From: Takakia lepidozioides
Taxonomy: Eukaryota > Plantae > Bryophyta
DNA length: 64,000 nt
Assembly (NCBI GenBank): GCA_030704615.1
Contig: CM060731.1
Coordinates: 56,234,001-56,298,000, forward strand
Reading direction: 5' to 3'
In this document: positions 1 through 64,000 of the stretch, piece by piece
Layout of the letters: the number at the start of each line of letters is the position of its first letter
Numbering within the stretch: position 1 is the stretch's first letter
Notes under the pieces: model-generated
What the model saw: the letters and a program-made list of their open reading frames with translations, nothing else
Told to the model about the DNA's origin: nothing
Databases searched by the model: none
Program-made: the position numbers and the translations under genes

Positions 1-1620
1 GAATTCACAAAAGCCCTTAAATGAATGTGGGTAACCGCTTCTGCAGATCCTTTCAATGAATCCTTCTGAAGCAATGGCCGAAGTGACTCCGCCTATGCTG
101 GGTAGACCCCACTATCATTTCCTGAGGATATGCCACATGAAAAGCCTATCACCACTTCTTTAGTGAGGATGCTGAAAGGTCCAGTTACCTATAAGCTACA
201 CAACATTTGGAACTTTCAGAATTATGGCAGAATTCATTACAAATTTTATCACATGGATCCCTCAATAGTCTCTTGTCTCTTGACTCGTCTGTTTGCCCTC
301 AACAGTACATGTTCAATATTCTCAGGAAATGGTGGATGAACTGAGTAGCTACACAAATCAATGAATGAAGGAAAACCTACACCTCTCCAGTGATCCCCAC
401 AAGAAGAAACCCCATCTTCAAAGTGGTGACAGCGGTTAGCGTCCCGTACAACAATTGCTTAGCCAACAACCTTTGAGATGAACTTGGTGGAGGTGTGGCA
501 GTCACCACACACCCAAAGATTCTGGATAAGACGGAGGGGCATCCTAGGGACTGCTAATCAGCCCGAAACCAATGGCCATTTTCTCACTGTAGTGGCACAG
601 AGAAAATCCCTTTTGCTCCTCCCCCACATCATGCACTCCATCATTTTTCTCACCTTTGCACTCTCGTCCCACCTGCCTGTGCACAGGGCTGCCCCTCTAA
701 TCAAGCTCCGTACAACTCAAGTCACTTCCATCTACAAGCTTTGGAGAAGCTCAACACCTATGTACGTGGAGACAATGACAAGATAGCTCGCCAACCAGCG
801 ATCGCCCGGTGGTCGGACTTACTTCCTGTGACATACATACCAAGTTAACCACATCTTAGATAACATCGCCGGTATGTTAAATAAGGTCTTGTGGTTTACA
901 TGGTAGGTATATAGATGCATTCACAAAAGCCCTGAAATGAATGTGGGTAATCGCTTCTGCAGACGCACCCTTTCAATGTATCCTTCTAAAGCAATGGCCT
1001 CATTTTTTGTTTCAAACAAAGCACTCAGAAGTGACTTCCCGCCTATGCTGGGTAGACCCCACTATCATTTCCTGAGGATACTCAACAGTACATCACGGTC
1101 AATATTCTCAGGAAGTGGTGGATGAATTGAGTAGCTATACAGATCAATGAATGAAGCAAAACACTCACACCTCTCCAAGAAAACATCGTTTCACCAGTAA
1201 TCCCCACAAGAACAAACCCCCTCTTCAAAGTGGTGAAAGAGGTTAGCATCCCGTACAATAATTGCTCGCCCAACAATTTTTTAGATGAATTTGGTGGAAC
1301 TGTGGTAGTCACCACACACCCGAAGATTCTTGATGAGACGGAGGGGCGTCCTAGGGACCATGCTATCAGCCCAAAACCAATGGCCAGCTTCTCACTGTGG
1401 TGGCACACAGAAAATTCCTTTTGCTCCTCCCCCACACAATCTTCTCAACTCAGCATGGATTTCCTTAATTTTGGGATGCAAGTTGTCATCTACAATAACG
1501 GTGTGCACCCTGTTACCAACCTCAATGCAGTAGCGACCTGACTCCTTTCTAACCCCCCTCACCTTCATCATCTTTCTCACCTTTGCACTATCATCCCACC
1601 TGCCAGCTGCCGCATAGATG
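1..1620. repeat. Local direct duplication of the DYW 3' end plus downstream sequence (1-690 vs ~915-1620)
   Basis: The blocks cacaaaagccc..tgaatgtgggtaa..cgcttctgcaga and ggtagaccccactatcatttcctgaggata occur at both sites; copy A has an extra ~170 bp at 131-297. Confidence 0.85.
387..690 (-). pseudogene. PPR E2/DYW-domain pseudogene fragment (copy A)
   Basis: Minus strand reads [76 protein letters not shown], with a frameshift and stops. Confidence 0.9.
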
Positions 1621-2700
1621 TTTGATAACAACACATAAGGCGCGGCATCCTGTTCATCCCACTTGAGAAGAGATGTTGCCGCACGTTCAGCCATCTCCAC
1701 ATTGCCATGGATTCTACAAGCACCAAGCAAGGCCTTCCACACCACAACATCTGGTTTCATTGGCATTGTATTATTGAGGTCCTCTGCCTCAGCCAATGGC
1801 CCCACACATCCAAGAAGATCCACCGGGTGATTGCAGCCTAGAGTGTCCATGATGCGACACGATCACGAGTATATGAGATGTCCTTAAGCTGGCGCGAGTT
1901 TTGAAAAATAAAATTTTTGACCGTCGGATGAAGTCAATCCAGATCGTCGGCCAAAAGAACCGTGTCAAAACAATATGGGCGGGATTTTCAAAAATAAAAA
2001 ATAAAATAAAAATAAATCAAATCAAATCAAATCAAATTAAAAATAACGAAATTCTCAAATCTAATTCATCTATGCACTCAACCTATGGGAAATGCGTATT
2101 TTTTGTTAAGGAAGTTCTTGTAAATCTATGTTTTCATGTAGTAAAGCTTAATACATTAATAACTAATTTCTATGCTCTTCAAAAATCCCTAACATTTTAT
2201 GGACTACATATTTTAGTGTAAGATAAGGCATTCTAGATTCCTCAAAACGGGGGTGATCATAATGTGAGTCCTTTTTTATAGTGGCATTGAAAATTGATCA
2301 AGAACAAAGTACATAATCATCAGATGATGGAATATGACATTTTACTAGGGACTTCTTAAAAAGTCCTTAACTTTCAATATACTTAGTATTTTGAAATGAA
2401 ACTTGAAAGAGTGGATGAAGCCTCTAGTGCATATTATCCTTTAGAGTCCTTTATTCAAATATTCCATTCAATTGAAGAGTGTGAATGTATACCACCAATC
2501 TATGTGTAGGAAAAACTGTGTTGTGACAGCAAAAAATGGACACTGTAGGCTACAACGACCCCACCATGCAGCCAAAGTGCTTTACTGTCGGGGTGTGACA
2601 CCATGATCTTGTCTCAGGGAATCAAAGTAGCGTCTTCCTTCATCCAGTAGGCCAAAGTTGCTGCATTTAGAAAGAATGAATATAAAGGTGATTTTGTCCG
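1191..2700 (-). pseudogene. PLS-class PPR L2-S2-E-DYW pseudogene (copy B), split by a MITE
   Basis: [27 protein letters not shown] (L2), MPMKPDVVVWKALLGACRIHGN (E1), HHSEKLA, CGDYH..GVCSCGDYW*; internal stop and deletion. Confidence 0.92.
1825..2561. mobile_element. Non-autonomous TIR element (MITE) with ~26-bp TIRs starting GGG and a 4-bp TSD CACC; possibly Sola-like
   Basis: Left gggtgattgcagcctagagtgtccat, right atggacactgtaggctacaacgaccc; CACC on both sides; removal restores the PPR codons GGC TGC ATG GTG GAT. Confidence 0.8.
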
Positions 2701-3499
2701 TCTCCTCTACTGCTCTTACGTTCTCAACAAACAAGTGTTGAATACCAATCATCAACTTCGGGGGGTTCACGATGCTAACTTTAGACTTCTAGGGCCCATT
2801 TCACAACAAAATCTAGGTGTTTCTTTCTTTGAGAGCATCAAACTCCACTCTGGCATTTCCCTTGAAAGCCTTTGGGAGAACTTTCGCAGCAAATGCCAAT
2901 ACTGCTAGAAGCACATCATGCAACTTCTCGAGAACCATTAATGATCATGACAACTGTTTTTTTGGCTGTTCCAACAAATTCTCCACATCGACCTACAATC
3001 CAACATAATATGAATGAGGAATTATGGGAGCAGAATGGATACTTATTTTATTTTGATGTCAGAATCCCAATAGAAAGAAACAAACAATATCACTTACATG
3101 CAGAATCGAAACTCTCTTACGACCAGTGGTCAACCGTTCTTCAATCTTGGAAAGGCTAGCTCTTTTTGTCACACCCATACAAGCTTTCTGACCACGATTT
3201 GTCATCATTTTCAAACGTTCTCTTTATGGAATTGCAGCGATTTTCCACTGCATGTCACCACCAAGCCACACTATAAACAAGACTGCTCCACTTCATCTAT
3301 AGCAAAGAAAAGTCCAACTCATTTACAGGTCCATAGGGATCATGTACTTACAGACAAACATACAACCACTAATGCCTATTTGCTCGGATTGAATGCAGTC
3401 CGCATCAGATTCGCATTCATACAATCCCGGTCCTAGGGACTTGATTGCGTCCTCTAGTCCTACCTTTCTTCGCTTAACCTCCTTGTGAGGTGCGGTCGA

Positions 3500-6400
3500 T
3501 GTTGTCAATACTCAATGGGCGTGGGGTGCGGGGAGGGCATCCCCTTCTGACCACAAATCTTCCTCACTCAAGTCTGCGGACTCTTCCTCTGACCCAATCA
3601 TGCTTAGCTCGTCCTCATCTGTCTCCTCATGAGGTGCTCCAGAAAGAAATGCAATGGTAGTAGTGTAAGGTCTTACCCCCCAGTCCGTTCGTGCTCGGGA
3701 CTGGACCAACCATGGTCTCCCCAATAGGAGTGTGTATGAATACTCATCGATGGGGAAATCTACTGCGTACGTGTAGCCTCATGTTTTCATCTTGATGTTC
3801 GTTATATGACCTACCGGCCGGATCTTCCGTTGATCAGCTAGCCTGATAGTCAGAGGAGATTCTCCTGTCATGTCCAAACCTAGCTGGGAGAGGGTTGAGG
3901 TGGCATGATGTTAACTGAGCTTCCATCATCCACTAAGCAACGTCGGATAAAACGATGTGCAATTTCGACCTCTATCTCCACTGGTCCTGGGTCGACATGC
4001 TGTGCGTCGATTTGATGGGATTGAGCGGAAGTGCAACCATCCTAATTTATTGTTGGCCCAAAAACTAGTATAGTTTTGGGTTCTTTGTATCATTGGACAT
4101 ACCAAAGTGACTGAGCAGTAAGTATCCATGTCCAAATAAAGATCCATTGATCACTGTTCATGGCTGGAAATGTCTGTTTGTCTTAAAGAAGCCATTTATG
4201 ATGATAGAAGGCTTAAGAACAAAATAAGAGCAAGGCCTGCGCCATAGCTCTCAAGACCAGCAAACAAGAATGCACAACAAAATGTACAAAGCATGCACAA
4301 AGAAAGTGAATTGCCCAAACTTAAAGAGTTCAGACACTTCCCCGAGGCCTTAAGATCGCCGCTTGTATCTTAATGATCAATGAAGGTCACAGCAAGCAAC
4401 CGCAGCACAGGTAGATCGCCCGCCAAGCATTAGAGACAACCGCCACAGCGAAATTTGCAGGTACTGCCGCCATTGCGCACCCCGAGAGGGGTACTGAATC
4501 TTGCCAGAACACCTAAATGCCTTAATGGCGCAGCTCCATGGCATTCAAGGGCGCTTGAATCGAGCTCCATGCGCCCCCCGCCACCACCTCTCAGCTCCAG
4601 CCATCCCTTAAGCACGATCGTCGTGCAGAGGGTTAGGGCAGGGAAGAGATGAAGCGCGATTTCCCGCGATTTCATCCACGTGATTTCCCACGATTTCATC
4701 CATTCGGGATGAAATCCATCACACGGGATGAACTCTACCGCGTAGGATGAAATCTATCGTGATTTCATCCGCATTGGATGAAATTGTCTCCCAATTTTTC
4801 ATCCGTGTCATCCTCTGAGGATGACATCCATGACCAAAGACGCCTTGAGCGCGTGGCGGATTGTGGGTGCCATAGCTATGAGCTGAGCAAATGTAATGTG
4901 TGGCCTGAATGTGGCGTAAATCCTCCATCAAGTTGTACGGCTCCAACTCGCTGGTGAAGCGCATGGTGGAATGCATCCTTCTTCGGGGAAGCTTTTCTGG
5001 TGCTGTTGGACGATTTGTCGGGCTTTTTGCTCTTGACATCGGTATTTGGGAAATGGTTGGTCGGACCACTGGAGGCTCCGTCTCCGCGAATGTTACCTCC
5101 TTCTCCTTGGGATGGATGTCTTCTTCCTCCCGGAGTACCGTCTCTGCCACCTTCCGGGCATCCGACTTCATTATGGTGAAGTTTAGATCTTCTTGTTCCG
5201 ATGCGGAGGTGGCTGACTCCGACGCCACATACCCAAGGCCTTTCCCTAGTGTATTTCGCTGTTGTCGGGTCATCACTGCATAACTACCTTTCTCGGGGCT
5301 AACCTTTCTCGGGGCTAGCTGTTCTGGTGGGAGTGGCTTCTGGCTCACTTGCTATCCAATTGACTTTGTGTTGCGTCTCCTGTTGATGCGCCGCTTGACC
5401 TGTTTGTACATTGGTCTGTTGTTTTGGAGGGGCTACTGATGTGGATGCCTGATATCCTCCTTGGAGACCATGTGTTAGAAGAACCCTGGGCTATCTGGGC
5501 TGCAGGATTTGAATAGGCTACTCGGGCAGTCAGTCCCTGAGCGACATTGCCCCCTGAATATGATGGACCTGCCTGATCGGGCCTACGTCGTTGCGCTATC
5601 TGCATTGGGATAGCGAAATACATGCTATGCTGTGGTGACAAAGGGTTGGGTGGTTCAGTTGTATACTGATCCGGGAAGGTACTTGTTGCCCTTCCAAGTT
5701 CCTCTCCACCTGCTGGATGGTAGCAGGAGCCGCTCGATCCACCTGCCTCCAGAGACATCTCTCCAAGGGGCGGCCTCTTTGGCCGCAATGCAAACATACT
5801 ATATCACTCCAGCACTCTTCGGTGGTGACGCGGGTGTCCACACTTTTGACAACCCTTCCTGGATTGATTGAATTGTCGTTTTGACCTATCCTGATAGGTA
5901 GGGTTCCGGCTTACCTGCCGTTCCCTGATGGGATAAGGACAATGTTGAGCAGCATGTCCTAGGCCATCGCAATTGGAGCACCATACCTTTGCCGGGTTGG
6001 GGCCAGATTCTCCTACGGGAGCCGTATCTCGACACCCCACATAACTGGTGATCTGCTGGCCGATGGAGCTCATGCAATCATCCATGGTTTTGATTGTTTT
6101 GATGAGGGAGGTGACTTGTGCTTCCAGATGACCCACCCGCGAATCCGACGGCCCACTTGAATCTGCATGCGAGTTAGTAGGGACAACATTGGTATACTGT
6201 GGCACGGTCGGTGCTGCTACTGGGGTGGGGGACGTCACCAGGGCGTATGGCCTTGCTCCTCCTACATATGACGGCGTATAGTGTAAAGCAGGTTGAATCA
6301 CCGCTAATGGCGTCGGCTCCTGCGAGGGCTTGATCGTGATGTAGGATGGCGACGCGAAATCTGGCACCTTGGCTTGCTATACCTGGCGATGCATGTTATC

Positions 6401-7130
6401 GAATTCTTTGCCAGCCTGGATGGCCTCTACCAGCATGGCTGGTCTCTGCTGCAAAACATGGAAGTGAGTGGCCTCTCGTAATCCACTCAGAAAACAATCT
6501 TTATCCCATCATCTGGGGGGGCCAGCGGGTTTTGAAGTCGCATCAGCTCCCGAAATCGCATTTGGAAGTCCGCTACTTCCTCCGAGGGACACTGGCGGAT
6601 TCTTGCTAATGCCATCAAGACACTGGTAAATTGATGGACTGCCCGAAAATGGTCTAAAAATGCGTCACGAATCTGCTGCCAAGTTACGAATATACCTGGC
6701 GCTTGTTGCCAATACCAAGTAGACGCCCTACCCCTCATGGTAGTGGGAAACCAAATCAACCAGTAGGCATCGTTCAGTGCTTGGTTAGAATAACAACATT
6801 GAATAAAGCTTTTCACATGATACTCTGGGTTTTCATGTGCTTCCCCGGAGAACCAAGGCAAATGCTTGGGCAACGTTAGCGGGGGCAGGCCTACTGGAAC
6901 CACAATGGGTACCTCAGGAGGTCCTATAATATGTGCCATGATGGACACTGATGATGGCGAAGGACTCTTTGACCTGGACGGTGGTGTATAGGGGGGATAG
7001 ATATAGGGGAAACCACTCGTGAACACTCAACGTCTGAAGAACTCTCGGTGTCCTCACCTTCCCACTCTATCTTGCCCAAACTTCTAGTCTCTGAATCTGA
7101 CTCGGAATTTAGTGCCGGACTTTTCCCTAG
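3500..7130 (-). pseudogene. Ty3/gypsy gag and aspartic protease, frameshifted; RT/RH/INT not seen
   Basis: Retrotransposon gag motifs (FSGEAHENPEYHVKSF..ASTWY..TWQQIRDAFLDHF), CSNCDGLGHAAQHC zinc knuckle, protease LVDDGSSVNIM..LLLGRPWL. Confidence 0.88.
4043..4824. mobile_element. 782-bp insertion in the gag-protease linker, flanked by CATCC (solo-LTR-like)
   Basis: CATCC at 4038-4042 and 4825-4829; removal restores the frame SLVMDGCTSAQ; GATTTCATCC/GGATGAAAT motif cluster at 4660-4825. Confidence 0.65.
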
Positions 7131-9109
7131 CAACTAATCTCGGACGGCTTCTCTAGCCAGCCTCCTTTGCAACCGAGTGTCAAAAGATATGCTATCCACG
7201 CTTGGGAGTGTGGCTCTTGATCCTGAGCTAGACATGCATTCACTGCTGTACTGACGAGGATTCCCCTACCTCAGGTTGCACTAAAAGACCTATATTACCG
7301 TGAACAATCATATCAAGAATAAACGAGGTCAAGTTTGCATACCTTCCATGGAAACTCCGTGATGGAGGCACGTCAGTGTGCAACCTATGGTGCATCAAGG
7401 GGTACCCAATCGGCCACGGTCCTTCACACTGTGAGCACTCCGATCGGAGTACCAAATGTTGGCTTGCAAAGAACTGACAAGACTCATAGTGGGTAAAGAA
7501 ATCAACTTGCCACCTTAGGTGGGCTGCAAATGATGACCTTGGGTGCAATGCCCCTAAGTAAATACCCGGACAACGACAACCTGGAAACACAAATCTATCC
7601 GGACACTAGTAAAAGTTATGGGTGGTGCCATCTGGAAGAGTTTGGGTGTTCCAAACTCGTTTGTCAATCCAGCGTTTCTTATGCACATTCTTCTCTCCTA
7701 GATAACGGATATATTCTTCGATGCGTTCCCTAGTGGATTGTGATTCGTGGAAAAACCGATGTCGTATGTGCTTCACTTTTGCGTCAAATGACATGGCAAC
7801 TTCTGCTCTGGTATCAACAAACACATACTTGCCCACACATTGTGTCAGTCAAGGAGTAGTGAAATGACCAGAATATAGCCTCACTGGTTTAATACACTCA
7901 TGCATAACTGCACTCTGTTACTGTAGTCTAACAAGATGAAATCATTGCAGCTCAGGAGTTCCTGAGGTCTAAATACTAATCGTTCCAATCAATGACGGCT
8001 ACTAGATGCGGGGTCGTCCTCACCCTCCTCCGAGGAGGTGTACTCAGTGGGTCCACTCGGGGCACTCTCTCCTGAGGAGGTCGCATATACCACCCGGGGA
8101 GGCAGACGAGGCGAATCTGCCGGAAGACTCCTTAGACCAAAAGGAGAAACTACTGGTCGAGCTCGATCTCGGGAAATCAATCTACGAACTGCATTAGGAG
8201 GTGGAACAAATGCACTCTCTACTGGGTGGTCTCTAACCGTGTCTAACAGTGATAGTGAACCGGATATAATCAACTCACGGATAAGAGTTGTTGGAGTGGA
8301 CCCTCGATGATAGTACTGGGGAGGTAAGAATGGTCGACATGCCCTCCTCGGGTGTGGAAGAGGCTCGCCCTCCAAACCGTCCTCTCCTAGGCCGACTCCC
8401 ATTAACCAATCCACAAAGGCGGGGCGATGACCGCAAATGGCACGTCCTACGCACTCTATTAACGGAGCCGATCACCGAGCAATCCTGCTGTGTGTGTACA
8501 GCAGGGTATCTGTGATGGTGCGACACAATGCACAACAAGCCAAGTAGGCTACCCGCCACGCAAGATGGACCTCAAGGGTCGAGTCAAAATGAATATACGC
8601 AAGAAAAGGTGGCTGGCAACAGCCCGGCCAACGGGTGTTGAACCGGAAGAATGTAGAGATACGAGCAGTCTGTGCTCCGGGGCCTCGGGGTCCAACCCGA
8701 ACGGAGATCCAATACTCCCGGTACTCCTCTGCGATGGCCAAGATGCGTCGTCGCATCAACCTGCAAATCACGGTGGCCTCAGGGGCGGGTACGTCTCTAG
8801 ACCTGGTGCTGGAAATAATGCGGTAGAGTCCGATCACACGGTACTCAAAAGAATGCTCACGGCGAAGAGACTTTGATGGTGCAGCCATACTGCCACTCAC
8901 AAGTCTTCATGATGTTAGCAACATGCAAGCTCAAATGCAATGGATTTATCAATCCGCACTCACTTGTTCACTCTCTTTTCCTATCCGAGTAAGCAAATAC
9001 AAAACATAAAACGTTAGGGCAAATGAAAGAACAAAGTCCAAGAGGAGAATGATAGGTGTCCAACTTTCCTCCATCTAGAATGCGGGGGGAGGGGGGTATT
9101 CACTTACCC

Positions 9110-9125
9110 CCCGGCAGACGCCCCA
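9110..9125 (-). promoter_or_regulatory. Primer-binding site complementary to plant tRNA-Gly(UCC); the LTR boundary is at ~9132 (TG on +)
   Basis: Plus strand cccggcagacgcccca vs the recalled tRNA-Gly 3' end cccggcagacgcacca; upstream of gag in the same orientation. Confidence 0.6.
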
Positions 9126-9131
9126 TTTATA

Positions 9132-10300
9132 TGACGAGCCCTGAGCGCGGGCGGTCAGGGCGACGACATACTAGCTAGGGGGGTCGTGGTAAGTTGCGTT
9201 GTAGGTTGGGCTCACTGAACCGCCTACCTGGCTGCGGTTAGTGTAGGGGGTCCGTGGTCGTGCATGATGGAAATGGTCACTATCTAATTTCTACCGGCAA
9301 AGAGGAGTCACGTACTCCGCTTCATAGGGCGAGTTTGCGTTTCCTAAGTCCGACGGAGTTCTACTATCTACTAAGTAACTGCCTTCCAAGTCCTTTGTTT
9401 ATTATTATTTCCTACCGCCTAAGCTTCTGAGCCGCCTATAGCCGGGATGTGTGGTATTCCCTTCACAAGGCACCTACCAAGCCTAAGGAGGAGAGGGATA
9501 ATCTTCCTCTCCCACCCCCCCTCCTTCCCCAAGTGCCTGAGTTCAAGTCACTCCTGGTGGAAGGGCTAATGCTCCCCTACTCTCATGCCAACGGCTTTGT
9601 TTAGGCCGAGGGGGGGGGCCAACATACCTATCATCAGTCAATATGTGAAAGAAAAACTGATACGGTGAATCCAAGTCCCTTACGCGAGTAAGTGCGAGAG
9701 GTGTAATAACCTCCTATCACTTTACAAGTCAAATCCTATGCATTAAGCCAATTTATGCAATTTTGCCATTAAAAAAATGCTAGAAAATAAAGAAAATTAG
9801 AGACATCCGGAAAAAAATACCTGCCCTATGGGAAATCACGTGGGGATTCCAAAAATGCCTTTGGCGCCTAGAATGGACCTGGGGAACCCCTTGAGAACCA
9901 GATTATAGCCCGGGAACCCCCGGGAACCATTCCCTGTCACGGGGAACGACCACAACTACCGGATGAACGAAACTCGTGCGGATTTCACCTTGCCAATTCA
10001 TCCGTTAGTCCAAAACGTGCATGCTCACATGCTAAGGCAATCATATGGTGGGACCAAGCCTGATTCCTCACACTTATATTAACTAAAGGGGCCTTGGGCG
10101 CTTTCCTCCCTTTGGAAACGGTCATCCCCTACCTTAGGCCCTGACACAACTTGGCACTGTAGCCGGATTTCAAGGATAGTACTTTTGCTCCTCCCCAGTC
10201 TCTCAACGTTTCAGTCTCTCTCTATCGACTTAGAGACCCTCTGAGCCACTTCTCTGGCAGATAAGGAAGCCCCCTTCGGGGCCTAAGCTCTCCCCCAATC
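9132..10300 (-). mobile_element. Probable 5' LTR of the gypsy element (far boundary uncertain)
   Basis: Non-coding; ends in CA on the minus strand just before the PBS; the partner LTR is not in the window. Confidence 0.4.
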
Positions 10301-10410
10301 CTAGGATTTTTCCTCCATGTGAACCCTGTTTTCCAAGACTTCAACCCTTTAAGGGGTATAAATTAAAACAGATAGTAGAAGGTTAGAAAAATTAAAAGAC
10401 ATCACCACTG

Positions 10411-10914
10411 CTATATCACGCCTCGTCTGTCTTCATATGATTCAACCATGTTAAAGTCTCCACCCAAGATCCAGCTGTCTATATTAGGCTCATCATCCAT
10501 TTTAGAATTAAGGACCTGCCAGAATTCCGTCCTTTCCAAGGGACAGTTAGGGGCATAGATGTTGACAAAACCCATAGTTCCAATGGTGTCCGGGAGGTTG
10601 AGGGCACAGAATTGCAATCTTCCCGACACCCATGTGGCTTCAGAAACTAGAAGGGGTAAGAGGGAAGGGGATAGGAGAATGGATGTACCTCCCCTCGAGC
10701 CATGGGACGTAGCTTTCCAGAGGGCTGAGGATAGGGGCCATAGATGGTGAGAGAGCGCTGCTATTTTTTGACGATCTAGCTTGTGTTCCTGGAGAAATAT
10801 GACAGAGTCTTTTTGCGGTAAAAGGGAGAGCCAATTTTTGATTCTGACCCTCTTTAAGGAGGCTGGGTCCGAACTCAAGCCTCTGATGTTCCAGGAGTGT
10901 AGATCAATCCACAT
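10411..10914 (-). pseudogene. LINE ORF2 apurinic-type endonuclease, 3'-truncated
   Basis: SWNIRGL, FLQEHK, NIYAPN and GGDFN motifs. Confidence 0.92.
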
Positions 10915-13623
10915 CCGAAGGTGGCTGAAGGCAGAGAGTGGGGGTCCCTATTGATGGCCTAGGATCATAGAACTGGAATTTGACACGGTGGTCCCTGGGG
11001 AGAAGCGATTTTACCCAGAGATGGTTGGGGGGAGGCTTCCGGTTTCTCTTGGATAATTCAATGAAAATCCCTCGCAGATTGGATGGGCCTGGAAGTGGTA
11101 TCATTGTGGTACTGGGAAGGTTTTGATGCCTGTTATGCTGGTTGTTGCAGGGGTGGCCTTCGAGGAGTGTAGCAGCTGCCAAAGGTGACTTGGCACGTCC
11201 GTAATTTGCAATTCTCCCGATTCCAGAGAGGATGGCATGAGAGTAGATGGGAGGGTGCGTCGGCCCTGTTTCCTAGAATAATTACCTGTATCCAGACAGA
11301 GTAACCAGCATCTAGCAGGGTCTCGAGGAATGAGTTTGAAGAGAAAGCAAGGAGATGGGGTAGACAGAACCTGATTATGCAGGTCAAGCCCTAGGGGGAT
11401 TGGAGTAGCAGGTGTGGTCCCGGGAGGAGTAAGTCCAGAGATGGCGGTGTCTGGGCTAGAACCTTCAGTTGGTAGGGCAATCCGGGCCGGTTCGGTGGTG
11501 CTGAAGTCCGGGGCAGTACCCTGGAATGGCGGGGAAATCTGGAGCTCACTTGCTTCGGCCGCTAATGCTTCATCTTCATCTTGCTTTTGAATCCAAGGGT
11601 GGGTGCCCGCATTTAGATTTGATGAGGAGGTGGAAGGAGTTACTTGTCTCTGACCTGTTAGGAAATCTCTTGTACGCTGCAGCTCCATTCTATAGTTTTC
11701 TTCTTTTAGTTCCAAGTCTGGCACTGCTCCTAGCAGCTGGAAACCGTTGAACAGCGTGTCGTGTGTCTTGATTTGCATGCGGTGACTTCCCGAGGGCTTA
11801 GAAAGTCCCTCCTCAAAGACCCATATCGCATTAATTGGGGGCTGAATTGCATAGATCTCAGCCTCCTCCATAAGAGCCAGAATGTGTGTCGAAGGCGTTG
11901 AGTTCAAACCTGGGTGGTCCTCCAGGTAAGCTCCCCACGTAACTTTGGTTGATGTCTGGAGGAGGTAGTGGGGGTGGAATATTTTGAAGAATTTGTGAAT
12001 TTTCCCTTTGAGTAGATCCTCTGGACTGGAGTCTGGTAGGCTGGTGGTGGAGAAGTGTATGATATCAGCTTCTGTGACCAAGAGCGATTCGATGTTCGAG
12101 AAGTCATCAGATGTGATGAGCATAGTTGGGGATCTCCCCTTCCTGTAAATGAGAGGTGTGACACAAATAGCCTGAGGCTCTGCAAAGACTTCAAGGGCGG
12201 AGCAGCCCCTGAGATCCAGTGCAGGGAACGAGGCTAGCTTGAGGCAAGATTTTGCCAGCACCGCATTGTTCGCTATACCCATGATCCTGTCTGGGTTGGG
12301 GGTGATTGGCCCGGTCCTTTGCAGATGTGGGGGGTGCCGCTTGCCATGAAGCTATAGCTGTGGGGAGTAAGTGTTGGAGGTGTCTCCCAATTTGGATGTC
12401 CTTTGTTTCGTGCTGCCCAGCTGTCAAGCATTGCTTGAGCTTCCATCTGCATCGGGTCGATGAATCCTTGTTGGCGGTAACTTCTTCTAATACCGGGGGC
12501 CAAGTGCATGGTGTCCACATTGATGACCCCAGAAGATGGCAAGGTGGGTGCAGGTGAAGAGAAGACCTGGCCAGAGAGATGAATCGCCGCCTGGGGCCTG
12601 ATTTGAGAGAGGGACTGGTGATCAATTGTTGAGTGATGTTGCTCCGATCGCTTCCTCTTGCTGTTGGGACATTCATTGCACATATGACCCAACATACCGC
12701 AGCTGAAGCAGGCTAAAGATGACTTGTCCTCAATGATTCTTACTGTGAAGTAATTCCTTTCTTCATCAATTGGGAGCCTGATGTAGTCCGGGAGGATTTC
12801 CTCATTTGGCATAATAAGTACAAACCTCGCGTAGCCATTGTCATCGAGCCTTGATGCTATAGTCCCAGAACTCCAGACTGGAATTTTGCAGAGCTTCTCC
12901 GTGCTCATTAGGGGGTCAAAGACACCTATGCATCCTAAGTAATGTCCAAAGTGGTTGGCAATGTCTGGAAGATTGATCAAATATTGGTCAGGGATAAATG
13001 GAACAGATACCACTCTGGGGCCCCAGAGTTTGTCGTTTTTGTGTCCCATCTTTGATGACCATGGAAAGATATTAACATTGAACCCCTTGGAGTGAGAATT
13101 GAGAGACAGAGCATGAGTTGCAGCTTCTGGAGTCTCGAAATTGATGGTGTAGAATCCCCTGCCCTTATCATTGCAGAACTGGTGCAGAAGCTCACCCGGA
13201 CCCCCTAGATTCTTGATCGCCCAGTCTCTTGCCTGAGTCCTGCTTACCTTCCTTCCTGGGAAATGAATAAGAATGTTGTGCTCCTGTAGAGATAGGACCT
13301 CTTTGGTCGTATTTTGCAGGTCCACTTTGATTAGGGGGTACATCTTGCTGAGAATTGCTTGGGAGGATTCCGTGAGGTCTAACCCCTCCTCTGGTTGAGG
13401 GGAGGGGGGTGAGGCTTCGTTGGAGCAAAATTCAGCCTTAGGCTGGTGGAGATTGAGGGGGGGTTGGGGGAGGGGGGTTGGGATTTCTTACTCGATACAG
13501 GCTTGTACCTAGCCTAGACTGGGCTTGGTGCGCAAGGAAGAAGCCTGTCCCCGAAGAAGGATGGGATATGCCCATCAAAGGAGGAGCTGTGGCTCTCGAG
13601 CGTGAGTCCTGATGGCCTCTCAT
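10904..13623 (-). pseudogene. LINE (L1-clade) ORF1, frameshifted, with a long C-terminal extension
   Basis: DUF4283-like segment (GRGFYTINFET..IFPWS), CFSCGMLGHMCNEC knuckle; lies directly upstream of the ORF2 endonuclease. Confidence 0.8.
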
Positions 13624-14794
13624 ATGGAGCTACCCGTTTGCCTGAGGAGTCATTGGTACTAGGAAAAGCACTAAAGAGTACCACTCTAGTTAAGAAGCAC
13701 TAAAAGAACACCACACTAAGAAGCACACTTAAAAGCAGTACAGTAGAGTAGAGGGCGCATTCCCCTGATCCCAGAGATTAGCTAAAAGGAGGGCACTTAG
13801 GATGGAATAACCCTAGAGCAACTGAAATTAGAGAGGCCAAAAGACAAAGAGGCAAGCACACTTCAACCTTGAGGCTGCACAAACAGAAGGGTCACCACGA
13901 TTAAGGGTCACTAAACTCAAACACTAGCTGCTAATCTTCACTAAACCAGCGGGATTATACACTGACGGGAGACTGCGTTCCATCTATACCGGATGGACTC
14001 TAAACAGTGTCTTCACCCGCCCTATAACGATTTTTTATCCATACCGGATGAGTTACCTGGGTGGACACTAAATTACCTCTAAACTGGGTGAAGAGAGACC
14101 CGATTACGATGGTGGACAACGAGGAGTGAGAAAAAGAGGGGGGAAGGGTGGGGTGGTTTGGACGTGCGATATTAATGCATGACGGCTGAAGCGATAGAGC
14201 ACAAAGGATGACACTGGGGGGGGGGTGTGGCTTAAGATGAGACTATGGAGATGAATGAGGAAGGGCTTGAAATGAGAATGGAGGCGAGGATGAGAGAATG
14301 TTAATGAAACACCATGAAAATCCTATCAAAGAGAAGGTTAGGCCCGGCTTGAAGAGGAGGGGAACGATCGTCCCAGCGACAGGATGGTCTCGTTGCGCTG
14401 CGGCATGGAATCGAGTCGGGGTAGGCGAGAAGACCGTTGCGCGCCTCTCCGCCATCGCTCCTCCTTAATTTCGACCTCTTCAAAACCTCTGTCCTATATT
14501 TCAAATTTAAGAGATCCTTACATTGGCTCTAAGGGATCATTAGAATAAATGTAATAAATATGTTATGTCTTCTTGGTCATGGTTGACTGTTGAGGCCGTA
14601 TGGCACCCTTTGAGATTTAACTCTTCTTCCCCTTCAATAATTCAACTATTAACAATATAGTTATTTGGCTAAACAAAATGTGATTTTTGGCTAAAATATA
14701 TTAGGGTTTAGCCACAAATTGTCGACGTGGCCTTCTGTCTTGCCAAGAAACAAAAACTTGGCACTAGCTGGCATCCTAAAAACTCGAAATTTAA

Positions 14795-15618
14795 CCCTTA
14801 AGTTCCCAAGCGACCTGAATCGGGTCACTTTTGAATTTGCAGTTGGACCAAATTTTTGCAGATCTAATCTGATGGGCCCCACTCCTGAAGCTTTAATGAC
14901 AAGGGATTTGTGGAGTATGATGCATAAAACAAAATTGAAAAAAAAAAAAAAAGCTAGGACCTACAAAAAATATCTTAGATCTCTCATTTACGTTTTGGGC
15001 CTGAAAAGGGCTTGTTGACCGCTGATGTGGCAGGTAAACAAGCCCAAAACAGATTGCACTCCAAAGGCCATTTTTGGCAGAAAATTAGCAATTTCAGAAA
15101 AAGCATTTCACTTTGTGGTGTGTGAGCATTACATACACACATCCACCATTGGCTTTTAAAAAAATTGTAGAAAAAAAAATACTTCATTTGGAGGCACATT
15201 TTCTCTTGTCAATTTTGAGATTTCAACCCCTATGTAATTGCATGCAAAGCAACCATAAGTGAAAAAATCAATTGGACCTGCGATTTAGTGGGGTCATAGC
15301 CACTCCACTGTTGATTTGGAAATGGTGGGTCTTGGGGCAAGCAAAATTGGATAAAGCTAGGTTTTGATTTGGTCAAACCAATTTCTTTCTCACTTTTTCT
15401 TTGGGACCTGATATTTGAGGTCTGGGCCACCGTTATAATCTCACAATTTCCACGGTGGACTTGGCTCATTTTTTGGTATGTCATGCATAAATGAGCCAGG
15501 GCCACTGCTATAAGGCTGGAATCTCTTGATGATTCTTGGTAGGTTTATAGGGGCAATTTACTGCAGCTGGGTACCCAAAATTGGTAAAAAGTCAAAAAAG
15601 GGCTTGGGAACTTAAGGG
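14795..15618. mobile_element. piggyBac-type non-autonomous element, 824 bp
   Basis: TTAA|CCCTTAAGTTCCCAAGC ... GCTTGGGAACTTAAGGG|TTAA: perfect 17-bp TIR, TTAA TSD, CCC/GGG ends. Confidence 0.85.
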
Positions 15619-16797
15619 TTAACACCTTTTGATCCCACACTCCGATAGATGCATCGGTCTTGTTTTTGCAGTGGTGGGGCTCATCAGTAGCCATCCTCCA
15701 TAAAGGAACTTGTCAAAGCGTCGATGCTGTTGGATTTTCGGGGCACGAAGCTCTACCGTGGAGCATGGAGCAGCGCATGAGTTTTCTAAAGATCCTTCAC
15801 AATGGTGGGACAACCGCAATGGCAAGGTGAGGATTTCTCTCTGTACAATGTGAAGAAGTTTGTCGTCCTGCAAATGTGGGCTCTTCCTGTAGTATTTTTA
15901 CGAAGTCAAAAGAAGCGCAGCAGTAATGTTTCTGGCGCTTGCGAAGAGGGGATCACAATCAGGACGATACCCACTCCACTATATTCAAAATAGGTGCTCT
16001 CCTCACCTCTGTGCCGCAACTGGAGCGTAAGTATTTTATTCTGTCTTGCTTTTCAAATACTTCTAAACCATTAGCAGCCTACACTTAGTTCTACGAACTT
16101 CATTTCTGGGCCCACTCGTGAAGGCCCTTAGGTACTCCTTGTGGCCCACTTATTTTCTCCTTGTGTCTATGATTACTCAGCTGCACCGGGGTGGTTCTCA
16201 GGCCAATCCGAGATCTCCTGACTACAGACACAAGGAGCACACACAAGAGGTCCTTTTGGGTTGATGGGTGGCTGAATCCTCCATGGGTGAAAGAAAAGCT
16301 AGCTGCTTTAATGAGGCAAGGTCAAAGACAATTTGGTGAGGGCAACTTCTTTTTCAACACATTTCATCCTGTTTTGCCCTCTTATCAGAATCATCCCTAT
16401 TTTGCAAGTTGAATTCTGCAAGTTAGGTTGTTGGGAGAATCTATGGTGATTTTGACATGTTACTGCCAACGTCGGAACAGGAAAATATCAAAAAACAGAT
16501 AACAGAGACGAGGAGAAGCATTGGACTGAATATTTTTCAGACCCAAGTCAATGGTGGGACAATCAAGGCAAAAAGGTGAATCCCTGTTAGATTACAGAGA
16601 GAAGAAGACAACAAGATGTATCACAAATCTTCCTTGGAAATTGTCCTCTCTCTCCCCAGCACATTTTTAAAGTCTTGGGGGCAGTTCAGCATAGTGTGTG
16701 ATGAGTAGGGCTGGGTGTGGGCTAGATCACCTATGATTCCCTGTGGATTCATAGCTACAACATACGTACATGGGTACATGGTCAACTGGAGGCAGCA

Positions 16798-19431
16798 GTG
16801 GTGGGGACACAATTGATAAAATCAGGCACCTCCACCATGACCACAGCTTCTGAAAGAGGACCAAGAGAGGGAGTCTACACTGCCACTTCTGGCACTTCTG
16901 GGCATGTGAGGACGCTGTGTGAGGCAGGGCAACTGACAGAGGCTATACAGACTTTAAACCAAGGAGGCATTTCAGCAAATTCAGATACTTACGTCTGTCT
17001 CTTGCATAAGTGCATCAAGATGAAAGACCTGGAAGCTGGAAAGCAGGTGCACGCTCACATTATCCAAAGTGGATTCAAGCCAAACGTTTTTCTACACAAC
17101 ACCCTTGTCAACATGTATGTTAAGTGCGGGAGCATAGTGGATGCACATCAAGTGTTCAACAAAATGCCTGAACGACATTTGATCACGTGGAATATAATGA
17201 TGGCAGGATTTACCAAGCATGGGTGTTGTAGGAATGCTTTGGAGACATATGAGCAAATGATTCGGGACGGAGTGACGCCCAACCACATCACATTTGTTTG
17301 TGTTTGCAATGCTTGTGCAGGCCTTGCAGCCCTGGAAAAGGGCAAGGAGGTCCATGGTGACATCGTCACAGCTGGAATTGTACCAGATGTCATTCTGAAT
17401 AATACCCTGGTGGACATGTATGCCAAATGTGGCAGCATCAAAGATGCAAAGGGAGTGTTCAACAATATGGCCAAACGAGATATGGTATCCTGGAATGCGA
17501 TGATCGCAGGATATGCCCAGCATGGGTGTGGGATGGAGGCTTTGAAAACCTATGAGCAAATGATGCAGGAAGGGGTGAAGCCAAACCACATCACATTTGT
17601 CTGCATTTGCAATGCGTGTGCGAGCCTGGCTGTGCTAGAAAAGGGCAAACAGGTTCATGGAGACATCGTCAAAGCTGGAATTGTACCAGATGTCATTCTG
17701 AACACTGCCCTGATGAAAATGTATGCCAAATGTGGGCGCATTGAGGATGCAAAGGGAGTATTTGACAAAATGACCAAACGAGATGTGGTGTCGTGGACCG
17801 CGATGATTGCAGGATATGCCCAGCATGGGTGCGGGAAGGAGGCTTTGGAGACCTATGAGCAAATGAGGCAAGAAGGGGTGAAGCCCAACCATATCACGTT
17901 TGTGTGTGTCTGCAATGCGTGTGCGAGCCTGGCAGCCCTTAAAAAGGGCAAAGAGGTCCATGGTGACATCATCAAAGCTGGAATTATACCAGATGTCATC
18001 CTGAACAATACCCTGGTGGACATGTATGCCAAATGTGGCAGCATCAAGGATGCAAAGGGAGTTTTTGACAATATAGCTGAACGAAATGTGGTGTCCTGGA
18101 ATGCGATGATCACAGGATATGCCCAGCATGGGTGTGGGATGGAGGCTTTGGAGACCTATGAGCAAATGGTGCAGGAAGGCTCGAAGCCCAACCATGTCAC
18201 GTTCATTTGCATTTGCAATGTGTGTGCGAGCCTGGCAGACTTGGAGATGGGCAAAGAAGTCCATGGTGGCATCATCAAAGCTGGAACTGTACCAGATGTC
18301 ATTCTGAACACTACTCTGGTGGACATGTATGCCAAATGCGGGAGCATCGAAGAAGCAAAGGGAGTATTCAACAATATGGCTGAACGAAATGTGGTGTCGT
18401 GGAACGCAATGATGGCAGGATATGCCCAGCATGGGTGCGTGATGGAGGCTTTGGAGACGTATGAGCAAATGATGCAGGAAGGGGTGAAGCCCAACCAGGC
18501 CACGTTCGTTTGTGTTTGCAATGCGTGTGCAAGTCTGGCAGATTTGGAGATGGGCAAAGAAGTCCATGGTGACATCATCAAAGCTGGAATGGTACCAGAT
18601 GTCATTCTGAACACTGCCCTGGTGGACATGTATGCCAAATGCGGGAGCATCGAAGATGCAAAGGGAGTGTTCACGAATATGGCTGACCAAGATGTGGTGT
18701 CCTGGAACACGATGATTGCAGGATACACCCGGCGTGGGTGCGGGATGGAGGCTTTGGAGACGTATGAGCAAATGATGCGGGAAGGGGTGGCGCCAGACCG
18801 GGTCACGTTCATTTGCGTTTGCAATGCATGTGCGAGCCTGGCAGCCCTGGAAAGGGGCAAAGAGGTCCATGGTGACATCATCAAAGCTGGAATTGTACGA
18901 GATGTCATTCTAAACAATTCTCTGGTGGACATGTATGCCAAATGCGGCAGCATCGAAGACGCAGAGGGAGTGTTCAACAATATGGCTGAACGAAATGTGG
19001 TGTCGTGGAACATGTTGATGGCAGGATATGCCCAGCATGGTTATGATATGCAGGCCCTGCAACTTTTGGAGAAAATGCAGGTGGAAGGCTTGAAGCTGAA
19101 CAGTATCACTTTTCTATGTGTTCTCTCTGCCTGTTGCCATGCTGGACTAGTGGATGAAGGCAAATACTACTTTGACTCCTTGAGTCAAGGTTATGGCATC
19201 ACTCCAGCAGTGGAGCACTTTGGCTCCATGGTGAACCTTCTTGGCCGTGCGGGGCGATTGGATGAGGCAGAAGACTTCATGGACAAAATGCCAATCAAAC
19301 CAAATGTTGTGGTGTGGATGGCCTTGCTTGGTGCCTGCAGAATCCACGCCAATGTGGAGATGGCTGAACGTGCGGCAACATCTGTACTCAACTGTTGTGA
19401 ACAGGATGTTGTGGCTTACGTGTTGCTATAA
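16798..19431 (+). CDS. PLS-class pentatricopeptide repeat protein (about 23 PPR motifs plus E1), ending at a premature TAA in E2
   Basis: 877-aa ORF with 101-aa P-L-S triplets followed by P2-L2-S2-E1; first ATG at ~16837; upstream exon(s) are likely (GTAAGT at ~16027). Confidence 0.93.
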   Translation: MVGTQLIKSGTSTMTTASERGPREGVYTATSGTSGHVRTLCEAGQLTEAIQTLNQGGISANSDTYVCLLHKCIKMKDLEAGKQVHAHIIQSGFKPNVFLHNTLVNMYVKCGSIVDAHQVFNKMPERHLITWNIMMAGFTKHGCCRNALETYEQMIRDGVTPNHITFVCVCNACAGLAALEKGKEVHGDIVTAGIVPDVILNNTLVDMYAKCGSIKDAKGVFNNMAKRDMVSWNAMIAGYAQHGCGMEALKTYEQMMQEGVKPNHITFVCICNACASLAVLEKGKQVHGDIVKAGIVPDVILNTALMKMYAKCGRIEDAKGVFDKMTKRDVVSWTAMIAGYAQHGCGKEALETYEQMRQEGVKPNHITFVCVCNACASLAALKKGKEVHGDIIKAGIIPDVILNNTLVDMYAKCGSIKDAKGVFDNIAERNVVSWNAMITGYAQHGCGMEALETYEQMVQEGSKPNHVTFICICNVCASLADLEMGKEVHGGIIKAGTVPDVILNTTLVDMYAKCGSIEEAKGVFNNMAERNVVSWNAMMAGYAQHGCVMEALETYEQMMQEGVKPNQATFVCVCNACASLADLEMGKEVHGDIIKAGMVPDVILNTALVDMYAKCGSIEDAKGVFTNMADQDVVSWNTMIAGYTRRGCGMEALETYEQMMREGVAPDRVTFICVCNACASLAALERGKEVHGDIIKAGIVRDVILNNSLVDMYAKCGSIEDAEGVFNNMAERNVVSWNMLMAGYAQHGYDMQALQLLEKMQVEGLKLNSITFLCVLSACCHAGLVDEGKYYFDSLSQGYGITPAVEHFGSMVNLLGRAGRLDEAEDFMDKMPIKPNVVVWMALLGACRIHANVEMAERAATSVLNCCEQDVVAYVLL

Positions 19432-19870
19432 AATATCTATGCAGTAGCTGGCAGGTGGGACAATAATGCAAAGGCGGGAAAAGCGATGAAGGTTAGAGGG
19501 GTTAGAAAGGAGCCAGGTCGCTGCTGCAATGAGGTTGGCAACAGGGTGCACACCTTTGTTTGTATATGAGAAACTGCTCCAAAATTGAGGAAACCCATGC
19601 CGAGCTGAGAAGATTGTCTGGGCAGATGAAGGAGGCAGGGTATATTCCTGACATGCGCTTTGTATTGCATGATGTGGGGGAGGGCATAAGGAATTTTCTC
19701 TTTGCCACCACAGTGAGAAGCTGGTCAGCACACCCCCTAGGACGCCTGTGTGTCTCGTCAAGAATCACCACACCCACCAAGTTTCATCTCAAATATTGTT
19801 GGCCGAGTTGTACAGAACACTAGCCGCTTTCACCACTTCAAAGATGGGGTTTGGTGGGGATTACTGGTGT
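19432..19870 (+). pseudogene. Decayed E2/PG-box/DYW domain of the same gene
   Basis: NIYAVAGRWD..GVRKEPGRC, GYIPDMRFVLHDV, CHHSEKL, HHFKDG..GDYW, with several deletions and frameshifts. Confidence 0.9.
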
Positions 19871-19934
19871 AACTATGTTTTGCTGGAAAGTTGCGAGAGT
19901 CTTGCTTCATTCATTGATCTGTGTAGCTACTCAG

Positions 19935-20050
19935 TTCATCCATGCTGACATTTTGGAAGCTGGAGTTGCACCCAATATGGTCCTGGAGAATACCCTGGTG
20001 GACATGTATACCAAATGTGGGAGCATAAAGGATGCACGACAAGTATTTGG
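19935..20050 (+). pseudogene. Isolated PPR L/S motif fragment
   Basis: IHADILEAGVAPNMVLENTLVDMYTKCGSIKDARQVF. Confidence 0.8.
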
Positions 20051-20831
20051 GGGGGGGTGGGGCTTTGCCAGTGTGCCCCGCGGGTACAGCCATCATCCCA
20101 GCGATGCAAGGCTCAAACACTTGCATTCAACTTGTTGGGTAAGCATAGTCTTCTCCGGGTGGATTACGATGCGTAATTGGGGCCCGCCACACCTTCCGCC
20201 ATCCCTAGGGAGCGGGGAAGATTTGCATAAGACCTTGGGGATTTTAGAAAATCTTAGAAATTATTTATGCAGGGTAAGTCTTTTCCCATGCGACCTTGAT
20301 CCCGGAAGTCCTTTGGGGAGATGACTTCCCCTATATAATCTCGAGGGTCAAGGGTTGATGAAGCTGTCGCCCAGTATTCTGTTGGCAATGCGATCTTGGG
20401 GCAAAGAGTCAATCATCTTAAAATGCCTGACGGTGAGGATTCCAGACTAACAGAGACCAACAAACCAACGAAGATTGTGGGTTGTGGGGCACATGCAAGA
20501 ATTTTTTCACATCTTCCAAGACAACATCATGCCCATGATGTGAGGATATTAGTTATACATGGTTTATGGATCGGCAACTGTCTCTATCTTGTAATAAAAC
20601 AACTGACCTTGATACACTTCTCATTTCAAGCCTTGCCTTGGACACTACATGTAGTTTTGATTTGTGCACGAGGGGGTGTATGAGGTAGTGTGCTTGCGCA
20701 GAATGGTTATAATTACCTTAGACATCTAATGTTTTTGAGTTTTGCAAGAATACACCTAACCTATAGCTGCAAGGTGATGCGGAAATTTGACCCAAGACTC
20801 TGTCTTCCACCTTCTGGGGAGGCCCTGCGTT

Positions 20832-21010
20832 ATGTGAATTACGAGTACGTGGAAAGTGGATGTGGACGATACAAACACACCTTGCATTTTGCGATGAGTC
20901 CGCCTCTCAACGAAATGCAAGGTGCGTTTGTATCGTCCAGTCCACTTTCCACATACTCGTAATCCACATTACGAGTATGTGGAAAGTGGACGTGGACGAC
21001 ACAAATGCAC
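20832..21010. repeat. Foldback hairpin (~55-bp arms) with a third arm copy
   Basis: attacgagtacgtggaaagtgga..ttgcattt and its reverse complement ending at 20969; the arm repeats at 20968-21010. Confidence 0.85.
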
Positions 21011-21079
21011 GACGGACGAAGGTGAAGCACGAACATGAATTGAGGGTGAGGTGTAGTTTGTCATTCACTGCGAACATCT

Positions 21080-21320
21080 TTGTAGAGGTATTACCCTAAA
21101 ATCTAATCCATGTTTCATACACCCATAGAGATATAGTCTGTCAATCATAACCTATATTGTCACAGAGGTATCACCCTAAAATCTAATCCCTGTTTCACAC
21201 ACCAATAGAGGTATAGTCTATCAGTCACAGCCTACATCGTTACAGAGATATCACCCAAAAGTGGACTCCATGTTTCATACACAAGTAGAGCTATTATCTG
21301 TCATTGTGAGCCTATATCCT
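21080..21320. repeat. About three ~81-bp tandem repeats
   Basis: Recurrent agaggtatcaccctaaaatctaatcc..gtttcatacac..tagag. Confidence 0.75.
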
Positions 21321-21779
21321 TGTACATGGAAGATGGTCGTGCTAGTGGTGGCCACTCCCATTGGATCTTGCTCTTTTAATTTGCATAGCATTTTGGAGAT
21401 TGCAAAATCCTCTCATTTCAGTATGTTACAAAGGGATTTTTGGTTGGGTTGGGGGTTGGGGGTTGGGGCCTTAGGCTGCCCTTGTGAGGGTGGGAAGGTC
21501 ATGACATATGAATATGACACAGGAATCGAAAATGTACCACATGCCAGCAAAACCGGAGTGAGTACAAAAAGCTAGCTGGGCTATTATAGCCCTTGCCGAT
21601 ACGCAATGGGCCTTGGGAGAATGTCGATGGATTTCATGATTAGCTTGTCGTAGTCTAAAGGATATGAATGTCCGTCCAATTTTTAGGAAGCTTTTATAAT
21701 TTTTTGTTTGACTTTAATATAAATGCACTTTCTTGCATTGGTGATGAACATTCCATCTATGGCAATCATTCGTACTTAA

Positions 21780-23220
21780 GTGTTACTAGGGTAGCATGTG
21801 CCGTTGGCCTAAGTGTCATGTGTCATCTATGTCCAAGTGCAATCCCCTATATATCCAAAGACCCCATTGTTTGGGAGATCTAGGGTAGCTTGTGCATGTG
21901 TGAAGAATTGAAAATCTAAGCCCAAGTGCAATCTCCTATGTATCCATGTGAGTCTCCCATGTAGAGGTCCAAGTGCGACCTCCAATGTCCATGTCACCTA
22001 AGTCCAAATGCAATCAAAGCCCACTTTGGTATTTTTGCAATCTCCCTTGTCGAGGCTTCATATATTGATATATCCACTTTGTTGTTTTTCGCGAATTTTC
22101 AGCGACCAAAAACACTTGAAATTCCAAATCTCCCACATGAAGGGTCAATCATGAAAGCCCACTTTGCTATTTTTCCCGAATTTCCAGTGGCCCAAAGTAC
22201 TTGAAATTCGACATCTCCCACACCGCAAGTCCAAAAATCATGAGACCAAGCCGGTGCACCCCTCCTCATCGAGGGCTTTCCAAGGGTACCAAGCACCAGG
22301 GCTAGGGCCCCGCATTTTGGGAGATCTCAACGACGCTACAAAACAAAACCAAACCAATCCAAACCAAACCAACAAACAAGCTAGCTTCCTTCGTATATTG
22401 ACTAGGGTAGCCTGTGCCGTGGGCCCTAGTGTCCAGTGTCATCTAAGCCCAAGTGCAATCTCCTATGTATCCAAGTGCGTCTCCTATGTCGAGGCCCAAC
22501 GGCAACCTCTAGGGTAGAATGTGCCATTGGCCCAAGTGTCCAGTGTAATCTAAGCCCAAGTGCAAGATCTCTTATGTATCGACAACCAGCATGTAGCCCA
22601 GTGGTCTGTGCCCATACCACGTTGAATGTGGTTGTGGGTCAAACCACCGTCTGGTGTGTCATGAAGGTGTCCACCTTCCTGCTGGAAGGCAGTAGCCCTT
22701 CGGGGTCAAGTGACACCATAAGTTACGCTCCCTTTGGGAGGCGTTTTTTCTTTTTTCTTTTTCTTATGTATCTATGTATCCCACTGCGTATCCTATGTCG
22801 AGGCCCAAGTGTGACCTCTAGGGTGGCATGTGCCGTTGGCCCATGTGTGAAGAATGGAAATTAAGACCCAGTGCGTCTCCTATGCGAGGCCCAAGTGCGA
22901 CCTCTAGTGTAGCCTATGTCATTGGCCCATGTGTGAAGAATTGATGTATAATAAGACCAAGTACAATTTTCTATGTATCCAAGGGCGTCTCCCATGTTCA
23001 TCTCCTATGTTGAGGCCCATCTAAGCCCAAGCGCAATCTTCTATGTATCCAAGTGCATCTCCCATGTAGAGGCCTTATTTTCCAGTATCATCTAAAGCCC
23101 AAGTGCAATCTCCTATGTATCCAAGGGCGTCTCCAATGCATCTCATATGTCGAGGCCCATCTAAGCCCAGTGTGCAATCTCCTATGTATCCAAGTACGTC
23201 TCCCATGTCAAGGCCCCATT
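21780..23220. repeat. Degenerate satellite-like repeat
   Basis: Many copies of cccaagtgcaatctcctatgtatccaag and tagggtagcatgtgccgttggccc. Confidence 0.85.
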
Positions 23221-23466
23221 TATTTCTTTCCATGAATTTATTGAGTAGTAATATATCCAATCATAGTATTGATATATCAGTCTCAAATAAATATAAATAT
23301 AACCGCCATTTTTTCTTTCTTTCTTATAAACAGGGGCATTGTCCCTTGAAATTTATTGCAAAAATGGGGAAAAATTTAAAACCCCTGAAAACACCATGAG
23401 GCGCACACACCATAGTCAGTGAAGGGGGGTCCAGGCTTGCACTCAGAAGTGCAGAAATAGTCTTAA

Positions 23467-24765
23467 TCAAAAGTGCTCATAACCCATTAAAGCAAGTCTA
23501 TGATCAGAGGGGGATGAGAGGGGTTGCGGGTTGAACTCCTTGAATTTGGAGGACCAGTTGCAGATTCTCACCCGAGTGTGAGTGAACCGTGGGAAGAGGG
23601 AGGAGGATTTTGATGCCAGGCTCAAGGTAAGAGTATCAGGGTTTATATGAAAGGGGAAGGCGGAGAAGTGGGTATCTGTGACGTGAAGCACCAGGAGGAT
23701 AGTTAGCTGGTTGTTGATGATACCAAGAGTCCAAAAATTGAAAGAAGGGTTATGAGGCCCGGTCTGCAGGAAGGCCACCCAATGTTGTGGGACATAATGG
23801 ATTACTGATTGGAGCCCTGCCTTCACCCTAGAGGCCCCCACCCTTGGCGAAATGGAATCCAGATTCATGAACCCCGTAGTAGTCCATAGATCCTTGAGTT
23901 GGCTGATTCTTTGGCATCCCAAGCCGACCATCTGCTGGCTTGCTTCCTTTTCCTCAGTAGTAGGAGCATTGGTGTTGAGGAACAGGTTTTGTCTCAAGAT
24001 CTCTTCGTAAGATTGAGGCTCTTTTTTTCTTAGAAAAGGTCTGACACCTGACCAGGCTTTCCATATGGAAGTCCAAAGAGAGGACCCCACCAGCTTATGT
24101 TTAAATCCTTGTGTGATCCATCGTGTAGAGGGTTGCCAGCATGAGACTTTGAGAGGGCTAGCCATCATGATGTTTTCTACCACTAGGAACTTCCACCAGC
24201 CACCCTCTGGGCCTAGGAACCTGGGAAGCCACTTGCCCAAGAGGGCAATGATCCGAGTTTCCGGGTCCAAGACCCCAAGACCCCCCATTTTCTTTGGAAT
24301 ACAGATTTGTTTCCAGGAGACCTGTTCATTCTTTGCCCTGAAGTACGTGCTCCCCAGATGAAGTTTCTAAGCATGGCTTTGTATTCTACAATTTGGTTTG
24401 CGGAGGGCCTCCAAGATGCGGCATAAAACCATACTGCAGCCGAGATGATCTGGTTGGCCACCAGTGCTTGTCCGTGATGGATAAGGATTTGGAACCCCAA
24501 AACACCAATTGCCTCTTGACCTTGGAGAGGATTGGAGCGAAGCGCTATTCATCAGAAAGGTCCACTTCGGAGGTATAGCCTAAGAGAGTAGTGGTTTGAC
24601 CAGGGTTGAGCCATACCAGGCCCAAGGCAGCCCCTCAAGTGGGTCCCGGACCCAAGAGAGACTTGGAGGTGTCTCCCACCAACAAGGCACAAGTCTTGAT
24701 CCAGTTAACCTTAAAGCCAAATGCTCCACAGAAAGATGACAGGGTTTGAACAACATTGTCTAGAT
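23467..24765 (-). pseudogene. LINE ORF2, region C-terminal to the RT domain
   Basis: GFKVNWIKT, LVANQIISAAVWFY, PKKMGGLGVLD..ALLGKWL..WWK, SSLWTSIWKAW. Confidence 0.85.
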
Positions 24766-24779
24766 TTTTATTTCCCTTA

Positions 24780-25310
24780 ACCCCCTTATCCGGTTCTCTG
24801 TCCGGTTATTTATTATCTTATAACCTATGGTTATCAATGTAGCCCGGTTATCAGAAACCACATAACCACAGGTTATCAATATCATATTTTTTCGAAATTT
24901 TGCCGGTTCCGGTTATCAATATTGATATCGGGTTGATAACCTGATTTTAGGGCGTCCTTCCATGTGGGAGGAGCCCGGCCCACAAAAAAAGGAGTTCGCC
25001 GGGTGCTAAAAACAAATGGTCGGGTTCCTCGAGCATTTCCAATGTCATGTGGAGCTCGGCGGCCGAGTAATTGTTTTCGACTTTAGCGTGACGTGATAGA
25101 GGGTACTGCAGGTAAGCCTGACTTTAGCACGACGTGGCAGGTAAGTGGAGACTGCATTCAATTCGTGGGGTCGTCCGCTCAGCTCTCTTCCCATTTTATC
25201 TGGCTACGCTACCACAGGAACTCGGCGACCGGGCCCCGCCGCCCCATTCATCCGTTTTCTCCCTTAAACAGTGGGCCGGGCACATGGAAGGCTGCTCTTA
25301 ATACCCTGAA
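24780..25310. mobile_element. Possible DNA-transposon end between two LINE fragments
   Basis: Dense GGTTAT/ATAACC motifs; minus-strand terminus CAGGGTATT at ~25309; no partner TIR found. Confidence 0.35.
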
Positions 25311-25313
25311 AAC

Positions 25314-26230
25314 CTAATAGGCCAGGTTGCGTTTGAGCTTCTGAATTGTGGGGCCTATTCGCTGCTCTTCAGACAAGTTGATACCAAAAGTGTGCCCCAA
25401 TAACGTGGTGGGCTCACCTTCTTTAAGCCACTGAAGCCCTAGATGTTGTCCCCAGGTAGGGTTGGGCCCTATGGCAGATTTTGAGATGTCACCGAGAAGC
25501 ATGGCTTTGGTTTTGGACCAGTTGACTCTAAATCTAGAGACACTGCAGAAATGAGAGAGTGTACTTTCTGCTGCCGATAGGGAAGGATCGTCAGCTTGAA
25601 GTAGTAGAAATGTGTCATCTACAAACATGGAATCCTTAACCTGTTTGTGGTGGTTATTTCTTGGGTTCTGCAGGTTGAGGCCCCTCACTAGAGTGTTATT
25701 GTCCAGCATGTGATCAAGGGTATCAGCTACAAAAAGGAATTCTGCCAAGCTATGAGACTGGATTAGAGACTGCCAGGAGAGGTCTTCTTTAGGGCTTAGG
25801 TGAGTTGCAGAACTCCCCATTCTATCAGATTCCTTTTCTACCATGTTGAAATCACCCGCCACAATCCATTTGCAGATGTTGCTGTGATACGCCATCTGGA
25901 GGTTTATCTTGGCCCAGAGATCCGCTCTGAGAAGAGAATCATTTGGCGCATAAATGTTGATAAAACTTGTGGGCTCAGTGTCATTGGGGAACCTTAGGGA
26001 GCATAATTGTGCTCTCCCTGGTTCCCAGATCTCGTCTTTGATTAGAAGTTGGTGGATGGAAGGGGACAGAAGAATTGCCGTCCCTCCTTCAATAGAGGGT
26101 TTCCAAAGAGCCGAAGCTTTAGGCCATAACTGATTGGTGAGCTCTAGGATTTTCCTATCACAAAGTTTGTGTTCTTGGAGAAAGATGATAGCCTGAGTAG
26201 TGATGAGAGGTGCCAGCCAGGCTGAGAGCC
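25314..26230 (-). pseudogene. Second LINE ORF2 fragment; EN is fused to the RT core through an internal deletion
   Basis: IFLQEHKL..NIYAPN..AGDFN, then directly FLFVADTL..SMFVDDT..FRVNWSKT. Confidence 0.85.
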
Positions 26231-26231
26231 C

Positions 26232-28662
26232 CGTCGATGTCCTCTATTGTGGCCGTCACTACGTCCACCAGATGTGCGGCAGAAGACGCTCGTCAGGAGG
26301 AGTGGACTGATTCTGCCATATTCGTGTTCGACATGTCCGTGTCGGAATCCAAGAACCGCTCCTACAAGGACAAACAATGGTGAGGGACCAATGGAAAGGT
26401 CCGTAATAGAAAGACAATTGCATGAAAAATGACAGCATCATACCTCCCGCATGTACCGTCCGAACTGTCGATACCGGAAATGCCACCACCCCAACCAGCT
26501 GTGCAAGGCTCCTAGATTGGTTGTCTCCACTGCACCTGACGTGTTCCACCAAGCCTCGATGAGAGCAAACTTAACCTCTGTGTCATCAAATGTGGGTGCA
26601 TCCTTCCACGCCGTACAAAGGACATGGTGTTCAGCCTAGAATGAGCTAGCAACAAATTTGGTAGTGTAGTGAGATAGACTCTGCATCCAATGGAATCCAC
26701 ATGATCTCTCTTTCCCCTCCATTGGAACATTGGGGTCCTCACCGTACACACGCCGCACCGCTGCCCAGTTGGCCTGAGCGTTGTCTGCCATGAATCCCCT
26801 GAAATTGGGCTCTGCCAATCCCGCCCTTGCCATCTGCTCGTTTATGCCCTCCCACAGATGCATCTCCGCCTGTGTGTCCTCCCCTTTCATCTCGCAGATT
26901 GCAATCGTCATGAGCCTCTTGGAGTGATAGTCATAAACATGCGCACCCATAGTCACCCACTGATGGTTTGTAATTCGCTTGATGTGATCAAACATCACCC
27001 AAGCATTCGACAAATTTCCAGTTGTCATGCGAGTGACCAAGTCGACTCCACTCCCAGGCCCACACGTCGACATTTTAAAAATGTAACAACGATCGGATTC
27101 GCTGCCTTGCCCTGGAAACCTGCTACCTTGGATGTAGTCATATCCAGTCATTTGTTTCACCTCCAGGATTGAGTGTCCGACCCCCGGCCGAACTCCTGCT
27201 TGCAAGATACGATGTGATTCCGCACATTCGGACTACAAACGTGCGAGACGGACTCCAACAGGTCAAGCATCTCCTCTTCGTTCAAGGGCACTCGGTCTAA
27301 ACCATCTTCAGACATGATTTTGCCAAGAGCAATCTTGTGGGCTGCCTTCAACTGAATCTGCTTTGGTCTGGCTCCGGGGCTCAATTTCACCTCCTCTTTT
27401 ATGATGTCGTGTGCTTCCTGCACAGCCTCACGCATGTTGCCTCTCGCCAAGGGGTGGCAGTGGACCCCAACGTGTATGCAAGCTCTAGTCAAGTCCGGGA
27501 GCAAATGGATTACGTAATATTGCTTGGCTCTGCACATGGACATGCACGTCGGTGGTTCTTTGCAATGTGCGCACTTGAAAGTACCCGCAGGAGCTTGGCT
27601 GGAGACAATGAATGGATGATGGGTTGTGTCAGTCCAATCCGTCTCGTTTCTCCGCCCTCCTTTGGAGAGAAAGTGGAAGCAGGCGGGATTGAGGCACCTC
27701 AGCTTCCCCGCACAGAGGACGTATCGTACACGAACAGCAATTTTGGTGCTACTGGTCTTCGTCACACACCAGGGGTGTCCGTCATGCTTTCGATCCATGT
27801 CTGTTAACATCCCTGAGGCTTTGTTTGACGCAGTAACAGGTGGAAACTCGAAGATGACATTGCCATCGACTTCAGGAGGCAGATACGTTACCTTCCTGAC
27901 TGGAAATTTGGCATAGTCAAGAGCAGCCAGCTCGGAGCGAGAACCATCGAGGTGATGTTGCCGTAGGAGCTGCACAATGGACCGGGTTGGAGTTATGCTC
28001 GAGGGTACATGCGTAGCACCTGCAGAGACGTCCATGTCGGATTTGAACGACCGTGTGGAGGACATGGGGACCTCAATGCACTCATCTTCCTCATCGGAAA
28101 TGTCGAATACGTCCACACGAGAAGCTATGGAGGGTCTTGACGGTCCAGGTTGGGAATGATTATCGTTGCATACCTCTCTGTTGGCAGTGGCCGCCTGTCG
28201 GTTTCCCGACTCCTTTGTGGATGGTGTGGGCAACAACTGATTCGGAAAGGGAATGGGCATTCCCACAGCTCAGTACAGGATGGTGTCTGATGGGGGTACG
28301 TGCCATTCGATTCCGCAACCTCCGTCGTTACCTAGCACGACAATGGTCTCGTCAACCTGTCCAGGAACATCCTTCCTTTCTTCTTCCAAGTAAACTGTGC
28401 CCGGTTTGAGCTTGAATTTGGAACAAAGGTAAGTTTCAGTCACTTTGCAAAGTCCTCCCTCGTTTGGGATCCAGGCTCTCCCACGTTGCGGAGGACAGCA
28501 AACTATAGCGTAGGAATTCGGAGCCATCGAACACCGCACAAAGTTGGCAAGTGCGAGGTTCAGTATAGCGACAGACCAAGGCTCATAGACACCATCTAAG
28601 TGGATCTGCGGAGTCCATCGACGATTGGAAGTCGCACATTGAAGTGGAAAATATTGTTTCAA
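26232..28662 (-). pseudogene. Mutator-like (MULE) DDE transposase with an N-terminal GCM/WRKY-like zinc finger
   Basis: DGHPW..CAGKLRCLNPAC..CAHC..C..HVGVHCHP; WVMFDH, FMADNA, CGFHW (CxxH), and TNMAESVH after a GT-AG intron at ~26363-26443; frameshift and stops; 3' end cut by a LINE. Confidence 0.8.
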
Positions 28663-28919
28663 GCTACATGCATGAAGGTGGGAGGTGTGATTCCATATCC
28701 ACTAAGTATGACAATGATGGCCGATTCGGCGACGAAATAACATCTCCTGACAGTTTCTCCTGAGGGTGGATCAACCAGTATTCGCGGTACAGACATGAAC
28801 GTTCGCATTGACAAGTGCCAGGACTGTTAGTTAAAACGGTTAGACAACCAAGTTGTGCTCATTAAGACAGGCCGCAATTGTGTTGTTTCGGAACAATGCA
28901 ACCCATTGCACATGGCTGA

Positions 28920-31420
28920 ATGGGAATGCGGTCCCGCATCTCAGTGCGACATTATCCATTCGTTGATTGTGATCGGAAGTGCGGCACCGCATTTCCGTCA
29001 ACAGAGAAACCAAAATACTGGTGCAACGGAAATGCGGTACCACATTTCAGTCCACTGTAAAAGCAGACCCATGGTGGAACGGAAATGCGGTATCGCATTT
29101 AGGTCCAACGGGACTAGGAACACATGGTAGAAAATAATTGCAACAACGCATTTTCATCGACTGGGACACTTTGGATAGGCAGGAACGGAAATGTTCTGCC
29201 GAATTTCCGTCCAGTCTCTTTCAATGGAATCCAATGGACGGAAATGAGGTTCCGCATTTCCGTCCGGTGTGCTACTTTCGATTGCTGTTGGACGGAAATA
29301 CGACGCCGCATTTCCATTTTGCATCTTAGTCATGCACCAGTGCGACGGAAATGCGGCACCGCATTTCCATTTTGCATCTTAGTCATGCACCAGTGCGACG
29401 GAAATGCGGCACCGCATTTCCGTCCGGGGGAAACCTTTATACTCTCCAGAACGGAAATGCGGTGCCGCATTTCCGTCCAACAAGTACGGTATATGACAGT
29501 GGAACGGAAATGCGGTACCGCATTTCCGTTCTGATTGAAAATCATGAACCACTGGAACTGAAATGCGGCACGGCATTTCCGTCCGAGTCGCACCTTCCGA
29601 CATTCCACAATGGGAATGCGGCGCCGCATTTCCGTTTTGTATCTCAGGCATAGAGCTGTGGGACAGAAATGCGGCACGGCATTTCCGTCCGAGTCGCACC
29701 TTCCGACATTCCACAATGGGAATGCGGCGCCGCATTTCCGTTTTGTATCTCAGGCATGGAGCTGTGGGACAGAAATGCGGCACCGCATTTCCGTCCGGGG
29801 GAGACCTTCATACTCTCCAGAACGGAGATGCGGTACCGCATTTCCGTCCCACAGCGAAAATCGTGAACCACCGGAACTGAAATGCAGCACCGCATTTCCG
29901 TCCGAGTACACCTTCCGACATTCCAGAACGGAAATGCGGCGCCACATTTCCGTTTTTTATCTCAGGCATGGAGCTGTGGGACGGAAATGCGGCTCCACAT
30001 TTCCGTCCGGGAGATACCTTCATACTCTCCAGAAGAAAATGCAGTACCGCATTTCCCTTCTGTCTAAAGATCGTGAACCACCGGAACTGAAATGCGGCAC
30101 CGCATTTCCGTCTGAGTCGCACCTTCCGACATTCCAGAATGGAAATGCGGCGCCACATTTCCGTTTTCTATCTCAAGCATGGAGCTGTGGGACGGAAATG
30201 CGGCTCCGCATTTCCGTCCGGGGGAAAACCTTCATACTCTCCAGAAAGGAAATGCGGTACCGCATTTCCGTTCTGTTTGAAAATCGTGAACCACCGGAAC
30301 TGAAATGCGGCACCGCATTTCCGTCCGAGTTGCACCTTCCAACATTCCGGAACGGAAATGCGGCGCCGCATTTCCGTTTTCTATCTCAGGCGTGGAGCTG
30401 TGGGACGGAAATGCGGCACCGCATTTCCGTCCGAGTCGCAGCTTCCGACATTTCAGAACGGAAACGTGGCGCCGCATTTTCATTTTCTATCTTTGGCATG
30501 GAGCTGTGGGATGGAAATGCGGCACCGCATTTTTGTCCAGGGGAGACCTCCATACTCTCCAGAACGGAAATGTTGTACCGCATTTCCCTCCCACAACGAA
30601 AATCGTGAACCACCGAAACTGAAATGCGGCACCGCATTTCCGTCCGAGTCGCACCTTCCGACATTCCAGAACGGAAATGCGGCGCCGCATTTCCGTTTTC
30701 TATCTCAGGCATGGAGATGTAGGACGGAAATGGGGCTCCGCATTTTCGTCTGGGGGAGACCTTCATACTCTCCAGAAGGGAAATGCGGTACCGCATTTCT
30801 GTTCTGACTGAAAATCGTGAACCACCGGAACTAAAATGCGGCACCGTATTTCCATCCGAGTTGCACCTTCCGACATCCAGAACGGAAATATGGCGCCGCA
30901 TTTCCGTTTTCTATCTCAGGCATTGAGCTGTGGGTCGGAAATGCAGCACCGCATTTCCGTCCGGGGGAGACCTTCATACTTTCCAGAACGGAAATGCGGT
31001 ACCACATTTTCGTCCCACAGCGAAAATCGTGAACCACCGGAACTGAAATGCAGCACCGCATTTCCGTCCGAGTCGCACCTTCCGACATTCCAGATCGGAA
31101 ATGCGGCGCCGCATTTCCGTTTTCTATCTCAGGCATGGAGCTATGGGACGGAAATGTGGTGCCGCATTTCCGTCCGTGGGAGACCTTCATACTCTCTAGA
31201 ACGGAAATGCGGCACCGCATTTCCGTTCAACAACTAAGGTGTGTGAAGGTGGAACGGAAATGCGGCGCCGCATTTTCGCCCATCAAGTACGGTATGTGTA
31301 GCTTCGGGATGGTACTTAACGGAAATGCGGCGCCGCATTTGTGTTTTCACTCTAACTCATCAGACGCTGTTACGGAAATGATATGTGAACTCGTGGACCA
31401 ACGGAATTGCGGCACATGTC
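28920..31420. repeat. Array of about 45 palindromes GGAAATGCGGYRCCGCATTTCC with a 53-bp period
   Basis: Copies at 29240, 29294, 29347, 29400, 29453, 29506 ... 31203, 31256; 31-bp spacers; 4-spacer (212-bp) higher-order repeat in the centre. Confidence 0.97.
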
Positions 31421-31689
31421 TGCACTCTATCTGACTGAAGTGGCAGGAGGCGGCTCAGCCTGACCGTTGGTTAATGATGTTTGTTTTTCGGACGGCAGGC
31501 GTACACTTGACGATTCAAAATTCTTAATGACGCATAGTCCACGAGGAGACACTTTCGTCCCAGCCTTTCGAACCCAAGTGGTGCATCGCCACCGTTTCAT
31601 CTTCTTTTGTCGTGTCTACTCAGTCACCCCTCTCGCGCCCTTTCCATCTGCACTCTTCGCCCCTTTTCCCTGTCTTTGTTCTTCTTATG

Positions 31690-33830
31690 CTCGAACCTGA
31701 GAGGGAGGGAGTTCGTGCATCAGAGAAGAGACATCGTCGCATGCTCCGAAAATTGTACTTCGGACGTAGGCCAATGCCGAAGGGGAGGAAGCAGATGCGT
31801 CTACAGGAGGAGATTGACATCTCGCAGCAGCAGGCCATGCAGGCAACCTAGCCACCAGTGAGAGCTCCGTGCTATCGGGATGCGCGCAGCTGATCGAGCA
31901 CCGAATCCCCCATCATTTTTCTTCTGCAATTCTTAGACTGTATGCTAGGAGACTTGAATGCAGAAGATGTTTGCATGCCTAACCGGAAAGGTGGACGTGC
32001 TGGAGGGATCGCAGGATTCCGAAGAGCCGCAGGAAGAGTCCGTGGAGCTAGCTGCAGCACGCACACCCAGCCGATCCACAAGCACGGGTCTTCCTGCCGG
32101 GCCTAGCCCTGTGCATTTCAAGGACACGGCTTCAAAAGGCAAGTCTTTGCAGTTCAAAACCCCAGAGAGCGATTCGCGTTCGAAGGTCATGGAGAATCGG
32201 CAGCAGGGGTTGGACCCTTCTCCAGCAAAGACGAAGAAGAAGCAGCCCGTCCTTCAACTGGTTTCTGAACCGGACCAGGCCGTTGCCCCCCCCCCCCCCC
32301 CCCACCCAGGCGAATGAAGCAGAAGGGTACAGGGCAAATTCAATTGCAGCAGACATCTTCACCTGCAAGAATGAGGAAGCACAAGGCAATCAGGGGGAGG
32401 GCGGAGCAGTCTTCCGCAAAACCGATTCCTCAAGCTGAAGCCCAGTTCCTGCTTGATTTCCAGCCTGGTGATGTTGGGGGCGTCTCTGCTGCAGCGAAGG
32501 CAATGGGATCGACCGATTTCGTCGATCTGTTACCAGAGGAGGGTGCTGCCGCTCAATGTTCATAGCAAGACCTGACCACCATTGAGGAAGATCTTCATAA
32601 TACTGCAGGCCCGCAGGAGGCCTCTGCAATGGCAGAATTGCCCGCAAAGATTCTCCAGAGTTGGGGATGCTCCAACTGCTCAGCCCCTACTGCCACCTGC
32701 AGAAATGTCTCCGAAGGAATTCCAAAGTGCAGCGGATACAATGTTGGAGGAGACACATAGTAGCATTGGCAGAGTTCTGGGCAGCAGGGTATTCCAGCGG
32801 ACTCTTTGAATCCCACTCTGTTGCATGGTCTCCCTTCCCATCGTCAGACAGGCACTTCCCGGAGATGTGGATAAGCTCAAGTTTGCATTTCGAGAAGGGT
32901 ACCGTCTAGGTTCGCCAGCCTTCTACGTTTCCATTGAGAATGAGGACAGCGAAACTCGTGGACCCACTGCGGATGAATTGTCAGCATGGGATACCCACTG
33001 GCACACTCGCAACGACGAATTCGAGGCAACGCTGAAGGGTGATCCAGACTTCAGCCATATGTCGGGTAAAATGTTCTTTGTGTGGGACGGGAATCACCAA
33101 CTTCTTGCCTGGTAGGAGTACATCAAGCAGAACCATGCCAAGCATATTGGCTGGCATTACATGGTGGAGTGTGTCATCCTCAAGGTGAAGGCGGCAGACT
33201 CCTCCCTGCTCAAGAATGCCATGGCGGACCTCAACTCGTAAGATACTCATACCCTCCCAAGCACGTTCGAAATGCGGTGCCGCATTTCGGTTTCCAATCT
33301 ATTTTTTTCTATGCTTCCGTGGACTGAACTGGAGAGTGTGCCTTGCAGGGTCACTGAAAATGCGTACGTGCATACCCACATGGCACATATGCTGTACAGG
33401 GTGAGGAAAACTGGTCTCACTGATCCGCACATGTTTGCGGAAATGCTGGAGCCCGAGCTCATTCAGAAAGCCGTGGCAAAAACTGACCGACATGGTATCG
33501 TCTCACTATGGATGGAATGGTGGAGGTGATATACAAAGTAAGTCGTCCTCCCATTTCCCTCTGCTCATCCTTCCCCAATTTTCAATAATCTTTCCACATG
33601 AATCGAATGTAACGCTTCTGCATGTTTTTGTTGGCAGTCAAACATCAAGCTGGATTTGGCCCATGCCAAACGCTTCTTCATGGAAAGTGAGGGGCATGTC
33701 AAAATGTTGCAGTCATTGACTGAGCACTTGAAGGAAGCCGGGGTCAAGTCCAGAACGAAATACAAGTCAAAGCTTGTGAAGCTGGTGGCCATTGCAGATC
33801 CGGCACTTGGAAAGGACTTCATCCCCGAGA
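31690..33830 (+). pseudogene. Intron-containing gene with a ParB/Srx-like domain
   Basis: IPLCCMVSLPIVRQAL..KLKFAFREGY..FYVS..FFVWDGNHQLLAW (DGxHR-type motif with R>Q); GT-AG introns at ~33238-33348 and ~33538-33637; stops. Confidence 0.6.
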
Positions 33831-34690
33831 TTGCAAAACCAGGGTGTCGGAAGGCTCTTCGGCAGCCGCCTTCTTCAGTGCTCTGCCCTTCAGACCCTCC
33901 ATGGTCTTCATGTATGCCAACTTGGCTGCCCGTCCATCCAAAGCCACCAAGAAACTCTCATTTACACACTGGACTACTGTATCGGGGTCCACTTTTTCCA
34001 CCGGCTCGAAAGGGTGCCCCCTCGGGGGGTTGAAGAGTGCCTTCTTTGCCGAGCCTGTTCTCGTCCCTCTCGTGACAACGGTGGGCACAGGGGATTTCGG
34101 CTGCGTTTCGGGGGGTGGGCTGGTTGCAAAGTCTCCATCGGAGTCCTCTTCGTCACCCTCTTCCTGCTCTATCTGTTTATGCTTCTTCGTTTTCTTGGGT
34201 GTCACAACTGCTGCTCCTTGCTGGCGAGTCCTCTTCTTCGACCCCTTCTGTTGAGCCTGCACAGCTGCATCCACCGTCTTCTGTGCCATCTTAGCTGCCT
34301 TTCTGGATTGTTCCAGAGCAGCAGCTTCCTTTGCCGACTCTGGCCTAGCAGGGACACGTCTTTCCTTTCTCTTCTCTTCTGCTTTCGCGTGCAGATCTTT
34401 CTCAGACTCGTCAACAATTCCGCCAGACATGTCCAGGTACCACGGACATCTAACGAGATGCGCGGCATGCCATTGTTTTTGCATCTCCGGTGTGTAGACA
34501 CAGCTTGGGCCCGCCACGGTCCAAGCCATGAAGAACGGGGGCTCTTGAGCCAGGGCCCCTGTCTGAAGAAGCACGTATTTCATATACCTGCAGGGCAGTC
34601 AGCATGCGTGAGCAAAAGTTGAGACCAACATACTCGCAGAGTGCAACCGAAAACATAAAATGTGACTGCGGTGCCGCATTTCCCAGACAA
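33820..34690 (-). pseudogene. Inverted coding segment, probably downstream exons of the ParB-like gene
   Basis: 254-aa ORF (FFMAW..WHAAHLVRCPWY, then K/E-rich) abutting the break in the + gene; its intron carries the same palindrome at ~34667. Confidence 0.5.
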
Positions 34691-34797
34691 ACCTCATAAT
34701 CAAGCTTCGCATACAAGGGCAACTGGGCTTCACCTGCAGGTGAGCACACGATGTCTTCAGAAAGTAAGCAAGGGGCATCGGGCTGGGCATGGTGTAG

Positions 34798-35335
34798 GTC
34801 CAGCGATTTGGAGAGCTACACAAGGCTGAGGTGGCAATGGAGTGGGGGTGCACTGTGCATGATGTTGATGCCATACTGGCAAAGTACGAGTGGGCAAAGG
34901 AGGCAAACAGGCGTGTGATGAAGCTTAAGGAGGAAGGCAAGCCGCTTCCCAAGTCTCTTGACGAGGTTAGTCTCCCGTGTTTGCTGCCTAAGAGCTCTTG
35001 TATGTTTTTGTTATGCTCTGGCAGCTGCATTCTCTTATCAAAAGCTCTCCTCACGTTGTCTCACCAATGGCTTTCCACTGTTTGCCTGTTTCCTACCATC
35101 TTTTAATACCTTGAATGATGAAATATATTTGTCCCTGTACCTTGAATATAAGGTGGCCATAGTTGGGAGATGAAGGGTCTTGCCTAAGGTTGACACCATG
35201 GATTTGTTGATTGGTGAAGGTGGAAGAGTTGATGGGGGGTCGCTGGAATGCGTGAACATCTGTGAATCTTGGAAAAAGTGGACAACTGAGTCGAAATGCT
35301 GCTTGTCCATGCGGCTCTGGAACGAAGTACAAAAG
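34798..35335 (+). pseudogene. Host gene fragment: plant SEC-C-motif protein, 3' exons
   Basis: CTVHDVDAILAKYEWAKEA..LKEEGKPLPKSLDE, an intron, then GKSGQLSRNAACPCGSGTKYKR followed by GT. Confidence 0.75.
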
Positions 35336-35849
35336 GTGGGTTCTCGCTCTTTTCACAGCTCCTCTCATCTCTCTGCCCCATTCCAATGGGAGTGTCGTAA
35401 GGCGGAGAGAAGCAATGTTTCTGAATGCTTTATCTCACACTCATACTTAAACAGATGGATTTTGTGGCTAGATGAGTCAAATTTCAAACTTAAAGCAAAG
35501 CAAGTAGTACTATCAAACATGGTGTAGCCTGGCAATAAGCTGGCCCTGCGGTATCTGTGGCTTGAACACTATCTTACAAGCAAAGTATGCTCCAAATATA
35601 TTGCCTATCATTTACTAGACCATGACTGGTAAAAATCTGGGGAGTTCTGTTGCAGGTGTTGTGGGAAGTTATAAGCTTGGACTGGAAATAGGGAAGTGAT
35701 GCTGCATAAGCACGCACTTCTGAAGAGTTTGTGCTCTGTTGTGAGGTCAGGTGACCTCCTGCCGTTTTATCGTTTTGGTCACCTACTTTCACTCCAAAGG
35801 GACTTTGACAGATGCAACTGGGTCTTCACATCTTTACATCAGCACTTCC

Positions 35850-36191
35850 TCTGAGCAAATGATGTGCGAAGGCGTGAAGCCCAACTGCATAACGTTTGTT
35901 TGCATTGGCAATGCGTGTGCAAGTCTGGCAGCCCTGGAAAGGTGCAAAGAGGTGCATGGTGACATCGTCAAATCTGGAACTGTACCCGATGTCATTCTGA
36001 ACACTGTCCTGCTGGACATGTATGTCAAATGTGGGAGCAGTGAGGATGGAAAGGGAGTGTTCGACAGTATGGCTGAATGAGATGTGGTGTCGCGGAGTGC
36101 AATAATTGCAGGATATGCACAGCAAGTATGTGGGATGGAGGACTTGGAGACCTATGAGCAATTGATGTGCAAAGGGGTGAAGCCCGACCAC
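35850..36191 (+). pseudogene. PPR pseudogene, 5' part (interrupted by the hAT)
   Basis: EQMMCEGVKPNCITFVCIGNACASLAALE..MYVKCGS; ends at KPDH. Confidence 0.9.
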
Positions 36192-36397
36192 CCTAGTTAT
36201 CATTCCGTGACGTGGCACTGACACGTCGGCCGTCACGTCCGACGTGCGTCACGTCACGTCGAATTCGGACGTTTACCCACGTAATTTTTTTTACATTTGA
36301 CTTTTACGATTTACTTCTACCCTTTGTAATGACATGGCAGCTACGGTGTAAAACAGACGTGGCCAATTATTAATATTTATTAATTTTTTTTAAAAAT

Positions 36398-37035
36398 GAG
36401 TCCGCCTATATTGGCGGTCGCATATAATTTATTATTTTTAATAAAAGTGACCGCCCATATTGGCGGTCGCCCGTAATTCATTTATTTTTAAATGAAACGA
36501 CCGCCGAAATTGGCGGTCGCCCGTAATTTATTTATTTTTAAATGAAGGGACCTCCCACATTGGCGGTCGCCCGTAATTTATTTATTTTTAAAATTGGCAG
36601 TCGCCCGTAATTTATTTATTTTTAAATGAAGCGACCGCCCATATTGGCGGTCGCCCGTAAGTTATGTATTTTTAAATGAAACGACCGCCCATATTGGCGG
36701 TCGCCCGTAATTTATTTATTTATAAATGAAAGGACTGCCGAAATTGGCGGTTGCCCGTAATTTATTTATTTATAAATGAAGCGATCGCTCATATTGGCGG
36801 TCGCCCGTAATTTATTTATTTTTAAATGAAGCGACCTCCCATATTGGCGGTCGCCCGTAATTTATTTAATTTTAAATGAAGCGACCACCCAAATTGGCGG
36901 TCGCCCGTAATTTATTTATTTTAAAATGAAGCGACCGCCCATATTGGCGGTCGCCCGTAATTTATTTATTTTAAAATGAAGCGACCGCCCATATTGGCGG
37001 TCGCTTGTATTTTATTACATTTTAAAATAAGCGGT
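36398..37035. repeat. Palindrome array GCGACCGCC-n6-GGCGGTCGC with a 50-bp period
   Basis: Copies at 36449, 36499, 36549, 36633 ... 36983, with AT-rich linkers. Confidence 0.95.
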
Positions 37036-37359
37036 CGAGTGTTTTTTTTTTCTTAGAAATCCAGGGACCCGCTGTGTGGCGTTTTGTTTTTTATTTTTAA
37101 TCATGAAGCGGCGCCTCGGCCAGCCACGGGTCAGGAAAAACGAAACAAATGGGATGGGGGGAGGTGGTTTTGAACCCTTGACCTCTCCCATGTGGGTGCG
37201 CGTGGCGAGGTGCGACTGGCTAGTCGCGCCTTTTCAAGCATAATGCCTACGAAGATACCATCCACACGCATTCATTGCTATTTTTCTGAGGTTTTGGACC
37301 CTATAGTGGGCAAAGGTTTATACAATGTCGGGGGTTGTGAGTTCAAGTTTTGGGGCGGG

Positions 37360-38035
37360 ATCCTTTGTTCCAAAATCACCCTGTTGTCTGAATCGTTGCC
37401 CCATTTTCTGTCAAGGTTCATCATGTCGTGTATTGTCTCCCCATTCCACCAGGGAGCGGAAGCAGAGTTCCAGGAATGCGATTGCTTGCTTCGTTTCCGG
37501 AAAGTGCGCAGTAAACTTGCATGGGCACTGGTGTGCATCATGGATGCTGTCCACAAGAACGGTGTCTTGTATAACGATTTGTCCCCCGACAATATCTTGT
37601 TACATTTTCCAGATGACACCGAGGGGATCAAGATTGGGGTGTGTGATTGGGGCTTAGCCACCCCATTGGGCATACGCAAAGTCTCGCCGTACCAGTTTGA
37701 AAATCAAGACAAGCTAGATCAGGAACTCGCGAAAAGATGGTGGGTGGAAAAATATATTGCATCGGTTTTCAATGCGAATGTCACGCCCTCCCCCCCCCCC
37801 CTCCAGGACATGACGTCGGAGGCCTTTGCCGTTGGGAAGATAGCGGTACGAATAAATGACCGCGTTCATTATGATCAAAGTATATTCCATGATCAATTTA
37901 CGGGAGGTTGTTGGCATTCAATGCTACAAAGGTTGTACGACAACAACAAGAATGAGATAGTCACATTAGCCCATGTAGTACTTCGGTTCATGGGCAACAT
38001 TCAATTGGCCTGAGCCGAAAGACGTATATAGGACG
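37360..38035 (+). pseudogene. Protein kinase C-lobe (TE cargo); N-lobe lost
   Basis: VHKNGVLYNDLSPDNILLHF..IGVCDWGLA..RWWV..SEAFAVG. Confidence 0.85.
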
Positions 38036-38119
38036 GAGTAGACCATAGTCTCGTAGATATGACATTTCTAGCGGTATAATGGTTCTTTTATGAAGACATA
38101 ACTCAATTTTGATCGTGCA

Positions 38120-39650
38120 TATAATAAATAAAGTCCCATTGTAAATACTACATTGCATATGCTCGACCCTGGCACCTATCATCGCAACATAAATGGTTTG
38201 TGTACTGGCTCACTGTTTATATTTGTAATGTTCCAAGGTTTTGGATAGGGTTATGAGAAAACGATATATTAGTTCCGTAGGAGATAGACAACAAACGTCT
38301 CCTCTCATTCAATTGTGCGACACTACCATGAGAGGCATGGATCGGAAAGTAATAGGTGCACATGCGACCTCTGAACGTTTGATACTAGGTCTCTACTTAA
38401 ACGTGCGGAGGTCGCATGTACACCTATTATTTTTTTATCCATGCCACTCATGGTAGTATCGCACAGTTGAATGAGATATGGAATGTTTGTTGTCCAACTC
38501 CTATGAATCCAATATATCATTTTCTCAGTACCCTGTCAGAAACATTGAAACATTCGCAGTTACAAACAGTGCCACAATACACGGCCGGTTTTGTTGAAAT
38601 GACATTTGTGAGGTTCGAGCGTATACAATTTATTATTTACAACGGAATTTTATTTACTCGGGGGACCGGTACTGCTGTTGGAGCGCAACTGATGGTGCGA
38701 GTTCTCTATTGATTGGAGCTGTCATAACCAATGTCAACAATCATATTTACGGTAAGGTGTTTCATGCTATTGTTGTTCCTCTAGCTGAATTCTGTAGTAC
38801 TCTTTTTTCTATTCCCATGCCAACGTCCTCTGAGACTGTCATGTTCAAACGGACGTATTAGCCACCCCGGCCAGCTTGCAGGCTGTAGCTATGGCCAACC
38901 ATATATTGAATGAATTGGAGATTTTGTGCGAAGTTCCTGGTTTCATGTCCGTGGTGGCTGATACGGAATTCGGAATATGGCAGTCGCAGTGGACCTGATG
39001 TTGTTGGCATGAGAGGAGCAAAACGATTCCTAAATAATTCTGCTACATGAACATCGGCAGTATGAAACACCTTGCAGTACATATGATTCTTGATATTGTT
39101 TGCACGGATTATTTGTGTTTGTGCTTTCAAGTGGCGAACATTTCCGTCATGGTGCGGAAGACGTGCATTGGCCACATTAACCGGTTGATGTGATACCATT
39201 TCACAAATGTATCACATGAACCGTTCCATGTGGCCTGCGGGAGTCTTCGATGGGTACAAGATCAATGTGGCATACGAGATCTGCTTCCACCAACAAACAT
39301 GTGATCATTTCAGAAGCGCTAGAACTTTGAAGCGACGATAGGCAAGGTTCTTCATCCAGATGTTCAACATGCTGAGGTCTTCTGTAATGTCTCTTGCTTC
39401 GTAATGAGGTGCTTCTTCAACTCTTATTTTTCCAATGCTAATATCTTCCATCTGGAACATATCCACACATGCGTATATAACTTAAAAAAACAAATGACCA
39501 TCAAAACTGGAAGCTGGCGATGAGGCTTATAAAATTGAGATGGTCATTTGTTTTTTAAGGATTTCTGCACACATATGTGGATTTGTTCCAGGTGGAGAAT
39601 ATTAACATATTGGATAAAGTGGACATGGAGAAGCACCGCATTACGAGGTA
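38120..39650. other. Three consecutive long imperfect inverted repeats
   Basis: Foldbacks at ~38120-38660, ~38690-39155 and ~39398-39646. Confidence 0.8.
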
Positions 39651-39719
39651 GGATACACTACAAAAAAAGCTTCAAAGGGCATATCATGTAACAGGTCCTA
39701 ATATAATCGAAGACAAAAC

Positions 39720-41095
39720 CTTATTCATTCAAAGGGCGATTGAATGGTTGCCCATCCAAATGATTTTTGTTTGCTTTCAATCTTTGCCACTATGATCAAC
39801 ATACCATGTATCAGGTCCCGGACTAATATCAGATCAATCGAAATTCATTCGATGGCTCAACGGATAGTTGGCCATCGAAATGATTTTGGTTCACTTTGAG
39901 ACTTGGCCACTATGTTCAATGTGCCATGTAAGAAGCCCAGAGTAATATGAGATCAATCGAAATTCGTTCAATGGGCCAACGGATGGTTGCCCATCCAAAT
40001 GATTTTTGTTCGCTTTGAAACTTGGCGAGTGTGTTCAATGTACCCTCTGATACGTCCCAGTGTAATACGAGATCAATCAAAAATCGTTCAATTGTCCAAT
40101 GAGGCGTTCACTTGTCATCTGGTTTTTGTTCAATGCGAAAAAAAAATCTTGCAATGCGTGCACGGCTATTGCACCCATTGAACGGATGTGGTTGAAGCCC
40201 CCTCATTTGCCCGCATGTGCTTGAACATGTATGCGACACATGTGCGGAGACACAACAGACGAATAAATCATTTGCCTCCCTATCGACGCGCTCCCCCCTC
40301 AAGCCATTCCACAATTTAATTGAATTTAAATTTATTTTAAGCCAATAAATAGGTTTGCATTGCCTTTCAATGGGGGTTTCTGGCACGTATCGATTTTGTT
40401 TTTGGCTCAATTTTGTTCTACGGCTTCCAGCATCCCACGGCTACTCCCCCGCCAAAATTTGGACCAATCAAAAATGCCCCAAAAAAAAAGTATTATCTTC
40501 ATTCTTTATTGCAAAACTCTCTATGAAAGAGTGCATGAAGTAAAACACAAATCAAGTTTGGAGTGCAAAACCTGTGCTTTTGGGTCCAAATGAATTTTGA
40601 TCGCTCCCAAATTTGGCACGCACGTTGCATATGGCTACGTTACACACCCCATTCAAAAACGGAATGAAAAAAAAATCGTGAGCACGCGAAACACAGTCCA
40701 ACAGGTCCCAAAGCAATAACAGCTCCAACAGAATACATTCAACGGGTGAACAGATGGTTGCCCATTCAAATCAGTTTTGTTAGCTTCCAAACTTTGCCAG
40801 CGCGTTCTAGACAACCTTTCACAGGTCCTGGACTAATATCAGATCAATCGAAATTCATTCGATGGCTCAACGGATAGTTGGCCATCGAAATGATTTTGGT
40901 TCGCTTTGAGACTTGGCCACTATGTTCAATGTGCCATGTAAGAGGCCCCAGAGTAATATGAGATCAATCGAAATTCGTTCAATGGGCCAACGGATGGTTG
41001 CCCATCCAAATGTTTTTCGTTCGCTTTGAAACTTGGCTAGTGTGTTCAATGTACCCTTTGATACGTCCCAGTGTAATATGAGATCAATCGAAATT
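39720..41095. repeat. ~121-bp tandem repeats in two duplicated blocks
   Basis: Units gatcaatcgaaattc..cggatggttgcccatcc at 39720-40100 and 40740-41095. Confidence 0.85.
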
Positions 41096-41632
41096 ATTTT
41101 GTGCTTTGAGAACTTTGTGGGTATGTTCGTAGAAATATCATAGATTTTGCGAAATGATTATGAAATACGCAGGGACCACGCGAAATTTGTTTGGAAGAGG
41201 ACCATTCATAACTCGTTATAACTTATTTGTTAACATCAATTTTCCTTGTTCTCCAGTTTTCGGAGTTCATTGCAAATACCCATATACACGTCATAACCAA
41301 ATATGACACCATTATAAATTTGTTTACAGGGTGAACTACTTCTTCCCCATCATACGAGTGTAAATGTGAAGAAAACGCTGCTCATGCAATTGAAATTGGC
41401 AGGTGCCGCACATGTGCATTGTGTATTAACAAAATTGGTGATATACAAACTTGGCGGAATGCCATCACTGTGTTTTCCAACAATATTCAAGGTACAATAA
41501 AAATGCATATTGTATATGTACTATGCTGCGAGTCATTCAAAGCCTAGTCGTCACTGTCCGAGGATGTGGAATTTGATGTTGTGGCCTGATTTGCACTGCC
41601 AATTGCCAGAGCTTGCGACCGTGATCTCGTGG

Positions 41633-43875
41633 TCAATGAGGGGCCCAATGGCATGTGATCAATTCTGGCCTGCATCCGCCTACTACTCGCGGCGAAAGTT
41701 GATTTTTTTCTTCACTCTCACGACGTGGCGGAGGTGGATCGAGAACAAGTGCTCGGGGTGCATGCAAATCGGCAACGAGGCCGTCCACATCCGGCAATTT
41801 AGCCCCCGAAACACGATGATAACGGTCTGTCCATAATCGCCTCAATTTCTCTACAACTGCCTTGATGGTACTTTTGAAACTTTCCAACTGCCTCTCGTGG
41901 GCCCTGTCCCTAATCATTGTGTCGTTTCGACGATAAGCCGCCTCGTACGCATCATTCATTCGGCGTTGACATACTATAGCATCTTCCAGTTCGGACAGCA
42001 ATAAATGTCTCCCAATCGGTTGTCGGTCATACAATTCGTTCTCCTCCAGCACCCATGGAACCTGTGGGAGCCGGATAAACCTGGACCTTCTTTGACTCCA
42101 ATGCCCTCCCAGATTGTGGCAAAACTGCTCTCTCTCCCACTAATCTCGAATACCTCCCGCATGTATGGTTATCTCCCAATCAGATGTGACCCATAATTAC
42201 TGGGGATCTTTGATGTATGTCGGGTTTCCGGCATGTATGTCATGCATCTCTCTGTCTGCATCCCATACCAAGTTCTTGCCCCAATGCACACAATTCAGAA
42301 ATGTGTATGGTAGCCCATCCAATGGGAGGTTGTGTCGATTGTATTCAAAACCTATGGGCATCCGATCCTCCAAGCCCACCAGCTCATAGAAACGGCGATG
42401 GATTGGTGTACGACATTCTGGGCAAGCGCTCGTCCGCAAGGCTTGCGGGATAAGACATGTGAGATGGAACATATGTCCATATGATCCAAGCACATGACAT
42501 CCCTCTGGACCGTATGGATTCCTACACATCGAACAAACTGTGTTATCTGATATCCATGACGACAAAACGCCTCGTGGTATCTCCTCTCTCTGGGCTGGTT
42601 TGATGTGGCTAGTCATCCTTCTTGTGGTGTCCGACTCTTCCTCTATCTCTAATTCCCAATTTATGCTTCTGTTCGACCCTAAAATTTTGTGCTCACATCG
42701 ATCGAACATAGAATCCATATCTGCCCAATTGGTATACCCGGCGAACACGCTTGATGCGATGCAGAGATCGTTATACCTTTGCATGTTGGCATAAATGTTA
42801 TCTATGCTACGGTTCGACATGCGTGCGACACGTTGCAAGCCTGACAGTGCCCGCTCTACCCGTGCTTCTCTGGAGGCCAAATGGGTCGCCCATTGTACCC
42901 AATTCTCCCAATCGCCATTCAATGGGACCCAAACCTGAATCTCTAGCGTTTTGGACAAGCGTCATGCAGTTGCCATGGCAATGTCCCGCTCCTTTGTAAC
43001 GCGGTTGACATCTAATATTGGGTTCATCTCCGATTGAATGACGACCCTCGAGCATTCCCCGGTTTTCAGTACTGGTTATTTTCCTTTCCTCCTTCTCTCA
43101 TCCGCAATTCGTTGTTCCTCAACCATGGTTTCATCGGCCACAGGGTCAAGGACGTCCGTAACTTCCTGAATGTTGAGGTCAATACTGCGATTGGGCATCG
43201 CAAACTTCGCGTCCATATCCACGACGTTTGTTCGATCCTCATTGTGGACAACAGTGCCTTCATTGTTTGGAGGCATGTATTGCAATGTAGCTTCCAACTC
43301 GGCTATGCGCAGTGTTTGCCAGTCTAGTCGGTCCTGCAGGGTCCTGATTCGCTGGTTTCTTTCCGCCAGTTGTTCCTCTGACATTGTATTCCGAACGTGT
43401 CCGGGATGTACTCCAAATCGTATAGCAACCTTGCGTTCCTCCTACTAGCAGTTTGCCAATTCACTGGACGCAAAAGTATGACCTCCACTTACAACATGGC
43501 TGCCAAGGTATACGGGATTTGACCCTTTAAGAGAGGTTGATCCCACAATGTGCAATGCACCTCATTCGCCCTATGCTGGAAATGCAAGTTCGTGCAAGAT
43601 CTGGACTCTACGTAATTGTTTCGGGTTTGCACGTCAAGCCTATCCAAAGGCCACAATCGATTGATGTGGTACCATTTCACGAATTTTTTGCATCTCGCCA
43701 TCGGCCACCGGAACTCTTCCGGAACATCCTCCCAGCCCTCTTCTGCTAGTATGTTAGGGTCACCAAATACTTCCCAATTCAAGTCTTGCCTTGACCCTTT
43801 AATTTTCTTAGGGGGCGGTCCATGTTCATTGGGGTCATCTCTTCCATGACGGTCATCGTCCTGGCCCTCTGCCAT
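41633..43875 (-). pseudogene. RING-H2 finger protein (TE cargo), broken into several ORFs
   Basis: CSMC..GSYGHMFHLTC..CPECR (third Cys replaced by Tyr); N-terminal PPPKKIK; coiled-coil-like segments. Confidence 0.75.
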
Positions 43876-44237
43876 TCTACAACAATCGGAGCAACACTAA
43901 ACGAGGTTTTCTAAAAAGATGTAACTCTAAACCCTTTCCCCGTTAAGTAGGTTTGAGTAAGTGTCAAAATACTTCCTAAAAGCTAATTTGAAGAATAAAA
44001 TGATCCTGGAAGCCAGATGAGGGCCTATAGGAGCACTTTCACAGAAATCTCGGCAAAAAATACCCCCCACCCAACCAATGGCCTCCTTCGCCACGTGACT
44101 ACATGTCGCGGAATAATGAAATGCCACGCATACAGAAGTTGTGTGGAGAGGAAGGGAGGGAGACTAAGCCTCCCTTGGCTTATATCCCCCCCCCCCGCCT
44201 TCATTTCTCGGGCCACGTGCAGGGCGAATCTTCTAGA

Positions 44238-45912
44238 ACCGACCGCCAACTTGGCGGTCGCTCGTTTTTCGGAAAATAAAAAAATAAGCAACCGCCAGAA
44301 CTGGCGGTCGCTCCATTATCCACGGAAAAAAAAAAAAAAAAAAATGACCGCGAGAACAGATGGTCGCTTCATTTTCCGGAAATAAAAAAAATAAACGACT
44401 GCCAACATAGGCGGTCGCTTCATTTTTTAAAAATTAAAAAAAATAAGCGACCGCCAGCAATTGGCGGTCGCTTCATTTTCAAAACATTTAGAATAAATAA
44501 GCGACTGCCAACATAGGCAGTCGCTTCATTTTCAAAAACTTAAAAAAAATAAGCGACCGCCAACATAGGCGGTCGCTTCATTTTCAAAAACTTTAAAATA
44601 AATAAACGACCACAAACATAGGCGGTCACTTCATTTTTAAAAAAATTTAAAAAATAAGCGACCGCCAGCATAGGCGGTCGCTTCATTTTTAAAACATTTA
44701 AAACATTTAAAATAAGTAAGCGACCGCCAACATAGGCGGTCGCTGCATTTAAAAATAAATAAATAAAATAAGCGACCGCCAGCATAGGCGGTCCATTCAT
44801 TTTCAAAACATTTAAAATAAATAAGCGACAGCCAACATAGGTGGTCGCTTCCTTAAAAAAAAATTTAAAATAAATAAGCGACCGCCAGCATAGGCGGTCA
44901 ATTCATTTTCAAAACATTTAAAATAAATAAGCGACCGCCAACATAGGCGGTCACTTCATTTTCAAAAACTTTAAAATAAATAAGCGACCGCCAACATAGG
45001 CGGTCACTTCATATCAAAAAAATGGAAAATAAAAAGCGACCGCCAGCATAGGCGGTCGCTTCATATTGAAAACATTGAAAATTAATAAGCTACCGTGAGC
45101 ATAGGCAGTCATTTCATTTCTAAGACATTTAAAATAAATAAGCGACCTCCAGCATAGGCGGTCGCTTCATTTTCAAAACATTTAAAATAAATAAGCGACC
45201 GCCAACATCGGCGGTCGCTTCATTTTCAAAAACTTAAAAAAAAAAAAAAACGACTGCCAATATAGGCGGTCGCTTCATTTTCAAAATATTTAAAAAAAAA
45301 AAGCGACCGCCAACATAGGCGGTCGCTTCATTTAAAATAAATAAGTGACCGCCAGCATAGGGGGTCGCTTCATTTTCAAAATATTTAAAATAAATAAGCG
45401 ACTGCCAGCATAGGCGGTCGCTTCATTTTCAAAACATTTTAAATAAATAAGCGACCGCCAACATAGGCGGTCGCTTCATGTCCAAAATAATTAAAATAAA
45501 AGCGACCGCCAGTAATGGCGGTCGCCCCATTTCCAAAAATAAAAAAATAAAAGCGACCGCGGTCGCTGCATTTTGTAAAAACAAAAACTGCCAGTAATGG
45601 AAGTGAGGGGAGAATGATAGGAGGCTTATATCCCCCCCCCCCCGCCTGATTCCTCGCTCCACGCGCAAGGCGGACCTCGTAGAAGCGACCGCCACCATGG
45701 CGTTTGCTCTAGTTCGTCAAAAAAAAGAAAAAAAAACGACCGCCAGTAATGGCGGTCGCCGCATTTATAAAAACAAAAAAAAACTTTAAGCGAAGTGAGG
45801 GGAGAATGTCCTGGAGCTTATATGCCCCCCCCCCCCCCCCCCCCCCGCCTCACTCCTCGCTCCATGCGCAGGTCACACTTCGTAAAAGCGACCGTCACCT
45901 TGGCGGTCGCTC
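44238..45912. repeat. Palindrome array GCGACCGCC-AACATA-GGCGGTCGC with a ~53-bp period
   Basis: More than 20 copies, e.g. 44931, 44984, 45037. Confidence 0.95.
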
Positions 45913-46183
45913 CATTTAAATAAAAATGAATGCACAGTTGGAAGCATGGCACAATTGTTCTCCATTCCACAAACAAATCACCGAACACAAACATGAGCAA
46001 GTGACGGTGCCTTTGGCCGACATTTTGGCTGGTATACACATGGGCAACATCTTTATTTTCCAACACATACACAACAACAATACAAATATTCATAGTGACA
46101 ATGATCACATTGGTATTACTTCAGTACAAAAATATAAACATGTCCACTAAAAAGTGCTGATGCATGCCTACAGCTGTTTTGCT

Positions 46184-48070
46184 TCAATTCCTTCTACTGC
46201 TTCGACGGCGGGACGAAGAAGATCCTAATCCTAATGCTCCGATGGGTTGAAAATCCGGGTCACCCTCGACTTCACTACCGTTGTCATGATCAGTGCTGGA
46301 ATCGTCATCCCTATCCGACCTCATATGTCCAGGCCTTTGAATCTGCAAGCGACCTCGAACCACATTTAGTTCTCTTTGAGGTCGACTCCCGCTCCGGTCT
46401 TGAATACTATCCACGGTATCTGGCCTGTTTGTGGGCCGATCGCCTACAAAAGGTTGGACTATTCTTTGTCGTTTATGGACTTGGGACGCAATCGAAGGTG
46501 GTCTCGAAGGAGGTACCGGAGGGGAGACCGACATTAGATGGTCCGGCATGTGAGGAAGCACGGGTCTACTGTGCAACACGTCGGTTAAGGTGGAATTGTA
46601 GTGGCAGGTTGTCATCATCTGAGGCTTCAACTTCCGCCCGGTCCAATGCAGCAGAATGATGCATGCGTGTGGAAAATAAATCAACCATGTTGCTCCTTAA
46701 TGCCCGCTGTGTTGATGGGAAGCTGGATCGGTTTTGGTATTGTGGTGGAGTTGGTCGTATCGGTGAGACATGATCCCGTCCCGTCGACTGTACAATGGGT
46801 TCGACACCATCATTTATATGAACAGGGTTGCGTACGTCGATCGGTCCTGGCAGTACATCACCCATAAGCTCCATTGGGGCACTACCGGTGGCTTCAGCAT
46901 GTAGTGGGGGGCGAGGGTCGACCCCAACTTCATTTTGAGGACCATGTTCTGGGGATGACACAATTGCAGCTTCACCTTCATCTGCGATACGCACTTCTTC
47001 AAGAAGGTCATCAAAGGTCGGCTGGATATAAGCATCATCCTCTGTGAATGTAAACGGGTCATACGCATTTTCGGGGGCATCATCGGATCCATCTTCACTA
47101 TCGGAGGCAAATGATTCCCTCTGAGATGATTCTCTCTGAGGCTCAGTATCGTCACTCATCGAATCAACCTCAGAAGCAGACCGCCTTCCGACCTGTTCGA
47201 TGAAGTCCGTCAATAGTTGGTATTGATAACGTCTATCTTTCTGCTCGCCGCTAGTGTCGACCGATCCCAAGAATTGTTCCCCAGCTGGACATACGAGCAT
47301 GACATTGAACAACGGTCTATTTGTGACATAACTCCAACCATCGACACATATAGTGCTTCCATATTTTCTGATGCACTCGTCCGTCCTATCGTTGACCTTT
47401 TGGATAAACTCGGTCATGACGTTTTCTAGCAATCCTGTGCGGAGATTGTGATAAGTCGGAGGCACGTACGTGGATCTGGATTCCGAAGTTGCTCTAACAG
47501 CAGAAACAAATGTCGGAACCCTTGCCACATTAAATGATATGTTGGCCTCGAAGAAAAACTGCGCCCATTTTTTATCCAACTGTCTTTTCGCAGTCAAGTT
47601 AAGACCTTCTTGCATGGATTGCTGCCGTAATCCTCTACTCCATTGAAGTGTAGGGGTATAAAGAGGTGTTGAAGCAGGTGTTGCTCCGGCACAACCCACT
47701 TGTCCATGGACACCCGAAGCCTCACAAGAGTCGCCCTGGATACTAATCGGGGCATCCTGACGGGAAGATGAAGTGTTCTGCTAAGAGGTCATGTCCAGAT
47801 TCAAAGACATTGGAATATTGCCTCCACACTGGGTAAAGTGGCTTTTTACCCGCATAGATGCTTTGGGGCATAAACCCACCCCATCGCTCTTCACACCTTT
47901 ATAGCCGAGGTGAGCGAGCAACCGATCTTTACGATAATAAAGCTTTAATCCACATAGGTTGCACTCAACACTAATAGTGACACTGACAGTATTCGGGATT
48001 GCCGTATACCAAGGGCTTCATTCCTCCCTCATCTTCACCCAATATCCACTCCCCTGGGACCTAGCGATGC
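46184..48070 (-). pseudogene. hAT transposase (BED finger and DUF659), internally deleted
   Basis: VECNLCG..RLLAHLG..LCP; WAQFFFEANISFNVA..PPTYHNLR..CVDGWS..FLGSVDTSG..IEQVG, then a jump to an acidic tail; no hATC domain. Confidence 0.88.
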
Positions 48071-48464
48071 AAGCAACAAAAAACAGTCACCTATAAATGA
48101 ACGTGTTGTGAATGTAGAGTGCAATACGATAGCCCAACACTTTTACACCTGTCAGCAACCCAAGTGGGTCGATGTGGGTTGTAGTGTTGAGCTTATACAC
48201 AATATGCTGAAGTGGCTTTGGTGGAAGCCACAACGGCAAAAGGTACGCTCCCTCCTCTTGGACTACACTCTCGTTCAATGGAAGAGAACATCCAAAGCAA
48301 CCTCAAGTGTTTGCGCCAAAAGAAGTGAGGAACTTGATGACCCTCCTCCCTTATATGTGATTCCAAGAGGGATGAAAGTGAAACGAAAGTGAAATGAATA
48401 AATGACGAACCAATAGCGCCCACCCAAAAAAGGCCGTACAATCATATTTGTTGTAATTTTGAAA

Positions 48465-49662
48465 TTAAGCGACCACTAATACTACGGTCCGTATTTTTAT
48501 TTTTTATGAAAAACAAGCGACCGCCACTACTGCGGTCGCTTTTATTTCCTTTCATTTTGTGCAATATTGCAGTCACTTCTATTTTGTATATTTTTAAATT
48601 TAAGCGACCGCCAAGATAGCGGTCGCTATTTCTTTTTTTTAATTCGAAAAATAAAGCGACCGCTAGTGCGACCGCCAATCTTGCTTTTATTAAAAATAAA
48701 TTTGAAGCGACCGCCAATATGGCGGTCGCTATTTCTTTTTCTATTTCGAAAAATAAAGCGACCGCCAATCTTGCTTTAAAAAAAAACAATTGAAGCGACC
48801 GCCAATACGGCGGTCGCTATTTCTTTTTTAATTTTGAAAAACAAAGCGGTCGCGTTCATTTTGTTAATTTTCAAAATTGTATTTGCCACCGTGCGACCGC
48901 CAATACGGCAGTCGCTTGTTTTCTTTTTTAAATTAGGCGACCACCAATCTTGTTTTTTTAAGACAATAAATTGAAGCAACCGCCAGCATAGCGGTCGCTA
49001 TTTGTTTTTATAATTCGAAAAATAAGGCGACCGCCAGTGCGACCGCCAGTGTTGCTTTAAAAATATATATATTTGAAGCGACCGCCAATATGGCGGTCGC
49101 TATTTCTTTTTCTATTTCAAAAAATAAGGCGACCACCAGTGCGATCGCCAATCTTGCTTTAAAAAGAATAAAAATTGAAGTGACCGCCAATACGGCGGTC
49201 GCTATTTCTTTTTTAATTTCAAAAAACAAAGCAACCGCCATAATTGGCGGTCGCGTTCATTTTGTTAATTTTCAAAAATGTATTTGCCACCGTGCGACCG
49301 CCAATACGGCAGTCGTTTGTTTTCTTTTTTAAATTAGGCGACCGCCAATACGACTGCCAATCCTGTTTTTCTTAAAAATAAATTGAAGCGACCGCCAACA
49401 TAACGGTCGCTATTTATTTTTTTAATTCGAAAAATAAGGCGACTGCCAGTGCGACCGCCAATCTTGCTTTGAAAAAAAAATATTTGAAGCGACCGCCAAT
49501 ATGACGGTCGCTATTTTTTTTTCTATTTCGAAAAATAAGGCGACCGCCAGTGCGACCGCCAATCTTGCTTTAAAAAAAATAAAAATTGAAGCGACCGCCA
49601 ATACGGCGGTTGCTTTTTCTTTTTTTATTTCGAAAAACAAAGCGAATTGGCGGTCGTGTTCA
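48465..49662. repeat. Palindrome array GCGACCGCC-AATAC/T-GGCGGTCGC with half-sites
   Basis: Repeated full and half palindromes 5' of the transposase. Confidence 0.93.
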
Positions 49663-49849
49663 ATTTGTTAATTTTCAAAATGTATTTGCCACTGCCACCA
49701 TGTCGGCGACGTGGCTGCTTAAGTGGCAGTATTTTACCTGGTACTATTTTTACCAGAATATTCCCCGAACCTGACGTGACGGAGGTCCCGTCAGCGTTAG
49801 GTCTGACGTGACCTGACGCTGACGGACGGACGTGACGCTGATAACCGGG

Positions 49850-52800
49850 CCGACCACATCACGTTTGTGTGCGTTTGCAGTGCGTGTGCAAGCCTAGGAG
49901 CTCTGGAAAAGGGGAAAGAGGTCCGTGGTGACATCGCCAAAGCTGGAATTGTACCTGATGTCATCCTGAACACTGCCCTGGTGGACATGTATGCCAAATG
50001 TGGGTGCATTAAGGATACGAAGGGACTTAATTTCAATACCATGGCTGAACGAGATGTGGTGTCGTGGAACGCGATGCTTGCAGGGGTATGCACAGCAGGG
50101 GCGTGGGATGGAGGCTTTGGAGACCTATGAGCAAATGATGGGGGAAGGGGTGAAGCCACATCACGTTTGTGTGCGTTTGCAGTTTGTGTGCAAGTCTGGC
50201 AGCCCTAGAAAAGGGCAAAGAGGTGCATGGTTGCATCGCCAAAGCTGGAATTGTACCAGATGTGATCCTGAACAATACCCTCGTGGACATGTATGCCAAA
50301 TGTGGGTGCATCAAAGATGCAGATGAAGTGTTCAACAGTATGGCTAAACGAGATTTGGTGTCATGGAATGCCATGCTTGCAGGATATGCAAAGCAGGGGC
50401 GCGGGATGGAGGCCTTGGAGACCTATGAGCAAATGATGGGTAAGGGGTGAAGCGCGACCACATCACGTTTGTGTGCGTTTGCAATGCTTGTGCAAGCCTG
50501 GCAGCCCTGGAAAAGGGCAAAGGGTGCATGGTGACATCATCAAAGCTGGAATTGTACCAAGGTTGCAATGCGTGTGCAAACCTGGGAGCCCTGGAAAATG
50601 GGAAAGAGGTCCGTGGTGACATTGTCAAAGCTGGAATTGCACCAGATTCATCTTGAACACTGCCCTGATAGACATATGCCAAATGTGGGTGGATCGAGGA
50701 TGCGAAGGGAGTTTTCAACACTGTGGTTGAAAGAAATGTGGTGTCGTGGAACGCTATGCTTGTAAGGTATGCACAGCAGGGGCACGGGATGGAGGCTTTG
50801 GAGACCTATTAGAGTGTGTGTACAGAAGCATCCAAGAGGGCCAGATTTCAAGCACAAGATTACCTATGATTTTGTCAGTTAGCTCGTTAGCTCGGAGCAG
50901 GGATAGAGTGTGGGTCCAGATTCATCCAAGAGGCCAGATTTCAAGCACAAGAGTACCTGTGATTCTATGTGGATCGATAGCTACAAGAAACTTGCATGGG
51001 TAGATGGTCAACTGGAAGCCGCAGAAGTAGCGGCACAATTGATAAAATCAGGCATTGCTAATCAAGGCACCTTCTTCAACACATTTCACCCAGTTTTTCC
51101 CTCACAACAAGAAAGCAGCCAAAAACAAGTAACAGGGATGAGGAGAAGCTGTGGAATGAATACTTTTCTGACCACATAACTTTTGTGTGCATGTGCAAGC
51201 CTGACAGCCTTGGAAAAGGGCAAAGAGGTCCATGGTTGCATCGTCAAAGCTGGAAATGTACCAAATGTAATTATGAACAATACCCTTGTGGACATGTATG
51301 CCAAATGTGGAGGGAGTGTTCAACAATATGGCTGAATTTGTCTGTTTTGCCCTCTCATCAGACTAGGCCCTGAGATACATAGTGAATTCTGTAAGTTAGC
51401 TTGTTGGGTGTATCTGTGGTGGTCAGGAGTGACTTTGACAAGTTACTGCCGATGTGGCAGCAGGAAAGTATCCAAAAACAGATAACATAGATGAGGAGAA
51501 GCTTGTTGACGTTTGTTTGCATTTGCAATGCGTGTGCAAGCCTGGCAGCCCTGGAAAGGTGCAATGAGGTCCATGGTGACATCGTCAAAGCTGATTTGTA
51601 CCAGATGTCATCTTGAACACAGCCCTGCTGGACATGTATGTCAAATGTGAGTGCATCGAGGATGCAAAGGGAGTTTTCGACAGTATGGCTGAAAGAAATG
51701 TGGTGTCGTGGAGGGCGATGATTGCAGGATATGCACAGCAAGGGCCGGGATGGAGGCTTCGGAGACCTAATGATGGGGGAAAGGGTGAAGCCCGACCGCA
51801 TAACGTTTGTTTGCATTTGCAATGCGTGTGCAAGCCTGACAGCTCTGGAAAGGTGCAAAGTGGTCCATGGTGACATCGTCACATCTGGAATTGTACCCAA
51901 TGTCATTCTGAACACTGCCCTGCTAGACATGTATGTCAAATGTTGAGGATGCAAATGGAGTGTTCGACAATATGGCTGAATGAGATGTGGTGTCGTGGAG
52001 TGCGATGATTGCAGGATATGCACAGCAAGGATGTGGGATGGAGGCTTTGGAGACCTATGAGCAATTGATGTGCGAAGGGGTGAAGCCCAACCGCAACACA
52101 TTTGTTTGCGTTTGCAATGCGTGTGCAAGCCTAGGAGCCCTGGAAAAGAGGGAAGAGGTCCATGGTGACATCGTCAAAGCTGGATTTGTACCAGATGTCA
52201 TCCTGAACACTGCCCTGGTGGACATGTATGCCAAATATGGGTGCATGGAGGATGCAAAGGGAGTGTTCGACAATATGGCTGAATGAGATGTGGTGTCGTG
52301 GAATGCAATGATCGCAGGATATGCACAACATGGTTGTCATAGGGAGGTCCTGCAACTATTTGAAGGAATGCAAAAGAACGGCTTGAAGCAGTATGTGTTC
52401 TCTCTGCATGCAGCCACACTGGCCTTCTGAATGAAGGTAGACGCTACTTCGATTCCCTGATTCAAGATCATGGTGTCACTCCGACAGTATAGCACTTTGG
52501 TTGCATGGTGGACCTTCTTGGACGTGCGGGTCAACTGGATGAGGCAGTGGACCTGATTAATAAAATGCCAATCAATCCAAATGTTGTGGTGTGGAAGGCC
52601 TTGTTTAGTGCCTGCAGAATCCATGACAATGTAGAGATGGCTCAATGTGCGGCAACATCGATCCTCCAGTGGAATGAACAGGATGCCGCGACTTATGTTG
52701 TTATCAAACATCTATGTTGCAGCTGGCCGGTGGGTTGATACTGTAAAGGTGAGAAGAATGATGAAGGTCAGAGGGGTTGAAAAGGAGCTAGGTCGCTATG

Positions 52801-53142
52801 CATCCCAGAATTAAGGAAATCCATGCTGAGCTGAGAAGATTGTCTGGGAAGATGAAAGAGGCGGGGTATGTGCCTGACAGACGCTTTGTATTGCATGATG
52901 TGGGGAGGAAGAAAATGATTTTCTCTTTGCCACCACAGTGAGAAGCTGGCCATTGGTTTTGGGCTGATCATCATGACCCCTAGGACGCCTCTCCGTCTCA
53001 TCAAGAATCTTCGAATGTGTGGTGACTGCCACACCTCCACCAAATTCATCTCAAAGATTGTTGGCCGAGCAATTGTTGTACGGGACGTTAACCGCTTTCA
53101 CCCTTTGAAGATGGGATTTGTTCTTGTGGTGATTACTGGTGA
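49850..53142 (+). pseudogene. Scrambled PLS-PPR-E-DYW pseudogene, 3' part
   Basis: Many frameshifted P-L-S triplets; [46 protein letters not shown] ending at 53142. Confidence 0.92.
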
Positions 53143-53884
53143 AAGGATGTCTTCTTGGAAAGATGCGAGTGTCTTGCTTCATTCATTGATCTGTGACTTA
53201 GCTACTCACACCATCCACCATTTCCCGAAAGTATTGACCATGATGTACTGTTGAGTGCATTTCCTGTGCCATAAATCCACATGAAATGATAGTGGGGTCT
53301 ACCCGACATAGGTGGGAAGTCGGCCCATAATTGCACTTGACTCAAGGGGTGATTTTTGACTGATTCTGGTGACAGTGGATGGAAATCAGAGTGTTGTCCT
53401 AATTATGGGTTTGGGTGGTGGAGCTTCTCCAAAGCTTCAAGATGGAAGTGAACACGAATTTTAATGAGCTTGATGAGAGGGGCAGCCCTGTGCACAAGTT
53501 TGTTCAGCATCTTAAATTTGAACATGTGTTTGTTTCTCGTGGTGTGGTTTTGGATGGAGCCCTTGATGAACTTGCATGAATATTGTCAAAAGCTAGCCTT
53601 GATCCAATCCCATGGTGGATGCTTGAAAGTTCATACAGTGAATGTAAGGGTATTTGGGTATGTTGTTATTGATTGATGCGGCTTGTGAAAATTGAATGTT
53701 GAAATGCAGATCTGCCATTTTTCTTCCAAAAAAAAAAAAACACGGGATCTCTGCATGTACCACCGTGGGGTTGACCCAGCCCTTTTTTTGTGAAAAATTG
53801 AACATAGTTCTCAGAATTCGTCGCTAGTAGTGCGGAGCAACGCGAAGCCCTAGTTATTTTTCAGAGATGATACACCAATAAATT

Positions 53885-54108
53885 TCGGCACATCAGCTGG
53901 TAAGTGCACAGTGTGTCGCCCTGGTGGTTTGGGGTTCAAACCCGCTGCTCTGCCTAGTGTGTGGATTGTTCGTGACCGGTTGGTCTGGTGGTGACGTTCC
54001 CACCTGTGTGCCTAATGGCTTATCTGAAAGGGGGTTAATTTTTCCCCCTCCTCAAGGGCCTGAATTGTGAGCAGTTGCTCCCAGGTTTCCTTTTGAAAAA
54101 ATAAAAAT
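53885..54108 (+). mobile_element. Possible tRNA-derived SINE
   Basis: A-box-like tcagctggt, B-box ggggttcaaaccc, A-rich tail; no clear TSD. Confidence 0.4.
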
Positions 54109-57100
54109 CGAGAAGAAAACCTATATACATATTAATTATGGAAACATGTTTCCAGTTTTATAATCTATTTATCCACCCTGTGGGGACCATGTTTCCCTAC
54201 ACTGACATGGTCCCCCGAGTAACTCACTAAGTTAAGTACAAAAATAGAAGGGCAACTTATCATTAAGGGGCTTGCCTCCATTTTTTATTTATTTTTCACT
54301 TTTACAGTTAGTGCTAAAAAAGGGCGTTGACTCTCTCTAGCGTCTAGACCCAGGGGGGGAATAGCAACTAGGGAGGGTCCAGAACACAAACGGGAGCACA
54401 ATGATGTCATCACTTGCACCGGTCAACTTCCCTTTAAAGCTCTCCAATATTTTTGCATTAGTCTTTAATTTAAATTGAAAAGTGTCATTTGAGGAACTTG
54501 CCTAGGTTAGAAGTAGTACACAAAGTGTGCCTCCCAACTTTGTATTGTAAAATTGCATCTTTAAATGTACTGGTTCGTTTTCTAGGTCGAGTTCCTATCT
54601 TTACTGAACCCTGTGTGTGTGCCTCAAGGTGTCAAGGGGTTTTAATTTCCCCAAATAATCCCAAATAAGTAATTCAGGGCCTCCGGCCCTGAATTTCCCA
54701 TAAAGTTATATCAGGGCCACTGTCCCCTGTTTTTGTTTTTTTGTTTGTTTTCCTTCCCTGTAAGAGAAAAAGAAAGAATGTATCCAATAGCAAGTGGTTG
54801 GTGACGCCATGATGGCATGCCACACCTGCAAAGCGGCTTTCTCCCTCTGCTCCTTGTGTAGCGAACAAGGAGTCATCAATGATCATACTTTAAGGTTTTA
54901 ACGCGTCCCTCATCACACCGCCACATGGCACAGACAAAGGCCCGATTAAGGTGACCTTACCAAAGTCAACAAGAACATGAGGGTTGGATCTGCTTGCTAC
55001 CCTACTACGTCATACCAACTGTAATGCTGAGGTTGGATTTACCACGTGGCACCTGATCTTGGCTCCAAACTGAGAATACACTCTCTCATAAATGAGCCCA
55101 TATTTCACGGGGTATGATGTGGCACGTGGGGCTGGGTGTTTGCGTGGTGCAGCCCGGCCCGGTCCACCGTCCGCCGTGCCATGTGCATCATCGCATACTT
55201 CCAACGGCATCTCTTGCCCACCCTTATGCAATACCATACATGAACGCCATCCCATACCATTATGCCACGCATTAGTAAAGAAAATATATTTTATTATATT
55301 CTTGAATATAGATAGCATATTGTTATACCGACATACATTATATTCATGTAATCTTTTATAATTCAGGGTATAAAACAAGCGGCTAGTCGCGTAATGGCTC
55401 CACCCTAATTTTTAATTTCGCGACCTAATTACAAAATTGGAATGCTAGCATTGGCTGTCCTTATCTATTTATTTTATTTAAAAACAAATTAAAACATACC
55501 ATCAGCACTGACAATTGCTTGTCCCCCATGATAACAATTGATTATGATTATTTTATTATGAGTATGATTTTAAAAAAATATGAATTTTAGAATCAAAAGA
55601 TTTTGTGTTTACACCTTGACAGAAAATAACACTATTAACTTTAATGCAATGAACAAATGCGAAAAGATAACACTGAATGTGATGGTGTGAGGTCTGGATT
55701 CCTACCTACCTATCTTTTGGGCATGGATGAATGATTATGAGGATGACACAGGATGCGCGCTCGTTGAGTATTGCGGATGACAGATGATAGAAGCAGGATG
55801 AACTGAATAGTTGGTTTTCGGATGGACGAGGTTAGAATAGCCGTTACGTATTAAGCCCCGGTACAGCTGGATGTATTAAGTTGGTGTTGTCTTTAGTTAA
55901 CAGTTAGATTAGGATTAGGATTAGGTGAGGTGGCTTGATTGTGTGGCCTAACTAGGAAGGCATCTGGACAACCAATGAATGGAGGCCGTTTGGCCTAGAT
56001 TAGATAACATGCTTAGATACTATATAATACGGTTTTCCTAAGCAAAAGGGTGGTGGATTTTATCACAGATCTTGTTGCGCACCTCACTTCGGTAAGCTCC
56101 CCTTCATGTACTCGCTTTGATGCACGCGCCTAACTCCTAAACTGGCCGCCGGGCCAACTCGGAGCTTCGGCTGCTCACTGGGACATAACGGTCCCCCTTT
56201 GCTTCTCCACAAGACCCTTGCTCACTTTGGGCCTAGTGGAAATTCCTTTTGGTTGTTGGCAGTCCGGAACAGCTCGCTACACCTTGGTCGTTTTCCGGCT
56301 CACACGCTTACTTACTAGTTTTTGGTCACCAACGGGCTTGCACCGTTCTCGGGGTTACTATTCCAGGCTATATATACTTCTGTGACTGTCCGCGGGGGTT
56401 TCACAAACAACCCAGTCATTTTATGGCGAACCACCACGAAGACCCTCGATTCCCTGTGATGAGTCGCGGTGAGTCTTGGCCCACCTACCACGGCCCCATT
56501 GGACCGTGATGAGTCCCAAGACTCCCCACGACTCCCACCACAAGGTCTCCGCCCCATGGTGAGTCATATGCCATCCCCACTAAGACCCACTAAGCTACCA
56601 CCACCCCTCGTGGAACCACCCCTACTGCAACCTGGTGTGCGGGGCTCCACCTAGTGAGCGCCTCCGCCTCCTTGAGTGCCTTGGGCATTCAAGGGTGCTT
56701 CAGCCCCCGTACCTATTGTTGCCACTGCCCCCACCACAGGGGCAACCCCTCTTGTGTCCCGACCCCCTGCCCTCAAGGCAAAGGGCCGCAACACGCACCC
56801 CTACCAACAGGAAGTCGATGTCCTCATCGACTTGTCCATTTTGTAGAAACTAACATCCAAGTTGTGGCGTCCCACATCAAGGAGTTTGTTTCCGTACCAT
56901 GGCGTCCCATAGTAAAGAACCAAACCCCCACTTGACTCTCTACTCCCTAGCTAGTTTGGCCGACTTCCTCCAAGTCCCGGCCAAGGGTGGAGCCTCTCCA
57001 GCTCCACCTAGTGCACTCTTCTTGGCCTACTTCAAGGCCAAGGAACGATCCTCCCCGAGGATCGAATCGCCTTACTGCAACAACATTGCCTGCGACCGCT

Positions 57101-57357
57101 CATGATGCCGCTTCTTGGTATCACCTTGAGCAAGGGCTCACCTTGAACCTTTTTTTACTAGGAAGATAACCTTGAACCAACCGTGCGCCCCAATCACTAT
57201 AATTGGGTCCGCCTTGGAATGCTAGCCTGAGGTACGGGAACACGTCGACGCCGCACTACGACTTCGTCTCGAGGTTACACGATTATAGTACGTGAACGGA
57301 AGCACGTAGCTTCCGCGTTAGTCCGCACTACAAGCGGGTCGTTTTTGTTTTTGGTTT

Positions 57358-58058
57358 GTGCAAATTTGTGTTGATTCTATCTGCTGCATGCAATGGCGTC
57401 TCCTTCCTACTCTGAGTCGCTGTTTCCTGAGATCACTCTTGAGCTCAACTTTGAGCTTACCTTTTTACATGAATTGCGACATCTGCAAATACGCTCCTGT
57501 TGATGCCAAGGAACCCTGGACATGTGAAGAGATCGTGCTGGACACTCCCTCTGATTACTGGATTGTCAAGTTCGAGGAGGAGGCCGCTGAGGAGGCAACG
57601 AAAGTAGTAACCATTGCCGCTCAAAAGCGTAAGCAAAAACGTAAAGTGGACAAGGCACTGCAAGGGGCTTTGGCTGGGAAGTTGCTGCAGGAACTGCATG
57701 CGGAGGAGATTGCTCAAAGAATTCTATTTCAGTACTCAAACAACGTATGAGTGCTGGTGAACGATTTAGCTGGGCAGAAGTGGGTGTTCCTAAGTTTATT
57801 GTCTCCCGTGAGATTGACCGTGACTTGGAAAGCTTCTCGTATCCCAACAGGCCCAGTCCTTTGTGGCTCTGGGAATTTGTCAAGGGTGACACCGCTATTG
57901 TGTTTGCAAATCTTCGTGAGGCTAAGGTTACTGCTGCTGTTGCTGATCCCAGCTGGGAAGAGGTAGTAGTTGGGGTGCTCGAGCAATGTCCTAGTTGCAA
58001 ATTTGGACGTGATGTGGCGTTGACGGGTCAACGTCACGTCCGACGTTACTGTACATAA
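57358..58058 (+). pseudogene. Unknown cargo ORFs inside the LTR element
   Basis: Two abutting ORFs with CxxC motifs and a basic helix; no family recognised. Confidence 0.35.
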
Positions 58059-58097
58059 TTATGTTTATTTATTTTACTTTACTAGTGACTATTTACT

Positions 58098-58896
58098 ATG
58101 AGAACCGACGTGACAACCGATGTGGCCTCATAACGTGGATTTAACGACGAGTGTTTGGCAGTGAAGTTCCAGCATCCGGGTGTTATCTCATATTTTGCTG
58201 TGAATGCACGTGAAGTAAAGGGTTACACTCTCTGGTGGAATGGGGGGACAAAACGCGACATGATGAACCGTGACAGAAAATGAGGCAACGATTCGGACAA
58301 CATGGTGATTTTGGAACAAAAGGGAACAGAAGCATAGTTCCAGGAATGCAATCGCTTGCTTTGTTTCCGGAAAGTGCGCAGTAAACTTGCATGGGTACTG
58401 GTGTGCATCATGGATGTTGTCCACAAGAACGGTGTCCTGCACAACGACTTGTCCCCCGACAACATCTTGTTGCATTTTCCTGCTAGCACCGAGGAGATCA
58501 AGATTGGGGTGTGTGATTGGGGCTTAGCCACCCCATTGGGCATACGCAAAGCTTTGTCGTACCAGTTTGAAAACCAAGACAAGCTAGAACGGGAACTCGC
58601 GAAAAGATGGTGGGTGGAAAAAGATATTGCATCGGTTTTTAATGCAAATGCCACGCCCGCCCCCCCAGGACATGACGTCGGAGGCCTTTGCCGTTGGGAA
58701 GATAGCGGTACGAATAAATGGCGGCGCTCATTATGATCAAAGTATGTTCGAGGACCAATTTACGGGAGGTTGTTGGCATTCAATGCTACAAAGGTTGTAT
58801 GACAACAATAAGAATGAGAGAGTCATATTAGCCCATATAGTACTTCGGTTAATGGGCAAGCCATTCAATTGGCCTAAGCCCGAAAGACGTATATAG
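58098..58896 (+). pseudogene. Protein kinase paralog B (LTR cargo)
   Basis: NDECLAVKFQHPGVISYF..YTLWWNGG; HNDLSPDNILLHF; CDWGLA; frameshifts. Confidence 0.87.
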
Positions 58897-59116
58897 GACG
58901 GAATAGACCATAGTCTCGTAGATATGAGATTTGTGGCGGTACAATCATTGACCCGTTGTACACTGTCACTCTTCAAGATTCGTGGGTGTGGTGTTTGATT
59001 ATCCCATATGATGGATCCAGGTGCCATGGCCAAGTAACAAACCATTAAAACATGATGGTACGAGACAAACACAATTGAAAACAACATTTATTCAAACATG
59101 ATGTACAGTCAAAGGT

Positions 59117-60330
59117 CTACAAGTTTTTATCCATCCTCCAGCAATTTTTGGGCTCAGGCCAATTGAATAGCCCCATCATGAAACGCTTCACAACATTTTC
59201 TAGTTTGTATCGCAACTCTACTGTGTTTACACACAAGTTTTCCAGAGCCGAAGCAAAACATGTTCCAGTAGACATATCGTTGAGTAGGCTTGCATCGAAC
59301 ATGTTACCCCCATTTATTGCCTGGACTATCTTCCCAATTACAAAGATCTCTGATGGCATGGTTAGAGGGGGCATACGAGGTGTGCCATGTGACTGGTTGT
59401 TGGCTACATTATGAACAATTGCAATTTCAGGTGCAATCCACCATCTATGTGCGAGAGTCTTTATCATCTTGTCTCTGCTCTCGAAAATGTACAACGTGGT
59501 TTTTGGGTCATCCGTCGTGGAGGCCATCCTCCAATCGCATACCCCGATGTACACATCTTCAGACCCTTGTGGAAAATGCAACAAGATGTTGTCGGGGAAC
59601 ATGTCGTTGTGCAAGAGGTGGTGATTATGGACGTTGAGCATAATGTGCAAAAGTGCCCATGCCAATTGGGTGCGATTTCTGTCGGAATTGAATCAGTCGG
59701 TTGACCTCCTACATTTCCTGCTCCGTCCCCCGTCGTTCCATTAACTCCCTGTTATCCCGATCATTCCCCCATTTCCTGTCAATACTCAACCATGATCATA
59801 TAATCCCCCCATTCCACCAATGTGTGTAACCTTCATTTCGACGTGGATGCAACGCAAAATACTTTATAATGCCAAAATGATGGAACTTTACAGCCAACGC
59901 CTCATTGTTATGTTGGACTTTGGCAAGCTCAACATTTGTTTCCCTGGGCGTTTTCCCTGCTAACTCCCAGGACGGAGAAATGAATTGATCCCCAACAATT
60001 CTAACCCTCCGAATTGTACCATACCCTCCCTGTTTGGGCGCGTCGAGTTATTGTACCTATGCGTTTGTGGATATGTATCTTACTTTCAATGCCGCATCCG
60101 TGGACGAGGACCCTGCCTTCCATGTGAGTGGTTTCGTACGTCGTTTGGCGTGGGCCTTTGCCATGTCAGACCACCAATCCACAAGCACAAACAATTCCTC
60201 CTCCGAAGTTGGCATGTAACCTTCAGCTACAGGTGTTATCGTAACAAACTTGTCCATAGTTTGCCTCAGATTCCATGTGGAATCATGGGCCCGAACCTCC
60301 ATTCATTATCGGAAAACTAAACCCAGATTA
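59117..60330 (-). pseudogene. Protein kinase paralog A, near full-length (LTR cargo)
   Basis: QGGYGTIR (G-loop), WELAGK, NEALAV, WWNGG, HNDMFPDNILLHF, CDW, WWIAPE; N-terminal DSTWNLRQ domain. Confidence 0.88.
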
Positions 60331-60654
60331 TTGATAACCTTATATATTAGCGGACCAATTTCCTCACCCTCTATTGGTATAGTACCCAAAGCAAACTGTC
60401 TCCCGCAGTCCCAGGAAAAAAAAAGCAAAAACTCCTCCCCCACACAAATACTTTCTCCCCCCCCCCCCCCCCCCACGGCTCAGTCCTGGCCACCGAAGTT
60501 GAAACTCCAAGAAGCCCCAGAACCGCACTCACAGAGAGGAAAAAAAGTGGGTTGGGAATGGGGGGTAGGCACTTATGTACTACCTAGAGAGGCCTGCCTG
60601 GAGCGGCGCACGACCGCCTCTGCTGCCCATTTGCGCCTCGACACGTGTCCAGGT

Positions 60655-60940
60655 AACGGTCGCACATATGGGTGGTTGCACCTAATAACAAAACAAAAAA
60701 ACTGTTGCGACCCCCCCCTACTGGTGGTCGCACCTTTTTAAAAACAAAACGAAAATGTGCGACCCCCCCTAAGCGGTCGCACTCAATAACAGAAAAGAAA
60801 AATTCTGCGACCACCACCGGCTGGTGGTCGCCATTTAAAAAATAATTAAAAATGTGCAACCACCCCTTGCTGGTGGTCACACCCAATTTAAAAAAAAGAA
60901 AAAATGTGCGACTACCCTTTGCTTGTGGTCGCACCTATTA
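60655..60940. repeat. Short palindrome array TGCGACC-n-GGTCGCA, about 5 copies at ~50-bp spacing
   Basis: Copies at ~60706, 60758, 60806, 60855, 60907. Confidence 0.8.
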
Positions 60941-61328
60941 AAAAAAATTGAAAATGCTGCACTCATTTAAAAAATAAGTAAAATTGACGCAGTTATAGTA
61001 CGCACACGCGCCGGGTGCGCACTAGCATGTGAACTCCCAAAGAAGGCGCAAGTTTCCTTGCCCCTTGGATGGGAGTCACCCGATTTCGGCGCAACACACG
61101 ATTAATCCAATTTACCTCTGCCACTTTTGTAAGGTAGCATGCATTCTACACACTAGCCAACCATACCATGCATCACCATTCCAAACAAAATAGGAAGCAC
61201 AATATTTGGAAACCATTTCATTTATAACAAAATTTGTACAACACAAGTTTTTGCAATCGGATCCCTGAGCTAGCTAAGCAGGATTAAACATGCATTTCCT
61301 TCCCCACGATCCCAGGTTGATGTCCCCA

Positions 61329-61710
61329 TCAATGTTTATTCCGCTTTTGAGGTCGTCTTTCCAAAACTGCAACCGCCTCAGATCCGTTTCCCATTTCTGA
61401 GGCACGCACCCAAGTTGCCTCCACTTGATGATAGCCCTTCCATTTCACGAGATACTCCGTTTCTCGATTCTTGAACCTCCTCGATTTAAGCACTGCCTCC
61501 ACCTCGTACTCAGGTTCATTTTCATGATCCAACAACACAGGTGGCGGACGCAACACTTGATGCCGATTCGGACGCGCTTCATCTTTGAAGTAAGGCTTCA
61601 AAAGGGAAACGTGGAATACAGGATGCACCTTGCTGTTTGCCGGCAGCTCCAATTTATACACAGCCTCATTTATAACCTTTCGGATGCGAAAGGGCGGGGC
61701 CGACCCCATG
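61329..61710 (-). pseudogene. Integrase C-terminus plus chromodomain
   Basis: PFRI..VYKLELP..VHPVFHVSLLKPY..YEVEAVL..YLVKWKGY..ATW. Confidence 0.92.
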
Positions 61711-62684
61711 ATGAAGCCGATCTCAAGGACGATCGTGTACTGAACTCTAAGCTCTGATATCAAGTGTCGCGCACCTCACTTCGGTAAGCTCCCCTTCATG
61801 TCATAGTTACTCGCTTTGATGCGAGCGCCTAACTCGCAAACTGGCCTTCGGGCCAACACGGAGCTTCGACTGCTCACCGGGACATAACGGTCCTCCTTTG
61901 CTCCTCCACAAGACCCTCGCTCACTTTGGGCCTAGTGGAAATTCCATTTGGTTGTTGGCAGTCCGGAACAACTCCCCACACCTTGATTGCTTTCCGGCTC
62001 ACACACTTACTCACTAGTTTTTGGTCACCAACGGGTTTGCACCGTTCTCGGGGTTACTACTCCCTACATATACTTCTGTGACTGTCCGTGGGGGTTTCAC
62101 AAACAACCCAGTCATTTTATGGCGAACCACCACGAAGACCCTCGATTCCCGGTGATGAGTCGCGGTGAGTCTTGGCCCACCCACCACGGCCCCATTGGAC
62201 CGTGATGAGTCCCAAGACTCCCCACGACTCCCACCACAAAGGTCTCCGCCCCATGGTGAGTCCTATGCCACCCCCACTAAGACCCACTAAGCTACCACCA
62301 CCCCTCGTGGAACCACCCCACCGCAACCCGGTGTGCGGGGCTCCACCTAGTGAGCGCCTCCGCCTCCTTGAGTGCCTTGGGCATTCAAGGGTGCTTCAGC
62401 CCCCGTACCTATTGTTGCCACTGCCCCCACCACAGGGGCAGCCCCTCTTGTGTCCCGACCCCCTGCCCTCAAGGCGAAGGGCCGCGACAGATCTTGTACG
62501 GTGTACCTCTGATGTGACTGGATATGTGTATGAGTGTTTGGATGAATGTGAATTGGTGAGGTTTATCTTTGTGCTAGGTTCCATCCTATCAAGCGGGTCA
62601 CTGCCCTACTGTGCTACAACCCTCATACCTCCCTCATACTGGTAATACCGAACTAAAAGGGGGAATATATCCCCGGCCCCGAAT

Positions 62685-63230
62685 TTTTGGTGGAGATGTT
62701 GTCTAAACGCCTTTTCTGGATTTTTGGACTTGGGTTTTTTTCCCGCTAGCTCCCAACGCTCCGGTATTTTAGAATCACCAATAATCCTACACTGACGGAC
62801 CTTAGCATACCCTCCTTCTTTGTAAGGGCCAATCTCTTCCACTTCGCAGTAGAGTTCAGATAATAAAGACCAGTTGTGCCTCCCCAACCGGATGACCCCG
62901 CTTTTCAAGGGACAACCCTAGTCCGGCGATGTGAATTCTAATTTGCCGAGCAAGCCCAATACTCAACATGTCGCATTAACTCAGCTTCGGCGGAGGGCAC
63001 TTGACCCTCGGTTGTTCTACCCTTCCATGTCTTCATTAGCTGCCTCAAATTCCACGTGGCGTCTTTCGCCCTGCTTTGGATCCACCGATTGAACCTCGTC
63101 TTGTCCCTGTTCGCCGTCCACTTAACCCCCGCCAAAGAGTTCGTCATTTTCCTCTCCATTTTTTGCTGAAAAATCTGAAACCCCACCCATCCATGCCTGA
63201 CATAAGCACTCTCCAGCCTCATCATGTCCC
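62685..63230 (-). pseudogene. Protein kinase paralog C, N-terminal domain and N-lobe only
   Basis: DATWNLRQ..; KEGGYAKVRQC..WELAGKKPK; truncated just before the outer PPT. Confidence 0.82.
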
Positions 63231-63244
63231 TACCCTTGAAATAT

Positions 63245-63605
63245 TTCCACTTCAGGGCCAGCCAGTCTAGGGACTTAGCCCGAAAATGGCTAAGTCCCTG
63301 AACGGCAATAGGGCCTGGAACTGGAAAATGGCGTCGAATTTCCAGTTCAGGGCCAGCCAGTCTAGGGACTTAGCCCGAAAATGCTAAGTCCCTGGACGGC
63401 AATAGGGCCTAGAACTGGAAAACGGCGCCGAATTTCCAGTTCCGGGCCAGCCACCCTAGGGACTTAGACCGAAAATGGCTAAGTCCCTGGACGGCAATAG
63501 GGCCTGGAACTGGAAAATGGCGCCGAATTTCCAGTTCCGGGCCAGCCAGTCTAGGGACTTAGCCATTTTCGGAGCCCTGACTGGAAATTCGGCGCCATTT
63601 TCCCT
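63245..63605. repeat. 95-bp tandem repeat containing two different palindromes
   Basis: agggacttagcc-n7-ggctaagtccct and gaactggaaa-n11-tttccagttc, about 3.5 units. Confidence 0.92.
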
Positions 63606-64000
63606 AACACCACTTGAGGCCTCTAACATCCTGAAATGCCAGGACTTGAAAAAAAGGCGGCGCGTATGTACCTGTACAGAAGGCGCATTGCTGCTTTGTC
63701 CGCGTTTGGCTGGTCGGTGAACTCGTGGCTCCGGCGAGCATCTGCTATCTCCCGAAAAAATAGGTTGGTTTTGTAGAGTAGAAAGTACCTCGTCACATAG
63801 TCACGTTGGCTCTCTGCTGCAGGAGATATCTCCATCTTGAACTGATGTGCTCGTGTGTCCAGCTGCTCTTGCGCATTCGTCGTCACCTGTGGAGATTGTC
63901 CATCAGATCGCTTTCCTCAAATACAATGAATCCCCCCCTACTAGAGTAGAAGCCCCAAACGAAGCGTGGGGAAGTACCTGAAACCACCATGTCATGCGGT

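Follow-up and report, generated by a model that had tools for sequence, protein, structure and literature searches.

We found that the palindrome arrays in the window, i.e. the 64,000-nucleotide stretch of Takakia lepidozioides DNA analysed here, belong to two DNA-transposon families, a hAT family and an unclassified element that appears MULE-like, and not to transposable element (TE) genes generally. The reading that we prefer, to which we give about an even chance, is that they are phased arrays of binding sites for an element-encoded protein, which would act next to promoters as built-in cis elements of both families. An initial annotation had placed such arrays 5' of almost every TE-borne gene and proposed promoter or anti-silencing platforms; the observation was confirmed in part and the interpretation is partly supported. 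Tandem palindrome arrays do exist at 28920-31420, 36375-37033, 44239-45936, 48517-49657 and 60671-60956, with periods of 53, 50, 53, 51/102 and ~50 bp, respectively (Table 1). It had described three unrelated palindromes with a similar spacing of ~48-53 bp. Three motif families are indeed present (A, B/B' and C), but a single half-site, GCGACCGCC, recurs in all four hAT arrays (as the variant GCGACCACC at 60.7 kb), and while five arrays have ~50-53 bp spacing (51/102 bp in the right array), array C is built of 95-bp units.

Table 1. Coordinates of the arrays, genes and element boundaries in the window
Feature	Position	Strand	Description
Left-diverging gene beside array A	26861..28464	-	Decayed ORF
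Array A	28920..31420	.	45 copies of a 26-bp palindrome, 12-bp arms, variable central dinucleotide
Right-diverging ORF beside array A	32810..33112	+	Candidate ParB/Srx-like
Solitary array-A palindrome	33268..33289	.	Within right-hand gene region
Solitary array-A palindrome	34662..34683	.	Close to the element's right limit
hAT element	36192..49849	+	Three genes, 13.66 kb, inserted in a PLS-DYW PPR gene
hAT left tip	36192..36375	+	GTCACGTC motifs
Left subterminal B array	36375..37033	+	11 palindromes, half-site GCGACCGCC, 6-nt loop, period 50 bp; 5' of kinase H
Kinase H (kinase-like gene)	37243..38010	+	Pkinase match confined to catalytic-loop region
119-120-bp satellite	39690..41151	.	Non-palindromic, two blocks, between 3' ends of convergent kinase and RING genes
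RING-H2 gene	41636..43875	-	Decayed into four ORFs
Promoter-like module 1	44177..44287	-	B palindrome, G-run, TATAAG (family D20); ~300 bp upstream of RING ATG
Internal B array	44239..45560	-	~24 palindromes, period 52-53 bp; 5' of RING, 3' of transposase
Promoter-like modules 2 and 3	45623..45936	-	Duplicates of module 1, far side of internal array
hAT transposase remnant	46569..47960	-	BED-like CxxC...H segment and DUF659
Right subterminal B array	48517..49657	+	Full palindromes alternating with tandem half-sites, period 51/102 bp; 5' of transposase
LTR element	56073..62489	.	LTRs 56073-56793 and 61765-62489, 93.5% identical; TG..CA ends; 5-bp duplication GATCT
Left tip of second, related hAT	57990..58140	+	Continues into kinase B, no array between
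Kinase B	58228..58945	+	90% DNA copy of kinase H, first 93 bp inverted
Kinase A	59120..59692	-	45% identical to kinase H
B' array	60671..60956	-	5 palindromes, variant half-site GCGACCACC/GGTGGTCGC, period 49-52 bp
Ty3-type integrase C-terminus and chromodomain	61332..61775	-	No 5' array
Array C	63243..63564	.	3.4 copies of a 95-bp self-complementary unit, two alternating palindromes

Array A lies centrally in its element, between two divergent genes, and not at an end. Its layout resembles the bacterial plasmid centromere sopC/parS; sopC of plasmid F consists of 12 repeats of 43 bp with one palindrome each. The 53-bp period of array A is overlaid by a higher-order repeat of 213 bp that comprises four spacer types, and 42 of the 44 intervals measure 52-54 bp. 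Matches to the 22-bp core numbered 46 (0.01 expected from shuffles). Pairwise identity was 0.84 between the palindromes versus 0.37 between the spacers, and the 52-54-bp phase was kept across the four unrelated spacer types and the unique edge spacers. As had been annotated, the array precedes both divergent genes, whose heads are 200-1000 bp away, but their identification as MULE genes found no support in Pfam, which returned no family for the genes flanking the array. The left-diverging ORF is similar to one hypothetical 582-aa protein (P0001 aa 30-580, E 7e-65) and otherwise gave only weak WRKY/GCM1/FAR1-type (MULE-like) feature matches (atlas score 0.85-0.91). Its right-hand counterpart weakly matched ParB_N and DUF6551 clusters (atlas features 0.86-0.89); Pfam and PDB searches with it yielded no match, and its AF2 model had a pLDDT of 51.

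The hAT element has the terminal inverted repeat (TIR) CCYRGTTATCA and a perfect 8-bp target duplication (TSD), CCGACCAC, at 36184-36191 and 49850-49857; it is the sole TIR pair in the window with such a duplication, and the PPR repeats resume across the insertion site. The family is high-copy and carries a kinase-like gene, a RING-H2 gene and a transposase gene. The RING ATG (43875) aligns to residue 1 of the 1077-aa homologue P0002. The transposase has its domain cut at 47180/47185, a point at which additional sequence is present in most of the other copies in the genome (loose ends in X1, X5 and X6). With its transposase deleted and its RING gene frameshifted, this copy is, judged by its sequence, dead. 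All three arrays of the element use the identical 9-bp half-site with differing loops and spacers, and whole-array identity is just 65-77%. As the initial annotation had it, arrays stand 5' of kinase H (ATG 37243) and of the transposase remnant, with 200-1000 bp between array edge and gene head; the same distance holds for the RING gene, but there the array is equally 3' of the transposase.

Because they start ~200 bp inside tips with a perfect 8-bp duplication, the left and right B arrays can be ordinary subterminal sites, and the earlier statement, that the internal hAT array and the arrays in LTR elements cannot be such sites, is supported for the internal array, which has no adjoining tip sequence. 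The arrays might serve transposition only, as subterminal transposase-binding repeats of the Ac/Ds, Hermes and Muta1 kind. The internal array would then be what is left of one end, the left one, of an ancestral hAT with a transposase gene alone, which joined with the kinase-RING part by fusion or capture, and its place 5' of RING would be a historical accident. Ac/Ds (AAACGG) and Hermes carry subterminal transposase-binding repeats, and the Hermes octamer reportedly uses multiple BED domains on them. In Muta1, transposase binding and excision both increase when more subterminal repeats are present (PMC5499845). The hAT arrays are similar to these hAT and Mutator repeats in that each tip of an element with TIRs and an 8-bp TSD is followed on its inner side by repeated sites, and repeat number plausibly tunes transposase binding. 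Furthermore, the internal array is inverted relative to both others, so that the internal and right arrays bracket the transposase and the left and internal arrays bracket the kinase and RING genes, which also favours this reading. Known subterminal repeats, however, are 6-12-bp motifs within ~250 bp of the tip, whereas these arrays reach 0.2-1.3 kb inward and a third one, of ~1.3 kb (1.7 kb including the flanking modules), is found in mid-element. Moreover, the tips hold their own short motif, GTCACGTC, repeated in inverted orientation at the right tip (49658-49849), and this separate, properly mirrored set resembles the true end-recognition signal. No TIR, tip-like sequence or GTCACGTC motif was found flanking the internal array, and its RING-side and transposase-side DNA are equally repeated in the genome (7885 contig pieces on the 6 kb); it appears to be truly internal, with no hidden element end. 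The central position of array A and the palindromes within the promoter-like modules (below) also speak against a role in transposition only, which we consider unlikely. The left array and the right array share one orientation instead of mirroring each other, and the right one points away from its gene, so that neither this explanation nor the preferred one predicts the orientation cleanly.

Three copies of a promoter-like module bracket the internal array, and a B palindrome ~65 bp upstream of the G-run and TATAAG is integral to each. The module core TATA...CTCCCCTCACTT recurs on another contig upstream of a RING homologue that is 27-29% identical. The module, the internal array without a tip, its equally repeated flanks and the phase of array A, kept despite spacer divergence, make a protein-binding role next to promoters plausible. 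The arrangement is reminiscent of the TnpA sites of En/Spm, which are likewise CpG-containing, cluster over the element promoter region and couple end recognition with gene control, a coupling that is predicted here. In Spm the 12-bp motifs form irregular head-to-head or tail-to-tail pairs and are known only from the two subterminal regions. Unlike the elements described here, Spm is not known to have long phased arrays or a separate array per accessory gene. Transposases can act as sequence-specific transcriptional activators (bioRxiv 10.64898/2026.08.24.746577).

Besides TnpA, the published analogues are VANC and ParB-like arrays, and both can be cited for a possible anti-silencing function: an element-encoded factor would bind the arrays and, like VANC in VANDAL21, remove DNA methylation from each promoter or block it there. 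For array A, an accessory protein of ParB-like type, possibly linked to a methyltransferase, would mark its own element in this way. The targets of VANC are motif arrays in the Mutator-like elements VANDAL21 and VANDAL6 of Arabidopsis (Hosaka et al. 2017, PMC5735166). As there, we observed short, family-specific motifs in dense tandem arrays in the non-coding parts of the element, either preceding its own genes or within them, several genes per element, and arrays that evolve by repeat gain and loss. The half-site variants are specific to subfamilies. The arrays are also CpG-rich islands (CpG o/e 1.2-2.3 versus 0.70 for the window). VANC motifs, in contrast, are 8-9 bp long, non-palindromic and in one orientation, whereas the palindromes here are 22-26 bp long and in a strict 50-53-bp phase; the superfamilies differ (here hAT and an unclassified element), and binding and demethylation, demonstrated for VANC, would be predictions for the present arrays. 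Red-algal Plavaka elements carry ParB-like accessory genes adjoining tandem inverted-repeat arrays (bioRxiv 10.1101/2025.02.11.637652), and Ectocarpus Sola elements carry ParB-methyltransferase genes (PMC12477816). Array A is like the Plavaka case in being a tandem inverted-repeat array directly beside a large DNA transposon's accessory gene, with weak ParB-like atlas matches in the adjoining ORF, but this neighbour is only putatively ParB-like and no ParB-like gene of any kind accompanies the hAT arrays. The searches of the window yielded neither a VANC-like nor a verified ParB-like protein, and the kinase-like and RING proteins contain no recognisable DNA-binding domain. Transitions at CpG account for about 40% of the site deviations in the arrays; this decay means that the present copy was not protected, and together with the CpG content it fits methylation-sensitive sites decaying in dead copies. 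We regard anti-silencing as improbable.

The retroelements in the window do not follow the general rule, a part of which is transposon-end geometry and nesting. The LINE endonuclease and reverse transcriptase, the Ty3 gag, the integrase-chromodomain ORF and kinase B all lack a 5' array, so that "almost every TE-borne gene" was too strong; in kinase B the arrayless state follows a rearrangement. An array had also been reported 5' of a "kinase C", but no kinase homology was found near the 63.2-63.6 kb array and no verified gene beside it. The LTR element is genuine and holds nested hAT fragments, which is why the 60.7-kb array lies in it; it had been counted among the arrays in LTR elements, and that arrays mark nested elements is what the initial annotation itself had set against its rule. 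This B' array is, as claimed, 5' of kinase A (979 bp from the start at 59692), and it is 376 bp 3' of the integrase ORF. Several of its units show a symmetric change of the half-site, and its companion kinase A has diverged from kinase H to the extent given in Table 1. Where a gene lies opposite the side of an array, the array faces the gene's head in 6 cases and its tail in 2 (one-sided binomial P 0.14), and thus this window alone establishes no positional rule.

Every hAT intergenic space contains a tandem array, including the non-palindromic 119-bp satellite at gene 3' ends, which means that repeats form generally in the non-coding DNA of TEs and do not have to serve a function. The palindrome arrays could then be neutral by-products, formed when hairpin-prone palindromes in AT-rich TE non-coding DNA expanded via replication slippage or unequal exchange into functionless, satellite-like arrays. 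The very homogeneous units of the left array (90% between units) point to recent expansion, and tandem repeats within TEs are common (review PMC9659126). Nevertheless, we consider this origin very unlikely: palindrome and phase were kept while spacers diverged to near-random identity, one half-site persists in three arrays with differing spacers, and the same array design is found again in an unrelated element. The satellite, the arrayless kinase B, the head count that is not significant, the array orientation and the dead state of the hAT copy were all counted against the preferred explanation.

According to that explanation, phased binding-site arrays next to promoters, each array would offer a series of CpG-rich palindromes to a sequence-specific DNA-binding protein that acts as a dimer. 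With ~five helical turns from one site to the next, bound dimers would share one face of the DNA. In favour of this explanation we counted, besides the palindromes and phase kept in array A, the promoter-like modules and the internal array without a tip, the half-site common to the three hAT arrays, the symmetric variant in the B' array, the array edges 200-1000 bp upstream of six gene starts, and the CpG content and CpG decay of the sites; the VANC arrays of VANDAL21, the Muta1 repeats and the activator transposases are published precedents for it. The element itself most likely encodes the putative binder; its transposase, via the BED-type finger, is the obvious candidate in the hAT, and for array A it may be a transposase or the product of the neighbouring gene. 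In the hAT, the two subterminal arrays may in addition assist the transposase in recognising and pairing the ends. As the non-coding DNA immediately 5' of each element gene is filled by the arrays, their occupancy would co-regulate all genes of the element.

Palindrome arrays were found at the same six places in the window by Tandem Repeats Finder and by a separate palindrome-density scan (see the table), and their sites fell into three motif families (A, B/B' and C). The arrays at 36.4, 44.2 and 48.5 kb shared the half-site GCGACCGCC at periods of 50 bp, 52-53 bp and 51/102 bp, respectively, and in the last of them tandem half-sites alternated with full palindromes. The B' array at 60.7 kb carried the variant GCGACCACC/GGTGGTCGC (five sites, spaced 49-52 bp), and array C at 63 kb was built from 3.4 copies of a 95-bp self-complementary unit in which two palindromes alternated. 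The 'three unrelated palindrome sequences' of the initial annotation thus stand as three families but not as three motifs spread over unrelated uses. In a contig from the X5 run, which comes from a different study, the loose end behind 45313 contained the variant half-site GGTGGTCGC where the internal hAT array lies, indicating that the B' variant also occurs in the internal arrays of other copies or strains.

Features of the window and their positions
Feature	Position	Strand	Description
Array A	28.9-31.4 kb		Tandem Repeats Finder and palindrome-density scan
Left hAT array (B)	36.4-37.0 kb		Tandem Repeats Finder and palindrome-density scan
Internal hAT array (B)	44.2-45.9 kb		Tandem Repeats Finder and palindrome-density scan
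Right hAT array (B)	48.5-49.7 kb		Tandem Repeats Finder and palindrome-density scan
B' array	60.7-60.9 kb		Tandem Repeats Finder and palindrome-density scan
Array C	63.2-63.6 kb		Tandem Repeats Finder and palindrome-density scan
Kinase H	ATG 37243	+	Gene of the hAT element
RING gene	ATG 43875	-	Gene of the hAT element
Transposase ORF	46569-47780	-	DUF659 match E 6.7e-16 (Pfam); BED-like CxxC...H stretch upstream
LTR element	56073-62489		LTRs of 721 and 725 bp, 93.5% identical; TG...CA ends; 5-bp duplication GATCT on both sides
Kinase B	58228-58945	+	Inside the LTR element
Kinase A	59120-59692	-	Inside the LTR element

Array A (28920-31420) consisted of 45 copies of a 26-bp palindrome with 42 of the 44 intervals measuring 52-54 bp, and its 22-bp core matched the window 46 times when 0.01 matches were expected; two more, solitary palindromes were present at 33268 and 34662. 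Pairwise likeness was 84% among the palindromes versus 37% among the spacers. The spacers comprised four types arranged in a 213-bp higher-order repeat and unique ones at both edges, and all of them kept the phase. Judged from the sequence, such a pattern would be hard to obtain without constraint, or strongly biased homogenisation, on both site and spacing, and with this pattern in hand we consider it highly improbable that the arrays are a neutral repeat expansion. The arrays were also CpG islands amid AT-rich spacers (CpG observed/expected of 1.2-2.3 vs 0.70 for the window), and CpG transitions accounted for ~40% of the departures from the consensus site, a share that would fit the decay of methylation-sensitive sites in a copy that is dead and silenced. 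Dense, family-specific motif arrays in non-coding element DNA, as in VANC-type systems, were present, and the VANC target arrays in VANDAL21 are a published analogue (PMC5735166). In contrast to a VANC-type system, the accessory genes of the hAT element are kinase-like and RING-H2, and no VANC-family protein was found among 60 proteins scanned against Pfam (59 window ORFs and P0001, a hypothetical 582-aa protein related to the leftward gene of array A). A specifically anti-silencing role for the arrays seems to us quite unlikely.

The three B arrays lie in a single hAT element (36192-49849). It is flanked on both sides by the perfect 8-bp target-site duplication CCGACCAC, and no other TIR pair in the window had such a perfect duplication. 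The TIRs (CCTAGTTATCA on the left, the reverse complement of CCCGGTTATCA on the right) were identical at 9/11 positions, and the tip motifs GTCACGTC were mirrored in the terminal 100-180 bp. Several PLS-DYW PPR genes are present in the window, which is land-plant DNA. The insertion site is a PPR gene, the repeats of which continue on either side, and the gene is restored across the insertion. The target gene is of the PLS type and has a DYW deaminase end at 52919-53251; in the PLS-type PPR genes (17096-19040, 49851-52327 and 35848-36191) triplet repeats of 295-303 bp were 76-89% identical within and between genes, which suggests recent internal repeat amplification or conversion.

The DUF659 domain of the transposase was interrupted in mid-domain at 47180/47185, and contigs of three independent runs parted from the window exactly there, indicating an internal deletion in this hAT copy. 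The window copy has lost part of its transposase gene, a part retained in most other copies. No hAT C-terminal dimerisation domain was found in Pfam scans of the window ORFs. No run recorded as RNA contained the stretch, and the sole contig from a presumed-RNA run was rearranged, covered the transposase region only and gave no readable transcription start. The kinase and RING genes converge, and the space between their 3' ends contained two blocks (39690-40140 and 40700-41151) of a non-palindromic 119-120-bp satellite, so that every intergenic space of the element has a tandem array. In the gap that separates the left array from the kinase ATG, the stretch 37130-37210 had a tRNA-like look on the minus strand, with a TPsiC-like GGTTCAAAACC. 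ARAGORN and Rfam reported nothing there, the tRNA and Rfam scans of 26-64 kb gave no matches, and the tRNA was rejected.

According to the initial annotation, the internal hAT array and the arrays in LTR elements could not be ordinary subterminal transposase sites. Contrary to part of that argument, the left and right hAT arrays both start ~200 bp from the tips and are subterminal in position. Like ordinary subterminal repeats, of which those of Muta1 are a published analogue (PMC5499845), these two arrays lie just inside the tips; unlike them, they showed no mirrored orientation, as the flanks indicated a direct rather than an inverted arrangement. The orientation of array to gene was consistent for the left and internal arrays and not for the right one. 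Both orientation signals are weak because the sites are palindromic, and the orientation of arrays relative to genes was left out of the evidence. Neither the internal array, which is 8 kb away from one tip and 4 kb from the other, nor array A, which sits between divergent genes, is located just inside tips. Weighing these two arrays against the subterminal pair, we regard it as unlikely that the arrays serve transposition only.

The internal array is truly internal, located between the 3' end of the transposase gene and the 5' end of the RING gene, as had been proposed. Arrays that mark the ends of nested elements had been named as evidence against a link to genes, and a hidden nested-element end was rejected for this array: the TIR consensus, the GTCACGTC tip motifs and tip similarity were all absent beside it, and the repeat level was equal on both flanks. 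We also compared the contigs of four runs with 41600-47599 (6,000 letters). In the main DNA run, 7885 contig pieces fitted this stretch at identities of at least 85%, only about one-fifth of them at 99% or above. Their summed depth was alike over the RING and transposase regions and dropped only inside the array, where assemblies break, indicating that the RING gene belongs to the family and is not one-off cargo. The hAT family is high-copy, with the RING gene included.

The RING and transposase genes were searched exon by exon. With the RING exon a word search yielded no match within its length window, and an exhaustive protein search yielded 111 relatives, including ORFs without introns, 646-1077 aa in length. 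The 1077-aa relative aligned with its residue 1 at 43875, which fixes the RING start codon ~300 bp from the edge of the array. The contigs of seven RING relatives were all too short (1.3-4.5 kb) to extend into an upstream array, and only two contigs, L003 and L017, were informative. The internal array was flanked by three direct copies of a ~110-bp module (family D20), a single one towards the RING gene and the other two at the opposite edge. All three, read on the RING strand, combined a B palindrome with a G-run and TATAAG. The TATA...CTCCCCTCACTT core also stood at the beginning of L003, behind a C-run and ~340 bp upstream of a RING homologue that is only 27-29% identical at the protein level. 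At the level of sequence, this recurrence is the best evidence in the window that a palindrome is coupled to a conserved core promoter. L003 also contained a tandem duplication of ~105 bp (55-260), located downstream of the TATA core and ahead of the ATG. L017 started with a dense cluster of CGCGGAC-type motifs (1-125), ~480-600 bp before the ATG of a distant 732-aa RING homologue, and the cluster may represent another kind of repeat array, in a relative, at which the contig broke off. A metagenome scan for two successive B palindromes returned 11 loci, all of them in bacterial-type DNA of 65-75% GC and hence chance matches.

The two divergent genes beside array A had been called MULE genes, an identity for which Pfam offered no match. 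The leftward gene had one hypothetical homologue in the word search, related over 550 residues, and weak atlas features of the WRKY/GCM1/FAR1 type. The first ORF of the rightward gene begins ~540 bp beyond the end of the array, so that tandem inverted repeats adjoin an accessory gene. One ORF of this gene gave weak matches to ParB_N and DUF6551 atlas features (score 0.86-0.89). Pfam (at E up to 1) and a PDB sequence search returned nothing for it, its single-sequence AF2 model (pLDDT 51) was too poor for a fold search, and we retained neither the MULE nor the ParB label. In red-algal Plavaka elements, tandem inverted-repeat arrays adjoin ParB-like accessory genes (bioRxiv 10.1101/2025.02.11.637652), and a related gene is present in Ectocarpus (PMC12477816). 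Array A resembles such ParB/parS-type transposon systems in its tandem inverted repeats beside an accessory gene, the ParB likeness of the gene itself consisting of weak atlas matches only.

Within the LTR element, a second hAT left tip was present at 57990 and aligned with the first 170 nt of the tip of the giant hAT; a TIR/TSD partner for its right end was sought and none was found, and this second hAT was treated as a fragment. Kinase B, a copy of kinase H at 90%, had no array and a 93-bp segment in inverted orientation: the inversion took in the opening 93-98 bp of the kinase homology (58223-58320 vs 37364-37461), and the upstream array was missing. A rearrangement removed the array of this second copy and flipped the start of the gene. 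Kinase A, on the minus strand and 45% identical, had the B' array 979 bp upstream, and the same array lay 376 bp 3' of an integrase-chromodomain ORF. The B' array, which the initial annotation had placed in an LTR element, is thus part of nested hAT debris and not a feature of the retroelement; here an array does go with a nested element, which the initial annotation had named as counting against its rule. The ORF for the integrase C-terminus and chromodomain (61332-61775) abutted the inner edge of the right LTR (61765-62489) with a 10-bp overlap, and it was placed opposite to the side expected for the 3' end of pol. The interior of the LTR element is heavily rearranged or deleted. For annotation, an array within an LTR element is a sign of a nested piece of hAT.

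An array lay 5' of six genes (kinase H, the RING gene, the transposase, kinase A and the two array A genes), but kinase B, the integrase-chromodomain ORF, the LINE endonuclease, the LINE RT and the Ty3 gag of the window had none. The proposal that an array precedes almost every TE-borne gene was confirmed in part as an observation, and its interpretation was supported in part. The kinase reported beside array C was not recovered, either by Pfam on four ORFs or by tblastn with three kinase sequences to E = 50. Array sides facing a gene comprised 6 heads and 2 tails (one-sided P = 0.14), and the window alone cannot establish a positional pattern statistically. The placement of the arrays is the architecture of two DNA-transposon families and not a general rule for TE genes, and in annotation the arrays flag members and fragments of specific transposon families. 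Non-palindromic tandem repeats just past the 3' side of the LINE fragment (21084-21303, 80 bp; 22780-23215, 70/142 bp) were unrelated to the palindrome arrays.

We favour the reading that the arrays are candidate sites for a dimeric, element-encoded DNA-binding protein. The sites, phased near five helical turns, would act beside the promoters of all genes of the element, and the subterminal hAT pair would possibly also serve in end recognition. Transposases as sequence-specific activators (bioRxiv 10.64898/2026.08.24.746577), and TnpA, are published analogues. In a broader form, a single land-plant genome would have seen the same device arise independently in two DNA-transposon families unrelated to each other: a private palindrome every five helical turns before every element gene, read by an element-encoded protein that keeps the gene set on or shielded from silencing. 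We offer this broader form as a tentative and rather doubtful proposal. If it is true, the hAT superfamily would gain its first self-recognition code of this kind, and the shared ~53-bp spacing would reflect a constraint of host chromatin, e.g. nucleosome exclusion. Should element-encoded proteins read the arrays, the concept of a private cis code known from VANC and TnpA would extend to the hAT superfamily, and the arrays would provide a testable handle on the coordination, and possibly the protection, of genes in large multi-gene DNA transposons of early-diverging land plants.

Follow-up and report, generated by a model that had tools for sequence, protein, structure and literature searches.

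Within the 64-kb window, by which we mean the whole stretch of DNA analysed, a single divergent protein kinase of the eukaryotic type occurs in exactly four copies. All four are dead, and each is probably a remnant of the kinase that a giant three-gene hAT lineage carries as an accessory gene. Copy A would stand in its native place inside a decayed 13.7-kb hAT, and copies B, C and D would be nested or rearranged hAT debris, so that no functional exchange of cargo is involved. Among the observations behind this reading, B is 90% identical to A at the DNA level, C is headed by an array of the hAT type, and the kinase has a standing place in the hAT gene set. Nested or rearranged hAT DNA is thus the best account of the copies linked to LTR elements.

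The four kinase copies

The copies were located by tblastn of the ORFs, by frame read-outs and with an HMM built from 16 full-length relatives:

37364-38013, plus strand: kinase copy A, in the hAT; 5'-truncated, only the C-lobe left (HMM positions 299-485)
58134-58945, plus strand: kinase copy B, a 5'-truncated fragment of 0.8 kb (HMM positions 239-494), antisense to the LTR element
59120-60302, minus strand: kinase copy C, nearly full length (HMM positions 106-498; WNLRQ domain, N-lobe and C-lobe), sense to the LTR element
62609-63369, minus strand: kinase copy D, HMM positions 49-238 by HMM and to about 262 by eye

The initial annotation had described four copies sharing family motifs, and every motif that it quoted was found by these means. 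WELAGK is present in C and D, WNLRQ in the same two copies, WWNGG in B and C and, on an inverted piece, in A, and both H/YNDxxPDNILLHF and IGVCDW in A, B and C. None of the four copies is intact (0/4), as stops, frameshifts, truncations and one 93-bp inversion interrupt the reading frames. The inversion affects the 37364-37456 piece of copy A, where WWNGE is encoded on the opposite strand; the HMM match of this copy covers positions 268-485. Copy B carries two stops and one frameshift, and copy C is broken by stops and frameshifts. Copy D retains only the WNLRQ domain at its N-terminus and the N-lobe as far as the middle, with a frame break between 62941 and 62917 and an end after 'YEGG'. Regarding the catalytic residues, HND..N and CDW are kept in B and C, the catalytic His is replaced by Tyr in A (YND), and both A and B have VEK where APE is expected.

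Amino acid identity is 82% between A and B, 43-48% between either of them and C, and 51% over 41 aa between C and D, in agreement with the old, diverged family that had been postulated. The DNA homology between A and B (90% identity) is confined to 717 bp (58228-58945 in B), with B starting mid-gene. B and C belong to different subfamilies and lie tail to tail in opposite orientations, with 175 bp between them. We also considered D and B as the halves of one split gene, since their HMM ranges abut at 238/239. This was rejected, because D runs by eye to about 262 and overlaps B.

The hAT element and its intact relative

Copy A lies in the following element:

36192-49849, no strand assigned: decayed three-gene hAT of 13.7 kb inside a PPR-DYW gene, with an 8-bp TSD and TIRs
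36359-37092, no strand assigned: palindrome array with a 50-bp period, GCGACCGCC N5 GGCGGTCGC, upstream of kinase A
41978-43839, minus strand: remnant of the RING-H2 accessory gene, homologous to residues 13-165 and 517-896 of the 1039-aa RING protein of contig L006
44253-45910, no strand assigned: palindrome array with a 53-bp period, upstream of the RING gene
47166-48017, minus strand: hAT transposase remnant, limited to residues 7-307 of its 966-aa counterpart in L006; DUF659 kept
48517-49656, no strand assigned: palindrome array with a period of about 102 bp, upstream of the transposase gene

The 8-bp TSD CCGACCAC is present on both sides (36184-36191 and 49850-49857), and the short TIRs, CCTAGTTATCA and CCCGGTTATCA, match at 9/11 positions. 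Together with the DUF659 ORF inside, they bear out the hAT that had been proposed here. Its intact relative, L006, is a 17.1-kb contig from an unrelated metagenome which encodes a 494-aa kinase, a 1039-aa RING-H2 protein and a 966-aa transposase with DUF659 and Dimer_Tnp_hAT. When the L006 proteins were compared with the window by tblastn, every match fell within 36192-49849 (kinase, 1.8e-31; RING, 6e-57 and 2e-23; transposase, 2e-57), so that homologs of all three genes lie inside one TIR-bounded element. The transposase of the window has neither the catalytic, RNase-H-like core nor the hAT dimerisation domain. With only residues 7-307 and DUF659 left, as against DUF659 plus Dimer_Tnp_hAT in L006, the window hAT is a decayed, non-autonomous member of the lineage.

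Both elements have a palindrome array with a GCGACC/GGTCGC core upstream of every gene. The L006 arrays are found at 631-857, 5934-6195, 7677-7890 and 15773-16080, and the CGGTCGC core is common to L006 and the window hAT. The termini of the two elements are also related (CAGGGTTACCA versus CCYRGTTATCA), and ACGT-rich subterminal motifs occur in both. The lineage carries the kinase, the large RING-H2 protein and a DUF659-type transposase, with a GCGACCRCC-type palindrome array before each gene.

Linkage of these genes is seen beyond L006. A hAT transposase or RING homolog lies near the kinase in 12 of 49 distinct metagenome loci and, if only independent loci that extend 10 kb upstream are counted, in 10/17. 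A hAT gene is missing within 10 kb at about half of those metagenome loci for which context is available, an observation that speaks against reading B, C and D as hAT debris. The contigs of P0010, P0011, P0012 and P0014 are short and give no gene context. No Pfam family was matched by the ten ORF clusters that recur near the metagenome kinases.

A divergent, transposon-specialised kinase family

The intact family protein has about 500 aa and is encoded by an intronless gene. Besides a basic patch that resembles an NLS, it has a helical domain of about 120 aa at the N-terminus and a complete eukaryotic-type kinase domain in which no catalytic residue is missing. In the family alignment K212 (FAGK), E231, H327-N328-D329, N334, D352-W353 and R467 are invariant and P387-E388 near-invariant. 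At family level these supply the full set of eukaryotic protein kinase residues (beta3 Lys, alphaC Glu, HxD..N, DxG, APE and the subdomain XI Arg). The AlphaFold2 model of P0009 (pLDDT 79.3) predicts a bilobal kinase fold. Foldseek of this model against the PDB gave at least 500 kinase matches, with probability 1.0 for 50/50 of the matches listed and TM-scores by target of about 0.56-0.67.

Although the family carries all catalytic hallmarks of the superfamily and its predicted fold, it is only 12-15% identical to any solved kinase, with a best PDB sequence E-value no better than 1e-5 (CaMKII being the best). Its catalytic loop reads HNDLSPxN, with Ser for Lys, its DFG reads CDWG, and it has a helical N-terminal domain of its own. 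Pfam Pkinase scores are weak or sub-threshold, some members falling under the gathering score, and only 84 representatives were found at E<1e-10 among 1.84 billion proteins. Between intact distant copies dN/dS is 0.12-0.24, which indicates purifying selection. The tree places the window copies in a clade with the hAT-linked L006 and L012. The rarity, the weak Pfam scores, the linkage to hAT transposase and the purifying selection support the earlier proposal of a kinase specialised for transposable elements, and likewise an old, diverged family distinct from ordinary host kinases.

Ordinary host kinase fragments, picked up by transposons and decaying neutrally inside them, would also leave four pseudogenes in the window, and the dN/dS of 0.48 between A and B, calculated from only 40 differences, agrees with such decay. 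However, the family is rare and atypical, is linked to hAT transposase and RING genes in independent genomes, is intronless with transposon arrays at the gene heads, and shows no host-gene context. The dN/dS of intact copies, which the initial annotation had asked for as a check, also argues against neutral evolution of host-kinase copies. We regard this origin as very improbable.

The inner LTR element and copies B and C

Copies B and C lie within a second element, for which the following features were identified:

56073-62489, minus strand: non-autonomous chromovirus-type LTR element with an LTR pair, TSD, PBS-like site and PPT-like run
57364-61248, no strand assigned: tentative candidate for a nested DNA-transposon-like block (array, C and B) with an 8-bp flanking repeat and TIR
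60671-60956, no strand assigned: palindrome array with a 52-bp period, GTGCGACCACC N4-5 GGTGGTCGCAC, directly upstream of kinase C
61332-61703, minus strand: integrase C-terminal SH3 domain and chromodomain (Chromo, 1.2e-11; SH3_Tf2-1, 1.6e-11)

The element is genuine, as had been claimed. Its LTRs (3', 56073-56793; 5', 61765-62489) are 95.1% identical with TGT..ACA ends, and the 5-bp TSD GATCT is found at 56068-56072 and 62490-62494. After the LTR, on the minus strand, a PBS-like site, TGATATCAGAGC, at 61751-61762 matches at 11/12 positions TGGTATCAGAGC, which we take to be the consensus of the tRNA-iMet type, and a purine-rich PPT-like run is located at about 56794-56806. The SH3 tail of integrase and the chromodomain are the sole pol remnant; gag, protease, RT/RNase H and integrase core were not found within the element, which is thus non-autonomous. 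As the integrase tail is almost directly joined to the PBS, the region from gag to the integrase core has been deleted.

The array before C shares its palindrome core with the hAT arrays and, in the 64 kb, this core is enriched at the hAT arrays and the C array only. A candidate 8-bp TSD (TTGTGCAA and TTTTGCAA, 7/8 match) and TIR (ATTTGTGTTGA and ACTTGTGTTGT, 9/11 match) bracket the array, C and B. This bracketing favours the reading as hAT debris, at a marginal significance for the TSD/TIR pair (one match versus none in 20 shuffles; analytic chance expectation of about 0.04). If the block is nested, the empty target site should read GGTTTGTGCAA followed directly by TCGGATCC.

Other features of the block do not point to the lineage. 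Its candidate termini depart from the C..RGTTAYCA type of the lineage, for which the only matches in the window are the hAT ends and 24843, so that none lies near B, C or D. No such terminus and no ACGT-rich subterminal region accompany the C array. The two ends of the candidate block share no subterminal motifs or repeats, and apart from the kinase genes themselves there are no long inverted repeats around B and C. The ORFs flanking B, C and D match no Pfam families, and an atlas search with the ORF at 57322-57747 gave no usable match. In addition, the LTR pair on either side of B and C has an intact 5-bp TSD in common, so that both copies could already have been there at the last retrotransposition of the element, although nesting accounts for this position without functional cargo exchange.

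We hypothesize that copies B, C and D all derive from hAT DNA, where an upstream array is kept in C and D and B is a truncated piece of a kinase gene from the A-type subfamily. In a transposon graveyard, nesting, deletion and aberrant repair may have brought all three inside or beside LTR remnants.

A different origin for the block would be Pack-type capture, in which 57364-61248 represents a non-autonomous member of another DNA transposon family with 8-bp TSDs, one that gathered fragments of two different hAT kinase genes, in opposite orientations, before it entered the LTR element. A TSD/TIR candidate foreign to the hAT lineage is consistent with this, as are the two tail-to-tail fragments of different subfamilies within 175 bp and a flanking 770 bp that has no recognisable coding content. 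However, the TIR and TSD matches are only 9/11 and 7/8, at a chance expectation of about 0.04, and the ends have no common subterminal repeats. Capture of this kind seems quite improbable to us. The block resembles Pack-MULEs and other Pack-type elements as a patchwork of gene fragments in two orientations between short inverted termini. It differs in that its pieces come from the gene of another transposon instead of host genes, and in that its termini are just a weak candidate.

The kinase could instead be true LTR cargo, one or two chromovirus-type families having taken over, at the DNA level, an array and kinase unit of a hAT and carried it between chromodomain and PPT, where retrotransposition would copy it. 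C, in sense orientation, and B do lie within a TSD-flanked LTR element, and D, also in sense orientation, ends at a purine run then TG. Against this, B is antisense, truncated and of another subfamily than C, the candidate 8-bp TSD suggests a later insertion at the DNA level, no second outer LTR or pol domain was found near D, and every copy is broken. Integrase and RT do not accompany the kinase elsewhere. A chromovirus integrase/chromodomain query, insensitive for decayed copies, gave 0/80 kinase loci. Scans for pol motifs, likewise insensitive for decayed copies, gave one match in 837 kb at metagenome kinase loci. No association of the kinase with LTR genes emerged across the 80 loci. DNA homology between 53-64 kb of the window and the same loci amounted to two short kinase-coding matches, none of them to the LTR element, and neither the window nor these loci gave any sign that arrays and kinases are a feature of the inner LTR family. 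Such cargo is in our opinion unlikely; if true, the cross-class transfer would be real, though the window copies are dead. The initial annotation had placed the kinase in three unrelated transposons and inferred exchange between classes. This is not upheld, given that the LTR-context copies are dead, with hAT signatures in B and C, and that 0/80 loci contain integrase.

Copy D and the supposed outer LTR element

A further array lies directly upstream of copy D:

63243-63564, no strand assigned: array with a 95-bp period and two palindromes, GGGACTTAGCC..GGCTAAGTCCC and TTCCAGTTC..GGAACTGGAA

These palindromes differ from those of the hAT arrays, an observation that does not favour hAT debris at this site. 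Copies A, B and C stand where the initial annotation put them, in the hAT and in the inner LTR element. The outer LTR element, with D just before its PPT, could not be demonstrated from the window. No second copy of the supposed LTR and no relative of the D flanks was found within the 64 kb. Upstream of D there is no integrase or chromodomain, and 63459-63916 has no Pfam matches. Moreover, the supposed PPT, GAGGGAGGTATGAGGG, overlaps codons still alignable to the kinase ('YEGG'). The LTR-like sequence starts near 62625 and, if the outer element is real, its 5' LTR would fall beyond base 64000.

C and D share the sense orientation and a position just upstream of a minus-strand LTR or LTR-like boundary, a parallel that a recurrent cargo slot would produce and that counts against hAT debris. 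This leaves room for array-headed hAT kinase units having been taken up more than once into the chromodomain-PPT slot of LTR elements and spread by reverse transcription, which we consider rather improbable. In that case, an accessory gene of a DNA transposon would, together with its own cis-regulatory array, be a module moving between transposon classes.

Comparison with known elements and possible function

The present elements share with the hAT superfamily (Ac/Ds, Tam3, hobo and the DUF659-bearing hATs of plants and fungi) an 8-bp TSD, short TIRs and ACGT-rich subterminal motifs and, in the intact L006, a transposase with DUF659 and the hAT dimerisation domain. They differ in their size of 14-17 kb, in two additional conserved genes, the kinase and the large RING-H2 protein, and in the phased palindrome array that heads each gene. 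To our knowledge, the transposase is the only gene encoded by classical hATs and is thought to be sufficient in this superfamily. A literature search for a hAT with its own kinase or RING gene found no description. The inner element, in turn, resembles Ty3/gypsy chromoviruses that are nested or non-autonomous, and LTR elements that have additional ORFs after pol and before the 3' LTR, in its LTR pair, TSD, PBS and chromodomain integrase tail, and in the foreign DNA between chromodomain and PPT. Unlike them, it has no gag-pol, and its foreign DNA consists of hAT-type promoter arrays and two dead kinase fragments facing in opposite directions.

What is unusual is the hAT lineage itself, which has retained a kinase gene and an E3-like RING-H2 gene of its own, under purifying selection, in distant plant genomes. 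The pairing of a kinase with an E3 suggests that proteins of the host or of the element are manipulated by the element, for instance in silencing, in DNA repair or in the turnover of the transposase. It is tempting to propose, tentatively, that the intact kinase acts in the nucleus during transposition, phosphorylating its own transposase, its RING partner or a host factor, and that the arrays co-regulate the three genes. The window locus adds little beyond the lineage itself, and a trade of the kinase between a hAT and two LTR elements is unsupported by the evidence here. It does make the crossing of accessory modules between transposon classes testable genome-wide.

Kinase copies in the window

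Tblastn of four candidate ORFs, three-frame read-outs and an HMM trained on 16 full-length relatives agree on exactly four copies (A to D) of one kinase-like family in the window, with all the motifs that the initial annotation had named. None of the four is intact:

37364-38013, + strand: kinase A; HMM 268-485; C-lobe only, plus an inverted 93-bp piece
58134-58945, + strand: kinase B; HMM 239-494; 5'-truncated, with a frameshift and two stops
59120-60302, - strand: kinase C; HMM 106-498; almost full length, with several breaks
62609-63369, - strand: kinase D; HMM 49 to ~262; N-terminal part only

Relative to transposon boundaries, A lies in a hAT element (36192-49849), and B and C inside an LTR retrotransposon, the inner LTR element (56073-62489). 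A and B share 82% amino-acid identity and 90% DNA identity over 717 bp, while C is only 43-48% identical to either at the amino-acid level, and C and D are 51% identical over 41 aa. B starts mid-gene, and its DNA homology with A is confined to 58228-58945. Comparison of 37364-37456 in A with 58228-58320 in B reveals a clean 93-bp inversion at the 5' breakpoint of A, the type of scar that aberrant gap repair leaves. Since A bears this inversion and lacks the first 94 bp of B, it is the derived form. In both copies (37486-37995 and 58356-58860), WWVEK(Y/D)I replaces the near-invariant WWVAPE (APE motif) of the family; kinase C retains APE. Judging from these residues, the A/B lineage may have been inactivated before A and B diverged.

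The hAT element and its lineage

The hAT originally described is real, with an 8-bp TSD (CCGACCAC) and TIRs (CCTAGTTATCA / CCCGGTTATCA). The window is DNA of a land plant; PPR-DYW genes were found in it, and the insertion splits a PPR gene. The halves of this PPR-DYW gene (35751-36191 and 49850-53251) are separated by the 13.7-kb hAT; its E and DYW domains occupy ~52493-53251, the DYW end appearing degenerate. It is probably a pseudogene, or a gene disrupted by the insertion.

The closest intact relative, P0009, comes from a 17.1-kb metagenome contig (L006), which also codes for a RING-H2 protein of 1039 aa and a transposase of 966 aa (domains DUF659 and Dimer_Tnp_hAT). The window hAT has homologs of all three genes:

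37364-38013, + strand: kinase homolog (copy A)
43839-41978: RING pieces
48017-47166: transposase remnant, residues 7-307 only

A phased palindrome array with the common core GCGACC/GGTCGC stands upstream of every gene in both the hAT and L006, and would perhaps co-regulate the kinase, RING and transposase genes. The termini are also related (CAGGGTTACCA versus CCYRGTTATCA, plus ACGT-rich subterminal motifs). Those of L006 (430-540 and 16120-16205) read CAGGGTTACCA... / ...CAACCCTG and have 8-bp flanks that do not match (AATAAAAG versus CTTCATAC); L006 may be a chimeric contig or have rearranged ends. An N-terminal domain of ~140 aa, matching no Pfam family, is common to a 343-aa gene of L006 (4701-5732, -) and its RING protein (8281-11400, +); both match window positions 43396-43839, and the domain recurs in a second metagenome contig, L012. 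The gene set is conserved in the window hAT, L006, L035 and L037/L038 (further metagenome contigs). Order and orientation vary between clades: kin(+) ring(-) tnp(-) in the window, kin(+) ring(+) tnp(-) in L006, and tnp(+) ring(+) kin(+) in L035 and L037. Each gene with its array would seem to be a movable module within the element.

A wider scan of metagenome contigs gave 80 kinase loci in 49 distinct groups, many of them on long contigs (20-124 kb). A hAT transposase or RING homolog lies 2-10 kb away in 10 of the 17 groups having 10 kb of upstream sequence. In the tree, hAT-linked kinases fall in two distant clades, and the window copies group with the hAT-linked L006 and L012.

Copies in LTR contexts

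The inner LTR element, on the minus strand, was called correctly: the two LTRs, 56073-56793 and 61765-62489, share 95.1% identity and have TGT..ACA ends, and the element is flanked by a 5-bp TSD, GATCT. A PBS-like TGATATCAGAGC follows the 5' LTR, and the integrase C-terminal SH3 domain and chromodomain start only ~40 bp further on, so the stretch that would run from gag to the integrase core has been lost. The outer LTR element proposed around D could not be confirmed: there is no partner LTR in the window, no pol domain was found upstream of D, and the proposed PPT overlaps codons still aligning with the kinase. Apart from this element, the initial observation was largely correct.

Could the kinase be genuine cargo of LTR elements? 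The position of B and C between two LTRs would fit. Kinase B is antisense to the element. In insensitive tests, a chromovirus integrase tail accompanied 0 of the 80 kinase loci and pol motif scans near them gave one match in 837 kb. Upstream of C, GTGCGACCACC..GGTGGTCGCAC palindromes form an array with a period of 52 bp; in the whole window, their core is enriched at C and the three hAT arrays alone. A 95-bp-period array of other palindromes precedes D. Such arrays are presumably not in the kinase mRNA, and therefore the array-kinase units most probably came in as DNA and not through a reverse-transcribed kinase mRNA. We consider LTR cargo unlikely. Instead of a kinase riding in three unrelated transposons, we think it rather probable that a single hAT lineage carries the kinase as one of its regular genes, with one native copy here; the dead copies in LTR contexts would then be pieces of hAT origin, nested among retrotransposon remains.

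A systematic scan for 8-bp TSDs with 11-bp TIRs yielded one candidate bracketing the array, C and B (57364-61248, TTGTGCAA / TTTTGCAA, TIR match 9/11; 0 in 20 shuffles, analytic expectation ~0.04). Without this block, the distance from the chromodomain stop to the 3' LTR would be ~650 bp, a normal size. It is a weak candidate element: the termini differ from the lineage type, its ends have no subterminal motifs in common, and no hAT terminus lies beside the array of C.

A divergent kinase under selection

Pfam Pkinase scores of the family lie at or under the gathering threshold, and an exhaustive HMMER search of 1.84 billion proteins returned no more than 290 representatives at E<1e-3, of which 84 reached E<1e-10. 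Members of full length have ~495-570 aa. In 13 aligned members all ePK hallmarks are invariant (FAGK Lys, alphaC Glu, HND..N, CDWG, APE, subdomain XI Arg), and they have in common a helical N-domain with a 'WN' motif, as well as a basic patch at the N-terminus. An AlphaFold2 model (pLDDT 79) shows a kinase fold plus the helical N-domain. Foldseek matched many kinases at 12-15% identity, no particular family standing out; the best PDB profile match, CaMKII, reached only E ~1e-5, and the closest Atlas cluster is an unnamed Streptophyta 'protein kinase domain-containing protein'. These scores, rarity, residues, model and remote matches thus point to a genuine, very divergent and probably active kinase, and not to an ordinary host enzyme.

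The dN/dS between intact distant copies is 0.12-0.24, and between close copies 0.4-0.9 (A versus B, 0.48), as is expected for a gene that selection maintains in the active transposon lineage and that decays following every insertion. The suggested specialisation to transposons is supported, but in our reading the kinase is a regular constituent of a single hAT lineage. It might be a nuclear enzyme whose targets are either proteins of the element itself or a host factor.

Other features of the window

At 24800-24950, five or more GGTTATCA motifs are clustered, among them an exact hAT terminal CCCGGTTATCA at 24843 and an inverted pair at ~24908-24941; the cluster may represent either a lone hAT-like terminus or subterminal sequence of a different element. 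Two long ORFs at 11101-13343 (-; 393 and 356 aa), which match no Pfam family, may be a retroelement gag, with a gag-type CCHC knuckle (CFSCGMLGHMCNEC) at 12710. An intact 877-aa PPR ORF (16798-19431, +) also matches the Transposase-associated domain (PF13963, 1.7e-15), no single stretch being significant by itself; this match may be a repeat artefact.
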